Shown: one piece after another, positions 1 through 64,000 of the stretch
Numbering within the stretch: position 1 is the first letter of the stretch
Layout of the letters: every line of letters starts with the position of its first letter
Source: a virus
Taxonomy: Duplodnaviria; Caudoviricetes
DNA length: 64,000 bases
IMG/VR virus record: IMGVR_UViG_3300029288_002061
Span: 32,001 to 96,000 of that record
Strand: one strand, 5' to 3'
Notes under the pieces: model-generated
The model's database searches: none
The model's input: the letters and a program-made list of their open reading frames with translations, nothing else
What the model was told of the DNA's origin: nothing
Translations under genes and position numbers: made by a program

Positions 1-196
1 CGGCGGTCTTCGTCGTAAGAGCGGAAGACGTGGCGATTCTTGCCGTAAGAGGGATATCGGACAGGAATTCGTCGGTTAAGACATCAGCCGTGTATGCGGA
101 CTTGTCAATGAGTACCACCTTGATTGTCGCGGAAGTCCAATTCAAAGCCCCTGTGAGAAAACGGTTCTTTGCCGCTGTATAGAGAGCATTCGCCAT
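1..196 (-). CDS. Partial virion/tail-associated protein (runs off window end)
   Basis: Manual translation from ATG at 196: MANALYTAAKNRFLTGALNWTSATIKVVLIDKSAY..., open to the window edge; directly downstream of baseplate J. Confidence 0.6.
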   Translation of the reverse strand, partial: MANALYTAAKNRFLTGALNWTSATIKVVLIDKSAYTADVLTDEFLSDIPLTARIATSSALTTKTA

Positions 197-206
197 GATT
201 CATTCC

Positions 207-1988
207 TTATCGTACACATCCCTTGTTTGAGGATTCTTCCACATAAGCATACCGAAGTGTTACCGTACCCTCGGTGAAAAACTCGTCCGTATCCATAACC
301 ACATTGGCAATCTTCGGAGAAGTCCGGATAACCGCCTTGTCTTGGGCCGACATCGGAGTTGTACCAGAAAGCAGAGTAAACCCGAAATTACCGTTATTCG
401 AGATAAACGGGGCGTCCAAAGAGCCTGTGCCTTGGATACCGGAGTTATAACCCCTTACAGAGAACGCGGTTGGGGAAGTAAACACCACCGTCCATTCCTC
501 GTTAATCGCATCATCTCCGATATACCAAGCACCAGAATCAAATGTAGCATTCCCAGTCCAGATTTCCAGTTCCGGGGTGGGCTGCCTTGAGTATTTTACA
601 AAGTCCACATAGGCAACGCCTTCCGACCCGTCAATGACACTGGTAATGTCGGAAAGATACGATGCTTTCCCGAATCCCGTGTAAGAGCTGGACTGGACGT
701 TGAAATAGTCATTCAGGCTTTCCCTGACATTGGTATCCACCGTCGAGGTCGCATAGTTGGCATAGATATAGACATTCGCTTCAAGGTTAATCGGCTGATA
801 TTTGGGATCAAACAGCTCTACCGTGGTTCCCGCGATTTGCCGTGGAGCCAGATAATCAAGGATATCCTGCTTTTGGCTAAGACTCATATTGGAACCGTCT
901 TCTGTCGCCACAAACAGCGATACCGGTATGGCACTTGACCGATTACAGTTCCGCCAACGGTCTACCGTGGCTCGGACGGCATTGACATTGTTCCGGGTGT
1001 CCGCAAGAGCTTCAAAGTCTTCCAGCGTAATAGCCCTGTAGAGCGCACGGAGCGCACGCGGGCCTTCCACCTTGGCTGATTGGATGGATTGTTCGTCCGT
1101 ACCGCCGGTGGCGGATGAGTTATTGGTTACGCTGACAGAAATCGGGGATCCGTTAAAGAGAATCTGGGAATCGACGATGGTAATGGTTCCTTCCCCGACA
1201 TTCCCCTGAGTCCCGCCGCCAACCCTGTAAATCGCGGATACGATAGCCCCGTTCGCGGGGATCTTTCCTTGACCGTTATCACCGAAATAGACATTGACAA
1301 CCCCGTTGGCATTCCGGAAAAGCATACAGTCTTGGGAACAGCTTTCCGAGTCGACAAGGGTTTCTACGATTTTCCACTTGGTATACCCGGCACCCTCGTT
1401 GATATAAATGCTTACAGAATCATCAATTACGGGAGTTTCTGGAAGTGTGAAGATCTGATTTGGGGCTGCGTTGGATTGTCCGAGAATGATAGGGTCACCC
1501 ACCGTTCCGGAAGTCTTTCCTTCTACCGCGCTGACTGTCCCGGTAGTGTACCCGGAAGGAATGGTCAAAGCAACAGAAGTCTCAAAATAGATGGGATTTG
1601 CCGAAGTGTCTGCATACGTATGCAGTAGGGTACTCTTAGGGATAAGTAGGTCATCCGAAAGGGCTTGGTCGATGGAAAATGTCACATCAACGGTCGCGGC
1701 GGTCTTCCCACGGAGTTCATAGTCAATCAGCTTGAGAAGGTTGACAACGGACTGTCGGGTAATCGCGGTCGGTAGGAAAGATTCTTCAGCCATACGGTCG
1801 ATATAGAAATGGATGTTATCCCCCATGTACGCCAAAAGTTCCATAAGAACGACACCGAAATCGCTGGGGTTCATATCGGTATATTCAGGGCAGAAGAACG
1901 GAAGTGTCCTGAGAAGGTCATCGCGGAGTGATTCATAATCCCGCGAAGTATAGTCTATTGTTGGCACGCGCCAAGTTTGTGTCGCCAT
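207..1988 (-). CDS. Baseplate wedge protein (baseplate J / T4 gp6-like)
   Basis: IDYTSRDYESLR, DFGVVLMELLAY, FGDNGQGKIP, YRVGGG.QGNV and RAITLEDFE motifs typical of baseplate J/Afp11-like proteins. Confidence 0.9.
   Translation of the reverse strand: MATQTWRVPTIDYTSRDYESLRDDLLRTLPFFCPEYTDMNPSDFGVVLMELLAYMGDNIHFYIDRMAEESFLPTAITRQSVVNLLKLIDYELRGKTAATVDVTFSIDQALSDDLLIPKSTLLHTYADTSANPIYFETSVALTIPSGYTTGTVSAVEGKTSGTVGDPIILGQSNAAPNQIFTLPETPVIDDSVSIYINEGAGYTKWKIVETLVDSESCSQDCMLFRNANGVVNVYFGDNGQGKIPANGAIVSAIYRVGGGTQGNVGEGTITIVDSQILFNGSPISVSVTNNSSATGGTDEQSIQSAKVEGPRALRALYRAITLEDFEALADTRNNVNAVRATVDRWRNCNRSSAIPVSLFVATEDGSNMSLSQKQDILDYLAPRQIAGTTVELFDPKYQPINLEANVYIYANYATSTVDTNVRESLNDYFNVQSSSYTGFGKASYLSDITSVIDGSEGVAYVDFVKYSRQPTPELEIWTGNATFDSGAWYIGDDAINEEWTVVFTSPTAFSVRGYNSGIQGTGSLDAPFISNNGNFGFTLLSGTTPMSAQDKAVIRTSPKIANVVMDTDEFFTEGTVTLRYAYVEESSNKGCVR
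1610..1625. repeat. 16-bp palindrome copy 1 (in baseplate J)
   Basis: ctgcatacgtatgcag. Confidence 0.95.
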
Positions 1989-1997
1989 GAAGGACTC

Positions 1998-2465
1998 CTA
2001 ACCGAATTGTGCCGTACTTTGGGCATCCGTAACCCATGCTTCCTGTTCCGCCGGATCAAGAAAGTACGGGAAGACAAGGTTACGCTTTACATTGGTCTTA
2101 ATCACTGTATAGGTTACACTGACATCGAGCCGCCCTTCTTGGCGGAACGTCCTGTCAATAACCAGATTATCCACAATCACGCGGGGTTCCCACCGTTCTA
2201 TGGCACCCCGGACGGCATACTCTACCTTGGCATCCAAAGCAGGGTCATTAGGCCGGAATACGATTTCCCGGAGATAGGAACCGAAAGAACGCCGCATGAC
2301 GCGGGAGCCTACCCGGATTCCAAGGATCTGAAGGATACTTTCTATGATATGCTGATCGCTCTCGGACTGTGTAACAGCTCCAAAAGCAGACACGCCGCCC
2401 GATTTCCGGGTAAACCGGAACGGGAAAGCCATACCGCGCCCTAGAAATCCCCTTGGGTCAGCCAT
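1998..2465 (-). CDS. Baseplate wedge / sheath initiator, gp25 family
   Basis: FLGRGMAFPF, IxESIxQILxxRxGxRVMRxxFGS and ERWEPRV motifs. Confidence 0.92.
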   Translation of the reverse strand: MADPRGFLGRGMAFPFRFTRKSGGVSAFGAVTQSESDQHIIESILQILGIRVGSRVMRRSFGSYLREIVFRPNDPALDAKVEYAVRGAIERWEPRVIVDNLVIDRTFRQEGRLDVSVTYTVIKTNVKRNLVFPYFLDPAEQEAWVTDAQSTAQFG

Positions 2466-2854
2466 TATTGATTATCCTTGCCGATAAAGCCTTCCAGTAA
2501 CGCGGCTAGTTGACGTTTGCCCTGTATGGTAGCCAACCGCCGCTCCAAGTCAAGTTGTTTTTCCAACTTTGATGTTGGCTGGATAGCCGCTATTTCCCTA
2601 TCTATGTAGTGGACAAGCATATCAAAGACGGCATTCATTGGGTCATAGTCCGAAGCTACCAGAATACCCTTGGCTTTGACAATCATGGTTCTTTGGTGAT
2701 TGAGCTTGTTAATGGCAAAGTTCATAACCCGGATTTCATCCACCAGCTTATCCCGGAATTCCTTCAACTGCTTGAATTGATACTCATCCACATCCCGGAG
2801 AAGCATTTCCCGTAGGGTTTGTAACGTTGCCTTGTCTTCGGCGGAAATCATCAT
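2465..2854 (-). CDS. Hypothetical helical protein in baseplate module
   Basis: ORF with GGAG RBS; its stop is coupled (TAATG) to the gp25 start. Confidence 0.65.
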   Translation of the reverse strand: MMISAEDKATLQTLREMLLRDVDEYQFKQLKEFRDKLVDEIRVMNFAINKLNHQRTMIVKAKGILVASDYDPMNAVFDMLVHYIDREIAAIQPTSKLEKQLDLERRLATIQGKRQLAALLEGFIGKDNQ

Positions 2855-2860
2855 AACTCC

Positions 2861-3136
2861 TTAATTCTCATCAGCATACACATTTGGGCTACCCGTTACT
2901 TGTGGGTTAGGCGGATGCGGGCAGGGGTCGCCTTTATGGTCATCTCCTATCCGGGCAACCCGTATTCCCTCGGCAAAAACTGTAGGACTACCATCTTTTT
3001 GTGTAGTAGTCCCGCAATGTGTGTCGATATCTCCTACCCTATGCACTGGGCTACCATTGGCGTAAGTTGTAGGACTCCCGCCGGTGGCTACCGCCCCACA
3101 CGCATGAACATCTCCAATACGACATACCTTGGGCAT
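2861..3136 (-). CDS. PAAR-domain spike-tip protein
   Basis: Three RxGD repeats (CRIGD, HRVGD, ARIGD), GSPTV/GSPNV and metal-binding His/Cys. Confidence 0.93.
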   Translation of the reverse strand: MPKVCRIGDVHACGAVATGGSPTTYANGSPVHRVGDIDTHCGTTTQKDGSPTVFAEGIRVARIGDDHKGDPCPHPPNPQVTGSPNVYADEN

Positions 3137-3147
3137 ATCTTCTACCT

Positions 3148-3891
3148 CTAATTATGGTCAATTCGGGGTGCATTATCCGCTATGTGCGTCTCGGAGTTGC
3201 GTACAAATTCACCCTTAACTGTAGTTGTATTATACCCGTCCACATTCAACTCTTCATCCCCAACTACGTACTGGGTATGATTCCCCTCGATAACCCTGAT
3301 AACATTGCCGTGGATCCGCTCTGAAACGTCCCCGTTGACCTCGGAATAGACATTCCCGACAACCTTGATTCGGACATTCCCGGCGGTATCTATGTCCACA
3401 AACGTCCCGGAAGCATGATAAATCTTAATACGTTCCTGATCCGGAGTATCATCGAACTCCACGGTATGTCCGGAAAGCGTCTTGAAGACATGGTTATAGG
3501 GATACTGGGCCTTATACGGGTCTGGAACGGTTGGGGTGGCCGGATTGATGCTCTGGACGGTGTTATCCGCCGTTCCTTGCGCCAAAGCCGGTGGCGGGGT
3601 GGCTTGAGAGAACCAAACCGCTGACCAAACGGGGTAATTCGGGTTCCCTGACTCAAACTCGCACCAAACCGCGTCTCCCTTGTTGGGAACGTGGAAGTCA
3701 CCCTTCTCGTGTTCCCCGTCGGATCCTGTTACCCCGACTTTTCCGAATGCCCAGTCTGTTACCAAAGTCTCCCCGAAGATTTCAGGGACTCTGAGACGGA
3801 CACGCCCAAGCATTTCCGGGTCGTTATTATCGACCACAAACGCTCGGTAGCAAAACGGATAGACATTCTTACCGGTATTTGAAAACATCAC
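3148..3891 (-). CDS. Baseplate spike (gp5/VgrG-like OB-fold plus beta-helix)
   Basis: VVDNNDPEMLGRVRLRVP, PxxGDAVWCEFESGNPNYPVW, SGHTVEFDDT and VxGN repeats. Confidence 0.92.
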   Translation of the reverse strand: MMFSNTGKNVYPFCYRAFVVDNNDPEMLGRVRLRVPEIFGETLVTDWAFGKVGVTGSDGEHEKGDFHVPNKGDAVWCEFESGNPNYPVWSAVWFSQATPPPALAQGTADNTVQSINPATPTVPDPYKAQYPYNHVFKTLSGHTVEFDDTPDQERIKIYHASGTFVDIDTAGNVRIKVVGNVYSEVNGDVSERIHGNVIRVIEGNHTQYVVGDEELNVDGYNTTTVKGEFVRNSETHIADNAPRIDHN

Positions 3892-4160
3892 TTAATCCTT
3901 GTATTGCACCGTTGACACCACTTCACACGTACCCACTTGTTATTCACGTTTTCAAGCCGGTAAATCACTTCTACCTTGCATACCGGACATAGAGTTGTAT
4001 CTTGAGCTTTTCTTGTATCTACCCGCTCTGCCTTGGCCTGTTCCTGTGCTACCTTGGCATCGTCTACCGTCACAACCTTTTGTACCACCGTGGGTTGTGA
4101 CATCGTGGTTATCTGAGCACGGGCTGCTTTTGCCATAGCTGATCCGCAATTACATCCCAT
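3888..4160 (-). CDS. Small Cys-rich/Zn-ribbon protein
   Basis: MGCNCG start, CPVC...CQRC; overlaps both neighbours in coupled fashion. Confidence 0.65.
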   Translation of the reverse strand: MGCNCGSAMAKAARAQITTMSQPTVVQKVVTVDDAKVAQEQAKAERVDTRKAQDTTLCPVCKVEVIYRLENVNNKWVRVKWCQRCNTRIK

Positions 4161-5896
4161 TATTCCTGTACCTCCACAAGCTGCGTCGGGGTGTTTTCAA
4201 CCTTCGATTTCCCCGGCCCACCTTTCCAAGTCCTTGTAAGCAGGACTTCATTGGTATAAAGACCTCTTTCATACTTATGATACACATCGGTCATATAATA
4301 CAAGCCACTAGCCCTGCCGACACCGGCAAGTTCTATGCTGTCTCTGGCTCTTAACCATTCCACCCCGACAACCTTTGCCATACCCTTCATGATCCAGCGG
4401 GAGTTCTCTGAGAACCCTTGGACTTCCGTTTGGAGGACAAAAGGATCCCTACCGGAGTGGTAGACATACTTCTGGTTAGGCTTCCCGCCATAGGATACGA
4501 TATCAGCCCACCGCTTCACCCCGCTATTGGTTCCATAGGTGGCGGCATTTGTGGTAAACTTTCCAATCCCGACCTGAGAAATCGGATCATCCGTATCTTG
4601 GGACGTAACCGTATAGGGCAGTCCAGAAAGCGGGTCGATCTGGGAACCCTCCACGACATTGCCTTCTTGCAGCGGCTCACCCCAGACAGAAAACCCGCTG
4701 ATCTGGCTATCATCACCCTTGTAGTAAACCATCTTAATGCCACTGTCGCGGAATAATGGCTTGTGGAAATGGAGGATGCTATTCTCGATATAGAGCTGGT
4801 AGCCGTATTGTTCGGCCCGTTCTTCAAGGAAATCCCAGTCGGACTGATTCATCTGTGATACTTGACCCCAAACCGGGAGAGTATCCTGTACCGCCGCAAG
4901 GAATCCGTACTTTTTGGCAATTTGCTGGACAATCTGGGAATCTGTGAGATTATTCCAGACAATACGTTCTTGTCCCAGCCCCATCATGAACTCTTCACTG
5001 ACCCCGGTAAGCTCTACCATACCGACATTTCCTGCGCCCTGACCGAATACCAGCTTTGGGCCGAGCGAGTAGAACGTTCCGCCGACTTGCTTGAATCCGG
5101 TAGTTTTGTACCCAAACTTGATCCGGATCGGCTTATATTCATCCCATAGCGGGTCATTGGTGTATTGCAACAGTGTGTTATCAAAAGTCAATACCACAGT
5201 AGACATTCTGTGTTCATGTGTAAGGTGGACTACCGCCCTTTGGAGTAGTTTGGCATAGCTCTCATCTAACGGCTTACCGTCGATTTCAATGTAGGTAATC
5301 CCGTTATTACGGTTTACCGGAGTTGGGTTCTGAAAACTCTTGGTTGCCTTATCAGATCCGGAGCTTGCCGTGGTTTTCATACCACCGGAAGCCAATGTCT
5401 GTTCAAGGTCGGTTACTGCCTTGACAGTATCTTCGATAGCACCATTTGTACCGGATATGTTACTGACCTTATCCGATTGGTGTCCAAGCCGGGATGTCTG
5501 TGCCGACGTACCGGATGTACTGAGATTGATACCCACCCGCGTAACCAATGGGTTATTGATATTCAGGGCGGAAATACCTTTTGAGCCTTGGAAAGCCGAT
5601 TTAAGGGCATTCATGGCCTGTATAATGGTAAGGACTTCGCCGGATCTTCCCGACCCAGCCGCCATATTGATAACATCCGCGATGGAAGGTATCCTGAGCT
5701 TGGCCGACAGGGAGACCTTGAACCCGCCGATACTGGCATAACCAGTCCCACGGGCTAGAGATGTAACAATTCCGGTGCGCCATGTTCCGGCGCGGATAAG
5801 CTTATTGGCTTCCGCTTTCCACTTCCCTATGGCTTTCTTAACTTGGCTCTGCGCATAGGATTTAACGACGGAAGTAGCCTTTTTACCCCAGTTCAT
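4160..5896 (-). CDS. Baseplate hub / late control protein D (gpD/gp27-like) with N-terminal extension
   Basis: TDSQIVQQIAxKYG and QxNQSDWDFLxERA...LHF motifs; G.G..SGLYYMTDVxH C-terminus. Confidence 0.85.
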   Translation of the reverse strand: MNWGKKATSVVKSYAQSQVKKAIGKWKAEANKLIRAGTWRTGIVTSLARGTGYASIGGFKVSLSAKLRIPSIADVINMAAGSGRSGEVLTIIQAMNALKSAFQGSKGISALNINNPLVTRVGINLSTSGTSAQTSRLGHQSDKVSNISGTNGAIEDTVKAVTDLEQTLASGGMKTTASSGSDKATKSFQNPTPVNRNNGITYIEIDGKPLDESYAKLLQRAVVHLTHEHRMSTVVLTFDNTLLQYTNDPLWDEYKPIRIKFGYKTTGFKQVGGTFYSLGPKLVFGQGAGNVGMVELTGVSEEFMMGLGQERIVWNNLTDSQIVQQIAKKYGFLAAVQDTLPVWGQVSQMNQSDWDFLEERAEQYGYQLYIENSILHFHKPLFRDSGIKMVYYKGDDSQISGFSVWGEPLQEGNVVEGSQIDPLSGLPYTVTSQDTDDPISQVGIGKFTTNAATYGTNSGVKRWADIVSYGGKPNQKYVYHSGRDPFVLQTEVQGFSENSRWIMKGMAKVVGVEWLRARDSIELAGVGRASGLYYMTDVYHKYERGLYTNEVLLTRTWKGGPGKSKVENTPTQLVEVQE

Positions 5897-6197
5897 TCAA
5901 TTCCCTCACCGGAATAATGATTTGCTGGCCGGGAGTCAGATCCAGCGGCCATAGGATACCATTGACTTCCGCGATAAGCCACCATAGGCGTTCTTTGTCC
6001 TCTACGGAACCGGCAAAACGGAAAGCTATATCGTCAAGGCTATCCGCGACAGTTACCGTATAGAGGATCCAGTCTGAATTCACGTCTTGTTGGGTAAGGG
6101 ACGTGCGCGGATGTAACCATTTCCGGGGGATATCATCCGAACCCGGAATCGTTGTGTAAGGAAGACCTTCATAGCGGCTACCGTGGAAAACTGACAT
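5883..6197 (-). CDS. LysM-like tail/baseplate protein (gpX-like)
   Basis: SRY...DSLDDIA...WWLIAEVNGI.WPLDL.PGQQIIIP; ATG at 6197 follows an AGGAG RBS. Confidence 0.85.
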   Translation of the reverse strand: MSVFHGSRYEGLPYTTIPGSDDIPRKWLHPRTSLTQQDVNSDWILYTVTVADSLDDIAFRFAGSVEDKERLWWLIAEVNGILWPLDLTPGQQIIIPVRELNELG

Positions 6198-6206
6198 ATT
6201 CTTCTC

Positions 6207-6222
6207 CTGCAAACGTATGCAG
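6207..6222. repeat. Palindrome copy 2 (intergenic, overlaps RBS)
   Basis: ctgcaaacgtatgcag. Confidence 0.95.
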
Positions 6223-6924
6223 TTACAGCTTTACGTTGACATACTCCACAAAACTAAGGTTTACTTCCGCCCGGATAGGCTCACCCGAAAGCGGAGAAAG
6301 CTTCTGATACGTTATAACCGCATCCGTCATGTATGCCACAAACGCTTCGTCAAAGATATTTACAAATATCGGAGGCGGGGCGTCCATTTGGGCTACAGAT
6401 CCGTCAGAATAGCGTTCATAATACCCGGTTGCCTTCGGTGGGCGGATACATTCCCTGATCCAGTTCAAGGAATCCTTGACATTCATACAGGCGGGATGCC
6501 TACGATTCATATCATCTCCCCACGATGATAGAAGGATTGTCATGTTCCAAGTCTTAGCCCGTGCTTCCTTGAATTGGTATCTCTCCACACGAACACCCGC
6601 AACACCTTGGGCGGTAAGATAGTTAGCTCCGATGTTCTCTTGAACTGTTTCGGGATTATAATGGCATACCATCTCGGCTGATTGGTCTTTTACAAACTTA
6701 GGATTATTACCAGCTATAGCCATTCTGGTAAGTGTCATTTTCTTGGCTTGTGGGTGGAAACCCATGCCATAAACAGAGTTTACAGCCAATGAATTACCAA
6801 CATCCCTACCGGTAACATTCTGGTCAACATCTCTAAAAGCCTGTTGCTGTGACGGTTCGCTTGCCGCCGGTGCTGGAACGTCGGATTTCATTGTGTCTTT
6901 GATAAAGTTCGCAGTCGAGGACAT
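6223..6924 (-). CDS. Tail tube initiator (CIS tube / gpU-like)
   Basis: HYNPE, PPP and GEPIRAEVNLSFVEY motifs; lies between tape measure and LysM genes. Confidence 0.75.
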   Translation of the reverse strand: MSSTANFIKDTMKSDVPAPAASEPSQQQAFRDVDQNVTGRDVGNSLAVNSVYGMGFHPQAKKMTLTRMAIAGNNPKFVKDQSAEMVCHYNPETVQENIGANYLTAQGVAGVRVERYQFKEARAKTWNMTILLSSWGDDMNRRHPACMNVKDSLNWIRECIRPPKATGYYERYSDGSVAQMDAPPPIFVNIFDEAFVAYMTDAVITYQKLSPLSGEPIRAEVNLSFVEYVNVKL

Positions 6925-6928
6925 AGTA

Positions 6929-9514
6929 TTACCTTATTCCATGCAACGGGCCACTCGGTTCACCGTAATTGAGTATATTGTTATTACGGTCAATTTTAAC
7001 CAAAGCCTGTCCCAAAACGTACTCATCAAGAACGATCTGGACGGGTACTGATATTGTACCCCTATCGCCTCCGGCGGGCCGCCCCTGTGATTCAACCGTC
7101 TGATTAGGACTCTGAGGTGCGCTATACGGAGTTGTCATTGACATCGCCATATGACGGAAAGCCGGTTGTGCTACCGCTCTTCCCGGTTCAACCTGAGTCC
7201 TTCTCTTTTCGGTTATCACAATACCGGTCTGGATGTCTTTTTCTGCCGCCTCATTCATTGCACGCTGCTTTTCCAGCATAACGGCAAGACTCTTATTGGA
7301 GTCTATGGTGTTTCTGTTGAGATTTTCTGCGGCATTTGCTGCTTTGTCCATCGCGCCGGTTACACCGTGAATAGCTGCCTGTTGACGGCTATAAGCATCT
7401 GCGGCAGCAAGGGCGCGCTTCTTGGCTGCGGCGTATTCATCCGTTTTCTCGTAATCTTGGGCTGTTTTACCTCTTCCGAGCCATTCAAGGAATTTCTCAT
7501 AGAGGTCAGTAACGGTAGCAATGGCTGCCTTGGCTTTTCCTACTATTGCATCATATAGATATTCCGCAGCCTTGTATACCAATCCTGACACGTACTTAGC
7601 GGCTGTCCCTACCGCACCTATAAGTGCGCCGCCTATTGAAGCCCCAAGACCACCAAGGAGCTTAAACACATAGATAACAGCACTTGTGAGGTCAGAGAAG
7701 ATCGCTATAGCCAGCCCGACTGCCCAGACAATGCCGTATACCAGATATGCCACGGATTTCAGCACAACACCAGCTACTTTACCAAAGTAGAACATGGTTC
7801 TTGAGAATTCTTCAGTTTTCCCCTTCCCGGCGTCGGTTATGCTGAAAAGATTCTTAAAAGCGGCAAAGAGAATGGTAAAGGCATCCCCCATGCCCTTCAT
7901 GGAATCTTTTACACCGGCATAAAACGAGTTCCACCAACCCTTTAGTGTAATGAGTATATTACCTACCCCTCCAAGAGCCTTTGCTATTCCAAGGAAAACA
8001 CCTACAATAGCCAAACCTATTGCTATAACAGGAAGAGCTGCGGCGGCAAATCCGGCAAGACCGGCGGTACCAGCCGCTATGGCGGCTTTAACGGCAATAA
8101 CCGCCGCACCCATCTTCGCCCAAAGAGCAGTAAATCCGGCTACGATACCGGCCCATAGACCCCCAGAGAAGAGACCTCTTATGGACATGGACAACCCACC
8201 AAGCCACCCTAATGCTTGACCGGATACCGATTTTACTCTTGTACCTAGCATTGTAGCGAAAGTATTGGCTCTTATGGTAAGAGAGGTAAACTCTTTACCG
8301 AGATTTTCCAAAGGAGGTATGATACCGGCAGCGTGCCTACCAAGAGCGGCTATCGCGTGGTTTACCGCTACGAAAGCCAAAGTCATACCGCCTATAAGCC
8401 CTATAACACCCTTTACCGGAGTCGGCAGAGCATTCAAGACATACAAGAATCCACGGAATAGAGCTATCATGGTGGCAATAACTGGGTTAAGAATCGACCC
8501 AAATCCTCTGGCGAACGCCTTAAGATCTTCTACAAGCCGCTTCATCTGTTCACCTATACCACCGATGATCTTGTCATAAAGCGATGCCAGTGTTACAGTT
8601 CCGTCCGCCGCGTCCTGTTGGGCCTGTAAAGACGCATTGAGCGCACCGGCTTGCTTACCAAGGGTGTTAAGCCATTCGATCTGGACTGCATTCAACTTTC
8701 CGGTACTAACGATCATACGCCGCTGTTCCGCCGACACATTGGACATACCTTGCTGAAGGATGCCAAGAGCTTTCACCGGGTCGGAAAGCATCGCTTGAGA
8801 TGCTTGATGGAAGAAAGCTGGCAGACCGGCAAACTCTTTACCGTAGGATTGAAGATCCCGCATGAACATGTCAAACATGGCATTGGCATTGGCGGTTGAC
8901 CCTGTAGCGTTCTCAAAGGCTGCCGCGAGAGCCATAGCGTTTTCTTTTGTACCACCGAACATCTTAGCCAAAGCACCGCCTTGGGTGGCAAAATGCGCCA
9001 TAGATTCCATAGCCGCGCCGGTTCTATATGCAATGGCACCCATAGCGGAATTCATCCGCTCAAGCTCTGAATTGGTCAGTCCAAGGTCGGTTTTAAGCTG
9101 TCTCATGGTCTTGGCGATATCTTCAACCGCCCTATTCAAAATAGAGCTGAGTTGGCGGGATTGAACCGCCAATTTGACCATAGAGGCTTCTGTCATGCCT
9201 TGGGTACGGATAAGTTGCTGGTAGGTTGCTACAGCCCCCGCCAAACCGGAAGAAAGCGTTCCGTATCGGTCAATGATATCATTGAGTACGATTCCTTGGC
9301 GAAGGTATACATCTGAAGAGCGTCTTACCACAGAATCTATCTCATCAAACGCCTTAATCATATTCATAAGGACATGCTTGAGATATAGATACGCTTTCGT
9401 GGTGTGTGTCAGCCGGGAAGCCAAATCCTTAAGGGCATTAACAGCTTGCGTAGAGTCCGCAAGAATGCGAATCAGTGTTACCCGTGCTGTGGAGCTTCCT
9501 GATCCGGCTGACAT
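6929..9514 (-). CDS. Tail tape measure protein
   Basis: 861-aa Ala/Gly-rich helical protein with hydrophobic segments, directly downstream of the chaperone. Confidence 0.88.
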   Translation of the reverse strand: MSAGSGSSTARVTLIRILADSTQAVNALKDLASRLTHTTKAYLYLKHVLMNMIKAFDEIDSVVRRSSDVYLRQGIVLNDIIDRYGTLSSGLAGAVATYQQLIRTQGMTEASMVKLAVQSRQLSSILNRAVEDIAKTMRQLKTDLGLTNSELERMNSAMGAIAYRTGAAMESMAHFATQGGALAKMFGGTKENAMALAAAFENATGSTANANAMFDMFMRDLQSYGKEFAGLPAFFHQASQAMLSDPVKALGILQQGMSNVSAEQRRMIVSTGKLNAVQIEWLNTLGKQAGALNASLQAQQDAADGTVTLASLYDKIIGGIGEQMKRLVEDLKAFARGFGSILNPVIATMIALFRGFLYVLNALPTPVKGVIGLIGGMTLAFVAVNHAIAALGRHAAGIIPPLENLGKEFTSLTIRANTFATMLGTRVKSVSGQALGWLGGLSMSIRGLFSGGLWAGIVAGFTALWAKMGAAVIAVKAAIAAGTAGLAGFAAAALPVIAIGLAIVGVFLGIAKALGGVGNILITLKGWWNSFYAGVKDSMKGMGDAFTILFAAFKNLFSITDAGKGKTEEFSRTMFYFGKVAGVVLKSVAYLVYGIVWAVGLAIAIFSDLTSAVIYVFKLLGGLGASIGGALIGAVGTAAKYVSGLVYKAAEYLYDAIVGKAKAAIATVTDLYEKFLEWLGRGKTAQDYEKTDEYAAAKKRALAAADAYSRQQAAIHGVTGAMDKAANAAENLNRNTIDSNKSLAVMLEKQRAMNEAAEKDIQTGIVITEKRRTQVEPGRAVAQPAFRHMAMSMTTPYSAPQSPNQTVESQGRPAGGDRGTISVPVQIVLDEYVLGQALVKIDRNNNILNYGEPSGPLHGIR

Positions 9515-9528
9515 TGTAATCTCCTACT

Positions 9529-9780
9529 CTAGAGTGACATCGGCGTAAAGCTAGACCTAGATGCTGCTTCCTCCTCTTGTCTACGCCGCTTTTCCAGTTC
9601 TTCCAGACACTTCTCAAACCAATATATCCGTTCATCTTCGGGCATACACATGATTTCGCTATAAGTCCAACCGGTCTGGACGGCGCATATAACCCATACA
9701 TGTGTACGAATTGACTCTATCTCATCCTCGATAAGCTGATTCAGCTCATCTTGGGTTAATCCCGAAGTTTGAACAAAAAA
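9529..9780 (-). CDS. -1 frameshift extension of tail assembly chaperone (GpE'/GT-like)
   Basis: Slippery T-TTT-TTG at 9780-9774; the -1 frame reads FVQTSG...GWTYSEIMCMPEDERIYWFEK...SL* to TAG at 9529; absent from the ORF track. Confidence 0.8.
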   Translation of the reverse strand, partial: FFVQTSGLTQDELNQLIEDEIESIRTHVWVICAVQTGWTYSEIMCMPEDERIYWFEKCLEELEKRRRQEEEAASRSSFTPMSL

Positions 9781-10502
9781 TCCGAGCTTGCCAGCTCCAA
9801 CTTAAGATCCTCTTGGCACATAGGACACGTAGCGGGAATCTCAAAGTTAGGGCCGGGGAGCATCTTTTGGTATTCTTCCATGAAGAAATCGGACTCTGTT
9901 ACTTCCAATTCATCAAAAACGGAAAGGGTCAGTTCATTCCGATCCTTTCCGTTCCAAGAAATGAGAGTATTGAACATCAAAACCTGAGTCCCTTCCACGG
10001 GATTCTTCATGATATACCGCATAGCCGCAGCCTGATCGTTACCTTTGGGGAGAGTAAATACCCCGGAATTGGTAGAACCGGGGCTGCTAACGGTGAATTG
10101 CGGAATATCTTCTACTACGACATAATCCTGCTCATTGTATTCAACGCATTCGATATCTTTGCTGAGATCGCTCGTCATACGAAGCGTTTCATTGCAATGC
10201 GGACACTTCAGTTTTGTCACAAGATCGTTACCGCGTGATACCTTACGGATTTCCAATGCCAGAAAATCACGATCCCCGATATAGAGATCATTGATAATCC
10301 CGTTTGAGAGCTTGTTAATACCCTCGATGGATACAACACAATCCAAGAGAAGGGCATTAAGGAGCTTAATCGGGTCGGCCCGCAACTGCTTTGCTGCAAG
10401 CTTTTTCTGGGTTCCACCGGTCATGGGACGGATAACCACTTCCCGGAGACGGCGGCCTTCACTAAAAATGCCAATAGGCAACGTAACATGTGTTTCGTTC
10501 AT
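9756..10502 (-). CDS. Tail assembly chaperone / T4 gp26-like baseplate protein
   Basis: VTLPxG, RPMTG, LxxGDRDFLxxxIR and two CxxC motifs; between tube and tape measure. Confidence 0.75.
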   Translation of the reverse strand: MNETHVTLPIGIFSEGRRLREVVIRPMTGGTQKKLAAKQLRADPIKLLNALLLDCVVSIEGINKLSNGIINDLYIGDRDFLALEIRKVSRGNDLVTKLKCPHCNETLRMTSDLSKDIECVEYNEQDYVVVEDIPQFTVSSPGSTNSGVFTLPKGNDQAAAMRYIMKNPVEGTQVLMFNTLISWNGKDRNELTLSVFDELEVTESDFFMEEYQKMLPGPNFEIPATCPMCQEDLKLELASSDFLFKLRD

Positions 10503-10540
10503 CGCACACCCTCACAACAAGACTAAGACAACAAGCACAA

Positions 10541-10556
10541 CTGCATACGTATGCAG
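10541..10556. repeat. Palindrome copy 3 (after tube stop)
   Basis: aa-ctgcatacgtatgcag-tt. Confidence 0.95.
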
Positions 10557-11108
10557 TTAAGTGTTCAAACCACTTTGCGGCGCACCATTAGGGTTATTCT
10601 GGCCGCTGCTGATAACCTTCATACCCTCGTGCTGGATAACAACGGACTCGATAACCACCTCGCTACCCATTGCATTCAAAGCGCCAAGACGAAGCTCACT
10701 GGGCCAAGCATTCATCAAAACCCATGTCTTATTTGCGCTGCCGGACGAGGATTCGCCCTTACCATAGAGCTTAATAGTGATGGTTCTGCGGTATTGCGGA
10801 GGAATAATACCATCACCGTAACCGGAGCCGCCGTTTGTCGCACTGGCGTCCTCGTAGGACGCACACTGATTACGCCAATCCAGAAGAATCGTGCTATTAC
10901 TGAGGCCGCGCTGCATCGTAACGGGCTGCCATTCAATCAGACCGGGGAACTTCCGCATCCAAATTGGCATGTTTCCTTCACGGTATTGTACAACAGCGGA
11001 GACGCTATTCAAGCCATCCACCTGAGAAAAGCCAATCTTTTCATAGGGCGGAATGTCCACTTGAAACTTCATACCAAGATAAGGTTCATAACTGGTAACA
11101 TCAGCCAT
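10557..11108 (-). CDS. Tail tube protein (T4 gp19 family)
   Basis: FQVDI...GFSQVDGL...YREG...KFPG...VTMQRG...W.L.NAWP...LNA motifs. Confidence 0.93.
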   Translation of the reverse strand: MADVTSYEPYLGMKFQVDIPPYEKIGFSQVDGLNSVSAVVQYREGNMPIWMRKFPGLIEWQPVTMQRGLSNSTILLDWRNQCASYEDASATNGGSGYGDGIIPPQYRRTITIKLYGKGESSSGSANKTWVLMNAWPSELRLGALNAMGSEVVIESVVIQHEGMKVISSGQNNPNGAPQSGLNT

Positions 11109-11118
11109 AATAACACTC

Positions 11119-11652
11119 CTAAGCTAAGGACATACCCTCATTATAGTATTGCTGAGATTCACTCACATCTACAGAAGCATATATCGGAACTATGCCTTCA
11201 CAAGCCACTACAAGTTGTTGAACAAGGATTTCCTGTGACATGGCATTGAAATCACTCAAACGGACAGCTTTTGGATACGCATTATAGATCCTGTACCGTA
11301 TACCTTCGCCTTGCTTGTATCCTTTTCCGCGTGCTATGACGTTCAATGTAACCCGTATCTGGTTATCCTGATTGGTAGTTGCACCGCTTTTCAGGTTCAA
11401 TGTAACATCGTTGAACCATTGGTCACAAATCGTACCCTTGATGTATACTCCGTGGGAGAACACTATGTCTCCACACTCAAGCACTCCGGGCAGCTTTATG
11501 GGGGAATACGTTTCTGTTATTTCTTCCCACCGTTTTTCTGCCCGTCCAAGGGAATACAACCCCGACACTCTCTGAAACCCGAATGTCGGGCTACCGTTAT
11601 CCAGCGTCACATCGTACAAAAACCCCTGAAACGGATCACTCATATCGGTCAA
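11119..11652 (-). CDS. Second tail tube-like protein (gp19 family)
   Basis: DPFxGFxYxV...GFQRVSGL...KLPG...NAYP...FNA...CEG. Confidence 0.85.
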   Translation of the reverse strand: MTDMSDPFQGFLYDVTLDNGSPTFGFQRVSGLYSLGRAEKRWEEITETYSPIKLPGVLECGDIVFSHGVYIKGTICDQWFNDVTLNLKSGATTNQDNQIRVTLNVIARGKGYKQGEGIRYRIYNAYPKAVRLSDFNAMSQEILVQQLVVACEGIVPIYASVDVSESQQYYNEGMSLA

Positions 11653-11678
11653 GGGGGGCTTGCGCCCCCCATTCTCCT

Positions 11679-14282
11679 TTAGGCAATGCCTTCGGTTACT
11701 GAGCTACCACCATCCCACAGCCCAAGGCTGATAATAAAGAACTCAACCGGCAGGGGCGGATTAAGACCGATTTCCATATTCAGGCGTCCATCCTTGCGTT
11801 CACTATTCGGGTTAAGCTCGGCGTCACACTTGACATAATATGCCTTGGTAACGTCATTGGACGGATAGAGCATACCGCGAGACCAGAGACCATACATGAA
11901 CTCACTGTTTGTTTGTTCTACTTGCTGCCATAGACGTGGATCATTGACCTTCATTATAGCCCAACGGTTCCCGATCCGGAGACTAGCCTTGACATAGTTA
12001 AGGAGTCTGCGGACGTTGATATACTGGCGACCGTCCATCGTGTTCCACAGGGTACGGCAGCCATAAATCCGGATACCGTCGCCGGGGAACCAACGGATAA
12101 CGTTAACGCCAACCGGGTTAAGAAGGTCTTGGTCGGCATCGCTTGCATGGTACTGGGTGTCAATAACATCCCGGAGGAGTGTATTGGCCGGGGGGACATG
12201 CACACCTTCGGTAGCCGCTGTACGGGCGTACTGGCCGCACACGATACCCGAGGGCGGAATCAGCATATTGGTATCCGTGTTATCCGGGTCATTGACTTCA
12301 ATCCACGGGTAGTACAGGGCCGCGTAGGAGCTGTTGATGTTAAGCTCAAACACGCGGTAGTTGTATACCTCTTGCGGAAGATCAGTCCATTCCGGGCAGT
12401 CCATGACGTACAGAAGCTCTGCGCGCTGTTCGGCATACGCGGTAGCGGCAACTTGCATCGCCGTGGTCGTGATACCCGGAACGGCAAAGAAGTTAAGCTC
12501 ACTTACATCGTCAAACAGATACAGGCCGCTCTTGGGGTCAACGTCACTTCCGATATAATCATCATCCACCGGGGTAGCACCATCGACACCACCGGCGAGG
12601 ACTTGCTTGACCACCGGGCGGGGGATCTTCATCCAGTCATAAACCGGGGTAGCATAGAGGTCTGTGACTTCAATCTTAACCGACCGGTTCGAGATACCGC
12701 TGAGGAGGTTCATGACGTAGGTATTGCAGTCTTCCATCATGGACAGGCCGGTAAACTGTTCTTGGAACTGGCCCTTCTCAAAGACGGTCATCTGGAACTC
12801 TTGGGATACCGCCAAGGCACCCGAAGCAATCGGGGTAACAAGGCTTACATCGTCAAACTTGATGATATTGCCGTCGATACCCGTGATAATCACTTCCGTC
12901 ATGGAGGTTCCGTCCATGATCGTTACAAGACCGCCGATTTGAAGACCGGCAACGTCACCAACCGTAACTTGGGTATCGCCGTCATTCAGGGCCGCCGTAG
13001 TCGTGGTGGACATGAAGTGGTTACTGGAACTGGTGATGATCGAACCCGCCGGGAGCTGTGCAGTCAAACCCGACACCGGGAAGGCCAGAGTCACCGCTTT
13101 GGTGGAGATATCAACGTCATAAATCAGGTTGACAAACATGTTTGCGGGGGTCGTCGGGTCATAGGCATAGATAACGTCGCCTTTCTTCATATCCCGAAGG
13201 CTCGACACCACCACAACCGAGTCACCATTGGTAACGGGGTTACGGAACGTGGTAGACCAAGCGGCAGTCGTGATGGAGAGCTGATTACCCCATGCACCTT
13301 CCGAATTCGCGGCAACCATAAGGGCATTCTGGAACGTCGCGGCAGAACCGTAGTGGATCAGGTTATCAAACCCGATTGCGGTGGCCGTGGACGAAGAAAG
13401 CACTTGAACCGAAGCCGTGGGGCCAAGGCTGGTCGATTGGATCTGTACCCGACCGGTTGTGGTAGCCGAAGCCGTACCCCCGGTGATGGTCAGGTTGATG
13501 ACGTTAGCCACTGTAGCGGCAGTCACGGCGTCGATCAGGGGAACGTTACCCGTACCGTATGTGGTTCCGGCGGTCAGGCCGAGCTTGGTAAGGGCTGTAC
13601 CACTAACGATTTCCACACTGGCGGCGGTACCGGCAGAGTCCGAGGTGATGCGGAGGTTCCCGCCGCTTACCGTGACTTTGGCAAGACTGATAACACCATT
13701 GAGGAACGCGGCGACTTCATTCACCGTGGCCGGATCAGCAAGACCGGTAATAGTCAAAGTCTGATCGGGATTCCCGTCGATGGATACAACCAGATTCAAA
13801 CCGTCCAAGCCGGTTCCGTCAAAGGTAGACCCGGTAACAACGGCAGGATCGGCATCAAACGTGAACGTCTGGGTTCCGCCACCGTCGATTTTGAGGTCAA
13901 TATCGGCCCCGTCTTCCATATTGAACGGACTAGAACTGCCAGAGATGATCGTTGCCGCCGAAGGCTCACTACCGAGGTTCTGAAGATTGCCATAGGCATT
14001 CTCAGCCCCATCACCCACAACGCGGTTGATATAGCAGCGAGTTCCGCCCTGTTTGAAGAAATAGCGGACGGCTTGATAGAGGTGGCTGCCACGGTAGCTA
14101 CCACCGTAGTTGTTTACAAATTGCTGGAAGCTGGAACAGAAAACGGAACGGTCGGTACGCCCTTTTTCGGCGGAACCGACAAAACCGCACGTATTAACGC
14201 CGACGCCGACGATACGGGGTTCATTATCCCGTTCAATTACATACACTCCAGGATGAATCGCTTCGACCGCCAAGATAGCCAT
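11679..14282 (-). CDS. Tail sheath protein with large insertion domains
   Basis: PGVYVIE, GFVGxAEKG, YFFxQGGxxCY, YAALYYPW, PPSG, LNPxGVNxIR and YINVRR motifs. Confidence 0.96.
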   Translation of the reverse strand: MAILAVEAIHPGVYVIERDNEPRIVGVGVNTCGFVGSAEKGRTDRSVFCSSFQQFVNNYGGSYRGSHLYQAVRYFFKQGGTRCYINRVVGDGAENAYGNLQNLGSEPSAATIISGSSSPFNMEDGADIDLKIDGGGTQTFTFDADPAVVTGSTFDGTGLDGLNLVVSIDGNPDQTLTITGLADPATVNEVAAFLNGVISLAKVTVSGGNLRITSDSAGTAASVEIVSGTALTKLGLTAGTTYGTGNVPLIDAVTAATVANVINLTITGGTASATTTGRVQIQSTSLGPTASVQVLSSSTATAIGFDNLIHYGSAATFQNALMVAANSEGAWGNQLSITTAAWSTTFRNPVTNGDSVVVVSSLRDMKKGDVIYAYDPTTPANMFVNLIYDVDISTKAVTLAFPVSGLTAQLPAGSIITSSSNHFMSTTTTAALNDGDTQVTVGDVAGLQIGGLVTIMDGTSMTEVIITGIDGNIIKFDDVSLVTPIASGALAVSQEFQMTVFEKGQFQEQFTGLSMMEDCNTYVMNLLSGISNRSVKIEVTDLYATPVYDWMKIPRPVVKQVLAGGVDGATPVDDDYIGSDVDPKSGLYLFDDVSELNFFAVPGITTTAMQVAATAYAEQRAELLYVMDCPEWTDLPQEVYNYRVFELNINSSYAALYYPWIEVNDPDNTDTNMLIPPSGIVCGQYARTAATEGVHVPPANTLLRDVIDTQYHASDADQDLLNPVGVNVIRWFPGDGIRIYGCRTLWNTMDGRQYINVRRLLNYVKASLRIGNRWAIMKVNDPRLWQQVEQTNSEFMYGLWSRGMLYPSNDVTKAYYVKCDAELNPNSERKDGRLNMEIGLNPPLPVEFFIISLGLWDGGSSVTEGIA

Positions 14283-14331
14283 TATTTATACTCCTTTACA
14301 AAACGAAGTTGATATTCTGAATACATAATGG

Positions 14332-14541
14332 CTATTTCCGCGCCATCAAAGCGGTTACATTCGTGATGAAGCGGCCCTTGAGGGCTTTTTGGATCTCCGC
14401 GCTTGCCAAATCTTCCGCAGACATCGCGGCAGAAATCTCACCCTTGGCGAGACACAATGAGCGGCCTTTCCCATCCGAATCTTTCGGAAGGTTGAACGTC
14501 AGCATGGTACGGGAAATGTTCTTAACAAAGTTACGTTCCAT
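14332..14541 (-). CDS. Small virion protein upstream of sheath
   Basis: GGAG RBS; resembles the N-terminus of ORF 27873-28241. Confidence 0.65.
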   Translation of the reverse strand: MERNFVKNISRTMLTFNLPKDSDGKGRSLCLAKGEISAAMSAEDLASAEIQKALKGRFITNVTALMARK

Positions 14542-14550
14542 TGTATTCTC

Positions 14551-15813
14551 CTAATCCTCTATGATATTGCCTTCTTCACCATAATAGGTCGTTATGTACC
14601 GGATACGTTGTACCAGATCGACCTCTTTGGTGAGATCGGGGCGCAACCACGCCCTACCAAAAATTGTACTTGAATAGTCCTTTGTAAACAAGCCCATAGC
14701 AACTCTGTTGGCTAACGTAATTGGCGTTGGATCTATGACTTTATAGAATTCGCCGCTTTCATAAGAGTGTATCCAGTGGTACTGATTCAGGGCGCGTTCC
14801 AGAGCGTCCGAAAGAGCCTCACAGTCATGTTTCAGGGAAGATTGTACCGATACGGTACAAGTACACTTGAAATAGATTCTACCGGTACTTTGGCGGGCTT
14901 TAAACGAGGAATAATGGTATTCAAACTCGTCCTCCCCGTAGCAAATCTCCCCCATTTTCTTGAATGTGTTGTCATTTATCACAACTGCGGTTGCTTTTGA
15001 CATCTCCATCCATGCGTCGGGGGAGGAAATATAGACCGTAGGGACAGCAAAAGCCGTAATAACCAGTCTTCCGGTCTGTTTTGAGGTCAATTCAAAGACT
15101 GCCCCGGATTCGGACGCCTGAATGGACTTAAATAGGTTTGTCGTCCGGTTTGGGTCGGTATCGGTGTTATAGATCTCCACAGGGGATACAAAACTACTCC
15201 ATTGGTGTTCCGGAGCGGCAATATTGGTGTGTTTTGCGTCGTAATAGAGGATACACCGAACCCGGATATTGTCTTCCAAGTGTATCATCATGGATTTCAG
15301 GAAATCGTCTTGATAATCGAAGTCCAGAGTTGTCGATAAGATGACTTGATGGAGAATCGGTGTCGATTTTCCGTTTGTACCCGGAGTAAGGTGGACTTTC
15401 AGCCGGAAACTCTTATCTTCGGTTACAGGGAATGACTGGATAGCCGCGTCCGCCTGTTCCGCCGTGATATAGGTATTTATAGCAGGGCCGGTGGCGGGCA
15501 CCCAAGCGGTCGTATAGGTATACCAATTCTGGCCGCCGTCATTGGAGAACTGATAGCCGATTGCCCCTTCACCGGAGGCTATGTGTTTGAACGCATAAAA
15601 GCCGGTAAGACCGTTTGCGTAATAACGGGGGAACACAACCGTTGTCTCTCGGTAGATACCAGCGGGAGAATAGTCGGTTTCCGTGCCATTGAGCTTACAA
15701 AGGTGGAGGGAACAATCGTCCAGACAGGCGCGGGGCCATCCGTGAAGCGGAGGTTCAAAGGTAAAATCGGAACCTTTGTACTTGTCATTCAGAAGGAAAT
15801 GAATATCTGGCAC
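14551..15813 (-). CDS. Probable tail terminator/neck protein
   Basis: Position between neck genes and sheath; function from synteny only. Confidence 0.45.
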   Translation of the reverse strand: MPDIHFLLNDKYKGSDFTFEPPLHGWPRACLDDCSLHLCKLNGTETDYSPAGIYRETTVVFPRYYANGLTGFYAFKHIASGEGAIGYQFSNDGGQNWYTYTTAWVPATGPAINTYITAEQADAAIQSFPVTEDKSFRLKVHLTPGTNGKSTPILHQVILSTTLDFDYQDDFLKSMMIHLEDNIRVRCILYYDAKHTNIAAPEHQWSSFVSPVEIYNTDTDPNRTTNLFKSIQASESGAVFELTSKQTGRLVITAFAVPTVYISSPDAWMEMSKATAVVINDNTFKKMGEICYGEDEFEYHYSSFKARQSTGRIYFKCTCTVSVQSSLKHDCEALSDALERALNQYHWIHSYESGEFYKVIDPTPITLANRVAMGLFTKDYSSTIFGRAWLRPDLTKEVDLVQRIRYITTYYGEEGNIIED

Positions 15814-15817
15814 GTCA

Positions 15818-16423
15818 CTAATCCCCCAGACCGATCTCTTTAAGGATTACATCCTCATATGGTTCCATCCACTCCGAAAGGTTTTCGTCCAACAGATCAG
15901 CCGCCGGATTAAACAACGGCCTTGCCGGAACCACCAAGACCCTTGTTGTCTTCCTTAAATGAATACCTTTTGCCGCCAAAAACGAACGCATTTTGTCCGT
16001 GACAGGGATTGTAGCTCCGCCCTCGATAATCCGGGCGATCATCTCCATGTCTTTACCGTTCTCACCCTTGGGGATTAGAATGCCTACCACGGCACCGGCA
16101 TCATCTTTTTCAAGCTGTATAGCTCTCTTGAAAGATCCTTTATCAACCAATGGCTGTGAGGATCCGTACTGTGGTATGTCTTCCCCGGCTCCGGGGGTGT
16201 TTTTCTCGTTTCTGGCGGCCCTGAGCATCATTGTGACATCGCTCAAGCGGGGCCAATCCTGTTTACCCGAATCCAGCCACCTCATGACTTCATCATAGAG
16301 GCGTTGGCCGAAATCATGTGCGGCGGCAAGAGCTTGTTTCTTCAGGGATGCCTCACTGACTTTGGATAATTTATCCGCCAAGTCATTGAGATCCTTGAAT
16401 CCGTCCCACTTGATATCGAACAT
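15818..16423 (-). CDS. Neck / virion morphogenesis protein (gpG/HK97 gp10-like)
   Basis: WPRLS, PLVDKG, EGGATI and VPARPLF motifs; start coupled (TAATG) at 16423. Confidence 0.75.
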   Translation of the reverse strand: MFDIKWDGFKDLNDLADKLSKVSEASLKKQALAAAHDFGQRLYDEVMRWLDSGKQDWPRLSDVTMMLRAARNEKNTPGAGEDIPQYGSSQPLVDKGSFKRAIQLEKDDAGAVVGILIPKGENGKDMEMIARIIEGGATIPVTDKMRSFLAAKGIHLRKTTRVLVVPARPLFNPAADLLDENLSEWMEPYEDVILKEIGLGD

Positions 16424-16833
16424 TAGATGGATTCCCGTGTAGTTCTGTTTTGTTCCCACTCGATATACGTCATAAGAGCATGTCCGCGATAGGGACTTAG
16501 CGGGGATACGTGGATCACGATAAAGTCACACGGGGTATCGTTGATTTTAATGATCCTATCACCGTTTTTTGGTACCCATCCGGATTTTTCAAGAACAGTT
16601 GGCCTGAAAACGGCAGAACCCCGAGAGTTCTCACCCTGACCGGTTTGTGTCCGGGTAGAGTTAAAGAACCCACGGTACCCTACCAGTTGTCCCGATATGG
16701 AGATATCTGAGGAATACACACGGTTTCCCTGTGGTTCCCGATAAAACCTGTCGGCGGGGGTGTCCTTACCGGACGAATAGGCTTTAACCACGAAGGTAGC
16801 CGGATTCATCCGGTAAGGCATTTGCAAGGCCAT
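16423..16833 (-). CDS. Head closure / head-tail adaptor
   Basis: D.FYREP and P.NGDRI motifs; synteny. Confidence 0.6.
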   Translation of the reverse strand: MALQMPYRMNPATFVVKAYSSGKDTPADRFYREPQGNRVYSSDISISGQLVGYRGFFNSTRTQTGQGENSRGSAVFRPTVLEKSGWVPKNGDRIIKINDTPCDFIVIHVSPLSPYRGHALMTYIEWEQNRTTRESI

Positions 16834-16868
16834 CGCTTACTCCCGTCGTGCCAACGTCTTATAACAAA

Positions 16869-17093
16869 TTACCGGGTTGCTTCAAAATCAGCCCAGAGCT
16901 GTTCACCCATCGTACCCGCAACTTGGGTTTCCAGAACGTCATTATGGTCAAGAATCGTGTCAAGATTCGACACAGCCACCGCAACACTCGGATCGGTCAC
17001 ATCATTCGCACTGAGAATGACGCGGGCCATATTGGACGCATCGCGAGGAGCGGGGTTGAACGTTTCGGTCGTTGCGCGAGGATCATACACCAT
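16869..17093 (-). CDS. Hypothetical protein
   Basis: AGGAG RBS; lies within the operon. Confidence 0.6.
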   Translation of the reverse strand: MVYDPRATTETFNPAPRDASNMARVILSANDVTDPSVAVAVSNLDTILDHNDVLETQVAGTMGEQLWADFEATR

Positions 17094-17110
17094 GATTGTT
17101 ACTCCTTTTC

Positions 17111-18061
17111 TTAAGGGATACCGCCTATGTAGAAGAAATGCTGACCACTTGAAAACTGTTGCAAAATATCATCAACTTCCGGATTTCCTGTTGTCCATTC
17201 GCCACCGCCATGACCATAAGCCTTCGGTATAGCCGCCAGATTGTATGAATAGCCCTCTACGGATTCGCTATTCAACCGGTCGGCCCACCACTTCGGCCCC
17301 TCTGTATCCATATCAGTACCGCGTATGCCCAGAGGAACCATTTTGTCCTTGACCAATAGCATTGTGGCCCACTTAATCAGGCCGGGAACCTTTCCGTACT
17401 TGATTACAGGAGATCCCGCCGGAAGATTTACTGAAACCACGTCGGTAGTCACTTCACTTGTTACGTGATTTACCGACACCACCTGTATTGCTTCGGATTT
17501 CGGCGGGAGATCAAACCCTAACAAAAGGGTATCTCCGGCGTTAAATCCTGTAGTATCTGCGACTGCAAACGTCTGCACTCCGGGAGTAAGGGCGCCTGTT
17601 GTGGTTGTTTTGTAGAAGTTAAACGTCTCTTCAAGCCAACCAAATACACCATCCATTGTAACAAATTTCGGCTGCATCGGTAGTCGTGTCTGCCAGTCCA
17701 AAAGCTGAACGTACCTATCCTTGACCTCATAAGCGATATTCGGATATGTCATATCGAACAATCCGGGCTTGGTCAAACGGAGGTTTAATATCTCCAAAAT
17801 CGGCGTTGCCGTTGGAAGTTGCACGACACTACAATTTCTACCGTCAACACGTTCGCGGAGTCGCATTGGTATAAACCATTGACGGGTAATGTGGTTAATC
17901 CAGCTCGAACACAACTGGATCAGCATCATAGCCCTGTCATCGGGGAGCCGGTCTTCTGTGAGTCCTTCATCCCGCAAGTCTTGAATACTGCAATAGCGGA
18001 ATATGGTGCTTAGAAGACCACCATGACCCCTCATACCCGGATAGCCTGTTCCTGCTGACAT
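17111..18061 (-). CDS. Head-tail connector/adaptor (gp6/gp15-like) with beta insertion
   Basis: YCSIQDLRDEG...IxxITRQWF, VPxxIKxAT, SESVEGYSY and VDDILxxF motifs. Confidence 0.7.
   Translation of the reverse strand: MSAGTGYPGMRGHGGLLSTIFRYCSIQDLRDEGLTEDRLPDDRAMMLIQLCSSWINHITRQWFIPMRLRERVDGRNCSVVQLPTATPILEILNLRLTKPGLFDMTYPNIAYEVKDRYVQLLDWQTRLPMQPKFVTMDGVFGWLEETFNFYKTTTTGALTPGVQTFAVADTTGFNAGDTLLLGFDLPPKSEAIQVVSVNHVTSEVTTDVVSVNLPAGSPVIKYGKVPGLIKWATMLLVKDKMVPLGIRGTDMDTEGPKWWADRLNSESVEGYSYNLAAIPKAYGHGGGEWTTGNPEVDDILQQFSSGQHFFYIGGIP
17563..17578. repeat. Palindrome copy 4 (in connector gene)
   Basis: ctgcaaacgtctgcac. Confidence 0.9.
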
Positions 18062-18070
18062 AGAAAATCC

Positions 18071-18427
18071 TTATCGGTATCGTTTTTCACGGAAATAGTG
18101 ATAAAGCAAAACTGGGTCAGCCTCTGTTTCTGTCAACTGCCGCCATTCCGGGGCATTTGGTACACCTGTATCTGATGGAAATTTTAACGGGTTAAGCATA
18201 GATGTCCGTTTATTTGGCGGCATGGGAAGTGCATTTCCATTTATATCTACTTCAATAAACGGGTAATAGCCCATGTCCGGAACATTATAATGGAACCTAA
18301 GATAATCACCGTCTACGTCTTCAACTTGTGTTATTTCAGCGTACCGGAACCAATACACCCTATGGGTTACATGCCCATATTCCTGTCGGGTGCCTGGATT
18401 CTGGTAAACGTAAGTAAAATAACGCAT
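18071..18427 (-). CDS. Hypothetical protein
   Basis: AGGAG RBS; first gene after the capsid terminator/promoter. Confidence 0.6.
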   Translation of the reverse strand: MRYFTYVYQNPGTRQEYGHVTHRVYWFRYAEITQVEDVDGDYLRFHYNVPDMGYYPFIEVDINGNALPMPPNKRTSMLNPLKFPSDTGVPNAPEWRQLTETEADPVLLYHYFREKRYR

Positions 18428-18516
18428 TTACACTCCTTTATTCCCTTATTATACATATTGCAATAATAGTAAATAACCAGTTGAAGGAAAAGTTATCTAC
18501 AAAAGTGTTCTAACAC

Positions 18517-18545
18517 AAAGCCGGGGGCGGTATTTCACCCCCGGC
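18517..18545 (-). terminator. Rho-independent terminator after major capsid gene
   Basis: GCCGGGGG-N10-CCCCCGGC hairpin followed by TTTGTGTT on the minus strand. Confidence 0.75.
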
Positions 18546-18572
18546 CCTATGAGTCTCCTATGTGCGACCTAC

Positions 18573-19922
18573 TTAGTAGGTCAGCTCACGGCGGCGGATG
18601 TTAACGGCCTTAACCACCGCGTCAACGTTTTCGACCGCGCAATCGACTTGGTTGTACACGATACTTTCGATCTGGTCGGTATTCTTGTTGAACTCGGTGA
18701 AGATACGGGTTCCGTCGAGAATGCCCCAGACAAAGTTTTTCGGGTTAACAAGGAAAATCGCGCTACCTTCGTTAGCCGTGGTGTACGTGCCGCTACCAAC
18801 ACCGCTATAGGTGACAGGAGCGAGGGGAACAGTCGGATCAGCGGGGGCAGGATCAGCCGCAAAGCCAAGGGTCGTATAGGCTTGGGACGCAACCGCAACC
18901 GGCATCAGGACAATGGAGCTGGCCACGCCAACCGTCGGAGATTCCAGACGAATCTGACCCATACGGTTATCTGTTGCCACAGCTTCGTACTGAATGCCAT
19001 AAGCGACGTTAGCAACAAGGGTGTCATTGATCTTCTTGCAGACATCCGTGGTGTTCAGCGTGCCGTGATTCAGTGTAACCGTCACAAGGCCAAGACCGTC
19101 GATGTTCAGGATCATGGTGTCGTTGTCCGCGCTGATCTCGAACGGGCCATACTTCACGCCAACAACCTGAGCGGCCTTACCGCTGTTGATGGTGATCGGC
19201 ATATCGTCGGGGATGAGAGGAACACGGGTCATCGAAGTACCAAGAGGGGCCATTTCAGCACCTTGGAGAGCCGCGTCACCCAGCATAGTACCACGGTCAC
19301 TGACCGTATCGTTCCAGTCAACCGCCAGAGAGTCACCAATGAGCCAACGCAGGGCGGGGTCGTTCTTATATTGCTTGGGCATAGCACGCTTCATCGCGGC
19401 GAACATACCCTTTGAGATGCTGTCACCTTTGACATCGACCACATGAGCGTTATCGGTGAGTTTCAAGATACCGTCGAAACGGCGCAGAAGTCCATTGGTT
19501 GTCAGCGTGGTATCACCCTGAATGAAGAGCATTTCAAGGTCAGTCGCGATACGTTCAACCATGGTGTCCATGATGGTCTGTTCAAAATCGTTCTGTTCGA
19601 TGTTGCCCTGCAGAGCTTCCGTGGTGATGTTCCAAGCCGAACGGACCTTCTTCGCCACCAGAGTGATACGCTGGAACTTGGCGCGGCTCAGATTGCCAGT
19701 GTCAACGCCTTCGTCAACGCTTTCCGTGACCGGTTCACCAACCCAGAGCTTATCGATGTCCATCATCGGACGGGGCATCTCAACAAAACGGGTCTGGGGC
19801 AGAAGCACGCTGAATTTCTTGACGAGCGTGATAAACTGCTTCTGCTGTTGCGGGTTCAACAGACCACCAGTGGTCATATCCGCAGTCTTGATACTCTTTT
19901 CGAGCATTTCACCATTACGCAT
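18573..19922 (-). CDS. Major capsid protein (HK97 fold) with internal insertion
   Basis: GGLLNPQQxxxFI, ITxEALQxNIE, DLEMLxIQGDT, DGxLK and AMPxQY motifs; downstream of protease. Confidence 0.93.
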   Translation of the reverse strand: MRNGEMLEKSIKTADMTTGGLLNPQQQKQFITLVKKFSVLLPQTRFVEMPRPMMDIDKLWVGEPVTESVDEGVDTGNLSRAKFQRITLVAKKVRSAWNITTEALQGNIEQNDFEQTIMDTMVERIATDLEMLFIQGDTTLTTNGLLRRFDGILKLTDNAHVVDVKGDSISKGMFAAMKRAMPKQYKNDPALRWLIGDSLAVDWNDTVSDRGTMLGDAALQGAEMAPLGTSMTRVPLIPDDMPITINSGKAAQVVGVKYGPFEISADNDTMILNIDGLGLVTVTLNHGTLNTTDVCKKINDTLVANVAYGIQYEAVATDNRMGQIRLESPTVGVASSIVLMPVAVASQAYTTLGFAADPAPADPTVPLAPVTYSGVGSGTYTTANEGSAIFLVNPKNFVWGILDGTRIFTEFNKNTDQIESIVYNQVDCAVENVDAVVKAVNIRRRELTY

Positions 19923-19962
19923 TGTGTTCCTCCTATAAATTCAATTTAGACAGTCTTTAAGA

Positions 19963-21900
19963 CTACATCTTACTCGTGGCTTTGTTAGCCGCAATGTTAA
20001 ACAGACCATTGAACACGCCTTCATTGGTACTCTTTTCAATTTCCAGACGACCGTTGCTACGGCTCTTAGCAATGCCGGGAGCCTTGGTGAGGCTTTCAAT
20101 CGTCTTTTGCTGCGCTTCGATAATGCTTTGGAGCTTCTGCACCTTGGAGTCAAACCCCTTGGCAAGCTCTGTAGCAAGACCCTTGACAAGATTCAGGGTT
20201 TCCTTCTTGGACTTGCCGAATTCATCGTCCTTACCCATCTGCGGGAGCTTTGCCGTAGCAGCGATAGCATTGCTGAGAACGTTCTTGGCTTCCGACGCCC
20301 CACCTTCCGGGCCTTCGGCAGACTTGGCATATTCGGGCTGCTTATCCGCACCGGTAACGTTGGTGGAGGCAATGTCGGTCGAACCGCTAACCTTGTCATC
20401 ATTGGCATCCATGAAGTCACCACCGGGGGCGAACACGCCTTGTTCCTTAATCAGCTTCGCCATTCCCATAACCGACTGGGGAACAAACTTTTCCTTGAGG
20501 ACTTGACCGGCGAGAACAAACCGGACATCACTCAGGGCTTTGGCGAGCGTCATACCAACGCGGTCGGCCTTCTTGGGGTTCAAACCCTTGGCAAGCGGGG
20601 TGTGCTGCATCAGAAGAGCGATTTCGGAGAGCATACCGGCCACATTGACCGTCTTTTGCTGCTTCGCGAGCATCTTCTGCCGATGGGCCTTGAGGACAGC
20701 CTTGGCCGCCATAAGCTCTTCGTCAGACCATTCGCCGCCGTCGTTCATATCGACATCCGCGCCCATGTCCATTTCACCGCCCATGCCACCCATACCGTCG
20801 TCCATTCCCATGCCGTCATCCATACCGGCATCGGCAACAGCGGCGTCCGCGCCTTCCAGCTCTTCCATACCTTTGTCCATCTCATCAGCGACCGGGGCGG
20901 GAGCCGCACCAGCGTCACCAAAGAGTTCACCGGATTCACCGGCACCGGCATCAACGGGAGCGACCGTACCGGCATTGACTTCAGCGGCAGGATCAATCAC
21001 ATCGCCACCAGCATTCGCGTCAGTAGCGGCTTGCATCATAGCATCGTCACCAGCTACCGCGTCACCTCCAACGTTGTCTTCCAGCATGGCACCTTCGTCC
21101 TCTGCGAGAAAACTGTCCAACGGGAAACCGTCCTGTTGGGTGTTGGGATCTTCCGCAATGTCCTTCATGAGTTTCGCCATCGAGTTACCTCCATTTTTAA
21201 TGAGCTTTCCTATCTGGGCAAGAAATTGAGTTCCTGTACTGACATCCTTTGTAAGTCCTTCTATTTCTTGACCTTCTACCTTTTGATTATCACTATCAGA
21301 AATATCCTTTTCAAGCGATGTCGGTTGAAGGCCATCGAAGGCGTTCAATTCTTGTAGCGACTTCATAACCGCTCCGATAAAACCGGTACGGGGGTTGGCA
21401 GCCATTTCCTTTCGGGTACAGGCTACGTGGTCAAGAGCGACTTTGTTGATCTGGCGAACCATCTTGCCGGATTTGTCAAAAGCCACGCCGATTGCATCTT
21501 TTTCTGTGTGGGGAACGGAACCGCCGATACTGAGCTGTTTGGCACAATTCCCGTCCAAGACTTCCTTGTAAAGAGAACGGGCTTCCGGGAAGGAATCGTC
21601 AAGCTCAATGTCTACCATGACTTTCCAGAAAGGAGAGCCATTCTTGTCTTTATCCATAATGAGATTTGCGTCAACTGTGCGGCCAAAACCAAAGGTAGAA
21701 CGGTGATTATCAATAAGGTCAACGCCCTTCTTGAACTGTTCTACCATTCCCTGCAAGGCTTTTTGTGTCATCTGATCGTTTTCAAGATCGGTAAGGCTGT
21801 CACTCACAATGGCTGTGACGTGCGGCTTTCCCTTATCGTCCGTATAAGCCTTGGACAGATTGGTTGTGGCGACCCATTTTGCCAATGCCAATTCCGCCAT
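19963..21900 (-). CDS. Prohead protease-scaffold fusion
   Basis: N-terminal protease (D.END, DNH, QLSIGG, LDHVA, ANPRT) followed by a long acidic Met/Gly-rich scaffold. Confidence 0.85.
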   Translation of the reverse strand: MAELALAKWVATTNLSKAYTDDKGKPHVTAIVSDSLTDLENDQMTQKALQGMVEQFKKGVDLIDNHRSTFGFGRTVDANLIMDKDKNGSPFWKVMVDIELDDSFPEARSLYKEVLDGNCAKQLSIGGSVPHTEKDAIGVAFDKSGKMVRQINKVALDHVACTRKEMAANPRTGFIGAVMKSLQELNAFDGLQPTSLEKDISDSDNQKVEGQEIEGLTKDVSTGTQFLAQIGKLIKNGGNSMAKLMKDIAEDPNTQQDGFPLDSFLAEDEGAMLEDNVGGDAVAGDDAMMQAATDANAGGDVIDPAAEVNAGTVAPVDAGAGESGELFGDAGAAPAPVADEMDKGMEELEGADAAVADAGMDDGMGMDDGMGGMGGEMDMGADVDMNDGGEWSDEELMAAKAVLKAHRQKMLAKQQKTVNVAGMLSEIALLMQHTPLAKGLNPKKADRVGMTLAKALSDVRFVLAGQVLKEKFVPQSVMGMAKLIKEQGVFAPGGDFMDANDDKVSGSTDIASTNVTGADKQPEYAKSAEGPEGGASEAKNVLSNAIAATAKLPQMGKDDEFGKSKKETLNLVKGLATELAKGFDSKVQKLQSIIEAQQKTIESLTKAPGIAKSRSNGRLEIEKSTNEGVFNGLFNIAANKATSKM

Positions 21901-21903
21901 GTT

Positions 21904-23829
21904 TTACTCCTTATCACTGATTACCGATTTGATGAGAAGATCTATTAGAATCTTCTTTTCCACCGGAAGACCACTACTTTCGATCATGCTTTGGATCTTC
22001 ATAAGTTCAATGTTACCATAGGTATTACGGTTATATCCACTGCCAACCTCTGCGGTCACTTCTTTTTCAGCATTTTCGTCTTGACCGCCTTGGTCTTGGG
22101 CTTCTCCGGCATTGTCTCCAAGTCCGCCGAAAATGTCATCCAAACCCATTGCGTCTCCGGCACCCATATCCATACCGCCGCCCATTCCACCGCCCATACC
22201 GGGCATTCCGCCACCGGCTCCGGGCTGTTGCTGGCCTTGTTGCTGGATCTTGTTCATTTCCTTGGTATAAAGACGTTCATTCTTCCAGTCATCCTTGACA
22301 GCTTCGGACTGGTGGAGCGTCATCTGGGCCATACTGACCTGAATCGGCTTATTGGCGAAAGCATAATCCATCGGATAAGGATCTTTACCGATTGATTCCC
22401 TGAGTTCATTCGGGGTCAACGCGCCAAGAGCGGCATAGGTCTGATCCATGCGGGCCAAATCCAGAGGATCTGTAAGCTTCATTCGTTCAAACCGGAAAGT
22501 AACTACGATTTCGTCCGATTTAAGTCCAAGAAGGGCCGGAATGAGCTTTTGGTTGATAATGTATTCCTTTTCCAACCGATCCGGCTCAAATTCCTGTTCA
22601 TTGGTGATTTCGCGGCTACAGGCCGCCGATGCCCTATTGGTAGAGTCACTGGCAAAGAACACCTGACCGATACCAAAACACTCCCGGATTTCCTCGTCAT
22701 TGGCTTCCCGGTAGGTCTGGAACGAGGCGTCTTCAGTAACGCCTACCGTGAGGGGTTTTAGGTCAATGGTCGGGCCGCCGCCGGACTTGTCAAAGCCTGT
22801 ATTCTGTTGTTCCGCTTGGATAATCAGGCAGTTATGGGACTTTTCCAGTCCAAGGGACTTACCCTTGAAATAATCCTCGATCTGTTGCAGGGTTTCGGCA
22901 CCCAGTTTTCCGCCCGATACCATGACCGCCATACGGGGAACCGCGTCATTCTCAAAGAATTTGACATTCCGGATAGCCGCAAATCTGTTACCAGTAATCG
23001 CCGGGGCTGCCGAGATATAACGGGGCGCGCCGTACCAGTAATTCATGGGTGTGTAGAGCCGGAAATGAATGACTTCGGTAGCCATATCATCAGGATCAAC
23101 GTTGGAGTCTTTGAAATACTCACCGGTACTGGCCGACATCGGTCGGGTATCACCGAATTCCTTGAAATACACCTTGTCATTGCCTTGAATCTGGACAAAT
23201 CCGTGTACTTCTTTATCCCCGTTATCGTCTGTAGTCACCCGCTTCCGCATCGTAATGGCCGGAATATGGTAGATATTAGTGATTATCCCATAAATGTTTC
23301 TGACAATTTCGAGATAGCCGTTACCGGTGGTTTCTTCGTCAACTTTGAGGTTGTAGAAGATTGAATTGGTCGGCATGTCCTCATTAGGGTTGGAAAACAG
23401 GCGATCAATGATAGCGGTTTGCTGTTTTACCCGTTCTTTGACCGTTTCTTCCGTCTCTTTGGTGATTTTGAGCTTAGGTTCAATGTGCCAACCCAAACCG
23501 AGCGTATTTCTAGCATAAGTACGGATTGACCTACCAAGACGGGTGTTATTTTCAACCGTAGCGGCTAGGACTTCCGGATTATGCTGGGGTTCGACATATT
23601 CACCACCGGCAAGCTCTTTGAAAGGATCCCCGGTAAGTTGACGGCTGGCCGCCGCGCCGGTATCCCGGTAGACCTGTTTCCCTGTTCTGTCATCACGATA
23701 ATGAGCGAGTCTGTTGTTCCCTTTGGACAAGTGAAGCTGTCCGAGTACCCCCATCATATTGTCAACAGAGGTATCTCCGAGCCGCATCTTCTCAATAGGG
23801 CTGACTTCAAGGGCGTCTTCTTCAGACAT
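21904..23829 (-). CDS. Portal protein (PBSX-like)
   Basis: DxETTGNGYLEIVRN, EVIHF, YYG.P, FFxNxAVP, DASFxxYR and LTPNExR motifs. Confidence 0.93.
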   Translation of the reverse strand: MSEEDALEVSPIEKMRLGDTSVDNMMGVLGQLHLSKGNNRLAHYRDDRTGKQVYRDTGAAASRQLTGDPFKELAGGEYVEPQHNPEVLAATVENNTRLGRSIRTYARNTLGLGWHIEPKLKITKETEETVKERVKQQTAIIDRLFSNPNEDMPTNSIFYNLKVDEETTGNGYLEIVRNIYGIITNIYHIPAITMRKRVTTDDNGDKEVHGFVQIQGNDKVYFKEFGDTRPMSASTGEYFKDSNVDPDDMATEVIHFRLYTPMNYWYGAPRYISAAPAITGNRFAAIRNVKFFENDAVPRMAVMVSGGKLGAETLQQIEDYFKGKSLGLEKSHNCLIIQAEQQNTGFDKSGGGPTIDLKPLTVGVTEDASFQTYREANDEEIRECFGIGQVFFASDSTNRASAACSREITNEQEFEPDRLEKEYIINQKLIPALLGLKSDEIVVTFRFERMKLTDPLDLARMDQTYAALGALTPNELRESIGKDPYPMDYAFANKPIQVSMAQMTLHQSEAVKDDWKNERLYTKEMNKIQQQGQQQPGAGGGMPGMGGGMGGGMDMGAGDAMGLDDIFGGLGDNAGEAQDQGGQDENAEKEVTAEVGSGYNRNTYGNIELMKIQSMIESSGLPVEKKILIDLLIKSVISDKE

Positions 23830-24137
23830 TATCCGATATTATCCTCATAGACGAGACGGACGGCACAACCGGCGGTGAGTTCACACGTAACTACCGAATT
23901 GCCTACCGTAATAGGGAAAGGATTATCTACCGTTGGAAGGATACGTTCATCCGTGAAAGTATCTTCCAGAATGGTATAGACGTTGGGTGATACGCCACAT
24001 TTGAGGGTTACAGTCCCGGTTCCGGCACCAAACATAGCCAGAATACGCCAAGGTGAGGCCGAGTATTGAAACGTCGGCCCCACCTGTTGCGTTACGCCAG
24101 CAACCCCGCCAAAGACTTCCTGCACGACCACTGACAT
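23829..24137 (-). CDS. Hypothetical virion protein
   Basis: GAGAGG RBS; coupled to the portal start. Confidence 0.6.
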   Translation of the reverse strand: MSVVVQEVFGGVAGVTQQVGPTFQYSASPWRILAMFGAGTGTVTLKCGVSPNVYTILEDTFTDERILPTVDNPFPITVGNSVVTCELTAGCAVRLVYEDNIG

Positions 24138-24151
24138 AATCGGCCTCTCTC

Positions 24152-24379
24152 TTAGTAAATGAACGTGATGTACTTGAGCGGGCCGCGAGCGGCAAGAGCA
24201 GCCTTAAACGCGGCAAAGTCGGCAGACGCGGAGGTAATCGTGTAAAGGTCATTGACTTCCTGAGCGAGAGCAACAACCGCATCGCGGGTGACTTGCATAT
24301 CGCCAAGACCTTCCGAGTAATTACCCTTGATCGTGACAACTTGGCTATCGCCCAGAACCTTCTTGTGAGACATCGACAT
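24152..24379 (-). CDS. Hypothetical small virion protein
   Basis: AGGAG RBS before ATG 24379; codon usage like the capsid genes. Confidence 0.65.
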   Translation of the reverse strand: MSMSHKKVLGDSQVVTIKGNYSEGLGDMQVTRDAVVALAQEVNDLYTITSASADFAAFKAALAARGPLKYITFIY

Positions 24380-24430
24380 CGTAAGACTCCTTTTTCTGTT
24401 TTTGTAGACAACGTGAACAAACACACTTAG

Positions 24431-24473
24431 TTGCAATAATAGCAAGGACTTCTACTAGGGTGCCTTGGAAGTT
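24431..24473 (-). promoter_or_regulatory. Conserved 43-bp promoter-like element (copy 1)
   Basis: 36/43 identical to 63414-63456; contains extended -10-like TGCTATTAT. Confidence 0.65.
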
Positions 24474-24531
24474 ACTACTTTACCCTAACCGTTAATCTTA
24501 CATTTTCAACGACTTACATTCAACAACGTTA

Positions 24532-24756
24532 CTATTCCGGGATATTATCCCGCATTATTCTCCAAGTCCCCGTGCTATAGGCTTCGTCCCAGAATATCAG
24601 GTCTCCAGCCTTGAAAACGATGCTTGTTATGGGACAAGTGAAAGCCGTATCTACCAGAAAGGCATATCCGGTATAGAGGATCTTCCTATCCGGTATTGAT
24701 GCCGGAGAAGAAGCAATCCCGTGTAAATCAATGGGATAATCGCACGGATTAGCCAT
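24532..24756 (-). CDS. Small fibre/decoration-domain protein
   Basis: FKAGDLIFW...W module shared with neighbouring proteins. Confidence 0.6.
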   Translation of the reverse strand: MANPCDYPIDLHGIASSPASIPDRKILYTGYAFLVDTAFTCPITSIVFKAGDLIFWDEAYSTGTWRIMRDNIPE

Positions 24757-24922
24757 TGTTTTCCTCCGTAGGTTCCGGGAACATCTCGCTTATGGAACTG
24801 AAAGCTCTTCTGAGAATAAGACCGGCTTTGATCTTTTCCGGGTTTGAAAGAGATTCCCAAGCTGCTTTCAGTGCCGCCATATTGGTATCAGCTTCGGTCA
24901 GAAAGTCATCAAGTGACGCCAT
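24749..24922 (-). CDS. Hypothetical 57-aa protein (not in ORF track)
   Basis: GGAGG RBS; MASLDDFLTEADTNMAALKAAWESL...NG*. Confidence 0.65.
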   Translation of the reverse strand: MASLDDFLTEADTNMAALKAAWESLSNPEKIKAGLILRRAFSSISEMFPEPTEENNG

Positions 24923-24931
24923 TTTCGCCTC

Positions 24932-26104
24932 CTAACATACCGGAACATCAGTAGGAACGTCCGGTACAGAACTTGTTGTGGTTACGCAGTTTGCATAATA
25001 ATCCCATACCGACCAAGGCTGTTCAAAACCCATAGTATCCACGAAATCAGGATTCGGGGTACTCCAAGTCAATGTCCCGCAGTCATAGTAGCTCGACCAG
25101 TAGTAATAGCATGACGGCGTTACCGCCGGTGGGGCCGGGACTGCCGGAGTTATTGTGACTTTGACATAATATACGCCCCAGTCTGTCCAATCCTGTACCT
25201 CCCCTGTGGTATCAACGTAGGTAAGCGTTACAGACCAAGAGCTTGTAAAGCAGTTATACATGGCTTGCCAGTAGAAATAGCACGTTGGTACTGGCAGAAT
25301 GCCTAGGTCTGGTGAAAGATAAGACTGTTTATTAACTCTTACATATCCAGTAGGATCGTTATCAAACCACGGATATTCCGGGCCGGTGCTTGACGATGAG
25401 GACAGTGACCATCTGGCATTTGCGCAATCATAGGTCGCCACCCATTTAAGGTAGGATATGACGGGCATAAAAGAGCATGTCGGGGTTATCGCCACGGTAC
25501 CGGAGCTGTTAAAAGTTACGAAAGATACGTTGATCGACAACGGCTCAAAGGAAAATGTCAGCGTCTTCAGATCATTGGATGTTATGCTCCCGCCGGATTG
25601 GATATATGGAATTCTGGCCGCGTCCAAGGCATACGTGAGCTGTTCCGCAGTTACCGTACCGTTCAACACAACGCTATAGCTACCCACGGTGAGCGTAAAA
25701 GAGACACAATCCACCAAACTTGTAGTGGGGATAATGACAAATCCGTGTGCGACAGTTAGGCTGTTTGAGGTTATTGTCGGAACCTCTTTGGACAGTACAA
25801 GAAGGCCGTTTGATACCGTAGTACCGAGGGTAATGGTAGTTGGCCTGCTAGTAAAGTCCAGTTGGCTTGTATAGGCGGAGTACGCCGGAACCGACCCTGA
25901 GTTGATAGGGGTACTGCATACGTATGCGGTCGCTATACAATCCGGACAATCGTCATAAGTCGAATAATCGTATTGAGATGTGTAATCTTCCCAGTCGCCC
26001 GTTCGGTAGCCGGTTACATCGTGACTACTTAGGTTATAGCATACCCGGCCAGAACGGAAGTTCGGAATCGGTATGGCATTAACTGGAAGTCTGATCTGTA
26101 CCAT
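24932..26104 (-). CDS. Cys/Trp/Tyr-rich repeat virion protein
   Basis: Three YxxWxxxYxCxxxxW repeats; N-terminal FRSxxVCY...CxDC module shared with 26407-27144. Confidence 0.65.
   Translation of the reverse strand: MVQIRLPVNAIPIPNFRSGRVCYNLSSHDVTGYRTGDWEDYTSQYDYSTYDDCPDCIATAYVCSTPINSGSVPAYSAYTSQLDFTSRPTTITLGTTVSNGLLVLSKEVPTITSNSLTVAHGFVIIPTTSLVDCVSFTLTVGSYSVVLNGTVTAEQLTYALDAARIPYIQSGGSITSNDLKTLTFSFEPLSINVSFVTFNSSGTVAITPTCSFMPVISYLKWVATYDCANARWSLSSSSSTGPEYPWFDNDPTGYVRVNKQSYLSPDLGILPVPTCYFYWQAMYNCFTSSWSVTLTYVDTTGEVQDWTDWGVYYVKVTITPAVPAPPAVTPSCYYYWSSYYDCGTLTWSTPNPDFVDTMGFEQPWSVWDYYANCVTTTSSVPDVPTDVPVC
25914..25929. repeat. Palindrome copy 5 (intragenic, 1 mismatch)
   Basis: ctgcatacgtatgcgg. 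Confidence 0.85.
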
Positions 26105-26396
26105 TATTACACCCGCAATCTGGAAGTTTTCCGGGTAGATAGTGGCGGCAGGATCCGCCACTGATCTTCGGACATACTTCGGTTATAACCGTCTTGTCGC
26201 TACATGATTTACCGTCTTCTCCAAGGTACTGACAATTTGGCACGTAAGAAGGTTTATAAATACTTGCAAGATACTTCTCTGCATCACCTTTACAGGCTTT
26301 TAGACATACGTTGATATCCGGCATACCGCCAAACTTATTGAGTTTGCACCGGATAAGACCTTCTTTGTCTGTAGCTTCCATACATGGGTATTCCAT
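26079..26396 (-). CDS. Cys-rich small protein
   Basis: Ten Cys in 105 aa; GGAG RBS. Confidence 0.6.
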   Translation of the reverse strand: MEYPCMEATDKEGLIRCKLNKFGGMPDINVCLKACKGDAEKYLASIYKPSYVPNCQYLGEDGKSCSDKTVITEVCPKISGGSCRHYLPGKLPDCGCNNGTDQTSS

Positions 26397-26406
26397 GTTG
26401 TTCTCC

Positions 26407-27144
26407 TTATGGTATTACGGCTTCTATAACAAAAGAAGACGGGGCTAGCGCATTGCTTGTACCAGCAATCCCATAGCCAGAAGCATCCGTCCCACAAGGC
26501 AACGCCGTATACACGCCAGCGGGCGTAACGCCTGTTGTTTTAATCCATACGTGAGTAGAACTCCAACTCCACCCCGATCCAGAAGAAGACATAGAAAAGT
26601 AGAATACCCACGCTACCCCCGGTTTAAGATGTAGATACATACCCGCACCACAACCGGAAGGGCCGCAACCTTTTGGAGCTAGCAATGTTCCCGGTATCCT
26701 AATGGGGGATGACTCATTTACATAATCTACAGTCCACTTCCAATTACACTGTGAGATTGGTTGTGCATTTATTAGATCAGTCATCAATGGTTGATCTTCA
26801 GACACAACCTGAGTGAACGCGTCCGGACATGGTTGGAAATTAGCAAAGTTTAGTCTATATTGTCTATAGATAGGATCTAACGTATATCCGCAAGAAGGGA
26901 TAGTGCTGTTTGCCACCTGTGTAAAAGTATCAGTAGTACACGGGCATGTCGGTGGGACGGACACCGCGTTTTGACAATCAGAACACGTAGCATAAGTACC
27001 GAAGTCATTATACGGCGTGTCTACAATTTCGTCCCACGACGTATCAGGCGTGCCTTCAACGCCCCAGTCGGTTCTACGATAACACACCCCGTTTGAGCGG
27101 AAGAATTGGATATCTGACGTTGTGTGTGGAAGAATAATTGCCAT
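26407..27144 (-). CDS. Cys-rich virion protein
   Basis: FRSNGVCY...CSDC module; GGAG RBS. Confidence 0.6.
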   Translation of the reverse strand: MAIILPHTTSDIQFFRSNGVCYRRTDWGVEGTPDTSWDEIVDTPYNDFGTYATCSDCQNAVSVPPTCPCTTDTFTQVANSTIPSCGYTLDPIYRQYRLNFANFQPCPDAFTQVVSEDQPLMTDLINAQPISQCNWKWTVDYVNESSPIRIPGTLLAPKGCGPSGCGAGMYLHLKPGVAWVFYFSMSSSGSGWSWSSTHVWIKTTGVTPAGVYTALPCGTDASGYGIAGTSNALAPSSFVIEAVIP

Positions 27145-27153
27145 TTTGCTCTC

Positions 27154-27870
27154 CTATGCGCATACTTCATAAATATCCACCAAAACTTCCGGCGGTACTG
27201 GGTCGTCACAAACTTCATAAATATCAACAAGATCCACAGGATCCGTGCAACGCTCATAAATATCCACCGATTCCGTACAACTGTCATAGATATCAAGCTG
27301 TTCCGGACATACCGGTGTTACTGTTGGGGCCGCCGGTGGAGTGGAGGATAAGGTAGTCCGTGTGCAAGATAATCCGGCGCATGACCAATCCGATTCCGGA
27401 CCTATCTTATCCACACTTACCAGAACAACCGTCCAAGTGTGGGTATCACATGAATATGTGGCACCCCAGTGATAATAATCGGGTTCTGTGTCACATCTTG
27501 ACAGCTCCCACCAATCTCCATGATACCAAATGATTGTCTGTCCATCCAAAAAGGTCTTCCCGGTATTGGTCTTTTCCGGGTTTCCGTCTATGGTATCCGC
27601 CGTGATTATGTAGAGCATCCCGTCTTGGACTTCCAAACGGGAAGGAAATTCATTGGATTTGGATATGTTCCCGGCATAACAGAAAGGAATCCTATATCCG
27701 ACCGCTTCATACCGGTTTAGGTCATTCAGGACTTGTACCGACCCTGACCGGATAATTTGCTGCATAAACGGATTTACAACACTTGATATGTAAGAGCTGA
27801 AACACCCCGGAAAGAGTGTTTCGCCTGTGGGGAGGTCTATGATGTTCTTTGACTTGTTATACAGATACAT
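27154..27870 (-). CDS. Modular virion protein with C-terminal DIY(E/D)xC repeats
   Basis: IIWYHGDW module, one YxxWxxxYxC repeat and four DIY(E/D)xC repeats. Confidence 0.65.
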   Translation of the reverse strand: MYLYNKSKNIIDLPTGETLFPGCFSSYISSVVNPFMQQIIRSGSVQVLNDLNRYEAVGYRIPFCYAGNISKSNEFPSRLEVQDGMLYIITADTIDGNPEKTNTGKTFLDGQTIIWYHGDWWELSRCDTEPDYYHWGATYSCDTHTWTVVLVSVDKIGPESDWSCAGLSCTRTTLSSTPPAAPTVTPVCPEQLDIYDSCTESVDIYERCTDPVDLVDIYEVCDDPVPPEVLVDIYEVCA

Positions 27871-27872
27871 AG

Positions 27873-28241
27873 TTATAACCCACAATATACATACCAGTTA
27901 GAGCCATTATACAGCGCAATCCACCCGGTTTCCATGCTTTGTGCATCCGGAGTTGTGCAATTCTCGGACGCCGCTACCAGCCATCCCTTCTCCGGGCCTG
28001 TCGGGAATGTCCCCGTTTTGGCTAGACCTTTGTAGACAAGGCGACTGCATACGTTTGCAGTTTCAACCGAATCCAGTATCACAGCCGCCCTATTCCGGAC
28101 GGCGCGCTGGACTTCCGGAGCCAAGGACTCTTCATCCGTGATTTCTTCACTGATTTCGTCCGGGAAAAGGATAATTCTATTCCCAGTAAGCGGGATATTC
28201 AGTGTGAGTACGGTAGATTGGATATTCTTGATATACGGCAT
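27873..28241 (-). CDS. Virion decoration-like protein
   Basis: N-terminus paralogous to 14332-14541; YKG...YNGSNW module. Confidence 0.6.
   Translation of the reverse strand: MPYIKNIQSTVLTLNIPLTGNRIILFPDEISEEITDEESLAPEVQRAVRNRAAVILDSVETANVCSRLVYKGLAKTGTFPTGPEKGWLVAASENCTTPDAQSMETGWIALYNGSNWYVYCGL
28045..28060. repeat. Palindrome copy 6 (intragenic)
   Basis: ctgcatacgtttgcag. Confidence 0.95.
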
Positions 28242-28250
28242 GGCTACCTC

Positions 28251-28279
28251 AAAAATACCGGGGGATTGGCTACCCCCGG
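28251..28279 (-). terminator. Rho-independent terminator
   Basis: CCGGGGG-N8-CCCCCGG followed by TATTTTT on the minus strand. Confidence 0.7.
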
Positions 28280-28291
28280 CGATTGAGAGTC

Positions 28292-29755
28292 TTAGGCAAC
28301 GTAAGCTACTACGATGTTATCACCGGTTGTCAGATCACCACTCAGGGTAACAGTCGGGCCACCAGCGGCATTGATGATGATCTTTTCCGCGTCCGTGGTA
28401 AGGTCGATTTCAAAGTCCGGAGTAACACCAGAAAGACCGCTTACCACGCTGTAGTTGGCCTGTTCCGGGCCGCCAAGCGGGAAAATCCGGACGCTTTGAG
28501 CGTTCTTGGGGATAAACGACCATCCAGAGATGTCGATATAACCAGCGGTATTCTCACCAACGGTGATCGTGTGACCGACTTGCTTGGTAGATTCCGTACT
28601 GACACCGGCGATAGCGGTATCAATACCCTTTAGGTGATTGGTGATACCGGCATAGGTGATACTCGGCGTGTAATTTACCGGGGTGTATGTGGAATCCACA
28701 GGAACGCTTGAGCTATCCACCTGATTGGCACCAGAACCAAAGTCGATATGGGTTTCATTGATACCGTCGGCCTTGACATTCAATGTGCCAGAGTTATTCG
28801 TTACCGTGGCGTTATCAACCAAGATACCAGCACCATTGGAGTTGAGGTTGAGCGGAACAACCGTCGCTCCGGTTTCGGTATCCGGGTCAATCGCAAGCTG
28901 ATCGGCAGAGCCACCAGCACCAACCGTAAGACCGCTGTTTGTGGCAAGGTCGATACCGACTTCATTGGTCGGGAGTTCCTTAAGACCGGCACCCATAACG
29001 ACACTGAATTGGTTTCCAATCAGAGTAAGACCAGTCCCGGCTGTATATGTCTGACCACCGCCGAATTGTACGAAAGTTATGTCTGTGACACCAATCGTGA
29101 TAGAAGTCGCGGTTTGAATAAATTGCTTATTGATGTTTGCAGATCCGTCTGCTACCATAACTGCCGCGCCTACAAGCTCTTCACCGGTGTTGGCATCGGC
29201 TGTACGCACCCATGCCGTTGTGGATACCTCATAGATACCGTTTTATGTTTCGTCTGTCTGATCTTTTACCAGAATGCGGTCGCCAGCAACAAGAGCCACG
29301 GTATCAACAGTCTGTTCACCGCTCAGTGTCAAATCAGAGCCAGCGGAAGCTGCCTTGACATAGTTCTTCCAGCTAATACCTTCGGCGATGGCATCGACGT
29401 AAGCCTTTGTAGTAGGTGCATTTGCATTAGAGCCGCCAGTGATGGTCGGGACAGTAATGGTTGCGCCGGTAAAATTGTGGATACCTGTCCAAACAAAGTT
29501 GCTTGACTGACTAATTTGCGTGGAAGTCACGCCACTGTTCGGAATATAGAGCTGACCGGAACCGTTCACATTGATGGTGGACGCATCTACTGTTGCACTC
29601 ACGCCGTCAGCATCTACGGTAATACCACTGAGTTCCTTCGGCTTAACCGAGATAGCCGTCCCACCGGCACCTTGAAGACCGTTGCCAATGGCGGACGTGT
29701 TAATCTTCGCCGCTGTGACTGCGTTATTCGCAATCCACTTCGTTTGTGTCATCAT
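28292..29755 (-). pseudogene. Fibre/head-decoration protein interrupted by in-frame TAA (or read through)
   Basis: One continuous frame GDRILVKDQTDET*NGIYEVSTTAWVRTAD; the conserved KDQT..xNGIY motif spans the stop at 29243-29245. Confidence 0.75.
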
Positions 29756-29758
29756 CTC

Positions 29759-30430
29759 TTAGCTCTCCTTGTACATAATGGTTACTACGTCACCTACATC
29801 AATGATTCCGTCGATTCCAAGGCCGTTCCACATAACCGTTGGACCGGCGATATTTACTGCGTAATCCAAGCCATAAGTCATGCTGGGAGCGTTTCTTATG
29901 GACATAATATTATCCGTCTCTGTTATTGGGGCCGACGGAAGGGTAAACCATTTATTTGCCATATCTGTAGCGTCAATGGTCTTGACAAAGATCTTGTAAG
30001 ACGTTCCACCGCCACCGCCACCATGAGCTTTCAGCCAGTCGACAGCGCCTTGGACATTTGTTGCCGGAATAGCCGAAACCGCATTGTCATACTCAACTTC
30101 CGAGGCGTCCTGCATATTCAGGGCGTCAAGGAATGCCCACTGATGGACTCCGCCGACAAGTTGAACCCAGTACAGACCATTCCCCGACGGGGATCCCGCA
30201 TTTTGGCGGACAATATAAATGGTTTTTGGTTCCAACGTTGCCGGATCGGGCAATTCCGCATAGGTATTTACAGCACCGGAAATACCAAAGATTGCGGCTG
30301 TTACCGCATCTGAGGTATCATCAAAAGCGTCCTTAATACGGAATTGTAGTGTGTCAAACGCCTCAAAAAGAGCGGGCCGACGACCTTCTACCATCTCAAA
30401 AGGCTGTATCGTAAACCATGTCTGTGCCAT
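29759..30430 (-). CDS. Fibre-like virion protein (MAQTWF paralog 1)
   Basis: Shared N-terminal domain; ATNVQGAVD motif common in tail fibres. Confidence 0.7.
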   Translation of the reverse strand: MAQTWFTIQPFEMVEGRRPALFEAFDTLQFRIKDAFDDTSDAVTAAIFGISGAVNTYAELPDPATLEPKTIYIVRQNAGSPSGNGLYWVQLVGGVHQWAFLDALNMQDASEVEYDNAVSAIPATNVQGAVDWLKAHGGGGGGTSYKIFVKTIDATDMANKWFTLPSAPITETDNIMSIRNAPSMTYGLDYAVNIAGPTVMWNGLGIDGIIDVGDVVTIMYKES

Positions 30431-30466
30431 ACGTTCCTCCTGTTCTGATACAACCCATTATAGCTA

Positions 30467-30808
30467 TTAGACAGCCGTACCAGTAGCATCGACCCAACCA
30501 GCGGTAGCTCTCCAAATTGGCTTGCTCAGGGTTGTATCAAAGTAGCGATACCCAACGTTTGCTTTGGTATAAGTTGGCCGCTGTGCTGTAGTTCCGACAT
30601 GGGCATCCATGACACTCATCACAAACGCGCCAGTTCCGGTATCAATAGTGTTGGCAAGAACCTGTTTTGCTGTGATTTCGTCATCAGCATCGTCAAAACC
30701 ATCCTGAATACGTTGTTCCAGATTGTCAAAAGTGTTTGACAAAGAGTTCTTTGTCTGTGAGTCCTGAATAGCTGTTTCTTATGCTACAAACCAATTCTGA
30801 TTAGCCAT
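30467..30808 (-). pseudogene. Fibre-like protein (MAQTWF paralog 2) interrupted by in-frame TAA
   Basis: AAGGAG RBS, then MANQNWFVA*ETAIQDSQTKNSLSNTFDNLE...; C-terminus GTTAQRP...YFDTTLxKPIW...WVDATG. Confidence 0.7.
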
Positions 30809-30846
30809 AGTATGCTCCTTGATTATCCATTGTTATTACCGCTACT

Positions 30847-32202
30847 CTATGCAATAGGGCCAACTGCCGCAGCAATACGATCAAGGGCAGTTTTGACATC
30901 CACCGGTGCTGTACCACTCCAATCGGCGACAACAGCAGGGGAATAGCTGATATTATCCGACCCACGGAAAGTTATCGCAGTACCTGATAAGGCACCAGCA
31001 GAAATGAATTGAACACCCTCTACAGACGTAGGTTTGGCACCACAAACCACATTGCCAACAGATATTACGCCTAGGAGCATGTTTGGATCGGTAGCAACGG
31101 CACCGTTAGCGGACACGTCAGCAGCATTGCCGCCGAGTGTGTTGATAAGCTGCACCGCTATCCCGATAACAGTACCGCCGGTAGACAAAATAGTCCCGGT
31201 AGGAGCAGCAGAGCTTACTATCATGGTATTCAGCACAAGACGCCCGCCAGTCTGAACGATGGCATTAGCCGTGCCGGTGGATGCAATTGTCCCAAGGAAC
31301 ATTTGCAGCTTGCCGGTGCTTGTCATTGTAATCGCTTGTACATCCGAAGCAGCGGGGATAACATGGGTATTCCAAGACTGCACGACAGCATCACCACCAA
31401 CGGCAAGCCTCGACGCTATATAGCAGTCTGACATGGAGCATGACGCATTGATAGTCAACGCCTTGGTATTACCGGAGAACACGATAAACCGGAGACTAAC
31501 CGGATTTCCTACAGAAACCGTGACATCCCCTGTAATGGAGACAGCTGAGTTTCCTGAACCGTGCAAGGACACGCCTGAAGGAAGAACGATATCTTCAGTA
31601 TAGGCACCGCTTGCAATATTGATGAGCGTTCCGATAGTAGCAACAGCTACGGCGGCATTGATTGTGGTGAATGGACGAAGGATAGTTCCATCAGCCGTAT
31701 AGGTATCAACACGATTTGCATCTACCCAAAGAACCTTTGTGGCTGGCGGAACGATAACATCGGTCACTTTTATAGTAGATGTCAGGGCTTTCCGGCTTGC
31801 ATCCCCGGCGAGGAGATAGTCAACCGTAAAATCTGCGTCTGCTGTCACAACAGGTGTAGGTATGGGAAGTTGTGACGACAGCCAAGTAGCACCAGCCCAG
31901 AATATCTCATCACCGGCACTGAATGTCTGCCCAGTGACAACATCTTCGGCTTCCGCCGTAACCGAATACAGAAAGCCTACCGCAAGAGTACCGGCAGCGT
32001 GGATAGCCACAAAATCAGCGTCCCCGGTCACTGTTCCCTTATAGGTAAGAACACCAACCGCAGCCGCGTCCATAGCATCTGAAGTATCATCGAACGCCGA
32101 CTCAATCTTGGTTTCAAGGGCATCGAAAGTAGCCACCATTGAGCTTTTACCTTGTGTATCCGCAATTACTGTGGGTGTCTTAGCAAACCATGTCTGTGCC
32201 AT
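30847..32202 (-). CDS. Tailspike-like parallel beta-helix protein (MAQTWF paralog 3)
   Basis: LWVD...DGT..RPFTTINAAV...IASGAYTE beta-helix cap followed by beta-rich repeats. Confidence 0.7.
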   Translation of the reverse strand: MAQTWFAKTPTVIADTQGKSSMVATFDALETKIESAFDDTSDAMDAAAVGVLTYKGTVTGDADFVAIHAAGTLAVGFLYSVTAEAEDVVTGQTFSAGDEIFWAGATWLSSQLPIPTPVVTADADFTVDYLLAGDASRKALTSTIKVTDVIVPPATKVLWVDANRVDTYTADGTILRPFTTINAAVAVATIGTLINIASGAYTEDIVLPSGVSLHGSGNSAVSITGDVTVSVGNPVSLRFIVFSGNTKALTINASCSMSDCYIASRLAVGGDAVVQSWNTHVIPAASDVQAITMTSTGKLQMFLGTIASTGTANAIVQTGGRLVLNTMIVSSAAPTGTILSTGGTVIGIAVQLINTLGGNAADVSANGAVATDPNMLLGVISVGNVVCGAKPTSVEGVQFISAGALSGTAITFRGSDNISYSPAVVADWSGTAPVDVKTALDRIAAAVGPIA

Positions 32203-32215
32203 TTTCTTCCTCCTA

Positions 32216-32231
32216 CTGCATACGTCTGCAA
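32216..32231. repeat. Palindrome copy 7 (between stop and RBS)
   Basis: ctgcatacgtctgcaa. Confidence 0.95.
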
Positions 32232-32233
32232 TT

Positions 32234-33064
32234 TTAGTCCTGAGTTACCCGTCCTACCGGCTGCCACTGTTGAAGACCTCTTAGGTAATTCAACCGTCTT
32301 AGCACTCCTGACTCTTCACGGCAACGGAATCCTGCTTCATCAAGAGCTTTTCTCAGCCGTTCTACTTGGATTGAGTTCAAAAGATCCTTTACATCCTTGG
32401 AAAGCGGCTTTCCTATGAGACCTTTCAGCGGGAGGCTTGAGATGAATCTACAATCGTTCCGCTTCGGGAATGAATACCCATTATCAATAGCGTAAACCCT
32501 TCCCTTATCATCCATTAGCCAATTTTTGGCGTGCCGGTCTACGTTACCTATAAGTATATCGAAAGCTACAAGCCGGTGCAACCACGGGTTGTATGCGGAT
32601 TTTGTATAGTCGTATCCAAGGTTATGCCGCCAATAGCTACCAGACTGTGCCTGTGTCCATGCCTGAAGGGATCCTGAGCCGTGTCCGGGTATCTCCCGCC
32701 ATACCACCGGAGGGACAAGTCCGAAATTACAGCAAAGGTCGATATTGTACGCCAAGAGTTCCCGTCGGGCCGTCGGGATAGCCAAATCCATAGCTTCCCT
32801 GAAGTATTTCCCCTCTTTGTCATTGGCCTTCTGTGATTTGAAGACACACCGGCTGGAATGCACAGGCGGGAAGTCCATATCCGTATTAAGCCTTACCTGA
32901 TATGGTGAACGGTCTTTTTCATTGTATTTCATGATCTGGGTAATAGGTGACAGCCGCATGGCAAGCTGGAAGCGGCCATGATCGTTTAAGGACAACAGGG
33001 GGGTAGCTTTTACACTACACCCCCTATTGAGTTCATTCCCTGTACTTAATTCTTGGTTAGTCAT
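32234..33064 (-). CDS. PI3/PI4-kinase-like (HipA/CtkA-like) kinase
   Basis: VFK, RExxAY, VPP, GSLQ, FDxLIGNVDRHxxN and AIDNGYSF catalytic motifs. Confidence 0.85.
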   Translation of the reverse strand: MTNQELSTGNELNRGCSVKATPLLSLNDHGRFQLAMRLSPITQIMKYNEKDRSPYQVRLNTDMDFPPVHSSRCVFKSQKANDKEGKYFREAMDLAIPTARRELLAYNIDLCCNFGLVPPVVWREIPGHGSGSLQAWTQAQSGSYWRHNLGYDYTKSAYNPWLHRLVAFDILIGNVDRHAKNWLMDDKGRVYAIDNGYSFPKRNDCRFISSLPLKGLIGKPLSKDVKDLLNSIQVERLRKALDEAGFRCREESGVLRRLNYLRGLQQWQPVGRVTQD

Positions 33065-33512
33065 CCGTCTTTTCTTCTTCAGTCATGCCAAGATCAACGT
33101 CAAACGTGTGCGTATGGCCGTCGGCTTTTGTGAGAAGTCCCAGTTCCTTGACATCGTGGGTATGGCCGAACACTTCCTCTACCCAAGAATCACCTATTGC
33201 TTCATCATCTAGAATAACTACCCGCACTCTGTGAGCGTGAGCATCTTTTCCGTCCTGTGACGAGATAGACGAGAAAAGACGGGAATTCTGGGGCTGATCT
33301 AGCTTATAGTTCTTGTTATCAGCCCCGGCAGCATCCGTGCCGTAATCGGGATGAATCTGATCAATAGCTTCAGGGCCGCGTGCAAAATAGGCTAAACGGT
33401 CATAAACAGATACCAATTTCCACATATTATGCCCAAGGTCATTAAACGCTTTTTCCTGATCGTCAGGACTCATATCCCTCAGATTAACCACTTTGTAATC
33501 AAAATAGCCCAT
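33057..33512 (-). CDS. DUF4177-like protein with HxH repeats
   Basis: YKVV...NxLGxxxWxLVSV, then HAH, HTH, HTH. Confidence 0.55.
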   Translation of the reverse strand: MGYFDYKVVNLRDMSPDDQEKAFNDLGHNMWKLVSVYDRLAYFARGPEAIDQIHPDYGTDAAGADNKNYKLDQPQNSRLFSSISSQDGKDAHAHRVRVVILDDEAIGDSWVEEVFGHTHDVKELGLLTKADGHTHTFDVDLGMTEEEKTDD

Positions 33513-33531
33513 TGTAACCTCCTAGCGGCTG

Positions 33532-33897
33532 TTACTTGGTAGCCTTTTGACTCCACGCACCAACCTGATTCGGGCTGAGACCGACCTGACCACCGGTACG
33601 GGCAACCTGATTCGACTCGGCAGGGCCATAGCTGACCTGACCGCGAGCCATCTGGACAGCCGTGCTTTCCATGTTCTCATTGCCTTCACGGGCGAACGCA
33701 CCTTCGTCCTTACCGTTGGCATCGGGAACACCCTGAGCAGCCGCGCCGGGGATGTTCGAGGAAACCCGACCTTCGCCCTTGGCTTCAACCATAGAACCCG
33801 GAAGAGCTTTGGAAAGGGTCATGTTACCGCTACGGGCGACTCCACCCTTGGAGACCGTCGAACCCTTGCCGCTACGCGCAATACTAGCTTTACCCAT
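33532..33897 (-). CDS. Low-complexity probable internal head protein
   Basis: GGAGG RBS at ATG 33897; G/S/A-rich. Confidence 0.6.
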   Translation of the reverse strand: MGKASIARSGKGSTVSKGGVARSGNMTLSKALPGSMVEAKGEGRVSSNIPGAAAQGVPDANGKDEGAFAREGNENMESTAVQMARGQVSYGPAESNQVARTGGQVGLSPNQVGAWSQKATK

Positions 33898-33910
33898 GTT
33901 TGTTACCTCC

Positions 33911-34480
33911 TTAAATGATTCCATAGGATACATGATCTGTTTCGCCGGACGGCTGCGCCATATCCGGATACCTCATAATGATTGTGCTGTCTTTCAAAAT
34001 GTATGGCAGCTTATTGCCATCCTTCATCACCACGTCTTCCGGGCCTTTACCGTCAAGCTCTACCGCTTCAAGACGATCTTCAAGTTCTTCCCTATCTCCC
34101 GATTTTACCAGACACTTACGAAAATAGGTCTTGGTTACTTTGCCCTTCGGGAACAGGTCGATCTTGGCACCTTTGACACCCATTGGCTTCCAGTTCAATA
34201 GCTGGACTGAATCACCGATCTTGATCTTATCCGGGCCAACACCGGCGGGAGCTTCCCTGCCAGCTTTTCGGATAAGGATACCGCCGGTGGACTTGCTTAT
34301 GATCTGTGCATTTTGGAGCACTGCTTCAGCAAGGCATTGGTGGGCGGTATCATCAAGCTGGATATTAAAATACCCATTATCAGTCAGCATACGCCTAATG
34401 GCATCAACGCCCGCTTTGCGGACTTCAGACTCCGTAAAAGCGGACTTATTCAGGACTGAAATCGGGTCAAAGTTAAGCAT
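33911..34480 (-). CDS. Hypothetical (probable head-associated) protein
   Basis: ORF with several hydrophobic-x-K-[SA] motifs. Confidence 0.6.
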   Translation of the reverse strand: MLNFDPISVLNKSAFTESEVRKAGVDAIRRMLTDNGYFNIQLDDTAHQCLAEAVLQNAQIISKSTGGILIRKAGREAPAGVGPDKIKIGDSVQLLNWKPMGVKGAKIDLFPKGKVTKTYFRKCLVKSGDREELEDRLEAVELDGKGPEDVVMKDGNKLPYILKDSTIIMRYPDMAQPSGETDHVSYGII

Positions 34481-34482
34481 AA

Positions 34483-35067
34483 TTAGGCCGGGAAAAAGGC
34501 GTTTACCAGATCGACAAGAGATTTCTCTGTGGTCGTTTCGCTGGTAGTGGTCGATTCTTCCGTAGTCGTTTCATCACCCTGAGCCGGAGCAAGGCTCCCG
34601 CCGGACGTGAAATCAGCCGCGCCCATAGCATCCTTTTCAAGACCAATGACGCCAAGGATACCCTTGGAGACATAAATCACCCGCTCGGAACCCGGAACGC
34701 AGTCGATACCCTTAAAGCAGTAGAACGCATCCGACTCTTCACAAGTGCTGGTCTGGATATTCTTTGCAATGAGCCACTGACTGCATACGTCTGCACTCTT
34801 GAAGATGCTCTTGGCAAACCAGACCTGTTGAAGGTGGACTTCCCGCGATTTGGCAATCGTACCGGACGTTTCGAGGCACTGACCGGTATACTGGGAATCG
34901 TGGAATTCCTTGGCCTTGACCGCATTCAACTTATTGCCGCAATAGCAGCATTCCCGGCGTTCGCCTTGTGAACGGGGGAACCACTTCATCATCGTCTCAC
35001 CGCAACACGGGGAGAATTCCTTGGAAACCGTGATCCCAAGGCGACCATCAAGCACTGAATCGTTCAT
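34483..35067 (-). CDS. Hypothetical protein with Cys cluster
   Basis: GGAGG RBS; PCCG...CCYCG. Confidence 0.6.
   Translation of the reverse strand: MNDSVLDGRLGITVSKEFSPCCGETMMKWFPRSQGERRECCYCGNKLNAVKAKEFHDSQYTGQCLETSGTIAKSREVHLQQVWFAKSIFKSADVCSQWLIAKNIQTSTCEESDAFYCFKGIDCVPGSERVIYVSKGILGVIGLEKDAMGAADFTSGGSLAPAQGDETTTEESTTTSETTTEKSLVDLVNAFFPA
34781..34796. repeat. Palindrome copy 8 (intragenic)
   Basis: ctgcatacgtctgcac. Confidence 0.95.
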
Positions 35068-35153
35068 TGTGTATCCTCCTGTTTACTTCCCTAACATTAG
35101 GAAAATAGGTAAGTTCATAAGCTTATTGTACTAACGGGTTTCCGACAAAACAA

Positions 35154-36995
35154 CTACGGCATAAGTCCATTTATCCCAAAATTCTTAGGAATTGCAATTC
35201 TTGAAGTTATGTCCTTGGGTATCAGGGCAGCGATATTGACCTTTTTGGCATTCAACATGGCCTGTTTTTCCTCTTGGGATCTCAAATCCTCTAGGGTTAT
35301 GCGGTGTGCATCTTCCCCGAAAAGATTCTCAAACTTCCAGTCAAGGCAGGCACACATAAGGGAGTCCGGGCCGTGGTCATCTATCTTGAGTGCTTTACCG
35401 GCGTCGTCTGACCGATATTTCTTCAACTGTCCAATAAGAACACCCAGATTGCGGTTGATTTTCATCCGCCGGAAGATCATATATTTGGATATGTTGGAGA
35501 TACCGATATTCTTGTAAGTACCGAAATCTACAGGATTTACCTCAAACCCCGCTTTCCTGAGATCGGCATTGTTAAACGGGTGGGAGCGGTCACAATAGAT
35601 CTTCAGTGGCTTCCGGTATTTCTCTGTCCACTCATTCAAGAGGATAACCACGTCCGATACAAGCTTATGATCCCAGAATACCGCCTCATGGACGAAAAGA
35701 TGTTCTAACCGCCTTTCCACCAAGGTAATAGCAAGGGAGTTCTTGGATTGGATACCCCAGTCGATACCGACATGGAGTTCCCCGTCTTCTGACATCGGTA
35801 CCAAATCAGCTAGAGCCTTGTCAACGACTTCCGGGCCGTAGATAGAATTACTGTAGTTTGGCCTTTCACACGAAAACTCGGTCGAGAATACGTTTGTTCC
35901 TATGTTCATTCGCATTGCAGCTACGATCTTGTCATATGACTCCCAGCCTTGAGAAGTCCTAGCCTGACCGTGACACCACGCCCACCCGATTTGAACCTTT
36001 CTGCCACGGTCATCCGTCGTGAATTCTGGGATTGTCAAATCACATTTCTCACAATAACACAATGCCTTTGGATCATCGGCGGTGGCCTCTTCAAGACCGC
36101 GCTTACAGGGAAGCATGGTATCGAATACGTTCCACTTAACCCGCGTGAATCCTTTTTCTTCCGCCATGTCCCAGTATTCCTGAAACAGGCCCGACGGGAG
36201 GTGGAATGTCGAGAATAGCAGGATAATGGAATCTTCTTCGGAGAGAACCGTTTGGAGTGCGGCGCGGAAAGCGAGTTCTACGCGGGCGTCTTCCTGACAC
36301 ACTTCATCGATAGCCAGAGTAGACATATGCTTACCACGGACTTGCTTTTCTGTTCCGGGCTTTACAAGGAGTTTCACCCCGTTTTTCAGTCTGGTTTCTT
36401 CTTTCAGAGGTTCGTCAGTCAGGATACCCTCGGCAAGTCCGGGGATACATTCCCAGAATTGGCAGACGTAGTTATACACGACTTTTGACTGTTCGCCGGA
36501 ACCTGAAATGTCCAGAACAGACCGCTTATGGTAGATCATAAGAAGCCAAATAAGGACGGACGCGCCAAGAGACCCACCGCCACCACGGGGCTTCCAGACA
36601 ATCACCTTCTTTGAGCGGAGAAAGAACACGTCGCAGATAAACGGCTTGATCTTGTCAATCACCCGGAAATATCTTCGTTTTCCGTCCTTGGTTACGTAGA
36701 TATTCGCCTCTAGGAACGACATTAAATCATTGTCCTGCCTTGTCTTGTACTCAAGGTCAGTCTCTTCTTGTTCTAATGGTTCCCGCGTCCAGCCATCGGG
36801 GAAATCCTCTCCGGGTGCAGACGTATGCAGTCCTTTTATGTCATAAGTAGGTAATCCGGGCTTGAACCCCTTTGGGTATAGCAAATCAGGCATCCCGTAA
36901 GTTCCGGGATGCCCGACAGCTTCCTTCTCTCGTATTGCCTTGTCTATAAGCACCAAATCTCTTAAGAGTTCTTCTTCGGTCTTTTCAGCCGACAT
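35154..36995 (-). CDS. terL: Terminase large subunit
   Basis: Walker B LAIDE, motif III FST, RNase H-like nuclease VGIDWG, YCD and DDHGPDS; Walker A atypical (PRGGGGS). Confidence 0.88.
   Translation of the reverse strand: MSAEKTEEELLRDLVLIDKAIREKEAVGHPGTYGMPDLLYPKGFKPGLPTYDIKGLHTSAPGEDFPDGWTREPLEQEETDLEYKTRQDNDLMSFLEANIYVTKDGKRRYFRVIDKIKPFICDVFFLRSKKVIVWKPRGGGGSLGASVLIWLLMIYHKRSVLDISGSGEQSKVVYNYVCQFWECIPGLAEGILTDEPLKEETRLKNGVKLLVKPGTEKQVRGKHMSTLAIDEVCQEDARVELAFRAALQTVLSEEDSIILLFSTFHLPSGLFQEYWDMAEEKGFTRVKWNVFDTMLPCKRGLEEATADDPKALCYCEKCDLTIPEFTTDDRGRKVQIGWAWCHGQARTSQGWESYDKIVAAMRMNIGTNVFSTEFSCERPNYSNSIYGPEVVDKALADLVPMSEDGELHVGIDWGIQSKNSLAITLVERRLEHLFVHEAVFWDHKLVSDVVILLNEWTEKYRKPLKIYCDRSHPFNNADLRKAGFEVNPVDFGTYKNIGISNISKYMIFRRMKINRNLGVLIGQLKKYRSDDAGKALKIDDHGPDSLMCACLDWKFENLFGEDAHRITLEDLRSQEEKQAMLNAKKVNIAALIPKDITSRIAIPKNFGINGLMP
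36815..36830. repeat. Palindrome copy 9 (in terL)
   Basis: gtgcagacgtatgcag. Confidence 0.95.
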
Positions 36996-37015
36996 CGCAC
37001 ATTTCCTTACCGTGT

Positions 37016-37732
37016 CTAGTATTCGCCTTGCGGGAGTGAAGAAACCTCTCCGGTATCTTTATAACGGAGGTTTCCTTGGAGCCTGCCTTCGTTTGATGCC
37101 GCCGACATCGTGTTTTTGCAGTTCTCACAGAGTCCGGGTTTATCAACCTCGGCACCGCATTCTGGACAGGTTGGCTTATCGAGAGCTGTACTCGATCCGG
37201 GGGCTTGTACCTGTGTAATCTGCCCGTTATCCCCGTGATCCCACCACGTCCCGTCGGCGTGCTGCCAAGCCTTATAGATACCGCGCTCTGTTACCTTGGA
37301 GAAAAGGTCTTTCGTTACCGTTTCGTCGTCCGTAACAGATTCCGCCGCTACTGTAAGAGCGGAGATAGCCGTCTTCAGTGCGCCGACACAGCCATCAAGG
37401 ACGCCATAGATATCCTTTTCATTAGCCGTGTTGATCCAATCCGACGCGGAATCTACCCTATCCATGACAGTATTGGATTGATCTGCCGACTTCTCAAGCT
37501 TCACGCCGGTAGCCAACTCAAGAGCCTTGATGACCTCATTGAGATACCAACAGCTCTTACGGATGGATGAAATAGCTCCGTGGGGATCTTTCCTGCTTTT
37601 CATGACAATCGACTTATTCAGGTGTTCCATAGCCGACTTGCCGAGTTCGCGGATGTCGTCTTTCTTAACTACCTGCTTACTCAACGACTTACCGAAAATC
37701 CCGACGACTGACTTACTATCTTTTGTGAACAT
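37016..37732 (-). CDS. Probable internal head protein with W-rich module and Zn ribbon
   Basis: Many xxK[SA] motifs; WQHADGTWW; CPEC...CENC. Confidence 0.6.
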   Translation of the reverse strand: MFTKDSKSVVGIFGKSLSKQVVKKDDIRELGKSAMEHLNKSIVMKSRKDPHGAISSIRKSCWYLNEVIKALELATGVKLEKSADQSNTVMDRVDSASDWINTANEKDIYGVLDGCVGALKTAISALTVAAESVTDDETVTKDLFSKVTERGIYKAWQHADGTWWDHGDNGQITQVQAPGSSTALDKPTCPECGAEVDKPGLCENCKNTMSAASNEGRLQGNLRYKDTGEVSSLPQGEY

Positions 37733-37733
37733 A

Positions 37734-38129
37734 CTAGCCTCCAAAGAGTTTATTCATCTTGGCCGCAATAGCTTCTCCGGTAGATACCTTTTCTTCCGAG
37801 AGATACTGGTTTCCTTCGTCTTCATAGTCTTCCGCCCGCATTTTCCTGACTTCCCCGTTTTGGACTGCGGCTTCCCGCTTATCCATAAGGTCGGAAAGCA
37901 TATCACCGTACAGCCCAGAAAGGGCGTCGGACTGCTTTCTGACGCGGGTGGACACTCTGGCAACGGTGTTGGGGCTTTCCTTGTCTTCAACGGCGTCCGC
38001 AAAAGCTTTGGCAATAGCTCCAACAATATCTTCCGCGTCCGGATCAAGGGTCTTGGCGTGTGTAATGTCTTTCAAGAATACCTTCAATTCTACAATATCC
38101 CCACAGTGGGGGCATTTAAATTTTGCCAC
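37734..38129 (-). CDS. Hypothetical Zn-ribbon protein
   Basis: GTG start after AAGGAAG; CPHC. Confidence 0.55.
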   Translation of the reverse strand: MAKFKCPHCGDIVELKVFLKDITHAKTLDPDAEDIVGAIAKAFADAVEDKESPNTVARVSTRVRKQSDALSGLYGDMLSDLMDKREAAVQNGEVRKMRAEDYEDEGNQYLSEEKVSTGEAIAAKMNKLFGG

Positions 38130-38448
38130 GGCGTACTTCCTTTGTAAATCTATCCAACGAATCCAACGCCTTTGATAACTCACTCGGCGTAGGTATTGTA
38201 CCACGAGGCTGTTCAAATTCAGGCTCGTTATCCAACAACATATCCGACGGAGGTTCCGGTGCTTTTGGCATCCGTGGAACCTTTGGCGTAGCCGCTTTTG
38301 CCGGTGCCGGTGCAGGAGCGAAGTTGAACTGTGTCGCGTCCCTTACCGGATCCCGGCGAGGCTCATTCCCGCCGCCACCCCCGGAGAAGTTTTGGCGGGA
38401 TTTCTTCTTGATATCACCTCTTACTGATAGCGGAACCATTCCGTCCAT
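38116..38448 (-). CDS. Pro-rich hypothetical protein
   Basis: Coupled (TAATG) to the 929-aa gene. Confidence 0.55.
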   Translation of the reverse strand: MDGMVPLSVRGDIKKKSRQNFSGGGGGNEPRRDPVRDATQFNFAPAPAPAKAATPKVPRMPKAPEPPSDMLLDNEPEFEQPRGTIPTPSELSKALDSLDRFTKEVRRGKI

Positions 38449-41237
38449 TACTTTTTCGCCTTGTTACGCTTCTTGAGTTCCGCCGCTACGTCTTCAATAA
38501 TCGCTTGCGGCGCGCCAGCCGGGAGAACATTCTTCTTTTGCATGGCGAGTTGGCGGATAGCTTCAAGACCGCTTTCATCGTAGGATTCGTACTTATCCTT
38601 GCCGTTGAAGAGACTATTCAGGGCTTGGACGTTTACCCCATCCGCGCCTTTCTTTCCACCTTCGGCCTTGGGAGCTTTGGGAGCCTTTTCAGCTTTGGGA
38701 GCCTTGTCTTCTTTACCGGCTTCGTCCTTCTTAGGCTCTTTCGGAGCTGAAGCTTTCGGGGCTTCTGCCTTCGGAGCTTCCGATTTCTTAGATTCGGCTT
38801 TTGCCGCTTCGGGCCATTTGCCCGTACTGTAGAAGTCGGCGAGCTTAGAACCAAGGTCCGGGACGCTATAGATAGCTTTTTCATCACCAGCAATAGCATC
38901 TGGGTAAGAGCTTTCAAGATGCTTCGCGAGCGTCTTGAGCTGATCCAGACTGTCCGCGTTCCGCAATCCGAAAGACTTCATGCTACCAGCGTGAACAAGA
39001 GCCATCCTGTCGCCCATATCACGGATATAGAGGTTATTTGACAGCTTGTATCCCGGCCCTTCCACTACAGTATTCCCGCCGCCGTGCTTGTCATTGACAA
39101 ACTTGAGCGTCTGCTTCTTATTTGGGTTTACAGGAACCGAATCATTATGGGCCTTTGCCATGTCGATAGCTTCGCCGCGTGCCTTAACCGGAACCGCTTT
39201 TGCGGCTTCAGGAGCATCTTCTTTCGGAGCATCTTCCTTATTATCGGCTTTAGGTGCTTCTGGCTTCTTGGCCGGGGCCGCTTCAGGACTTACCTTGGGC
39301 GCATTCTCATTCTTCTTAGCTGGCTTGGCTTCAGCCTTGACACCCTTCTTCTTCTGGCGTTCCAGCTTACGGGCCTGAATAGCCGCCTTAAGAGCGTCAC
39401 GCTGGGCCTTGGACTTCCCAAGATACTTGAGATAACGTTCTTTCCGCTGGGCCGGTGTCATCGCCATAAGCTCTTGATGCAGGGCGTAGAACATATTGGC
39501 CTGATCGTGGAACCCAAGAGCTTCGTATTGCTGAGAACGGCTAAGAGCTTTCATCGGGTTATTCATCTGATCCGCGATGTGCTGCGCACGTTCGATCATC
39601 TTTGCCTTGACTTTCTCTTCCGAGAACCCGGCTTTAATGTCCTTCTCACGCCACTTTGCGGCTTGGTGGCCCACAAATACGTCGATTCCAGAACGAATGT
39701 CGGGGGCCGCGCCTTCACCGGCTGTAAAGAACGGCTTGTTAATCAGGTTACGCTTCTTGGACTCCCGCATGGCGTCTTCCGACATAACGTGGGCAATCGC
39801 GGCCCAGAATTGCTTCTGAGTCGGGGTGACATCATCACGAAGAGCGCGGCTAAGATATGCCTTGCCGATATGCGCGAGTGCGGCAACCTGTTCATTCTGG
39901 GCTTTAAAAGCTGGGTTATTAAGGATTTCCGGCGGGAACCGACCAACCTTGAGATAGTTGACGCGCTGGATACGGGCATGTGCCTTCTCAAGAATACTTT
40001 CAATTCCCTTCTTACCCTTGGCAAACTGCGCCATAATAGCTTGCACCCGCTGTTGTGCTTCTTCAGGTAGCTTTCCATAGGATTCTGCCGGATCAATAGC
40101 CTTTACCTTGCCTTCAGCTACATTCTTGGCGTGCTGAGCTTTAGCACCTTCCGCAAAATGGGAGAACGTATCACCCTCACGATACGGAATGGGCTTCCCG
40201 CCTTCGGGGTCAGTCATCCACCAAGAACCGTCCTTGCGCTGCCACTTCCAGCTTTTCTCTAAACCGTTACCGCCCTTGGACTTCTGCATAGTCGCAGCGA
40301 CCAAGTAGCTGTAATATTCGATTTCGTCCATATCCAGACCGGCGTCGAGCATGTCAAGGATAAACTGATCCATGAGTTCATCCAGCTCTTCTTGGTCTAT
40401 GTCACCAGTGTCTTCCGATTCGGGTTCATTGGCTTTTCTGAGCCACGTTCCGCCAAGAGCGAGACGGGCAATATCTTTCAGCCCCTTGGTCATATTGACG
40501 TTACCGCTCAGGGCTTCCACTTGGTCACGAAGGATACCCGCCGCAGTTGTAAGACCTTCCAGCTCAAAGTGAGCAGCACGGATAGCAGCCCGACGCGGGT
40601 TATTACAGGCGCGGGCGATTTGCTGCATCCGGTCAAGGTGGTTCTTCCATACGTCTTCGTCGGGAAGTCCGGAATCCTGATCGTGCTTGATACGTTCCCA
40701 TTCACGGAGGACAACGCCTTTTTCCTGTTCTCTTGTCTGGGGATCCCCGTAAATCTGGCGAATCTGGGCTTCGTCTTCCATCGACTTAGCCGCCATAGTA
40801 CGCTGATTATGGTCGATTTCATCCTTTGACGGGTAGCCGTTAATCCCCTTCTGCAAACGGTTTAGGACAATTTCTTCAAGTGGCTTGTCCGTGGCTTGGA
40901 CAACTTGAGTCACTTCCGGGAGGGCTTGTTTGAGGCTATCAAGGCCGCTGGCATAGTCGGCCAGCCTGAGCATCATATTACAGGCCGGACAGGGGAAAGA
41001 GTCACCGTTGGCGGCAAACTCTTGGAATCGCGGACCCCAGACATTGGAGACTGCGCCGCAAGTCGGGCAGGGGATACCGACGATATAATTGTCCAAATCC
41101 TGCGCGCCTTCAACAGCGGGGCGAGCTGCAGGGGCTTGGTCGGTAAGACCGTTCATGGAAGCGAGAGCGTCAGCCGCGCCGACCGACATATCCTTCTCTT
41201 CGCAACCCTTTACCAACTTGGAAAGACCTTCAAACAT
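38448..41237 (-). CDS. Large multidomain probable head-packaged protein
   Basis: Zn ribbon, acidic stretch, W-rich module, two helical repeats and K/A/P/E-rich histone-like linkers. Confidence 0.7.
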   Translation of the reverse strand: MFEGLSKLVKGCEEKDMSVGAADALASMNGLTDQAPAARPAVEGAQDLDNYIVGIPCPTCGAVSNVWGPRFQEFAANGDSFPCPACNMMLRLADYASGLDSLKQALPEVTQVVQATDKPLEEIVLNRLQKGINGYPSKDEIDHNQRTMAAKSMEDEAQIRQIYGDPQTREQEKGVVLREWERIKHDQDSGLPDEDVWKNHLDRMQQIARACNNPRRAAIRAAHFELEGLTTAAGILRDQVEALSGNVNMTKGLKDIARLALGGTWLRKANEPESEDTGDIDQEELDELMDQFILDMLDAGLDMDEIEYYSYLVAATMQKSKGGNGLEKSWKWQRKDGSWWMTDPEGGKPIPYREGDTFSHFAEGAKAQHAKNVAEGKVKAIDPAESYGKLPEEAQQRVQAIMAQFAKGKKGIESILEKAHARIQRVNYLKVGRFPPEILNNPAFKAQNEQVAALAHIGKAYLSRALRDDVTPTQKQFWAAIAHVMSEDAMRESKKRNLINKPFFTAGEGAAPDIRSGIDVFVGHQAAKWREKDIKAGFSEEKVKAKMIERAQHIADQMNNPMKALSRSQQYEALGFHDQANMFYALHQELMAMTPAQRKERYLKYLGKSKAQRDALKAAIQARKLERQKKKGVKAEAKPAKKNENAPKVSPEAAPAKKPEAPKADNKEDAPKEDAPEAAKAVPVKARGEAIDMAKAHNDSVPVNPNKKQTLKFVNDKHGGGNTVVEGPGYKLSNNLYIRDMGDRMALVHAGSMKSFGLRNADSLDQLKTLAKHLESSYPDAIAGDEKAIYSVPDLGSKLADFYSTGKWPEAAKAESKKSEAPKAEAPKASAPKEPKKDEAGKEDKAPKAEKAPKAPKAEGGKKGADGVNVQALNSLFNGKDKYESYDESGLEAIRQLAMQKKNVLPAGAPQAIIEDVAAELKKRNKAKK

Positions 41238-41239
41238 GA

Positions 41240-42052
41240 TTAACTCCTATTAAAGATACCGTGAATACGCTTCGTCATATTGTCAATGTTCGCTTCGTGA
41301 AACTTCACCCGTTCCTGCAACTTCACATAGCAGTCCGACAACTTCCGGACATACGCTCTGGCATATGAAGCATTCCCGCCATTGATCGACTTCATGGCTT
41401 TCTTCATATTTGCCCTTAATTCTATCATAACTCTTTTCCACATTTTGACTTCCGTGTCCGGAATAATCGGAAAAACGAAGTTAAGAAGCTCATTCAGGGC
41501 AGACAGGCAAAGACCGGCTTGCATATAGAAAAGCACTTTCTGATCCGCTGATACCGCGTCGGTCAGTTTATGAAGGTCACTTGCAAAGGAGTTTGATACG
41601 GCCTTCCACCGGGAAGAGCCTGTCGGATTAAGGACAATCTCGCTCCCGTCGGGGACGGCGAAGTCCAACGCCTTAGCCAAGACTACCGCACCAAGCTCTA
41701 TGCTCTTCATGGTGGGAATATCACTCCCTTGGGCATCTTCGGCTTGGTAATTTGGATCTTCATCGGATTCAGGGGATTCCGGAAGTTGTTCAAATCTATG
41801 GGTTAATGACGAAAACACCGCGTCAAGACCGTCGATGCAGGACTGAATGAGGTCTAGAACGGAAGGATTTGCCGTATCTGCCGTCTTGACATATTCAATG
41901 ACATCTTTGAATGCCACGACAAGATTCTGTTTAAGGCTCTTGGGGTCGTCATCCTTGGCAGGGAGCGGAGTGGGTTGTTCCGGCTTTTGCTGTTGTGGGG
42001 GTTGTTTCGGCTGCGGGGTTCCCGCCCCGGTTGGTTGGTTCTGTGCTGACAT
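41240..42052 (-). CDS. Hypothetical helical protein
   Basis: Long ORF within the operon. Confidence 0.65.
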   Translation of the reverse strand: MSAQNQPTGAGTPQPKQPPQQQKPEQPTPLPAKDDDPKSLKQNLVVAFKDVIEYVKTADTANPSVLDLIQSCIDGLDAVFSSLTHRFEQLPESPESDEDPNYQAEDAQGSDIPTMKSIELGAVVLAKALDFAVPDGSEIVLNPTGSSRWKAVSNSFASDLHKLTDAVSADQKVLFYMQAGLCLSALNELLNFVFPIIPDTEVKMWKRVMIELRANMKKAMKSINGGNASYARAYVRKLSDCYVKLQERVKFHEANIDNMTKRIHGIFNRS

Positions 42053-42054
42053 AG

Positions 42055-42615
42055 TTAATCCTCTACACTAATACAGAGAATACCTCTTACGGCCAATATC
42101 TGCATCTCTTGTGGTTCCGTCAATAAATCGTCCAAAAGAGCTTTTGCTACCGTCTGCATGTCTTCTGGCATATTATCATAGTCAATACTACGGCGTAATT
42201 CACCTATGGCCGATACCACGGTTTCCGGGGATAGTGTATCCCGAAGCTTTTTGAAGTCTACCGGATATTTGTCTTTTGAGGTGTCTTTCCAATGTTTAAT
42301 GATCTTTCCCGCGTCTAGCGGCGTAGTTACTCCGCGCTGTTCTTTTGCAGCGATAGCTTGCTCTATAACCGACATTTCTGTGTCTAATTCGTCAGCAAGG
42401 TAATGACACCGGGCTAGAGCAAAATACGCGGTAAGCGGAGACATCTCACATACCTCTTGATACATACCACACAGATCGAGTACATCACTGGCCTTTTCCA
42501 TAAACGGAAGAACATTTAACTCTTTTAGTGTGAACAGGTTAAAGTATTCCATAACCGCCGATGATAACCCACGCGCATCCGTCAGGATTTCATTAACCGT
42601 TTCTGTATCAAACAT
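42055..42615 (-). CDS. Hypothetical protein
   Basis: ORF within the operon. Confidence 0.6.
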   Translation of the reverse strand: MFDTETVNEILTDARGLSSAVMEYFNLFTLKELNVLPFMEKASDVLDLCGMYQEVCEMSPLTAYFALARCHYLADELDTEMSVIEQAIAAKEQRGVTTPLDAGKIIKHWKDTSKDKYPVDFKKLRDTLSPETVVSAIGELRRSIDYDNMPEDMQTVAKALLDDLLTEPQEMQILAVRGILCISVED

Positions 42616-42623
42616 GCTTTGTT

Positions 42624-43331
42624 CTACCTATCAATGAGTTGGTCAAGCTTATCAAAGAACCCGTCTTCAAATCCTTTTACTGCCGCGCCAAGTGCGCCAT
42701 GTTCGACATCCTTGGTGCGCATTCCGCTTTGTGTCTCCCCGGCAGTCTTTACGGCGTTATCCAGACTGTTATGGAATTCCGTAACAGTGCTATCAAAGAT
42801 GTGTTCCGCATCTTCTCCGAAGATTCCGGTAACAACTCTTATCAATGGGTATATAACATTTTCCGCAGAATTCCACAAGACAGCTTTTGCCGCCGCGATT
42901 TCCAGCGGAAGCTGTGTACACGCGAGTGTTTCAAAGAGCTTATGGGAAAGTGGTTCATCAAGTCCGCTTTCACTGTGCCCGTCGATTCCAAGGGTATTTC
43001 CGATATCGGTACTGGCAATGACGGTCTTGGCCGGGGATGCCAACGTATCAAGTACGCGGGCTTGCCGCTCCGGTTCCAACTCTTGAAAGCGGTTGATAGC
43101 AACGCCAAGTCCGGAAGTCGGGTTGGATTCTACAATCTTCCGCGCCTTCTCCGGGAGCTTTTTCATCTGGGATTTCGGGCTGATCTCTATGGAAGGTGTA
43201 GGGGAGCTATAGGGTTCAATGGCATGGGTCTTGGGGTTGTGCCACCATTTTGATCCATCTACCCGCGTCCAATAACTGGACTTCCGAATAAGCATGTCTG
43301 CAAACGTATGCAGTCCAAAAAGATTCTCCAC
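42624..43331 (-). CDS. Hypothetical protein with N-terminal W-rich module
   Basis: IRKSSYWTRVDGSKWWHNP..IEPY; AAGGAG RBS. Confidence 0.65.
   Translation of the reverse strand: MENLFGLHTFADMLIRKSSYWTRVDGSKWWHNPKTHAIEPYSSPTPSIEISPKSQMKKLPEKARKIVESNPTSGLGVAINRFQELEPERQARVLDTLASPAKTVIASTDIGNTLGIDGHSESGLDEPLSHKLFETLACTQLPLEIAAAKAVLWNSAENVIYPLIRVVTGIFGEDAEHIFDSTVTEFHNSLDNAVKTAGETQSGMRTKDVEHGALGAAVKGFEDGFFDKLDQLIDR
43298..43313. repeat. Palindrome copy 10 (5' end of CDS)
   Basis: ctgcaaacgtatgcag. Confidence 0.95.
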
Positions 43332-43353
43332 TGTGTACTCCTTGCTTCAAATG

Positions 43354-43381
43354 AAAAAGGCATAGCCCGATAGGCTATGCC
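43354..43381 (-). terminator. Rho-independent terminator
   Basis: GGCATAGCC-N5-GGCTATGCC followed by TTTTT on the minus strand. Confidence 0.8.
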
Positions 43382-43385
43382 AAAG

Positions 43386-43394
43386 ATTATACCA
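43386..43394 (-). promoter_or_regulatory. Extended -10 promoter
   Basis: TGGTATAAT on the minus strand, upstream of the gene starting at 43331. Confidence 0.55.
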
Positions 43395-43421
43395 CAAAAT
43401 GGGTTTTTCAATTACTTTTTA

Positions 43422-43775
43422 TTACAGCGACGGGATCTCGGACAGCCGCTTGATACCAAGACTCCAAATCTCGTGGAGCAGAATATCGTACCCCTTGGAG
43501 ATTCCCGTCTCAAACGCCGCGTCCTTGAAGTTATCATACTCCGTTGCGTCCTGAGCCAGCGCATCCGACAGTTCCAGCCAAACCACACTGGGAACCCGGA
43601 TACGGGCCGCGTAGTCCGTTCCTTCATCGGTGATAATGTCATAGTCACCGAGAAGTTCCGGATATTCCGTCTTCAGCCGTTCCAAGTGTTCAACGCACCG
43701 CGCACGGATGAGCTGTTGGTTGGAATTGTGATCCCGCACAGAGGAGAAGAAGCCAAATCGCGTAAAGAGCCACAT
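43422..43775 (-). CDS. Conserved hypothetical protein (MW.FT..GF.S.V type), possible antidote
   Basis: MWLFTRFGFFSSV...RAR...TDYxxR...YDNFK pattern; downstream of the effector. Confidence 0.6.
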   Translation of the reverse strand: MWLFTRFGFFSSVRDHNSNQQLIRARCVEHLERLKTEYPELLGDYDIITDEGTDYAARIRVPSVVWLELSDALAQDATEYDNFKDAAFETGISKGYDILLHEIWSLGIKRLSEIPSL

Positions 43776-43820
43776 CACATCACCCCGTTTCTTTTTGGTA
43801 AGTCTAAGCCGCACAACGAC

Positions 43821-44093
43821 TTAGATAAGATTCCCATCGTAATCGAAGGTCTTTCCGTCCTTTTCCTTCCCTTTGAAGAAAAACTCCGGATTCTGTCCCG
43901 GAAAGAGATCCACAAGAGACTTGTGGTTAATCCGGTTTTTCAGGATAACCGTCGGGATACCTTCCGGGAACGCCTTGCACGTCCACCCGCTAAACTTGAT
44001 GTTACCTCCGACACTGATAAGGTGCTGACAGTGGAGGCAAGGGACGTGAGGCTCCATGTAATCCGACTGGGCATTTCTTTCATTCTTTTCCAT
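43821..44093 (-). CDS. Small CxxC...CxAFPEGIP protein, candidate immunity protein
   Basis: CLHCQH...CKAFPEGIP..IL.N..NH; immediately after the ART domain. Confidence 0.6.
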   Translation of the reverse strand: MEKNERNAQSDYMEPHVPCLHCQHLISVGGNIKFSGWTCKAFPEGIPTVILKNRINHKSLVDLFPGQNPEFFFKGKEKDGKTFDYDGNLI

Positions 44094-44124
44094 GTTTGTC
44101 TCCAAGGCTGTTGTCTACCTTTGT

Positions 44125-44153
44125 ACTATACCCTATAGATGGGGAAAAGTCAA
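44125..44153 (-). promoter_or_regulatory. Sigma70-type promoter
   Basis: TTGACT-N17-TATAGT on the minus strand. Confidence 0.7.
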
Positions 44154-44172
44154 GGGAAAAATCGGGAAAATG

Positions 44173-46374
44173 TCAGAACGGGTTTTCTTTCTTGTACTCC
44201 CGCAGGGCATCCGTACTTGTCGGCTTCGCCGTACCCTTAATGAGGTTGTATATCTCTTCTTGGGAATACTGCTTCGGAGGTTCCTGATTATCCGGGAGTT
44301 TATCGAATTCCTCATCCGTAAGCTCTTCCAGAATAAGGGAGTTACCGAGAGTTGTGGCCGTGTGTCCCATAGATACGGTGGTATTGTCGGTATAACTGAA
44401 ACCGACTACCCGGAATTTTGCCCCCGGCTTATACAGGACTTCATCTTCGTACACCGAATCCGATGCCGGAGCTACATACCGGCCATGAACACCTTTGTTC
44501 TTGATGATGAAAGTCACCCCGTCTGCGGCATCAAAAGTCATCCCCGGATGGAGGGTGCTGCTAGAAAATGCTTTCCACTCCACCTTTGACCAATTCCCGG
44601 AGGTCCAATTATCCCAGTGATCCAATAGATCTTCATAGAATCCAACGCCGCGCATAGTCAACGCCCCGACTCTGGGGAGCTGTTCTATGGTCTTTTCCAA
44701 TGCCACCGCTTCCTCGGTCCAATTACCCTTGGCAAGAGCTTCGTTGATCTGGAAGTAATTCCGTGGGTCATCCTCCTCTTTAAGCTTGGTAAATGCCTTA
44801 ATAGCCAGACGTTCCATCGGATTCAGTTGGATTTCCTTGAATGCTTCAAACGCCGAATCGCCCGATGGGTGGTAGCCGGTTTCCTTGGCTTGCGCCCCTT
44901 CTTGGGCTACTCTGGCGACTTGCTTTCTTTGGAGCCGGTCCCGGTAGTCCATCATGGAGTCGTACCGGTTCATGAGTCGGGAAGTCAAACCCTTGGAAGC
45001 GTCATCACTGAATCCGGCTTCCGATACCAACTCATATAGCCCTGACGCCCCGATTTTCTGAATCTTCTTCTCAAAAGCATTCAAGCTCTCAATCATGGAT
45101 TCGTCAGAGATTTGACCGAAATACTCAGCCGCCGTCGGGGCTATCTCAAAGTCCCGCATCGTATCCAGTTCGGTAACTTTATCTCCAAAGGCATTCCCCT
45201 TGGGAGAACCCTGTGCGCGGAACATGAGCGCCCCGCCGTTATCGAGACGTGTGACTTGCGGTATCCCGCTCTTGGTCGATACCCCGATATTGTCTTCAGT
45301 CAGCCCTACCACATCCCAGTTGGCCAGCCACGCATCCAGAACGAAGTTATGGGACAAGGCATTCTGGATTTCTGTCGTCACCATATCATCGGCATAGTCA
45401 AGAGGACTCTTATCCTCCAATGTGACTACCCCTTCGATAAACGGACTGAAAAGAGTCTTCTTGTTCTTCAATACCGCCATTTGTGACTTCGGCGCGGGGC
45501 TTGATCCTGCCGCCGGGGATTGATAAAGATTGAAGGTGTTGTAGAGAAGGTTGGCAAGAAACTCGTTCTTGACTTGGGATTCGTTCCCACGGTATTCCTT
45601 AACCACATACTTCTTGCCACCGGCCTCAGCGATATATGCCCCGGTTGACCCGCCAATGTTCTTTTTCAAGACCTTGAACGGAACCCGCTCCCCACCAAGC
45701 ATGACTTCATTATCCCCCAAGGGCTGTTGCTTCGGGGGTTCCGCGTCGGGGAAGTCACCCGCGACATCCCGGAGACGTTCCATATAGACATTGGCGGCTT
45801 CCCGGAATCCTATGGCGGTAAATGCCTTGATCCGGTCATTCAGTTCCTTGGGATCCGAAATCAACTTGGCATTCATCCGGGCGTCCTGAGACATCTTACC
45901 AAGTGCCTGTTGCTGATCCATCCCGTCTTTAAGATTTGCCGTAAGTCTTCTTAATGCGAATACTGCTCCCGATAGGGCTTTGGCCGGAACGTCTTGTAGG
46001 GTACTGACATCAATATGCTGCTCTTTAGGCTTCCCGGCTTCTTGACTGGCCTTGTCGTGGGGTTTGGGGTTGTATGGCTCGATCCGGTTACTCTCAGGGT
46101 TTCTCCACCACAGGGTACCATCGACGTGCTGCCAATACTTTCCTTTATGCACATAAATGCTCTTACTGAGGTATTTGTCACACGCCCCGTTTTCCATTAA
46201 AGCCAGCTTATCATAGTATTCGGGGTCTTCGGTCAGATGGTCCATAGCAATCTCCCGCGCTACTTGGGGATTGGTGGTATGTTCCATCTCTACTCGGATT
46301 CCCTGATTAAGAGCATTTATGTCAAAATCGGAGGGGGATTTCCCCTGTGCAAGACCGCCCGGAATCAAATCCAT
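44173..46374 (-). CDS. Multidomain effector: DUF5661-like + W-rich module + kinase-like + ADP-ribosyltransferase
   Basis: GIRVEMEH...EIAMDHL.EDPEYY; GGSTG...YVVK...NE.LA...DAWLANWD...DNGG; RG...FSSST...EDE (R-S-E ART signature). Confidence 0.8.
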   Translation of the reverse strand: MDLIPGGLAQGKSPSDFDINALNQGIRVEMEHTTNPQVAREIAMDHLTEDPEYYDKLALMENGACDKYLSKSIYVHKGKYWQHVDGTLWWRNPESNRIEPYNPKPHDKASQEAGKPKEQHIDVSTLQDVPAKALSGAVFALRRLTANLKDGMDQQQALGKMSQDARMNAKLISDPKELNDRIKAFTAIGFREAANVYMERLRDVAGDFPDAEPPKQQPLGDNEVMLGGERVPFKVLKKNIGGSTGAYIAEAGGKKYVVKEYRGNESQVKNEFLANLLYNTFNLYQSPAAGSSPAPKSQMAVLKNKKTLFSPFIEGVVTLEDKSPLDYADDMVTTEIQNALSHNFVLDAWLANWDVVGLTEDNIGVSTKSGIPQVTRLDNGGALMFRAQGSPKGNAFGDKVTELDTMRDFEIAPTAAEYFGQISDESMIESLNAFEKKIQKIGASGLYELVSEAGFSDDASKGLTSRLMNRYDSMMDYRDRLQRKQVARVAQEGAQAKETGYHPSGDSAFEAFKEIQLNPMERLAIKAFTKLKEEDDPRNYFQINEALAKGNWTEEAVALEKTIEQLPRVGALTMRGVGFYEDLLDHWDNWTSGNWSKVEWKAFSSSTLHPGMTFDAADGVTFIIKNKGVHGRYVAPASDSVYEDEVLYKPGAKFRVVGFSYTDNTTVSMGHTATTLGNSLILEELTDEEFDKLPDNQEPPKQYSQEEIYNLIKGTAKPTSTDALREYKKENPF

Positions 46375-46376
46375 TG

Positions 46377-47138
46377 TTAAACCCTCTGCTTAAGAACATT
46401 TAAGTCAAAAATCTGGGGCCATTCCAGAATCTTATCCGCCCACGTTACCTGTATATATGCCCTGTGAATCCCCGGCGTCATGGCGGCAGACATAGCCGAA
46501 GGAATGGTAAACCGTACCGAACCGTCCCCTAATTCGGGCAAATCAAAGGAAATATCCGCGAAAGGAATAGTCCCCGAGGGGAGTCTGGTTAACATACAGA
46601 CAAACCGCACTTCCGCGTCAGTTGCGTTCGATAGACCGATAAACGGATCGCCCTGATTATCGTACAGGAATACATCAACGTCAAGATCATTCCCTTGGAT
46701 TATAGAGAGCTTGGGAAGCCCCGTCGTTGTGGCAGAACACCCGCCAACGGAAGACTTGACCATTGTGGTGCTGGGGATGATGACCGGATCCTGTACCTGA
46801 TAATAGGCGAATACCTCTCTAGTAACGTTATCCGCGTCGGTATAAACCAGCCGCCACCGCCAAAGACCATTATCGACCATTGTTCTCCGGAAATGAGCAG
46901 AACCGCCATAAAAGGTATTACCCGGAGTTAATGAGATATTGATGTCCGGCCAAGCAAAAACGGGAAGATAATTACCACCGTACTCCCGCTCCAAATGGAC
47001 ATCTAATTGAATATCCCCGGATTCTTGGGTGTTAAAGGATATCATGACACTGACATCGGATCCCGGAGATACCACCGGAATCAGCTCATCCTGCGTCGAT
47101 AACACCTTGAGCGGCATACCATAGACTGTTACATCCAT
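46377..47138 (-). CDS. Ig-like/BppU-like virion protein
   Basis: IIQGND...LYDNQGDP..L.NAT resembles the BppU N-domain. Confidence 0.45.
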   Translation of the reverse strand: MDVTVYGMPLKVLSTQDELIPVVSPGSDVSVMISFNTQESGDIQLDVHLEREYGGNYLPVFAWPDINISLTPGNTFYGGSAHFRRTMVDNGLWRWRLVYTDADNVTREVFAYYQVQDPVIIPSTTMVKSSVGGCSATTTGLPKLSIIQGNDLDVDVFLYDNQGDPFIGLSNATDAEVRFVCMLTRLPSGTIPFADISFDLPELGDGSVRFTIPSAMSAAMTPGIHRAYIQVTWADKILEWPQIFDLNVLKQRV

Positions 47139-47150
47139 CCGTTCCTCCTA

Positions 47151-47166
47151 CTGCATACGTTTGCAG
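47151..47166. repeat. Palindrome copy 11 (between terS stop and RBS)
   Basis: ctgcatacgtttgcag. Confidence 0.95.
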
Positions 47167-47171
47167 TCGCC

Positions 47172-47678
47172 TTAGTTCTCTTCCTGCTTCATCAAAGACG
47201 GAACCGTGATTCCCAACCGCTTCATAATGTTATCACGTTTGTTCTTCAATTCCTCTACGTTGGCGCGGTTGATATCAATACCATCGACCACAAACGTCCC
47301 GTCAATCTTCTGGGCCGCCTTCGGTAGCATACCCGTATCCATCATGAATCTCAGCTTCCGCTCTATAATAGCATTCGCCTGACCCATGAAAGACACCTTA
47401 TCCGAGTTCCTTTCGGCGGACGCATAATCCGATATAGCCAACTGGAACAAATGGTCAAACTTCGCCAAAGCATCCCCAAACTCACTATCAATGTCCAACT
47501 TCCCCACATAGGCGGCATGATCGGCGCGGATTGCTTTTACATCCTGTGTAATAGTATTCGGATCCACTCCCAATACCTTCGCCATCATCCCCTTCTGAAT
47601 CCCCCTAAGCATCAACTCCCACACCTGACGGCGGCGCGTCATTGTCTCTTCTTTACTCTTTCTTCCACGGCGGGACAT
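47172..47678 (-). CDS. terS: Probable terminase small subunit (HTH)
   Basis: RRRQVWELMLRG...MAKVLGV...TITQDVKAIR HTH plus helical oligomerisation region; first gene of the late block. Confidence 0.6.
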   Translation of the reverse strand: MSRRGRKSKEETMTRRRQVWELMLRGIQKGMMAKVLGVDPNTITQDVKAIRADHAAYVGKLDIDSEFGDALAKFDHLFQLAISDYASAERNSDKVSFMGQANAIIERKLRFMMDTGMLPKAAQKIDGTFVVDGIDINRANVEELKNKRDNIMKRLGITVPSLMKQEEN

Positions 47679-48118
47679 GTCATAACTCCTTCTAGATTAA
47701 TCTTTAAAAGCGGTCTACTTTATTATACAAAATCCCCCGCTGATAAAAATTTTCCAGAAATTTTTACCCCCTATGCCTTTTTTCATCAAAAATCCAAAAT
47801 CCACTTGACAACAACCCCCTACCCCTTACGAATTTCACTTTCCTGAAAATTTGCCGTAAAACGGATGGGGGCGCAATCATACCCTAAAAAACCATTAAAA
47901 AAGTAAATAATTATCCAAGTAAAAAGACCCCCTCCCCCTCGGGATAGGCTTGGCGGGTGGGTGCTGGGGATATGTATAGAGAGGGCTATAAACGTATACA
48001 TATCTAGGTGGATATACATAGGTATACCGATTTTAGTGTATATATGGGTATATTATGGTATAAATAAGTCATTGGCCGCCGCGAACGGTGGTTAGTAGTG
48101 GTGATGAGAGGATTTAAG

Positions 48119-48292
48119 ATGGATAGCCGCGATTATAGGGGTGACAGGGATATTGGTATGGGTGGTGATATAGGAGAAGATATGGATATAGAGGATATGG
48201 AGTTAGCAGAGGATTATATAGCCGCCGTTTTTGGTGTTTGGGAATCCGCTTCTGAGGATGGTTATTTTTTGGATACCCACGATATAGGGTAA
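48119..48292 (+). CDS. Highly acidic 57-aa protein
   Basis: GAGAGG RBS before ATG 48119; about 18 of 57 residues are D/E. Confidence 0.5.
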   Translation: MDSRDYRGDRDIGMGGDIGEDMDIEDMELAEDYIAAVFGVWESASEDGYFLDTHDIG

Positions 48293-48304
48293 GGAGGATT
48301 TACC

Positions 48305-48460
48305 GTGATAAGGGATTTCTTGAATGATATAGCCGATAAGGGTGTTGAGTTTCTACAGCGCCACGAAAGTCTTGAATTTATGGCTTTCTGTTGTATGGGA
48401 ATAGCTCTATTGCCGTTTTTGACTATCGGGTATGTATGTTCCCGCTTTTCTGGTAAATGA
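48305..48460 (+). CDS. 51-aa putative membrane protein (not in ORF track)
   Basis: AAGGAGG RBS at 48291-48297, GTG start; MIRDFLND...FMAFCCMGIALLPFLTIGYVCSRFSGK*. Confidence 0.55.
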   Translation: MIRDFLNDIADKGVEFLQRHESLEFMAFCCMGIALLPFLTIGYVCSRFSGK

Positions 48461-48476
48461 CTGCATACGTATGCAG
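48461..48476. repeat. Palindrome copy 12 (between convergent stops)
   Basis: ctgcatacgtatgcag. Confidence 0.95.
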
Positions 48477-48478
48477 TT

Positions 48479-49984
48479 TCAAGTATCCTGTGGTAGCCAG
48501 TTCTTTCCTTTACATGCCGCGATATTGAAGCTTTCCCACAGGTTGCTATCCTGAAAGGTGAAGTGACCTGTTCCTTTTTTATACAGCCTGAAATCAAAAA
48601 ATTCACTTTTTCCAAATAAACACCTCTCTTTACAGGCCGCTTCTATGGATTCAGAGGTCTTTTTGATGGTATCGAAAGATTTTCCGCTCAAAAAGCACAA
48701 TCCACGGTCGATATCGTTCAATTTTTGGGTCTGGTTCCACGATATATGGGGTGTCCCGAATGTCCAATCTACTACAAATGGTAGGATAATCTTCTTATTC
48801 ACCCGCCAGAAATCGTTTGTTTTCCATCCTTCTACATGGATACGATTTTCCTTATAATATTTTGTCATAAGGTCAAAGGCTTCTATGATAGCCGCCTCGC
48901 CGATCTTGTTAGTGTTCAAAAACAGGGTATCCAAGAGCTTTATGACATTTTGCTGACTGAATTCTATGGAATACTGGCTTTGTTGAAGTTTCCGGAATTC
49001 TGTTTTGACACCTTCGGTCATAAATCGTTCCATTTGGGTAGTTCCAAAGACAGTTTCCCACGCGGCGCGGCGCAAGTCATTGACAAACACATTGAAAGAC
49101 TGCTTATAGACATCTTGGAAATCCTTTTTTGTAGCTATTCCGGATAGCTTTGTGGATCCCATAAAATTACAGAAGGCTTCTTGTACCGTTCCATGGCGGC
49201 TTCCCTCGGAATCACCCGCCATATTCCGACCGAATTGGCTTCCGCACAAAGAAAGCTCATAGAGGGATTTATAGGCGGTTTTGAAGGCTTCTAGTGTGGC
49301 ATGATAAGCATCTTCCATAGAGGCTATTACATCCCGCTTTGCCAGCATGTTCTCTACCGTATCCGGGGCGGAATCGTCAATCCTACTCTTTTGGAATCCA
49401 TTGGTGGAAAACAGGTCATTAATCCCGCTCAATTCCTTTTTGCTAAGGCGGATAATGGATACCTCTACCTGAGTCTTCCGTTCCGCGTCTTCAAATGCTT
49501 TCCCGGCATCCTCTACAGAACCATCATTGTCTTGAATGATCCGCGCCAAGAGCTTCCGTTGCTCTGTATAGGGATTCCGGAAAACTTCAGACGGCAGGAT
49601 AGCTACGAGATCGCCCGCTTTCAGGATGTCCCAAGCGTGCAACACATGTTCAACCCCGTGGGAAAATGGTGGATTCATGATTATAAGGTCATACAGTATC
49701 CAACCGCCGGAATAGCTAAGGAAGTCATCCCCGACAATGCGGAAGTCTTTATCTGATAGAATACTTCTCAATTCATAGTCAATTTCACAACAATGGATAT
49801 TCCTTGCCCTGTATTCCCTTCGGGAAAAGCATCTATCGGTTTGGTCAAGGATAAAATCAGCAATGTTTCCATTACCTGCGGATGGTTCTAGTATAGTCAT
49901 GTCTGATAAGGCTTCCCGGCTGTATCGTGATAACATCCGGGAGATAAGAGCTTCTGGTGTGGGATAAAAGTCATTTTCAAGCAT
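48479..49984 (-). CDS. N6-adenine methyltransferase-like + DUF4942 protein
   Basis: DFYPTP, ILEPSAGNG and IMNPPF; C-terminal EGWKTN...VNKKII...FFxFRxYKKGTxH. Confidence 0.85.
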   Translation of the reverse strand: MLENDFYPTPEALISRMLSRYSREALSDMTILEPSAGNGNIADFILDQTDRCFSRREYRARNIHCCEIDYELRSILSDKDFRIVGDDFLSYSGGWILYDLIIMNPPFSHGVEHVLHAWDILKAGDLVAILPSEVFRNPYTEQRKLLARIIQDNDGSVEDAGKAFEDAERKTQVEVSIIRLSKKELSGINDLFSTNGFQKSRIDDSAPDTVENMLAKRDVIASMEDAYHATLEAFKTAYKSLYELSLCGSQFGRNMAGDSEGSRHGTVQEAFCNFMGSTKLSGIATKKDFQDVYKQSFNVFVNDLRRAAWETVFGTTQMERFMTEGVKTEFRKLQQSQYSIEFSQQNVIKLLDTLFLNTNKIGEAAIIEAFDLMTKYYKENRIHVEGWKTNDFWRVNKKIILPFVVDWTFGTPHISWNQTQKLNDIDRGLCFLSGKSFDTIKKTSESIEAACKERCLFGKSEFFDFRLYKKGTGHFTFQDSNLWESFNIAACKGKNWLPQDT

Positions 49985-50335
49985 TTATTCCGCTCTTTCT
50001 AGGATCTTTTCCCGGATCTTTAAGACTGTTTTCTTCTCTTTTTCGGTAAGGTCTCTTATATAACCTAATTCATAAAGAGGTGAACCGGATTTTGTAGACA
50101 TGAAGACAACCGCCGTTTTAATCCTTGTCATTACCATGGCAATATAAAAGGTATCTCCGTTAGCTGAAAGTGCTTCACCCGCGCTATTTATGGCTTTTTC
50201 TTGTGACTCCCATATATAACGAATAATAGTTCCTATTGCTGACGCTTCCTGTATCTGATCATAACAGACTGGATCGTATACGACCCAACCTATAGCTTCC
50301 CACATGTTTTCTTCTGTAAGTTCTTTATTATCCAT
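49985..50335 (-). CDS. Small early protein (divergent DP/LTxxE paralog)
   Basis: GDTFYIAM...LTEKEK. Confidence 0.6.
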   Translation of the reverse strand: MDNKELTEENMWEAIGWVVYDPVCYDQIQEASAIGTIIRYIWESQEKAINSAGEALSANGDTFYIAMVMTRIKTAVVFMSTKSGSPLYELGYIRDLTEKEKKTVLKIREKILERAE

Positions 50336-50338
50336 GAC

Positions 50339-50614
50339 TTACTCTCTTACAAAGGTCAATTCTTCCACTTTACACTGGATTTCTTCAAAATGCTCGCCGT
50401 TTGGACCTGAAAGAATAAACCGGACCTTGACAATGCCTTTTCCAAAAGCGGTAAAAGAATCACTGACAACCCCGGTTTTTCCCATAAGAGAGACCTTATC
50501 CCCAACTGCGAAGGGATTTGGATCGTGTTCCGTCAATTTAATGACTGTCGTAAGACATAGCATACAGACAACAACAAATATTGCTAAACCTACCACCATA
50601 TCCCAGATTGTCAT
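50339..50614 (-). CDS. Small membrane-anchored protein
   Basis: N-terminal hydrophobic helix plus FxVGDKV SH3/KOW-like domain. Confidence 0.6.
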   Translation of the reverse strand: MTIWDMVVGLAIFVVVCMLCLTTVIKLTEHDPNPFAVGDKVSLMGKTGVVSDSFTAFGKGIVKVRFILSGPNGEHFEEIQCKVEELTFVRE

Positions 50615-50985
50615 TATGTATTCCTTTCTGTTACAAATCTTTTTTCAGCAGGCGTTAGTGTTCTATAATGGCTCCGTTTTCTCCTGAAATAGTCTCCATG
50701 CTCTTTCAGTACCATACCTCCTATGGTTTCTCTATACAGCAGGATATCGTCAATATGGAGTGCCACAAGAAGCGGATCCGCCCCGGAAAGATAATTCCGA
50801 AGATGCAAAAGAACCGATATACATGAATAATAGGAATCAAGCGGAACCGGTTCCGATTTTGTAGAATCAAGGGTTTCCGGGAGCATATACCGCATTCCGG
50901 TACTTTTCCACCTCGGTAAGCGTCTACCCGTCATAAGCCTTCTTTTTCCGCGTTTTGCGGTAAGGGCTTTAGTTATGTTAGTCAT
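50614..50985 (-). CDS. DP/LTxxE paralog
   Basis: DPLLVAL...LTPAEK. Confidence 0.6.
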   Translation of the reverse strand: MTNITKALTAKRGKRRLMTGRRLPRWKSTGMRYMLPETLDSTKSEPVPLDSYYSCISVLLHLRNYLSGADPLLVALHIDDILLYRETIGGMVLKEHGDYFRRKRSHYRTLTPAEKRFVTERNT

Positions 50986-51274
50986 AAGCCAGCCGCCTTA
51001 TCAGGAAAGCCTTTTCTTTTTTAGTCAATAGTAGCTTCTTTGGCTTATTATAAGATCGCGGCGCACCTATACTTATATGCCAGAACTCCTTAGCAAGCGG
51101 TTTTGGTTGTAATACAAAAAAGAAGCATCTTGGGAAGTCCATAGCCGCCACAAAAGGGTCTATTTTGGTATTCAATAGAGCAGCTAGCCGCGTCCCGTAG
51201 GAATGTGGCATGGTTTCTCCATTGATAACGAAAAACCAACGAGCATATTGTCCTTTTTTAGGCTGTTTTCTCAT
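50978..51274 (-). CDS. DP/LTxxE paralog
   Basis: IDPFVAAMDF...LTKKEK. Confidence 0.65.
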   Translation of the reverse strand: MRKQPKKGQYARWFFVINGETMPHSYGTRLAALLNTKIDPFVAAMDFPRCFFFVLQPKPLAKEFWHISIGAPRSYNKPKKLLLTKKEKAFLIRRLAYD

Positions 51275-51275
51275 A

Positions 51276-51626
51276 TTAAATCTCTTTATTCAACCTTCGG
51301 ATAAGGAATTGTTTTTCTTTGTTTGTCAACATAACCTTTTTTGTTTTTTGCCTAAATGAATAGCCATACTTAACACCGGGAAATCCTTGGGCTTGCATTA
51401 TCCCTGATAGCACGTCATCTTTTACTTTTAGGCTACATTTGAATACCGTTTTCTGGAGATAACAGCCCCGAAAGTCAAGAGCGGCTACAAAGGGGTCTAT
51501 TTCTGTACACATTAAAGCTTCTAACCGAGATGTTTGTGCCGCGTAATGACTACACGCCTCCACAAAAGACCATAGTTGTGTCGTCCGGCGGGTTATTTTC
51601 ATCCGTTTTGACCTAGAACGCTTCAT
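51276..51626 (-). CDS. DP/LTxxE paralog
   Basis: IDPFVAALDF...LTNKEK. Confidence 0.65.
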   Translation of the reverse strand: MKRSRSKRMKITRRTTQLWSFVEACSHYAAQTSRLEALMCTEIDPFVAALDFRGCYLQKTVFKCSLKVKDDVLSGIMQAQGFPGVKYGYSFRQKTKKVMLTNKEKQFLIRRLNKEI

Positions 51627-51638
51627 GTTTCACCCTTT

Positions 51639-51654
51639 TTGCAGACGTATGCAG
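51639..51654. repeat. Palindrome copy 13 (upstream of start)
   Basis: ttgcagacgtatgcag. Confidence 0.95.
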
Positions 51655-51735
51655 TCCTAAATAGCAGGATTCTTATGGTTTCTTTGAAAAAGATCGGGAA
51701 ATTCCGTTTTCTGACAGCAGTATTGTTAGGGTACT

Positions 51736-52128
51736 CTACCAAAGTGTCCATGATACATCTTTCGCTTCGATAGTAGCATTAGATACATTATAGCCTATAC
51801 ATTCATGGTTTACGCTGATACTGTATTCACGATTGTCTGAACATAGACTATTTACAAAATCAAAAACAGAAGCAAACGGACGACAGGGAAAACACTGTAC
51901 AACATGTCCTACTCCACATAAATCTATTTTTAGGATATCTGGATATATAGGTATTTCAGGATAACTTTCCCGGCCAACTATCCGCATATGAGGCATTTTA
52001 AAAGCATATTCGACCGAATCACGATACCTTGCCTGTGCCAGAAGGCAATAAAATATTGCCGCGCCCTCTGATTTGCAGAGTAAGACGGTCTTTTTATCAT
52101 CAAGATCGATATATTCAAGACGGAACAT
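51736..52128 (-). CDS. Hypothetical protein
   Basis: ORF within the operon. Confidence 0.55.
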   Translation of the reverse strand: MFRLEYIDLDDKKTVLLCKSEGAAIFYCLLAQARYRDSVEYAFKMPHMRIVGRESYPEIPIYPDILKIDLCGVGHVVQCFPCRPFASVFDFVNSLCSDNREYSISVNHECIGYNVSNATIEAKDVSWTLW

Positions 52129-52130
52129 GA

Positions 52131-52562
52131 CTATTCCTTAGATTTCAGGCTTTTCTTGATTTCTTTAAGCCGCTTATATGCGACGGAAGACTTCCACGAT
52201 AAATCGGAATCCTTTGCTTCACAGAAAGCATCCGATACAAGCGTTGAAAGACTGTCATAGAGGTCTTCTACCGGCCTCCGCTCTTCAATGGTCTTGAGAA
52301 GCGTCCGCTTTAGCAGGATAGCCTTTGGGGATAGTTCTGAATCATCCGCCAGAGCGTATTCCCGCCAATTTGAGCGGATAGCTTCATACAGTTCCTCCCG
52401 GAGATTGAACAGTTTCTTGGAATAAACGTCAATACCCAGTGACTTGCAGCGGATTACATAGAATCCGCCGTCTTCTTTGATTTGGAACGTCTTTGTCTTC
52501 TTGAATACCAGAACGGTCTTACCGAAGGGTACTGTGCTTACCGGCAATGGAATTGATTTCAC
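52131..52562 (-). CDS. Hypothetical protein, possibly HicB-like fold
   Basis: EDGGFYVIRC..LGIDVYS...L.E pattern; weak. Confidence 0.45.
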   Translation of the reverse strand: MKSIPLPVSTVPFGKTVLVFKKTKTFQIKEDGGFYVIRCKSLGIDVYSKKLFNLREELYEAIRSNWREYALADDSELSPKAILLKRTLLKTIEERRPVEDLYDSLSTLVSDAFCEAKDSDLSWKSSVAYKRLKEIKKSLKSKE

Positions 52563-52573
52563 GGTGTTTTCTC

Positions 52574-52816
52574 CTAGAAGTCTTCAGGTACTGCCGCAAT
52601 GACATAGGATCCTCCGCTTTTTGTCCTGACGCGGGAGATCTTACCGTAAAAATGGATGTAACTTTTACTGAATTCGTCCCGGTCAAGCAATTCTACCGCT
52701 TCAATATACTCGGTATTCAGGACAACCGTATCATTTGAAGGGAAAAAGCCGAAGACTTGCTTGCCGTCCCGCTTTTCATAGACATACTGAGCTTTCTTAA
52801 ACAGTCTCATAGCCAT
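52574..52816 (-). CDS. Hypothetical protein
   Basis: ORF within the operon. Confidence 0.55.
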   Translation of the reverse strand: MAMRLFKKAQYVYEKRDGKQVFGFFPSNDTVVLNTEYIEAVELLDRDEFSKSYIHFYGKISRVRTKSGGSYVIAAVPEDF

Positions 52817-53070
52817 TTCTTAACCCTTTCATCCTGTTTCAGGATATCATAAACGTGTTTGATAGCCACAACCAGACAAAACTGGCCGAAAAAGAATGTT
52901 GCAACCCCCACAGTGGCCATAAGCATCGCAGAAAGGTACACAAACAGGAACATGGCGAAAGAATCGTAGTTCCTCCACCAAAGTGAAAGGGATTCCCCCA
53001 GATAGCACATAAGGGAGCATACACAGAGACTTGCCGCCCCGCCGATAAACCAAAGGATAGCTTTTTTCAT
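52807..53070 (-). CDS. Two-TM membrane protein
   Basis: Two hydrophobic segments; GGAGG RBS. Confidence 0.6.
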   Translation of the reverse strand: MKKAILWFIGGAASLCVCSLMCYLGESLSLWWRNYDSFAMFLFVYLSAMLMATVGVATFFFGQFCLVVAIKHVYDILKQDERVKKWL

Positions 53071-53082
53071 AGTGGAATCCTC

Positions 53083-53364
53083 CTAGTAAACGTCTTCCCG
53101 TTTTTGGGCTGCCTTGGAGACATAAACCGGTTCATTGAGCGATTCAATGACTTCCGCCGGATAGTCAACCTTGTCCAGTGTTACAGTCTTGCCGTCAAAT
53201 GCTTCATAGGGAGCGCGATATACCCAGCGTCCCCCGTCTTTCGGGATGATATAAACATATCCATCCGATTCCTTCAAAACTACGGCCTTGCGTTCGGTCT
53301 TCTTGCCAAAGAATTCAACCCCCGACAAGAGGTTATTCATGATATCCGTACTGACTCCGGCCAT
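53083..53364 (-). CDS. Hypothetical protein
   Basis: Start coupled to the upstream stop (TGATG). Confidence 0.6.
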   Translation of the reverse strand: MAGVSTDIMNNLLSGVEFFGKKTERKAVVLKESDGYVYIIPKDGGRWVYRAPYEAFDGKTVTLDKVDYPAEVIESLNEPVYVSKAAQKREDVY

Positions 53365-53555
53365 CAGGCACCCACTTTCTGAATTCGGTTTTCAAGTTCC
53401 CTCAAATCGGAAAACGCCATGTCAACTTCATGGTCTTCACTTCCGGATTCGGCTTCGTCTTCCGCCTCATAATAGATTTCAACGATTTCGGCTTTGTGTT
53501 CGGGATACTTCTGAATGAGCGCCTTGCAATGCTTTGCCAAATCAGTAAGCCGCAT
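53364..53555 (-). CDS. Small acidic early protein
   Basis: AAAGGGG RBS; first gene after the sigma70 promoter. Confidence 0.6.
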   Translation of the reverse strand: MRLTDLAKHCKALIQKYPEHKAEIVEIYYEAEDEAESGSEDHEVDMAFSDLRELENRIQKVGA

Positions 53556-53615
53556 GATTATCCCCTTTCTCTTGTTTGTGAGCGTTCGCGCTCGCTTGTT
53601 TGATCTTACACTTTT

Positions 53616-53644
53616 AATATACAGCACAAACAAGCATTAGTCAA
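53616..53644 (-). promoter_or_regulatory. Sigma70-type early promoter
   Basis: TTGACT-N17-TATATT with upstream T-rich tract. Confidence 0.8.
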
Positions 53645-53661
53645 GAGAAAAATGAGAATTT

Positions 53662-53976
53662 TTATTCGTTATTTCTCCTCTTAAGTATTTGGGCTGTTTC
53701 ATCCGCCGTCAAACGGTGGATTCTAAGGCCGTTTCTTACCAGATATACAGCCGGATACCCGATAGCTAATTCCATAGGGTCGAGTTGATTTACTCTTTCA
53801 GTAAGATAGTCAATACACTTTTGTCTTGTACGTTCCGCCGTCCAGAATTCACGACCCTCCATCTGGACTTCCCACGGATAGTCATGGACACAAAAGCTAT
53901 ACACAAAGGTATCCAATAGACACCTGAGCGGATGTAATAGAGTCTTGGCCGCGCCTTTAAGGGTTTGTTTCAGCAC
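53662..53976 (-). CDS. DP/LTxxE paralog
   Basis: LDPMELAIG...LTADE. Confidence 0.6.
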   Translation of the reverse strand: MLKQTLKGAAKTLLHPLRCLLDTFVYSFCVHDYPWEVQMEGREFWTAERTRQKCIDYLTERVNQLDPMELAIGYPAVYLVRNGLRIHRLTADETAQILKRRNNE

Positions 53977-54187
53977 AATCTATCCCCATAATCCGGTTAA
54001 GATGCTCTTCTGATATCTTTTCTAGCCGCCCGTTATAGCTTATTTTAACCTCTTCCATAGCAAATAGAAGCGGTTCTAGCTGCCCGTCCCGGACAAGTAT
54101 CCTCAGATAGTCTATAACCGAACCCATATGGGTAAAGCGGATGATATTACCCCGTCCGATTCTTACCGCAAATTTGTGCTTAGCCAT
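53957..54187 (-). CDS. DP/LTxxE paralog
   Basis: LEPLLFAMEEVK...ISEE. Confidence 0.65.
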   Translation of the reverse strand: MAKHKFAVRIGRGNIIRFTHMGSVIDYLRILVRDGQLEPLLFAMEEVKISYNGRLEKISEEHLNRIMGIDCAETNP

Positions 54188-54193
54188 CCTGTT

Positions 54194-54445
54194 CTAATCC
54201 TCATCACTCCCGACGATGTATTCTAGATCATCTTTGGATAATGTTACTGGCTCCCCGCGATTAAATACCTTAACTTCTCCCATAGCAAGCAACAAAGGAT
54301 CTACAACCCCGTCTTTGAGCAATCTCCTGATGTTTTTCAAAGCATCCTTAAAGGTCTTATATCGAGGTCTTGCGCTACCAAAGCTAACCGTGTATGGAAG
54401 GGCTTCGTCCAGAACGGATTGTGGAATCTGAAAGGGGTTATCCAT
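54194..54445 (-). CDS. DP/LTxxE paralog
   Basis: VDPLLLAMGEVK...LSKDD. Confidence 0.65.
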   Translation of the reverse strand: MDNPFQIPQSVLDEALPYTVSFGSARPRYKTFKDALKNIRRLLKDGVVDPLLLAMGEVKVFNRGEPVTLSKDDLEYIVGSDED

Positions 54446-54722
54446 GATGTTTTAGTCCTTTGGCTATATAGGCGATTTCTGATGGTGTTAGCCGCTCTTT
54501 TACTGGGTTTCCGTCTTCATCCTTGACATAAGTATTAACAAGGAATGTTTCCGGCATTCCCATAGCAATATACAGTGGTTCATATAGGTCTGCATGGACG
54601 CGGATATGATTTAAGGCGGATTCCCGCAAACGATGTCCTGAGCTACTATTGTGTGAGCATACAACGTCCCACTGACCTTTAGAGACGTTTTCCCATGCCA
54701 AACTATCCTTTTTCTTACTCAC
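54438..54722 (-). CDS. DP/LTxxE paralog
   Basis: YEPLYIAMG...LTPSE. Confidence 0.6.
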   Translation of the reverse strand: MSKKKDSLAWENVSKGQWDVVCSHNSSSGHRLRESALNHIRVHADLYEPLYIAMGMPETFLVNTYVKDEDGNPVKERLTPSEIAYIAKGLKHHG

Positions 54723-54735
54723 TTTTCACCCCTGA

Positions 54736-54751
54736 CTGCATACGTATGCAG
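54736..54751. repeat. Palindrome copy 14 (upstream of start)
   Basis: ga-ctgcatacgtatgcag-tc. Confidence 0.95.
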
Positions 54752-54882
54752 TCCTTTTTCTGTATTTATCTTAAATTATTTTACTAACTCTTTATACCAT
54801 AATGACTTATGACTTCTACTATTTAGGAATATGCAGAATCTTTAGCTCTAATATACCCCACAATAGTGTTTTTAGCAAGGTT

Positions 54883-55226
54883 TTATGTCAATTCCGGCTG
54901 TTTTTGGTCGGAATTATTCAGATTTTCAGGATTAAAAGTTAAACTCCCCACAATATCGGAATAGAGATCGAACCGGATAAGTCCTGAGAGGATATAGTCA
55001 TCCGTAACCACAACAAGGACATATTTGTTCTGGTTTACCATAAATTCTAGTGGATCCTTGACTATACCGATCTTTTTTCTCGGTCAAAGATATCTTGGAT
55101 TGCCGCATCGAAAGAACTCTTAAACCGACTTTTTCTAAAATAAAAAGAAGACTTTATAACATTATCCCCTATATCGAACCCCTTTATTGCCGGTGATTCA
55201 ATATCAACAATGGCGTATTTACTCAT
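54883..55226 (-). pseudogene. Frameshifted DP-family paralog
   Basis: MSKYAIV...FDRE, then an A6 run at 55073-55078; the -1 frame continues IGIVKDPLEFMVNQNKYVLV...ELT*. Confidence 0.65.
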
Positions 55227-55524
55227 GGTCAAGTCCTGTTTCATCCAGCCGATTTATTGAGATAAGAATACCTTCCGCAAAAGCGGATCCGTCCTTGACT
55301 ACTTTCCACGTAAGAAGCATATATGAATCCAAGGACAATGCGAATTCAAACGGGTCATCATGAAAATCCCGAGTATAAGCGTCTATGGCTTTTTGTGCGG
55401 AATCAACATAATACTTTCTAAATAGATTATCATCCTGATAACCTATTTTCCAGTTTATAAAGCCTTTGGCGTCTTTTGGGACTACCCTATACAGATAATC
55501 CGGCTTACCGTCGATATAATTCAT
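55219..55524 (-). CDS. DP-family paralog
   Basis: DSAQKAI...DDPFEFALSLDSYML. Confidence 0.6.
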   Translation of the reverse strand: MNYIDGKPDYLYRVVPKDAKGFINWKIGYQDDNLFRKYYVDSAQKAIDAYTRDFHDDPFEFALSLDSYMLLTWKVVKDGSAFAEGILISINRLDETGLDHE

Positions 55525-55602
55525 TACTTATTCCACCTTAGGTGTTTATCACCGTAATAACCCTTATTACCCTTCGATAGCTTCAAGTGCTTCCGCTCCC
55601 AC

Positions 55603-55890
55603 TTAACCAATATCTACCGCGTCAAGCGCCGTAACACCTACTATCATATAATCATTGTGTTCTTCGTCATATTGGACACTATACAACAGGAAATCCTGAA
55701 GTTTTAGCATGAAATAGAATGGGTCTCCTAAAGGTGTGTCAATGCGGGAGAACACTTCAAAATGCTTTTGTATAGCTTCATCAACACTATCGCGTAAGAC
55801 TCTAGATAGGCAAACATCAGACGGAAAATGAGATCCTACTTTATAATATGGGCTTTCGGAGCATCCTTTAACAGCAACTAGGTACTTCAT
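55603..55890 (-). CDS. DP-family paralog
   Basis: DSVDEAI...GDPFYFMLKLQDFLL. Confidence 0.6.
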   Translation of the reverse strand: MKYLVAVKGCSESPYYKVGSHFPSDVCLSRVLRDSVDEAIQKHFEVFSRIDTPLGDPFYFMLKLQDFLLYSVQYDEEHNDYMIVGVTALDAVDIG

Positions 55891-56711
55891 TCGTTTTCTC
55901 CTTCTTTCTTGCCGCCGTTGGCGGTCTGCATGATGAAGTCAACCACCTTGCACACCCGTGCCAGAACCGCAACACAAGCATCCGCCATGTTCTTATCGGT
56001 CTTTTCCGCCCAGTGGGTGATATACTCGTAAGCGCCGCCAATATCGGCCTCTTCGGCCTTGCCCAGCATGGTCAAGAGAACCGCGCCGCCAAGCTCTGCC
56101 ACAACTTCGTTATAAGCATAGTCACCCTGCTTCTTGCCGATAGTGCCAAGCTTATCATCGGCGGCATGCATCAATTCATGCGCCCATGTCGAGAGATTCT
56201 TAACTGCAAGAGTGATACCCTTGCCGAAAGTGTAGCAACCGAGAGCTTCACCGTCTTTGCCGTTTTCGGCGTCAACCGTCAACCCCCACGCCTTTGCCAC
56301 TTCAATCAGCGGGAGAGCGTCGATATACTGGGCAACGTCTTCGGCGGTCTTCGGGAGTTCCTTCCCTTCGGTCTGTTCAAGTCCGAACACCGGAACGCCC
56401 TTGAAGCCGTAGGTGATATAGCGGTCTTCACCCGCTTCATTCGTGATCTTGCTCTTGAGCGGGGCAAGAATGTAGAACGCCTTTTCACCCTTCTTGACGT
56501 TCCGCCCGAGGTCTTTCCAGCCGTTGAACCCCATGGCATCGGTATAGCCGTTCAGGGCGACGATGAAGCGATTCATAAGGCTATAACCCTTGGCATGATT
56601 GTCACGGCAACCCGCGATATACGCTTGCGCGATAGCGGCGGGAACGGTACCGGTCTGGAACGCATTGACGATCTTCGCCGCAACCTCTTCGCTCTTGCCG
56701 TAGAACTTCAT
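55887..56711 (-). CDS. ardC: ArdC-like antirestriction protein (ssDNA-binding + zincin domain)
   Basis: YSxxN, GFxxWKxLGRxVKKGEKA, VFxxEQTEG, AHELxH and EVVAE motifs. Confidence 0.85.
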   Translation of the reverse strand: MKFYGKSEEVAAKIVNAFQTGTVPAAIAQAYIAGCRDNHAKGYSLMNRFIVALNGYTDAMGFNGWKDLGRNVKKGEKAFYILAPLKSKITNEAGEDRYITYGFKGVPVFGLEQTEGKELPKTAEDVAQYIDALPLIEVAKAWGLTVDAENGKDGEALGCYTFGKGITLAVKNLSTWAHELMHAADDKLGTIGKKQGDYAYNEVVAELGGAVLLTMLGKAEEADIGGAYEYITHWAEKTDKNMADACVAVLARVCKVVDFIMQTANGGKKEGENE

Positions 56712-56767
56712 GATGATCCCCTTTCTTGAGTGTCGCGCCCCTTTGCGCGTTTTAATCTTACATATTG

Positions 56768-56796
56768 AATATACACTACAGAAGCTTGTTAGTCAA
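56768..56796 (-). promoter_or_regulatory. Sigma70-type early promoter for ardC
   Basis: TTGACT-N17-TATATT; flanks resemble the 53616 promoter. Confidence 0.8.
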
Positions 56797-56820
56797 GAGA
56801 AAAAACAGAATTTTATTAGA

Positions 56821-56848
56821 AAAAGAAAACCCCCGCATCTGCGAGGGT
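56821..56848 (-). terminator. Probable Rho-independent terminator
   Basis: ACCCTCGCAGATGCGGGGGT hairpin followed by TTTCTTTT on the minus strand. Confidence 0.6.
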
Positions 56849-56854
56849 CTTTGA

Positions 56855-56870
56855 CTGCATACGTCTGCAG
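56855..56870. repeat. Palindrome copy 15 (between stop and terminator)
   Basis: ctgcatacgtctgcag. Confidence 0.95.
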
Positions 56871-56880
56871 TTTTGGTTAT

Positions 56881-57072
56881 TTATTCGGGGTTTTGTGGTA
56901 TGAAATAGATGGTAATGCTTGTTAACTGCCCATCATCCTGCTTTTGCCACACCACAGAATCAACGGCGGAAAGGTTAATCCCCATGTAATTCGGAATAAC
57001 ATCCAGCGGGAGAGGACACTTATCAAAATCAACCTCAAAACACCCGCCGATATCAATTCGGTTTGTTTCCAT
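56881..57072 (-). CDS. Hypothetical protein
   Basis: AGGAG RBS. Confidence 0.6.
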   Translation of the reverse strand: METNRIDIGGCFEVDFDKCPLPLDVIPNYMGINLSAVDSVVWQKQDDGQLTSITIYFIPQNPE

Positions 57073-57081
57073 GTGGTTCTC

Positions 57082-57372
57082 CTAGCTTGCAATCCCGGCC
57101 TTGGATACATCTTCAAGAATCGCTTGGGCTTTCTCTACCGGATAGAAGTCATCATCGATTTTCACCATGGGCAGGATAGGAATACACTGATATGCCGCCA
57201 GAGCATCAACCGATCCATCATCCCGCCATTGCGGATGATATTTTGCATGGTATTCCATATCATGGGCCTTATACGGAATGTGCTTCTCTTGGAGATATTC
57301 CTTGAAGTCTTCGCAATTCGGGCAGTTTTCTTTACCAAAAACCTCAATAACAGGGTATTCAATGGCTGTCAT
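57082..57372 (-). CDS. Glutaredoxin-like protein
   Basis: IEVFGKENCPNC active site; LPMVxID cis-Pro motif. Confidence 0.85.
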   Translation of the reverse strand: MTAIEYPVIEVFGKENCPNCEDFKEYLQEKHIPYKAHDMEYHAKYHPQWRDDGSVDALAAYQCIPILPMVKIDDDFYPVEKAQAILEDVSKAGIAS

Positions 57373-57448
57373 AACATACCTTCCTTGCCTGATTTATGGT
57401 TTATTCTTGAAATAATAGCAAGGGATCTGATCCCCTTGCAAGGTAAAA

Positions 57449-57727
57449 TCAATCATCCGACAGACTGATTTCGGTATTCAGATATTTAACGCCCATTTCT
57501 TTTTCCGCGTCCATAACGGCCTTCAATTCACCTCGCTTTCCGTCTTCCCGATAGGAGAATGCCACGATGGTTTCACACTTGGGACAGACAAAATACTTCC
57601 GTGTCACCTTGATAGGCTTCCCGGCGCAATCCAGAGCGTCCTCGTGCGGCACCGTTCGGGCAAAGTTCATGGTTTCATGGTCAAGAGGACAATACACTCT
57701 ATTCCCTTGAACGGATACACTTCCCAT
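57449..57727 (-). CDS. Zn-ribbon protein
   Basis: CPxD...CPKC. Confidence 0.55.
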   Translation of the reverse strand: MGSVSVQGNRVYCPLDHETMNFARTVPHEDALDCAGKPIKVTRKYFVCPKCETIVAFSYREDGKRGELKAVMDAEKEMGVKYLNTEISLSDD

Positions 57728-58017
57728 TATTCGGCTTTCTCAATGATGGTAGGTTTCTTTTCCAGTGACATCATAATGATTTGAAGCATATTGGCGTTAG
57801 CGTTTTCTTCTTTATTCAGGATCTCAGTAATGGTTTCCGCTTTATTGGCGAATTCCGCGAATGTGATAAGGTTCTTTTCAATCATCAGCGAGAGCGTTGC
57901 CATAAGTCCAGCGGAAAGAAGATTTGTCAGTCCCGCCGTATGCTTGATGATTTCAACCAGTTCGCTCCCGATTTCCTTCTTCATCTCCGCTTCCGGATTC
58001 ACTTCGTTGGCTTCCAT
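57727..58017 (-). CDS. Hypothetical protein
   Basis: LIEKNLITxxEF motif; coupled to the next gene. Confidence 0.55.
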   Translation of the reverse strand: MEANEVNPEAEMKKEIGSELVEIIKHTAGLTNLLSAGLMATLSLMIEKNLITFAEFANKAETITEILNKEENANANMLQIIMMSLEKKPTIIEKAE

Positions 58018-58099
58018 AATTCCATCCTATTCATTCATAGACACGAAAACAACTGCCTTATATGGTATACATAACCCTATAAGATACAAGATATTGTGA

Positions 58100-58390
58100 C
58101 TATTCCGTTTTTTCAGTTGGTTTGATGATCTTGGCGTTTCTTGCCTTATCCATCTCTGCAAGTGCCATACGGGCAGCGACTTTATAGATTTCGTCACCCT
58201 GAATTGCTGCTACTTCCCGAAGGGCCGTGAGGGCGGCAACAAACATGGATAATCCGTCATTATTTTGTGATGGTTCCTGTACCCACCGCCCTTGACCGAT
58301 ATCATTCATGACAAAAGTAAGGGCATAAGAGCCTTTATAGGACTTATGGGTGTTATCTGAGAGATTTTTAATGGTCACTTCCACCGGCAT
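58100..58390 (-). CDS. Hypothetical protein downstream of actin
   Basis: AAGGGG RBS. Confidence 0.6.
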   Translation of the reverse strand: MPVEVTIKNLSDNTHKSYKGSYALTFVMNDIGQGRWVQEPSQNNDGLSMFVAALTALREVAAIQGDEIYKVAARMALAEMDKARNAKIIKPTEKTE

Positions 58391-58401
58391 AGGATTTCCC
58401 C

Positions 58402-59388
58402 TTACATAGACGCCATAACCAAACAGCCACGGGCAACCGAATAAAGCGGATCCGGCACAAGACGGATCTCACTGATTTCAATGGGGAAGTCCTGCGTTGA
58501 AAAGACTTGCTTGAAGAGCTCAATGAATCCCGGCACCATAGCAGTACCACCAGCTATGACAATTGGCACCGGATTCTTGAACGCCGGGAGGTTATCCCCG
58601 TTTTCAAGACGATCTTTCATATTGGCAAGGGTATAGGTAATGACTTCTTTGTAATACGCATAGAGGGCCGCAATACGGCGGTCTGTGGTGTCGGGGTCAA
58701 GGTTCATGGTCTTTCCCTCTTTGAGGGCTGTGATTCTCGATGTAGGCTCCCCGCAGGCTTTGGATGCCTTTTGGTCAATCCAGTCCCCGGAACGGCATGA
58801 AGAGAATGCCAATACCGGGAGGGAACGGAAGGATACGCATGTATTGACCATGCCGCCGCCGAAAGACATGGCAATCCCTGTGAAGTCATCATTACTGAGC
58901 GCGTCCAGAGCAACCGCGTGGGCTTCCGTTGTCTCAATAGGCTCCATGCCAAGATGCCGCAAGGCACCCTCGATGATGTTCTTGTGGAATACGTTGTCAA
59001 TCTGGGTGTCAATTGGGTTTGCGGGGCAGGAATAGGCGACTTTTGCTCCCTTTTCAACGCCGGAATCGTTAAGAAGCTTCTCAATCATCCGGGTGATCAT
59101 CGGGACGGCTTCCATCTCCCCGCTGGAAATGACGCCTGATGCCATAGGACGGCGAAGGTCTTTCCCAAAGGTCGTTGCCATTTCAAAAGCATCATCGCCG
59201 ATCAGATAAAGGTTCTTATCCTTTTCATAGTATGGCATTTTCAACTGCTTAAGCATACTCAGGGCGAATTTATCCTTGCCGATTTCAAGAAAGTTATTCC
59301 GCATCCGGAGGACTTTTGAGCCTGTATCGGTAGGGACACACACAACAAGGTTTGCCGTTCCGGGGTCGAGCGAAGCCACCATAACCAT
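58402..59388 (-). CDS. Actin-like ATPase (MreB/ParM superfamily, volactin-like)
   Basis: Phosphate-1 LDPGTAN, RRPMxxG, EAxA, phosphate-2 SFGGG, GDWID, adenosine IAGGT and P.YSVARG. Confidence 0.9.
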   Translation of the reverse strand: MVMVASLDPGTANLVVCVPTDTGSKVLRMRNNFLEIGKDKFALSMLKQLKMPYYEKDKNLYLIGDDAFEMATTFGKDLRRPMASGVISSGEMEAVPMITRMIEKLLNDSGVEKGAKVAYSCPANPIDTQIDNVFHKNIIEGALRHLGMEPIETTEAHAVALDALSNDDFTGIAMSFGGGMVNTCVSFRSLPVLAFSSCRSGDWIDQKASKACGEPTSRITALKEGKTMNLDPDTTDRRIAALYAYYKEVITYTLANMKDRLENGDNLPAFKNPVPIVIAGGTAMVPGFIELFKQVFSTQDFPIEISEIRLVPDPLYSVARGCLVMASM

Positions 59389-59822
59389 TAACTATCTCCT
59401 TTGAGCCGTTTTAGTGCTTGTATACTACTCGTAATACTGTTAGAGTCAACTGTTTCCGCTTTGGCGGATGATAAATTATCCGCATTTTTTGATTGAAAGA
59501 ACGCATCCGGAAGGGTTTCACTCCCGACTTCAACCGCCGACCGGTGTTCCCGCAGGGCTTCAGGGACTGCATACGTCTGCAATTTCCCCGGCATGGTTTC
59601 GGTCATGGCGGCCTTTACAGCACCATAGATAACCGAATAAAGGCGGTCATAATCCAGTTCTACGGCGGTATTTGCGGCAGCGGGTTCGGATTGTACGGTT
59701 TGGATGACCAAAGAACGCATTGCTTTCTTCAGACACTCCTCGTCCTTCTGATTCAGAGAGCTAAACCCGCCAACAGAGCGTTTATTTTGCTCCCAGAAGG
59801 CATCGAACATGTCTTTTGGCAT
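59388..59822 (-). CDS. Hypothetical protein translationally coupled to actin (candidate adaptor)
   Basis: TAATG overlap with the actin start; C-terminal amphipathic helix SIQALKRLK. Confidence 0.6.
   Translation of the reverse strand: MPKDMFDAFWEQNKRSVGGFSSLNQKDEECLKKAMRSLVIQTVQSEPAAANTAVELDYDRLYSVIYGAVKAAMTETMPGKLQTYAVPEALREHRSAVEVGSETLPDAFFQSKNADNLSSAKAETVDSNSITSSIQALKRLKGDS
59567..59582. repeat. Palindrome copy 16 (in actin-coupled gene)
   Basis: ctgcatacgtctgcaa. Confidence 0.95.
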
Positions 59823-59843
59823 AAATAGGCTCCGTTTTTGGGC

Positions 59844-60203
59844 TTATACCTCGAAATAGGACGTGTTACACCGTGGACACGTCTTTTTGTATTCGCGGAT
59901 GGAGGACTTAAACTTGTTTTTGCATACCATACAAGTATAAACCTTCTCCAATGCCTTTGTCTCCCGCTTTATCCGCTCTTTTTCGGCTTTCTTGGCCGCG
60001 CTGTACTCTAGGGCTTCGGTTATATAGCCACATGCCGCCCCTTTGGTCAACGAATTCACCCAAACGTCATAGCCAATCAGGGTAATAATCGTCTGTAGCT
60101 CTTCGGGAGCTATGGTTTTGACATACGCCGACAATTTCATCATGGCGTTTATCTGGGCTTCCGTAATCGGATCAGGATCTTTGTTAAGAATCCAGTCGGG
60201 CAT
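59844..60203 (-). CDS. Hypothetical protein with C-terminal Zn ribbon
   Basis: ITEAQ...LTKGxAxxxI; CMVC...CPRC. Confidence 0.6.
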   Translation of the reverse strand: MPDWILNKDPDPITEAQINAMMKLSAYVKTIAPEELQTIITLIGYDVWVNSLTKGAACGYITEALEYSAAKKAEKERIKRETKALEKVYTCMVCKNKFKSSIREYKKTCPRCNTSYFEV

Positions 60204-60217
60204 AGCTCTGTTCCGTC

Positions 60218-60667
60218 CTAAAGTACATGCAATACCCCAATTATACCAATTTCCTTGATCCGGCCTGACCATGTTCCGGGTTTTACCTTGGTTTCGGCCT
60301 TTGGACGGGCAACATTGATATGGATCTCAACAACTTTCTCGTCTTTGTTCCTGACATAGGGTTCGTCGGGCAACCAAACCCGCCCCCAGTCTTCTTGAAG
60401 CTCTTTCACCCAACCACGGACGTATGCTTGGGCGTCCCTGACGGGGATTCCGGCGGGTTTTTCCTTCCAGTCCGCCGAGAATATCATATCCTGATGCTTA
60501 CAATGCCCGCGAAGTTCAAAAGCCTTGCAAGTGCAAGACTCTTTGGACATATGATAAACAGTTTCGTCAAGGATACCTTCATCCGAATAGGTGATTTTCA
60601 GCACATCAAACTGACCTTCACCCGTCGGTTTCAGTATGTAGGAGTGTTCTTTATGCGTTTTTGGCAT
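60218..60667 (-). CDS. SWIM zinc-finger protein
   Basis: CTCKAF...CKH. Confidence 0.8.
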   Translation of the reverse strand: MPKTHKEHSYILKPTGEGQFDVLKITYSDEGILDETVYHMSKESCTCKAFELRGHCKHQDMIFSADWKEKPAGIPVRDAQAYVRGWVKELQEDWGRVWLPDEPYVRNKDEKVVEIHINVARPKAETKVKPGTWSGRIKEIGIIGVLHVL

Positions 60668-61563
60668 TATGACACCTTCTTAGCCAGTTCCGCGATATCC
60701 GGATTGCAGTATTCAACCGTTCCGTCATGAGAAGCGGCAAAGATCTTGACGCCATAGGCGGTCTCAATGCGGGATAGGAGGGTATTCAGGAGGTCTTCCC
60801 GCCCAGTAAGGCATTCCGCAAGGAACGCTTGGGCGATACATTCCATAAGCCAAGGTTCTTTATCCGATCCCGTGATATCCTTGGCTTTCTGCATGGCGTT
60901 CTGCCACACGTTCCAGATCGGTTCGGGCAATCCGGCACGGAACATATGAATGACTTCTTGAGGTTTTGATTGGATTGATACATCTTCCGCCTTGATGCTT
61001 CCGACGGCCTTGCTTACCGCCACGTCCACATCCTCGCCGGTATGGGCTGCGCGGGTTCTGGCATCACTGGCGACCTGAGCGGCCTTTGTCTTCGCCGTAT
61101 TGGACATCTCCCGGAGTTCGTTATAGGTCTTCCCTTTGACCTTTTCCATCCAGTCTTCCGAGTTGTCCCGCGTGATAATCCCCTTATTGACCAGCGGGGC
61201 CAGTGTAGCGGCCTTTGTCCACCCCAGCCGCTCCACATCGGCTTCCGTGAATGCACCCTTTTCCACCGCGCCGAAGACATCCAGAAGATAATAAGCCTTC
61301 CGCTCCCGGAATCCCAGTTCTCGCTCGCAATACTCGTCAAAAGACTGATATCCCCATGACATCCAAACGGGCTTTCCGTTGTCCAGCGTCCGGATACTGA
61401 CTTGCTTCAGCTTCGCGCCCAAATGGTAATAGGTCTTTTCAATCCCTTCCCGGAGTTCCAAGACTTCCGCCCGGAGAGCTTGCGCATCACTGACGGACAT
61501 CTTGAGTTCTTCCGGAATCACCTGAGTGTCAATCACAAGCACATCACTGTTTTTCTTACTCAT
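60667..61563 (-). CDS. HTH DNA-binding protein resembling plasmid-partition (PFam49/DUF3102-like) proteins
   Basis: LGxKL...W..WGYQSFDEYCERELGFRERKAYYL motif. Confidence 0.6.
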   Translation of the reverse strand: MSKKNSDVLVIDTQVIPEELKMSVSDAQALRAEVLELREGIEKTYYHLGAKLKQVSIRTLDNGKPVWMSWGYQSFDEYCERELGFRERKAYYLLDVFGAVEKGAFTEADVERLGWTKAATLAPLVNKGIITRDNSEDWMEKVKGKTYNELREMSNTAKTKAAQVASDARTRAAHTGEDVDVAVSKAVGSIKAEDVSIQSKPQEVIHMFRAGLPEPIWNVWQNAMQKAKDITGSDKEPWLMECIAQAFLAECLTGREDLLNTLLSRIETAYGVKIFAASHDGTVEYCNPDIAELAKKVS

Positions 61564-61978
61564 TATCTACCCTTTCGGTATACACGGCCATGTAATCCTT
61601 CAACCTAGAAGGAGTTACGCCAATTCTCAATCCCATTTCCATGAAAGAGAGGTTCTTGGAGAGGGAATCATTGATGAAATGCTGGGGTGATTCATATCCT
61701 ACCGAGCGGACTTTACAACAGAATTCCGGCCATGTCAAATTATATTTTGACAACCAATAGCGGATTGTCCCTTCCGACACCCCGATAAGCTTGGCAAGGG
61801 TGGAATTGTTATAACCCCGCTTATTCAGATACCAGTAGAGGACTTCCGCCGGATCATCCGACCGATAACCTTCTTGATTAGCTTGGGCTAAAAGCCTTCT
61901 ATGATCCAAAATGCCACCCGCCTTTCTCCTGTACCAACTGGCGGATTGCTTTTCCGTCCACATAATCCAGAAAATCAT
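61556..61978 (-). CDS. Double-HTH protein (true start probably about 61909)
   Basis: LAKLIGVSEGTIRYW and MGLRIGVTPSRL. Confidence 0.65.
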   Translation of the reverse strand: MIFWIMWTEKQSASWYRRKAGGILDHRRLLAQANQEGYRSDDPAEVLYWYLNKRGYNNSTLAKLIGVSEGTIRYWLSKYNLTWPEFCCKVRSVGYESPQHFINDSLSKNLSFMEMGLRIGVTPSRLKDYMAVYTERVDNE

Positions 61979-62480
61979 TGAATTTCATGAAGGTAAGCCG
62001 TTCCGTCTCCACGGTGGGATCTTCACACCGCCCGACTACAAAGTGCATGGACGGAATAGCCGAAAACGGGCCTGAAACGGCTTTCAGCCATTGATATTCC
62101 TTCCGACCGACCATCATAAGAGCATTTGCCAACCCAGCCGTCTTTGAGAACACAACCATCCGCTGCTTCCCGGCTTTGACCGGGGCCATATCGTTCATCT
62201 CAAACCACCAGTCAAGTATCGGATGCTTCTTGGCCGTAAGGAGCTGTTCAAGATGCCATTCCGGGCCACTCCCGCCTTTGCGCTGCTTGGCGTCCACACA
62301 CCAAGGGAATTCCTTGTCAAACTCCGGAGTTGTCGCTACAATATCCCCTTCGGCGCGCTTCAGGGGCCATCCGCCGGAACACGGAGAGCGCCGGAGCGTC
62401 GTTTGATCTCCAAAATACCACTCACTGAGGGCTTTTGCCATAACGAGCTCAAAAGACTTCCACTTCTGACTATTAGCCAT
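61899..62480 (-). CDS. Holliday-junction resolvase-like PD-(D/E)XK nuclease
   Basis: KxxSFE...RxPxSGG...GDI...VDAK. Confidence 0.7.
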   Translation of the reverse strand: MANSQKWKSFELVMAKALSEWYFGDQTTLRRSPCSGGWPLKRAEGDIVATTPEFDKEFPWCVDAKQRKGGSGPEWHLEQLLTAKKHPILDWWFEMNDMAPVKAGKQRMVVFSKTAGLANALMMVGRKEYQWLKAVSGPFSAIPSMHFVVGRCEDPTVETERLTFMKFNDFLDYVDGKAIRQLVQEKGGWHFGS

Positions 62481-63396
62481 TGCTTTCCTTCCACCTCTGT
62501 TCAAAGATATCCGAGAACTTCCCGAAGCAAATATCCCTAAAAGCACACCGCTTTGCAGCCGCGCAAGACTTATTCTGACACGACGCCGGGACAAGGATCT
62601 TTCCCGCGTTCATTTTGTAATAATCTTCCGCAATACGCCGGATTTCCGCCTCGATAAGCGGATCGAAATAAATCTTGATCTCTTTGGTGGGATTTGCCAT
62701 GTTAGAGGACTTATCCACGTAGAGGATAATGGAGCGGCGGATATTCAAACCCATCATATAGCAATGGACTTGGTAGATATAGGACAAAGATGGTTCTTTC
62801 AAGTCCCGGAATCGGTCTGGGTCGATGGTTTTGATATCCATAACCCAAGGGCCGTCACCACGGTCAATGATGCCGTCACAATGCCCGACTATTCCCAATT
62901 CCGGAATCAGGATCTCCGGCTCAACAAACCGCCACCGACCACATCCGCAACTGCATACGTCTGCAGGACGGAATCCTTCCACGATGGATTCACATTGCGG
63001 ACACCTCCAACCGCCTTTCAGGATGCCCATCTGTCCAAGATAGTGATTCTGATACCAGTGGTGAATAGCATGGCCGATATCAAACTTTGCTTGGAGAGTA
63101 GCGGAAATGGATTCCTCGAATGTCATCCCCGTGATAGCCGGATCATCCTTCATAACTTCCAGAAAGTTCTCGTCATACATCTTGGCACGGTAACACATAC
63201 CATAGATTTGCGAAGGATGGAGTCCTTTTGCGCGTTTTTCATCCGTTTTCCGGAAAAAGCCAGTGGATAGCGCCGTTTTCAACGGTTCTGAGACGACATC
63301 ACCACCAAATTCCCACTTTTTGGCTATGGATTCGGCAATATCGGATTCTGTCTGCTTCTGTTTGTGGAATGCCGCGTGAATATCTGCTAGGCTCAT
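62473..63396 (-). CDS. Cas4/RecB-like PD-(D/E)XK exonuclease
   Basis: HPS...C.R, GHAIH, GHCDG, DIKT, QxxxY and C-terminal Cys cluster. Confidence 0.85.
   Translation of the reverse strand: MSLADIHAAFHKQKQTESDIAESIAKKWEFGGDVVSEPLKTALSTGFFRKTDEKRAKGLHPSQIYGMCYRAKMYDENFLEVMKDDPAITGMTFEESISATLQAKFDIGHAIHHWYQNHYLGQMGILKGGWRCPQCESIVEGFRPADVCSCGCGRWRFVEPEILIPELGIVGHCDGIIDRGDGPWVMDIKTIDPDRFRDLKEPSLSYIYQVHCYMMGLNIRRSIILYVDKSSNMANPTKEIKIYFDPLIEAEIRRIAEDYYKMNAGKILVPASCQNKSCAAAKRCAFRDICFGKFSDIFEQRWKESNG
62951..62966. repeat. Palindrome copy 17 (in Cas4-like gene)
   Basis: ctgcatacgtctgcag. Confidence 0.95.
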
Positions 63397-63413
63397 AATG
63401 GTCTTTCTATTTT

Positions 63414-63456
63414 TTGCAATAATAGCAAGCATTTGTATTAGGGCTGCTTGGAAGTT
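63414..63456 (-). promoter_or_regulatory. Conserved 43-bp promoter-like element (copy 2)
   Basis: 36/43 identical to 24431-24473. Confidence 0.65.
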
Positions 63457-63470
63457 GTTACAATACCCAT

Positions 63471-63701
63471 TTATTTCAAAAGTTCGGGGCCGGTTATCAC
63501 TTTACCACAAGAACCCGGCGGGAGCAAGACAAATCCGTTTTTGGCGCGTTCCTTCTCAACTTCCAGCCTGATCTTTTCCGTTTCCCAAGCATTCTTATTG
63601 CCTTGGTAGAAAGCATTTATGAGAAAGCACACCACGACAGTTATACAGATAGACAAAACACATTCCCGGATTGTCTGTAGATGTTCGTTATCCATTGTCA
63701 T
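63471..63701 (-). CDS. Small membrane-anchored protein
   Basis: N-terminal hydrophobic helix. Confidence 0.55.
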   Translation of the reverse strand: MTMDNEHLQTIRECVLSICITVVVCFLINAFYQGNKNAWETEKIRLEVEKERAKNGFVLLPPGSCGKVITGPELLK

Positions 63702-64000
63702 TTTCTTTTACCTTTTCTAAGAGTTTCTTGAATTCACTCATGGGTACTGCTACCCACTCGTTTTCCGTAAATCCATTCATGCCACCGAGTTCTATCACCA
63801 ACGCGGGGATCTTACCGACGTTGATAGCCTCATGGTCAATCTTGGTTAGCCATTCCGCCTTTACCGTGATAGAGTTCTTATCTGTCCGCTTTGCCTCGAT
63901 AAGGAAATCGGCCATCTTTACATCTCCCTTGAAGTGTTCAAAGCACCCCGATCCGGGCTGGGTCTTCCCACCAAGTTCTTTGGCTATCCGCTTTTCTTGG
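63688..64000 (-). CDS. Hjc-like PD-(D/E)XK nuclease (start outside window)
   Basis: QEKRIAKELGG...PGSG...KGDV...LIEAKRT. Confidence 0.75.
   Translation of the reverse strand, partial: QEKRIAKELGGKTQPGSGCFEHFKGDVKMADFLIEAKRTDKNSITVKAEWLTKIDHEAINVGKIPALVIELGGMNGFTENEWVAVPMSEFKKLLEKVKENDNG

What the first reader, a model, noticed from the sequence alone, without database searches (positions are those of the whole stretch)
1610..62966. Genome-wide lattice of a 16-bp palindrome (A)CTGCATACGTHTGCAG: 17 copies, about one per 4 kb
Seen: copies at 1610, 6207, 10541, 17563, 25914, 28045, 32216, 34781, 36815, 43298, 47151, 48461, 51639, 54736, 56855, 59567 and 62951. Sixteen match TGCA-N-ACGT-N-TGCA exactly (12 fixed bases, about 0.004 expected in 64 kb at equal base frequencies); one has a single mismatch. 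Nearly all carry a perfect ACTGCATACGT half, on either strand. Eight are intergenic, often squeezed between a stop and the next RBS. Nine lie inside unrelated genes in different frames (LHTYAD, VQTFAV, AYVCS, ANVCS, ADVCS, LHTSA, LHTFAD, LQTYAV, ADVCS), so selection acts on the DNA and not on the protein. Gaps are 1.3-8.4 kb, with no clustering at promoters, and copies occur in both early and late regions. Known analogues: parS and Noc NBS (16-bp palindromes), matS/SlmA sites, mycobacteriophage stoperators. Inference: binding sites for a dimeric protein that organises, positions, protects or silences the whole phage chromosome.
Basis: partly seen in the sequence, partly recalled or inferred. 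Interest (0 to 1): 0.92.

Follow-up and report, generated by a model that had tools for sequence, protein, structure and literature searches.

The report
Evenly spaced phage palindrome docking lattice
An uncultured 106-kb tailed phage keeps the same 14-18-letter DNA palindrome about every 4 kb along its genome, even inside genes; it is most likely the docking site of the phage's own ParB/KorB-like DNA-binding protein, and five cultured phages with a distant relative of that protein carry a similar lattice, so the pairing can be tested at the bench.

Summary
The window has 16 exact copies of TGCA-N-ACGT-N-TGCA plus one with a single mismatch. The whole 106,039-bp contig has 26 exact copies, where chance predicts none.

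- **Spacing:** the copies are more evenly spaced than random placement (CV 0.50, P about 1e-4).
- **Location:** 11 of 26 lie in the roughly 6% of DNA that is non-coding.
- **Coding context:** the intragenic copies vanish in codon-preserving shuffles.
- **Conservation:** the 12 fixed bases are kept at 8 of 9 orthologous places in relatives whose flanks are only 75% identical.

So the DNA word itself is under selection.

The best candidate reader is the 298-aa protein at window 60667-61563. Its core folds like the DNA-binding domain of ParB/KorB (Z 6-7.6, moderate). It has no ParB CTPase domain.

Five cultured phages were chosen only because they encode a distant homolog of this protein: Stenotrophomonas DLP_5, Rhodobacter RcZahn, Vibrio VH2_2019, Rhizobium L338C and Aeromonas HJ05. 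Each carries 18-48 TGCA-N6-TGCA palindromes, against 0-2 for a control pattern. The papers I read on two of these groups do not mention them.

Binding has not been measured and the function is inferred. Earlier agents in this scan reported similar lattices on other phage DNA. Published precedents are the Cluster O mycobacteriophage repeats and the KorB operators of plasmid RK2.

The parts
1609..1626 (.). palindrome copy (core 1611-1624), inside baseplate-wedge gene 207-1988
   Evidence: kept 12/12 in relative L051
6206..6223 (.). palindrome copy (core 6208-6221), squeezed between a stop codon and the next ribosome-binding site
   Evidence: kept in L028
10540..10557 (.). palindrome copy (core 10542-10555), perfect 18-mer, intergenic
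   Evidence: kept in L028 and L122
17562..17579 (.). palindrome copy (core 17564-17577), inside gene 17111-18061, two genes after the major capsid gene
   Evidence: kept in L122 and L161; arose by substitution, not insertion
25913..25930 (.). one-mismatch copy (core 25915-25928), inside gene 24932-26161
28044..28061 (.). palindrome copy (core 28046-28059), inside gene 27873-28241
   Evidence: kept in L078
32215..32232 (.). palindrome copy (core 32217-32230), between a stop codon and the next ribosome-binding site; absent from relative L078
34780..34797 (.). palindrome copy (core 34782-34795), inside gene 34483-35067
   Evidence: kept in L078
36814..36831 (.). palindrome copy (core 36816-36829), in a lineage-specific insert near the 5' end of the large terminase gene 35154-36995
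43297..43314 (.). palindrome copy (core 43299-43312), near the 5' end of gene 42624-43331
47150..47167 (.). palindrome copy (core 47152-47165), 6 nt after the stop of the probable small terminase gene and 2 nt before the next ribosome-binding site
48460..48477 (.). palindrome copy (core 48462-48475), perfect 18-mer, 3 nt after the stop of the DUF4942 methyltransferase-like gene
51638..51655 (.). palindrome copy (core 51640-51653), intergenic, 4 nt before a ribosome-binding site
   Evidence: kept in L196
54735..54752 (.). palindrome copy (core 54737-54750), perfect 20-mer, intergenic
   Evidence: kept in L196
56854..56871 (.). palindrome copy (core 56856-56869), intergenic, directly before a terminator hairpin and an early promoter
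59566..59583 (.). palindrome copy (core 59568-59581), inside the 144-aa gene about 180 nt before the actin-like gene; the longest invariant run of that gene's alignment
62950..62967 (.). palindrome copy (core 62952-62965), inside the Cas4-like PD-(D/E)XK exonuclease gene 62473-63432
   Evidence: kept in L196, L198 and L200
60667..61563 (-). 298-aa protein, best candidate reader: ParB/KorB-type helix-turn-helix DNA-binding domain (residues about 24-176) plus a C-terminal domain, with no ParB CTPase domain
   Evidence: PF02195 absent
61556..61978 (-). 140-aa protein with two weak helix-turn-helix matches, always directly upstream of the 298-aa gene; second candidate reader
59388..59822 (-). 144-aa, partly disordered protein whose stop overlaps the start of the actin-like gene; possible adaptor
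58402..59388 (-). actin-like ATPase (Pfam Volactin, E 5.5e-73), in conserved synteny with the 298-aa gene

Best explanation
The palindromes are double-stranded DNA docking sites for a two-fold symmetric, sequence-specific phage protein. Selection keeps at least one site every few kilobases along the whole chromosome. Each half-site is about 10 bp: (G)ACTGCA-K-AC. The two TGCA boxes lie one helical turn apart. Most sites pair one perfect half with one weaker half.

The most likely reader is the 298-aa protein at 60667-61563. Its core resembles the helix-turn-helix DNA-binding domain of ParB/KorB, but it lacks the ParB CTP-binding N-domain. I therefore expect it to sit on its sites rather than slide from them.

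What I consider shown:
- the lattice exists;
- it is under purifying selection at the DNA level;
- it is evenly spaced;
- this protein family co-occurs with TGCA-N6-TGCA lattices in otherwise different phages.

What is inferred:
- that this protein binds the sites (about 50%);
- that the bound array marks or organises the phage chromosome.

My preferred function (about 25-30%) is tethering or positioning of replicating or plasmid-state phage DNA, possibly through the neighbouring 144-aa protein and the actin-like ATPase. Blocking of transcription at bound sites could be a second effect, as with the dual-role KorB.
For: Enrichment, absence of free half-sites, and even spacing.

Intragenic copies are not explained by codon or amino-acid content. 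11 of 26 copies lie outside called genes, where only about 6% of the contig is non-coding.

The 12 fixed bases are kept 12/12 at 8 of 9 orthologous places while flanks are 75% identical; the N positions change. The site is the longest invariant run in the 144-aa gene alignment. Sites arose by substitution in variable protein regions, not as inserted elements.

RNA hairpin stability ranges from -4.2 to -11.5 kcal/mol although the 12 bases never change. All copies within a genome share one spelling, with no compensatory variants.

Relatives carry sister spellings that always keep the TGCA arms.

Reader:
- AF2 models have pLDDT 78 (whole protein) and 88 (domain only).
- Of 48,161 PDB representatives the top hits are the ParB DNA-binding domain with parS (Z 7.6 and 6.7) and KorB (Z 6.0, 6.1, 5.5). 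Spo0J and SopB also appear. The top weak Foldseek rows are ParB and Noc.
- The helix-turn-helix WG-x-SFDEYCERELGFRERKAYYLL is nearly invariant across 18 homologs.
- Contigs carrying close homologs hold the motif: L196, L198, L199 and L200. L201 has one copy and L197 has weaker variants.
- Five cultured phages picked only by homology to this protein have 38, 28, 34, 48 and 18 TGCA-N6-TGCA palindromes, against 0, 0, 0, 2 and 0 for the reversed control pattern. Spacing is even in DLP_5 (CV 0.49, P=1e-4) and RcZahn (CV 0.63, P=0.006).
- G007 has neither the protein nor a lattice.
- DLP5 is kept as a phagemid in lysogens (PMC5834331; PMC7326821).
Against: No binding has been measured.

The fold matches are only moderate (Z below 8 for a helical domain). 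Foldseek E-values are not significant. Pfam, PDB sequence and profile searches found nothing.

The cultured phages share a whole recombination and replication module with this phage (helicase, RecA/UvsX, nucleases). DLP3 and DLP5 also encode true ParB-domain proteins.

G006 has five copies of a sister palindrome, GACTGCAGAC-N-GTCTGCAGTC, but no detectable homolog of the 298-aa protein in the 73% of its genome that is sampled.

L202 has a homolog but no site in 14 kb.

The link to actin is weak: G006 has sites but no actin-like gene was found in it. I did not check the cultured phages for an actin-like gene.
Confidence: 0.55

Rival explanations
1. The sites are read by a different phage protein. 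Candidates are the 140-aa double helix-turn-helix protein (61556-61978) that always sits next to the 298-aa gene, the small Zn-ribbon protein (57449-57727) shared with G006, or a ParB-type protein encoded in the roughly 21% of the genome that is missing. The 298-aa protein would then only travel with the same gene module.
For: The contig is about 79% complete. The double helix-turn-helix gene is syntenic in all relatives. A 10-bp half-site would suit a two-part DNA-binding domain. The Zn-ribbon protein is one of the few non-structural proteins shared by G000 and G006, with a very weak Ogr/Delta-like match in G006 (E 0.29). DLP3 and DLP5 encode ParB-domain proteins. Earlier agents of this scan tie similar lattices to ParB-like proteins.
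Against: No ParB_N match in G000. The ParB_N protein of G006 is paired with a methyltransferase-like gene and has a 1e-67 homolog in lattice-free G007. The recognition helices of the double helix-turn-helix protein differ among contigs that share the same motif. The Zn-ribbon match is not significant.
Confidence: 0.2
2. The sites mimic the operator of a host LacI/GalR-family regulator. The phage DNA would recruit or titrate that host repressor, for example a maltodextrin or purine regulator.
For: The word has the architecture of LacI-family operators as I know them: a 14-bp palindrome with a central CG and arms five bases out (own knowledge). The identical 18-mer is a single intergenic copy between malQ and a TonB-dependent receptor gene in several Alkalimonas genomes, and lies next to an alpha-amylase gene in Idiomarina. 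LacI-family genes are present in those genomes. The phage has no LacI-type helix-turn-helix of its own.
Against: The host is unknown. Sister spellings occur in phages of 39-68% GC. One of them (G006) has an odd-length centre without a central CG, which does not fit LacI-type binding. Even spacing is not needed for a decoy. The cultured phages have centres such as TCAA/TTGA and TTAA with no CG at all.
Confidence: 0.07
3. The sites are cut or nicked by a phage endonuclease (the HNH or one of the PD-(D/E)XK enzymes of the RecA module). This would create evenly spread ends that start recombination-dependent replication.
For: RecA, HNH, a Cas4-like exonuclease, a PDDEXK_15 endonuclease, a helicase and PolA form one module. 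The HNH gene is present in the dense-lattice contigs that cover that region (L196, L199, L200) and was not found in L197. Homodimeric nucleases read palindromes (own knowledge).
Against: Cutting a palindrome on both strands would fragment the genome. L197 does carry weak variants of the word, so its lack of HNH is not a clean contrast. HNH similarity to G006 is limited to the catalytic motif. No data on nicks.
Confidence: 0.06
4. The word works in RNA, as a hairpin between cistrons for processing, stability or translational control.
For: Several copies abut a ribosome-binding site or sit just after a stop codon. The perfect copies fold into 8-9 bp hairpins.
Against: More than half of the copies are inside coding sequence. 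Stem length varies from 4 to 9 pairs while the 12 bases are invariant. There are no compensatory changes among copies. The flanking AC/GT and the N positions are often unpaired. Tiny intergenic spacers are simply the least harmful places to put a DNA site.
Confidence: 0.03

Closest known systems
KorB and its OB operators on IncP plasmid RK2 (PMC11790492)
   Same: One short palindrome is scattered over a whole mobile replicon at intervals of a few kb, both near and far from promoters. It is read by a protein with a ParB-type helix-turn-helix domain that serves in both partition and global repression. That RK2 has 12 OB sites is my own knowledge; the paper was read for the clamp mechanism.
   Different: KorB has the CTP-binding N-domain and slides as a clamp, and it works with KorA and IncC. 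No ParB_N domain was found here and partners were not searched for. The density here is similar or higher, and many sites lie inside essential phage genes.
17-bp dyad repeats of Cluster O mycobacteriophages (Corndog; PMC4351075)
   Same: More than 30 invariant copies of an inverted repeat spread through a phage genome. They lie between genes, near gene starts and inside genes, mostly at the same places in relatives. The authors propose a dimeric binder, doubt a transcriptional role, and report the word absent from the host genomes they checked.
   Different: The word is different (TGTTCGGNNNCCGAACA), as are the phage lineage and host. The function is also unknown there and no reader was singled out. 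Even spacing was not tested in that paper.
Actin-based DNA positioning: ParM-ParR-parC of plasmid R1 and AlpC-AlpA-alpS of prophage CGP3 (PMC4446434, PMC5539076)
   Same: An actin-like ATPase gene has a small co-transcribed partner gene and a copy of the DNA word close by. In CGP3 the system supports phage DNA replication.
   Different: Known centromeres are clusters of direct repeats next to the operon (24 alpS repeats in CGP3), not single palindromes dispersed over the genome. DNA binding by the 144-aa partner is not supported by any fold or family match.
Stoperators of Cluster A mycobacteriophages and C1 operators of phage P1 (own knowledge, not checked in a paper here)
   Same: Many copies of a repressor site are dispersed over a phage genome, often in very short intergenic gaps.
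   Different: Those sites are asymmetric. Stoperators are oriented with transcription and are read by the immunity repressor. Here the word is symmetric with no clear orientation preference (11 against 6), and no repressor or integrase was found.

Membership tests
ParB/KorB-type protein with palindromic docking sites | Several copies of one 13-18 bp palindrome on the replicon | tested here: met
   26 exact copies on 106 kb, with 0 expected
ParB/KorB-type protein with palindromic docking sites | Reader carries the ParB/KorB helix-turn-helix DNA-binding domain | tested here: inconclusive
   ParB DBD-parS is the top hit (Z 7.6 and 6.7). KorB gives Z 5.4-6.1, Spo0J Z 5.0 and SopB Z 4.3. The top weak Foldseek rows are ParB and Noc. 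No sequence-level match in Pfam or PDB.
ParB/KorB-type protein with palindromic docking sites | N-terminal CTP-binding ParB_N domain (clamp) | tested here: not met
   PF02195 has no match at E<=1 in the six frames of the contig, while the control genomes ring. The contig is only about 79% complete, so a separate gene could lie in the missing part.
ParB/KorB-type protein with palindromic docking sites | Specific binding of the protein to the palindrome | not testable with these tools
   Only co-occurrence is available: 5 of 5 cultured phages with a homolog have TGCA-N6-TGCA lattices.
Type II (actin-based) partition or positioning system | Actin-fold ATPase | tested here: met
   Pfam Volactin PF25216, E 5.5e-73, full length
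Type II (actin-based) partition or positioning system | Adjacent co-transcribed DNA-binding adaptor | tested here: inconclusive
   The 144-aa gene ends at 59388, where the actin-like gene starts. No family or fold was found for it; the Atlas model has pLDDT 0.55.
Type II (actin-based) partition or positioning system | Centromere made of clustered repeats next to the operon | tested here: not met
   There is a single copy inside the 144-aa gene; all copies are at least 1.3 kb apart.
Cluster O-type dispersed dyad repeats | Tens of invariant inverted repeats, between and inside genes, kept at the same places in relatives | tested here: met
   compared with PMC4351075
Stoperators | Asymmetric site oriented with transcription | tested here: not met
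   The word is a palindrome. The asymmetric variants point both ways in a genome transcribed almost entirely in one direction.
LacI/GalR-family operator | 14-bp palindrome with a central CG | tested here: met
   Sequence. The same 18-mer lies at mal loci of Alkalimonas and Idiomarina.
LacI/GalR-family operator | LacI-type helix-turn-helix regulator available to read it | tested here: not met
   PF00356 has no match on the phage. The host is unknown, so a host regulator cannot be tested.

The most novel reading that the evidence does not exclude
A family of ParB/KorB-like DNA-binding proteins that lack the CTPase clamp domain reads TGCA-N6-TGCA palindromes written every 2-4 kb. The family is shared by otherwise different myo- and siphophages (this uncultured lineage, Stenotrophomonas DLP5-like, Rhodobacter RcZahn, Vibrio, Rhizobium and Aeromonas phages). 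The whole phage chromosome would then act as one long centromere or silencing platform. In this lineage it would be coupled to a phage actin-like filament; in DLP5 it would be coupled to life as a plasmid prophage.
Probability: 0.2. Interest if true: 0.85.

Novelty: new variant of a known kind. Interest (0 to 1): 0.66.

Why it matters
Genome-wide palindrome arrays in phages have been seen before (Cluster O mycobacteriophages) and were never explained. Here the array is shown to be under strong DNA-level selection and to be evenly spaced. It is also tied to one conserved candidate reader. One of them, DLP5, lives as a plasmid prophage. This turns an unexplained sequence pattern into a direct bench question: does this ParB/KorB-like protein coat the phage chromosome, and is that for partition, positioning of replication, silencing or protection? 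A reader that lacks the CTP clamp domain would also show how ParB-type DNA-binding domains are reused outside classical partition systems.

Tried and rejected
1. **Chance or codon bias.** Rejected by dinucleotide-preserving and codon-preserving shuffles.
2. **Mobile 18-bp insertion element.** Rejected. Intragenic copies align with orthologs without indels, or lie in variable stretches, and arose by substitution.
3. **RNA hairpin or terminator.** Unlikely; hairpin stability is not conserved and there is no covariation.
4. **Host repeat such as an uptake sequence or REP.** Among 185,579 species genomes the perfect 18-mer occurs in 12 stretches, one copy each; the five genomes checked hold only 1-3 copies of the 14-bp motif.
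5. **Phage LacI-type or ParB_N protein.** None found.
6. **ParB_N protein of G006 next to one of its sites.** It pairs with a methyltransferase-like gene and has a close homolog in lattice-free G007.
7. **TerS as reader.** It is present in lattice-free G007. Ring-forming TerS would suit direct repeats rather than inverted ones (own knowledge); no further support.
8. **Ogr/Delta-like Zn-ribbon protein.** Only an E 0.29 match, in G006; the sites are not placed upstream of promoters.
9. **The 144-aa protein and the HNH gene as markers of the motif.** This rested on L197 being motif-free, which turned out to be wrong.
10. **Restriction-site avoidance.** TGCA and ACGT are not unusually depleted.
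11. **Early promoters.** They are a separate motif, TCTCTTGACT-N17-TATAGT. Only two palindrome copies lie just downstream of a promoter-like -10 element (contig positions 5567 and 14067, both outside the window).
12. **Host identification.** Failed.
13. **Sequence-level searches of the 298-aa protein.** Pfam, PDB by single sequence and PDB by profile all found nothing.

Full report
**Observation.** The pattern TGCA-N-ACGT-N-TGCA occurs 16 times exactly in the window and once more with a single mismatch. Dinucleotide-preserving shuffles give 0.00 exact matches and 0.10 with one mismatch or fewer. The half-site TGCANACGT never occurs outside a full site.

The window is bases 32001-96000 of a single 106,039-bp contig, an IMG/VR linear virus record that CheckV rates about 79% complete. 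The contig has 26 exact copies, three with one mismatch and one with two, so the fall-off from the exact word is very sharp.

Pooling both halves of every site gives the half-site (G)ACTGCA-[T 31, G 16, A 7, C 0]-AC. Most sites join one perfect half to one weaker half.

**What the genome is.**
- It is a contractile-tailed phage: sheath, baseplate wedge and portal are recognisable.
- Nearly all genes are on the minus strand.
- About a dozen strong sigma-70-type early promoters share the word TCTCTTGACT-N17-TATAGT. This is a different motif from the palindrome.
- The early and replication part encodes RecA and PolA (both with inteins), a helicase, a Cas4-like exonuclease, a PDDEXK_15 endonuclease, an HNH endonuclease, two methyltransferase-like proteins and an actin-like ATPase of the Volactin family.
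- No cultured phage is similar at the DNA level.

**Is the lattice selected?** Four independent tests say yes.
1. *Spacing.* The 25 gaps have a mean of 4.2 kb and CV 0.50. Random placement gives a CV that low in 1.5e-4 of trials, and a smallest gap of at least 1310 bp in 1e-4 of trials.
2. *Placement.* 11 of 26 copies lie outside called genes, although only about 6% of the contig is non-coding. Several fill the whole gap between a stop codon and the next ribosome-binding site.
3. *Coding content.* In 200 shuffles that keep every protein and the codon usage, the 15 intragenic copies drop to about 0.1.
4. *Conservation.* In metagenomic relatives whose flanks are 70-82% identical, the 12 fixed bases are kept 12/12 at 8 of 9 orthologous places, while the two N positions change. 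The ninth place lacks the site. Early-region relatives keep most sites at matching places. In the alignment of the 144-aa gene from four phages (mean column identity 70%), the palindrome is the longest invariant run.

Comparison with distant orthologs shows that intragenic copies arose by substitution in variable stretches or lineage-specific inserts, for example LQTTA to LHTYA in the baseplate wedge. They did not arise by insertion of an 18-bp element.

**DNA or RNA?** As RNA the copies would fold with 4 to 9 base pairs and -4.2 to -11.5 kcal/mol, yet the 12 bases never vary. The N positions and the flanking AC/GT are often unpaired. All copies in one genome share one spelling, with no compensatory variants. 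This is what a sequence-reading dimer on duplex DNA predicts, and not what a structural hairpin predicts. The closeness of some copies to ribosome-binding sites is most simply explained by the tiny intergenic gaps being the least harmful places for a DNA site.

**Spread among relatives.**
- The same word occurs in relatives of 39-51% GC.
- More distant phages with a related capsid gene carry sister spellings that always keep the TGCA arms: ACTGCAAACGTTTGCAGC, ACTGCAATCGATTGCAGT and AGTGCACATGTGTGCACT.
- The 68%-GC relative G006 has five copies of GACTGCAGAC-N-GTCTGCAGTC.
- L201 has TGCAGACGTCTGCA.
- L197, which I first called motif-free, has two copies of CTGCAAACGATCGCAG and three further near-matches in 20.8 kb.
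- G007 (82 kb) has none.

**Who reads it?**

*Negative results.* The phage has no LacI-type helix-turn-helix and no ParB N-terminal domain. The small terminase subunit, an Ogr-like Zn-ribbon protein, the HNH enzyme and the 144-aa protein were considered and found no good support.

*The 298-aa protein at 60667-61563.* This protein stands out for four reasons.
- Its segment WG-x-SFDEYCERELGFRERKAYYLL reads like a ParB-type helix-turn-helix (my reading) and is almost invariant in 18 homologs.
- The protein atlas gave weak leads to DUF3102 and 'ParB HTH' clusters (score 0.82).
- An AF2 model of the whole protein (pLDDT 78) and one of residues 20-180 alone (pLDDT 88) were compared with 48,161 PDB representatives. 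The best match both times was the ParB DNA-binding domain bound to parS (6s6h_B; Z 7.6 with 122 residues aligned, and Z 6.7 with 106). Next came KorB (1r71_A and 8qa8_A, Z 5.4-6.1), Spo0J (Z 5.0) and SopB (Z 4.3).
- Foldseek gave no significant E-value, but its top rows were ParB and Noc.

These Z-scores are moderate for a helical domain. I therefore treat the fold assignment as probable, not proven.

*Independent test in cultured phages.* A tblastn search of cultured phage genomes with this protein found distant homologs, 24-34% identical over the DNA-binding part, in 15 records. These include Stenotrophomonas DLP_5/DLP_3/Summit, Rhodobacter RcZahn, Vibrio VH2_2019/PG28, Rhizobium L338C/RHph_I4/P11VFA and Aeromonas HJ05. 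I scanned five of them, chosen only for having the homolog, for TGCA-N6-TGCA.

| Phage | Genome (kb) | TGCA-N6-TGCA copies | Reversed control pattern |
|---|---|---|---|
| Stenotrophomonas DLP_5 | 96.5 | 38 | 0 |
| Rhodobacter RcZahn | 101.6 | 28 | 0 |
| Vibrio VH2_2019 | 81.7 | 34 | 0 |
| Rhizobium L338C | 109.6 | 48 | 2 |
| Aeromonas HJ05 | 79 | 18 | 0 |

- The DLP_5 copies are nearly all TGCAAT-CA/TG-ATTGCA.
- Spacing is again even: DLP_5 CV 0.49, P=1e-4; RcZahn CV 0.63, P=0.006.
- DLP_5 is a siphophage with a tape-measure gene, not a relative of this myophage. It does share the order helicase, recombinase, nucleases, this protein.
- G007 has neither the protein (profile search) nor a lattice.

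The protein family and the TGCA-armed lattice therefore travel together across very different phages. Because a whole module travels with them, the neighbouring small double helix-turn-helix protein remains a possible reader.

**Function.** Nothing computed here decides what the bound array does.
- Even spacing and indifference to gene context argue for a role tied to the DNA as a physical object: positioning, partition, compaction or protection. They argue against control of particular promoters. Only two copies lie just downstream of a promoter-like -10 element (contig positions 5567 and 14067, outside the window), and two lie upstream of a terminator-promoter unit (22105 on the contig; 56856 in the window).
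The one site kept in every contig that covers this gene lies inside that partner gene. This recalls ParM-ParR-parC and AlpC-AlpA-alpS (PMC4446434). However, G006 has sites without a detectable actin-like gene, and I did not check the cultured phages for one.
- DLP5 is maintained as a phagemid (PMC5834331; PMC7326821), which fits a partition or silencing role.

My preferred reading is docking for chromosome positioning or partition, with roadblock-type silencing as a side effect, as with KorB. I give it about 25-30%.

**Host-factor rival.** The identical 18-mer is a single intergenic copy between malQ and a TonB-dependent receptor gene in several Alkalimonas genomes, and next to an alpha-amylase gene in Idiomarina. 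Each of the five genomes checked holds 1-3 copies of the 14-bp motif. The word also has the layout of LacI-family operators (own knowledge). A host repressor could therefore in principle read the phage sites. Three things argue against this: the odd-centred G006 variant, the CG-less centres in the cultured phages, and the even spacing.

**Compared with what is known.** Cluster O mycobacteriophages carry 34 copies of TGTTCGGNNNCCGAACA, between and inside genes. Their authors suggested a dimeric binder and doubted a transcriptional role (PMC4351075). KorB of plasmid RK2 reads dispersed OB palindromes and acts as a CTP-dependent sliding clamp and repressor (PMC11790492).

This case is the same in kind. 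It differs in three ways: the candidate reader lacks the clamp domain, it has an actin-like neighbour, and the pairing extends to cultured phages. The papers on DLP3/DLP5 and on RcZahn do not mention palindromes, and the exact words are absent from the paper library.

Earlier agents of this scan reported similar evenly spaced lattices on other phage DNA, mostly tied to ParB-like proteins. I used those notes only as leads.

**Verdict.**
- The finding is a new variant of a known but unexplained kind.
- Interest is 0.66.

Noticed in passing
Phage records NC_042082.1 (DLP_5), MW677529.1 (RcZahn), MN794238.1 (VH2_2019), NC_023502.1 (L338C), OQ594355.1 (HJ05): Five cultured phages carry 18-48 evenly spread TGCA-N6-TGCA palindromes each, for example TGCAATCAATTGCA in DLP_5. 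The papers I read on DLP3/DLP5 and RcZahn do not mention them.
   Followed up: partly
window 53616-53648 and 56768-56800 (minus strand); 13 copies on the contig: A family of strong sigma-70-type early promoters: an AT-rich upstream stretch, then TCTCTTGACT, 17 nt, then TATAGT or TATATT. It is a separate motif from the palindrome.
   Followed up: partly
window 58402-59388: A phage-encoded actin-like ATPase with a full-length match to Pfam Volactin (E 5.5e-73). It is conserved next to the RecA/PolA module in relatives down to 38% identity.
   Followed up: partly
window 35154-36995 and 47172-47678: The large terminase gene and the probable small terminase gene are adjacent in relatives G006 and G007. 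Here they are about 10 kb apart. The intervening genes include a 733-aa protein (44173-46374) with DUF5661 and a weak ADP-ribosyltransferase match, and palindrome copies sit at both edges of the insert.
   Followed up: no
window 32234-33064: A 276-aa protein in the structural module matches the PI3/PI4-kinase catalytic domain (E 1.2e-10). G006 has two homologs.
   Followed up: no
L154:303-3689 (contig 303-3689, outside the window): The phage carries cas7, csd1/cas8c and cas5d genes, a type I-C-like Cascade (Pfam E 4.5e-42, 1e-12 and 6.5e-5). I saw no cas3 or adaptation genes. One palindrome copy lies in cas7.
   Followed up: partly
L156:465-2789 and L156:6182-10039 (outside the window): RecA and family-A DNA polymerase are each interrupted by inteins with LAGLIDADG endonuclease domains.
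   Followed up: no
contig 21362-21660 (outside the window): A tandem array of 15-nt units (CCGGAATTCCAATTC-like), probably a pentapeptide-repeat coding region.
   Followed up: no
L154:7399-7920 (outside the window): Four tRNA genes (Asp, Asn, His, Met) in a cluster.
   Followed up: no
L124, L125, L129, L130, L134 (Alkalimonas), L127 (Idiomarina): The perfect 18-mer ACTGCATACGTATGCAGT is a conserved single intergenic site between malQ and a TonB-dependent receptor gene, or next to an alpha-amylase gene. It is probably the operator of a maltodextrin regulator in these bacteria.
   Followed up: partly
L145:5033-5611 and L145:4365-5036 (G006): A ParB_N-domain protein (GGHQR in place of the GERR motif) is followed by a methyltransferase-like protein just upstream of the terminase genes. 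The pair is conserved in G007 (E 1e-67 and 1e-92).
   Followed up: partly

Follow-up and report, generated by a model that had tools for sequence, protein, structure and literature searches.

The 64,000-nucleotide stretch of DNA analysed here (the window) belongs to the 106-kb record of an uncultured phage. All genes of the region lie on the minus strand, and a cassette of two of them, an actin gene (58402..59388) and a gene for a 144-aa soluble protein (59388..59822), forms the 3′ end of a replication and recombination operon. Other members of the operon encode PolA, a SNF2/DEAD helicase, RecA, a Cas4-like exonuclease, a PDDEXK_15 nuclease and HTH proteins. We found no convincing terminator between position 63600 and the intrinsic terminator at 56851–56826, which ends the operon after a copy of a dispersed palindrome (56855–56870; the two span 56826..56870, minus strand). 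Upstream of the cassette are two overlapping genes with weak Pfam matches for small zinc-binding proteins, one SWIM-like (60218–60667; 149 aa) and one a zinc ribbon (59844–60272; 142 aa). Together (59844..60667) they separate the cassette from the gene of a 298-aa HTH protein (60667..61563), next to which lies the gene of a 140-aa double-HTH protein (61556..61978). A conserved 96-aa gene (58100..58390) follows the actin and has homologs in the related phages L182, L001, L002, L004 and L181. Judged by its distribution, this gene is independent of the actin, as it is present in L181, which has no cassette at this position.

The actin-fold ATPase recognized in a preliminary description of this DNA is a full-length match (328 aa; profile positions 1–321 of 321) to the Pfam family Volactin (PF25216), with an E-value of 5.5e-73 and a score of 246.7 bits, far above the cut-off of 35. 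A separate genome search confirmed this assignment. The MreB_Mbl, Salactin and MamK profiles of Pfam and NCBIfam gave sub-threshold matches only. The ParM/StbA family was absent among the Pfam and NCBIfam matches, and the protein is not a ParM. Furthermore, the nucleotide-binding motifs tested (phosphate 1, phosphate 2 and adenosine) are intact, with D8-G10-T11, G177-G179 and G280-G281 invariant in an alignment of 34 sequences. On this sequence evidence the protein belongs to the volactin family. It has 321 homologs, and its nearest cellular relatives are proteins of Planctomycetota (40–45% identity). VolA of Haloferax volcanii (HVO_2015) is a member of the same family by full-length profile match, although the actin described here is encoded by a phage. 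The Haloferax protein forms dynamic, dynamically unstable filaments (PMC10869688).

The TAA stop codon of the 144-aa gene overlaps the ATG of the actin gene as TAATG and is preceded by an AAAGGAG, both read directly from the sequence, in agreement with the translational coupling proposed earlier. The 144-aa protein matched no Pfam, PHROG or NCBIfam family, and its full-length homologs form only four clusters at 50% identity. Its maximum hydropathy is only 0.59, so it carries no transmembrane helix. An AlphaFold2 model of low confidence (pLDDT 45.7) has helices only, including a C-terminal one at residues 130–140, and agrees with the description of the protein as partly disordered with a C-terminal helix. 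Neither the profile searches nor this low-confidence model gave sign of a domain suggesting DNA or ParB binding.

The last 60 residues of the protein (59391..59570) are the part conserved elsewhere. Volactin relatives are encoded on 553 viral contigs and on 549 cellular contigs (planctomycete or omnitrophote), from which we retrieved 159 loci for inspection of the gene upstream of the actin. In most of them the actin start directly adjoins a gene on the same strand. This upstream gene often ends in the same tail, composed of an aromatic patch (L-P-D-A-F-F-Q-S), a short strand and a C-terminal basic helix (I-Q-A-L-K-R-L-K-G here, in general form aLKxLKk). Of 61 non-redundant viral loci, 37 have the tail, compared with 82 of the 1553 other ORFs (Fisher p about 1e-28). 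A strict form of the motif occurs in 24 of the 61 and 18 of the 1553, respectively, and the enrichment is strong throughout, with p between about 1e-25 and 1e-28. Among planctomycete or omnitrophote loci, 55 of 79 have it. By sequence comparison the tail is therefore a conserved element of volactin loci in phages, Planctomycetota and Omnitrophota, kept although the N-terminal parts of the partners are unrelated. Six of the 37 tail-bearing viral partners exceed the hydropathy threshold and several more are borderline. This suggests that the adaptors are modular, the conserved tail being joined either to a membrane anchor or to a soluble domain. In Haloferax, too, a gene neighbouring volactin is suspected of acting together with it (PMC12126565), but its product, HVO_2016, is a CdpA-like protein with four transmembrane segments, whereas the partner described here is a soluble protein of 144 aa. 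The phage protein has a predicted mode of binding, detailed below; to our knowledge, the literature describes no interaction of volactin with a partner.

Modelling of the actin with the tail, proposed earlier as a check of the pair, predicted a complex with an ipSAE of 0.71 (0.76, 0.71 and 0.69 in separate runs) against 0.01 for the best control; the score is the model's own confidence, computed from alignments that we made ourselves. Of 80 solved complexes, 58 attain this ipSAE mark, as do 2 of 110 mismatched pairs. The partner had a pLDDT of at least 62, and at least 83% of the contacts were common to the runs. Tail residues 46–57 contact actin residues 161–169, 188–189 and 312–328. In the model, the tail is predicted to wrap along the actin and to place its terminal basic helix in a cleft between helix 161–169 and the C-terminal helix 312–328. 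This cleft would correspond to the groove between subdomains IA and IIA at which ParR binds ParM, an assignment made from canonical actin topology rather than by superposition. The predicted docking and the conservation of the tail over hundreds of loci argue for a genuine actin-adaptor pair, as first proposed. ParR inserts its C-terminal helix into the ParM subdomain IA/IIA cleft, and the phage pair resembles the ParMRC system of R1 in having a small adaptor that is co-transcribed with the actin and whose C-terminal helix is predicted to enter the equivalent cleft. It differs from ParMRC in its actin, which is not of the ParM family, and in its gene order, with the adaptor upstream of the actin. 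Its adaptor gave no ribbon-helix-helix family match and only helices in a low-confidence model. Unlike in ParMRC, no centromere of clustered repeats lies beside the cassette.

The cassette occupies the same position in L001, L002, L004, L182, L183 and one further contig. L181 has retained the genes of both HTH proteins, the SWIM gene and the 96-aa gene, with no actin cassette between them. The SWIM gene is kept in the relatives, but both it and the zinc ribbon gene are absent from L183, where the 298-aa gene directly abuts the cassette. Furthermore, the 298-aa family was found in 0 of 80 other volactin phage loci. The suggestion that actin, adaptor and HTH protein form one module is thus not supported, either across volactin phages or at the syntenic site of L181, where the HTH proteins persist without the cassette. 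From gene content, the 298-aa and 140-aa proteins are best placed in a conserved recombination gene set rather than in the cassette.

Both HTH proteins are themselves as described earlier. In the 140-aa protein, MerR_1, HTH_23, HTH_28 and HTH_3 match residues 45–82 with E-values of 1e-4 to 3e-4 (of these, MerR_1 alone exceeds its cut-off), and residues 105–138 form a further HTH-like stretch. Its gene adjoins that of the PDDEXK_15 nuclease in all relatives. The 298-aa ORF lies upstream of the actin, its end 1.28 kb from the actin start. Its homologs number only 17 and are confined to this phage group; the motif W-G-Y-x-S-F-D-E-Y-C...L-G-F-R-E-R-K-A-Y is invariant or nearly so in them. Its AlphaFold2 model (pLDDT 78) begins with an HTH domain at residue 24, probably of the ParB/KorB type (DUF3102-like; residues 24–176), and has a small C-terminal domain. 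The best structural matches, obtained with VIA-align, are the DNA-binding domains of ParB bound to parS (6s6h_B; Z 7.6, rmsd 3.4, 122 of 140 residues aligned) and KorB (1r71, Z 6.0; 8qa8, Z 5.4), all with Z under 8 and hence below the safe level for helical proteins. Foldseek gave no match to the model in the PDB, BFVD structural matches included DUF3102 at E-values of 0.012 and 0.025, and the Atlas leads were ParB-HTH and DUF3102 (0.82). These DUF3102 leads come from structure and features only, as the DUF3102 profile (PF11300) did not match the protein; no Pfam family matched any of 18 members of the family even at E ≤ 1. The partition-like character proposed for this protein is therefore upheld in part: the models lend weak support to a ParB/KorB-type HTH fold, but the ParB/Srx CTPase domain was not found, either by Pfam in the 18 members or in the model, which starts at the HTH.

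Matches to the palindrome (consensus C-TGCA-n-ACGT-n-TGCA-G) with at most one mismatch number 17 in the window, as first counted, where 0.01 are expected. The whole record contains 28 copies. Fourteen of them are intergenic, although non-coding DNA makes up only 9.3% (p 4e-8), and the 45 nt in front of start codons hold seven copies, where 2000 random trials gave a mean of 0.8 and at most 4. At least eight copies are located 0–20 nt 5′ of a Shine-Dalgarno sequence and two are found just before intrinsic terminators, all of these within transcripts. Copies inside genes include one in the Cas4-like exonuclease gene (62951..62966) and one in the adaptor gene (59567..59582), 179 nt upstream of the actin start, at the codons for L-Q-T-Y-A. 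The adaptor-gene copy occupies these codons also in L001, L182 and L183; its 12 core bases are fixed, synonymous third positions included, and its two ‘n’ positions vary, even by non-synonymous change. L004 has a copy of its own palindrome variant in the gap between adaptor and actin, so that five of six lineages carry a copy in or just after the adaptor gene and before the actin. We did not find a repeated palindrome in L181. The 16–18-bp palindrome looks like a genome-wide site for a dimeric DNA-binding protein, situated mostly at gene junctions. Copies hug ribosome-binding sites and terminators, where operators sit, and the most likely role of the palindrome is in gene expression, as an operator or a punctuation site.

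Across six lineages, changes in the recognition helix of the 298-aa protein accompany changes of palindrome type, a pattern read after the fact; the helices of the 140-aa protein show no such co-variation. We therefore tentatively regard the 298-aa protein as the best candidate reader of the palindrome, a possibility held at somewhat less than even odds. The co-variation hints at a KorB-like regulator rather than a centromere-binding protein. KorB of RK2 recognizes about a dozen palindromic OB operators scattered over the replicon, near and far from promoters, in a manner resembling the 28 scattered palindromes enriched at gene junctions here. Unlike KorB and ParB, the 298-aa protein lacks a ParB/Srx CTPase domain, a ParA partner and any match to a sequence family. 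Cluster A mycobacteriophages such as L5 also carry many copies of one short site across the genome, the stoperators. These repressor sites number in the dozens and occur for the most part where short gaps separate the genes of a transcription unit. They are asymmetric and have an orientation, in contrast to the palindromic site described here, and no repressor or lysogeny module was identified in the window.

The reading that we favor, with a probability of roughly 60%, is that of a two-gene volactin cassette with a docking adaptor in a replication/recombination operon and a separate, operator-like palindrome. Since the actin is a volactin and the tail is predicted to plug into it, the phage probably polymerizes its own dynamic filaments during DNA replication. 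The variable N-terminal part of the adaptor, a membrane anchor in many other phages and a soluble helical domain here, would couple these filaments to cargo. Replicating phage DNA or the replisome are candidate cargoes, a guess only, because the N-terminal domain is not folded in the model (pLDDT 45.7). The nearest functional precedent for an actin cassette in a replication operon is AlpC/AlpA/alpS of the Corynebacterium prophage CGP3, an actin and adaptor that the virus requires to replicate its DNA efficiently (PMC4446434, PMC5539076). AlpA binds DNA at defined alpS sites beside its operon, whereas no DNA-binding domain was seen in the adaptor described here, and the actins differ in family, a distinction drawn from family assignment rather than sequence comparison.

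The filaments could instead reorganize the host (its shape, its division, or the sites of assembly or lysis), with the soluble adaptor linking them to a host or virion protein rather than to DNA. Cellular volactin has a role in cell-shape transitions and the tips of its filaments touch the membrane (PMC10869688), and the anchored adaptors of other phages would suit such a function. We nonetheless consider this account unlikely, as the cassette is fixed inside the replication/recombination operon in this phage group and its adaptor has no membrane segment.

Still less probable is a DNA positioning or segregation machine in which the 298-aa protein acts as a ParB-like component and the 28 palindromes serve as a distributed centromere coupled through the adaptor. 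The HTH fold, the co-variation of the recognition helix, the copy retained beside the adaptor gene and the contiguity of 298-aa gene, adaptor and actin in L183 are consistent with this account, and AlpC/AlpA/alpS ties a phage actin to DNA sites (PMC4446434, PMC5539076). A functional tie between palindrome and cassette is possible because of the L183 arrangement and the copy before the actin in five of the six lineages. Against the machine stand the confinement of the 298-aa family to this group, the persistence of the HTH and flanking genes in L181 with neither cassette nor repeated palindrome, and the lack of a CTPase domain and of an adaptor domain suited to binding DNA or ParB. Nor did the layout of the palindromes favor the distributed centromere proposed in the preliminary description: Tandem Repeats Finder (TRF) returned only trivial two-copy repeats for 56000–64000 in place of a parC-like array, a single copy lies near the cassette, other volactin phages have no palindrome enrichment upstream of actin, and the junction placement is that of operators. 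That the 298-aa protein would sit on the 28 palindromes while the adaptor bridges it, or the DNA, to volactin filaments therefore seems to us a long shot. If true, an actin would move or organize the replicating genome via a genome-wide distributed centromere, an architecture that we do not know from any type II system.

The positions at Shine-Dalgarno sequences and terminators, all within transcripts, would also suit an RNA hairpin that serves in processing or as a translational operator and is unrelated to the HTH proteins, a view that we hold very doubtful because the full 16–18 bp are symmetric, centre included, positions 6 and 11 form Watson-Crick pairs in only 7 of 28 copies (chance level), half of the copies are inside genes, and in L183 a free centre with outer TGCA half-sites at fixed spacing points to a dimeric protein on duplex DNA.

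Volactin-binding factors were unknown to Schiller et al. (PMC10869688), and the conserved three-element tail is a concrete candidate for this missing factor. It is common to hundreds of phages and to Planctomycetota and Omnitrophota, and its predicted docking site is testable with a peptide. The co-variation of helix and palindrome likewise provides a testable candidate reader of the genome-wide site. Whether a volactin can carry DNA is best asked in this phage group, with its cassette among replication genes and its soluble adaptor. The spread of the cassette suggests that many phages without a tubulin (PhuZ) may build actin filaments.

The viral record (IMG/VR; 106 kb, estimated to be 79% complete) contributes bases 32001–96000 to the window, and the minus strand carries nearly all of the window's genes. 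In transcription order, the region of interest runs from a Cas4-like PD-(D/E)XK exonuclease (62473–63432) through a PDDEXK_15 nuclease (61899–62594), a 140-aa double-HTH protein (61556–61978), a 298-aa protein (60667–61563), a SWIM-like protein (60218–60667), a zinc-ribbon protein (59844–60272), a 144-aa protein that we call the adaptor (59388–59822) and an actin (58402–59388) to a 96-aa protein (58100–58390), all on the minus strand. The stop codon of the adaptor overlaps the actin start (TAATG), with a good Shine-Dalgarno sequence ahead. A terminator scan of the region returned nothing convincing upstream of 56851–56826 in transcription order, so the genes from the exonuclease to the 96-aa protein probably share one long transcript. 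Every element listed in the preliminary description was recovered, including 17 copies of a palindrome (C-TGCA-n-ACGT-n-TGCA-G) for which 0.01 copies are expected by chance.

Directly downstream of the actin-bearing operon is a gene (55887–56711, minus strand) whose ArdC-like product, an anti-restriction protein, contains a zincin-like metallopeptidase domain (ArdcN, E 4e-8; phrog_7245, E 1e-16). The gene is driven by the second of two copies (53599–53662 and 56751–56814, minus strand; 77% identical) of a 64-nt element with a sigma-70-type promoter (TTGACT, 17-nt spacer, TATATT); this copy follows the terminator at 56851–56826, and the elements are probably early promoters of one family. Three tandem paralogous small genes (76, 83, and 94 aa; 53957–54722, minus strand) share the motif P-L-L-x-A-M-x-E-V-K. 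Elsewhere in the window, positions 12001–14000 form a local GC peak (0.55 versus about 0.49), and a long antisense ORF (12129–14312, plus strand) overlies an 867-aa gene (11679–14282, minus strand).

The actin belongs to the volactin family, matching the Pfam Volactin model over the entire profile (E 5.5e-73). The MreB, Salactin, and MamK models all score below threshold, and ParM is absent from its family matches in Pfam and NCBIfam profile searches. Its nucleotide-binding motifs are invariant in an alignment of 34 relatives. Searches of a phage collection returned no blastn match to the region and, by tblastn with the actin, only two huge uncultured phages (33–36% identity). A single-sequence scan of viral contigs with the actin also gave no match, whereas an alignment-based scan identified volactin relatives on 553 IMG/VR contigs and at least 549 genome contigs. 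The nearest cellular relatives of the phage actin, 40–45% identical, are proteins of Planctomycetota, Omnitrophota, and Patescibacteria. The founding member of the family, volactin of Haloferax volcanii, forms dynamically unstable filaments across the cytoplasm, and its binding factors were unknown to the authors (PMC10869688). The sole indication of a partner in the literature is the CdpA-like protein HVO_2016, encoded adjacent to the volactin gene (PMC12126565). Our literature search found no paper on phage volactins or a volactin-binding tail.

In nearly all of the 80 viral loci fetched, a gene on the same strand runs up to the actin start or overlaps it. The encoded upstream proteins, about 100 to 250 aa long, fall into many unrelated BLAST clusters, and no Pfam family was found for either the phage partner clusters or the genes upstream of the actin in planctomycetes. 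Despite this divergence, their last 45–60 residues share three elements in constant order: an aromatic or proline patch, mostly [F/Y]-[I/V]-P-[S/T] (L-P-D-A-F-F-Q-S in the window's adaptor), a short alternating stretch, and, at the very end, a basic amphipathic helix with the pattern a-L-[K/R]-x-[L/M]-[K/R]-[K/R]. Among 61 non-redundant proteins encoded upstream of the actin, 37 carry this C-terminal motif, compared with 82 of 1553 other ORFs of the same loci (Fisher p about 1e-28); a stricter pattern gives 24 of 61 versus 18 of 1553 (p about 1e-25). In 55 of 79 cellular loci, the product of the upstream gene likewise finishes with this tail; in several of the others, the upstream gene is a tandem second volactin. 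Such tandem actins, in which a volactin paralog replaces the tail-bearing adaptor, occur in several Planctomycetota and Omnitrophota genomes (loci L100, L114, L121, L131, L134, and L138).

The N-terminal parts of the adaptors vary between loci. Six of the 37 tail-bearing partners exceed the hydropathy threshold for transmembrane segments and several of about 100 aa are borderline; a partner family of about 220 aa and the window's adaptor are soluble by hydropathy. The latter has full-length relatives in only four 50%-identity clusters and no family match in Pfam, PHROGs, or NCBIfam. Its AlphaFold2 model is helical and unreliable (pLDDT 45.7), too poor to serve as a structure-search query, and an Atlas search gave no usable lead (top score 0.77). 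With a model this unreliable, the adaptor's cargo is not readable from sequence. We also identified in a related phage contig, L180, a 159-aa protein (12081–12560) that ends in the volactin-partner tail, with no actin gene in the contig's remaining 1.4 kb; the actin may lie further along, or the protein may be an orphan adaptor.

Complex prediction from the actin alignment and an alignment of the 60-residue tails placed the tail on the actin with ipSAE values of 0.76, 0.71, and 0.69 (median 0.71), versus 0.01 in the best of three controls. Solved complexes reach a mark of 0.71 in 58 of 80 cases and mismatched pairs in 2 of 110, a rough calibration here since we used our own alignments. The partner's pLDDT did not fall below 62, and the runs had 83% or more of their contacts in common. 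In the model, the terminal helix of the tail contacts actin residues 161–169, 188–189, and 312–328, the short strand pairs with actin strand 24–28, and the aromatic patch rests on residues 52–66 and 95–108. Judging from canonical actin topology, the helix site would be the cleft between subdomains IA and IIA. In ParMRC systems, ParR binds ParM in the IA/IIA cleft, and the conserved tail of the window's adaptor is predicted to dock on its actin in the same way. The pairing of actin and adaptor suggested in the preliminary description is borne out by both the tail conserved in volactin loci and the modelled complex.

The preliminary description also joined the HTH genes to this pair in a candidate segregation machine, with the palindromes as a possible distributed centromere. 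Relatives with 52–90% identical actins retain the order PolA, helicase, RecA, exonuclease, PDDEXK_15, HTH, 298-aa, SWIM, small genes, adaptor, and actin, an arrangement that by itself is evidence of phage kinship only. Inteins with LAGLIDADG homing endonuclease domains interrupt PolA and RecA in relatives (L002:1–317, L182:1–303, and L182:4549–6876), and the module also contains free-standing HNH and LAGLIDADG genes at scattered positions. The contiguity of the 298-aa gene, adaptor, and actin in the relative L183 points toward linkage and against separation. That contig also probably carries tRNA genes, as suggested by T-arm/acceptor-like ends (GGTTCGA.. CC.. CCA) at 9105–9137 and 11060–11092; none were found in the window. 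Against a three-part machine, members of the 298-aa family are absent within 10 kb of the actin in all 80 other loci of volactin phages. Furthermore, the 14-kb contig of the relative L181 has RecA, the exonuclease, PDDEXK_15, the HTH and 298-aa proteins, the SWIM gene, and a homolog of the 96-aa gene, with neither an actin nor a tail-bearing gene at the syntenic site between the last two. The cassette therefore behaves like a unit that is inserted into, or deleted from, a conserved set of genes. A search near the cassette found no parC-like repeat array, and in other volactin phages the 600 nt ahead of the actin show no enrichment of palindromes (0.048 versus 0.046 per kb). Viral contigs with the exact palindrome are uninformative on co-occurrence because they are structural-region fragments of close relatives and unrelated 3-kb contigs.

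The 298-aa protein has 17 homologs, all within this phage group. Pfam is empty for all 18 family members at E ≤ 1, sequence and profile searches against the PDB returned noise only, and Foldseek with the model gave no PDB match at E ≤ 0.001. In its AlphaFold2 model (pLDDT 78), residues 24–176 form an all-helical domain. A Foldseek-independent search of 48,161 chains matched this domain best to 6s6h_B (Z 7.6, rmsd 3.4 Å, 122 of 140 residues), a ParB DNA-binding domain in complex with parS, and also to 1r71 (Z 6.0) and 8qa8 (Z 5.4), both KorB in complex with its operator; Z scores of 5.4–7.6 fall where helical proteins may match by chance. Two DUF3102 proteins in a viral structure library match the protein (E 0.012 and 0.025), and Atlas leads were DUF3102 and ParB-HTH (0.82). 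The protein probably has a ParB/KorB-type HTH, without the CTPase domain, and is a candidate member of that family. The resemblance to partition proteins is weakly supported, and a role in a dedicated actin module is not supported.

The palindrome occurs 28 times in the whole record. Half of the copies (14 of 28) are intergenic versus 9.3% non-coding DNA (binomial p 4e-8), and seven lie at most 45 nt upstream of a start codon (random mean 0.8, maximum 4 in 2000 trials). Several end 0–3 nt ahead of a Shine-Dalgarno sequence, and two directly precede intrinsic terminators. The bases at the two variable positions, 6 and 11, could pair in 7 of 28 copies, just as many as chance predicts. An RNA hairpin is therefore disfavoured, and the constraint falls on a centre and two half-sites of duplex DNA, the pattern that a dimeric protein reads. 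Relatives carry variants of the palindrome with the same architecture, often at equivalent positions; L002 and L004, for instance, both have a site directly ahead of RecA. The copy within the adaptor gene occupies the same codons in the window's phage, L182, L001, and L183, whose adaptors are only 39–66% identical. Its 12 core bases are fixed, including synonymous third positions, and its two free positions vary even when the amino acid changes, so selection acts at the DNA level. In L002 (15340–15420), the palindrome variant precedes the −35 box of a strong sigma-70-type promoter (TTGACA ... TATACT) by about 25 nt, consistent with a regulatory role.

Aligning the HTH of the 298-aa family across lineages revealed co-variation between its recognition helix and the site. 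The helix F-R-E-R-K-A-Y-Y-L-L is common to the four phages with the window-type site (the window's phage, L182, L001, and L180), even though the rest of the L180 protein, from a contig with one copy, matches the window's at only about 35% identity. In L183, where TGCA-N6-TGCA, free at its centre, occurs five times (chance 0.14), E is replaced by Q. L002 has three asymmetric copies with a variant centre and one variant half-site, and the helix carries E to G and A to G. Both half-site (TGTC) and centre (GCGC) differ in L004, which keeps the architecture in four copies, one of them 12 nt before the actin start; here the changes are R to K, A to G, Y to F, and Y to H. Two helix positions differ in L181, whose 14-kb contig yielded no site. 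The 140-aa double-HTH protein displays no comparable co-variation and is disfavoured as the reader: its helices differ between the window's phage and L001 despite a common site, and those of L002 and L004 resemble each other though the sites differ. The co-variation, drawn post hoc from six lineages, is the first sequence-level link between the palindrome and one of these genes, and we put the probability that the 298-aa protein reads the palindrome at about 40%.

KorB acts at operators scattered on plasmid RK2, and phage stoperators are scattered repressor sites. These are the closest working analogies because the palindrome lies at gene junctions and the 298-aa protein has a ParB/KorB-like fold. 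A centromere would fit the palindromes less well than operators. An actin, adaptor, and HTH segregation machine with a distributed centromere is not supported and is improbable. The valuable part of the finding is the actin and adaptor, a real cassette that combines a volactin-family actin with a modular adaptor and is located, in this phage group, in a replication/recombination operon. The volactin family extends far beyond haloarchaea.
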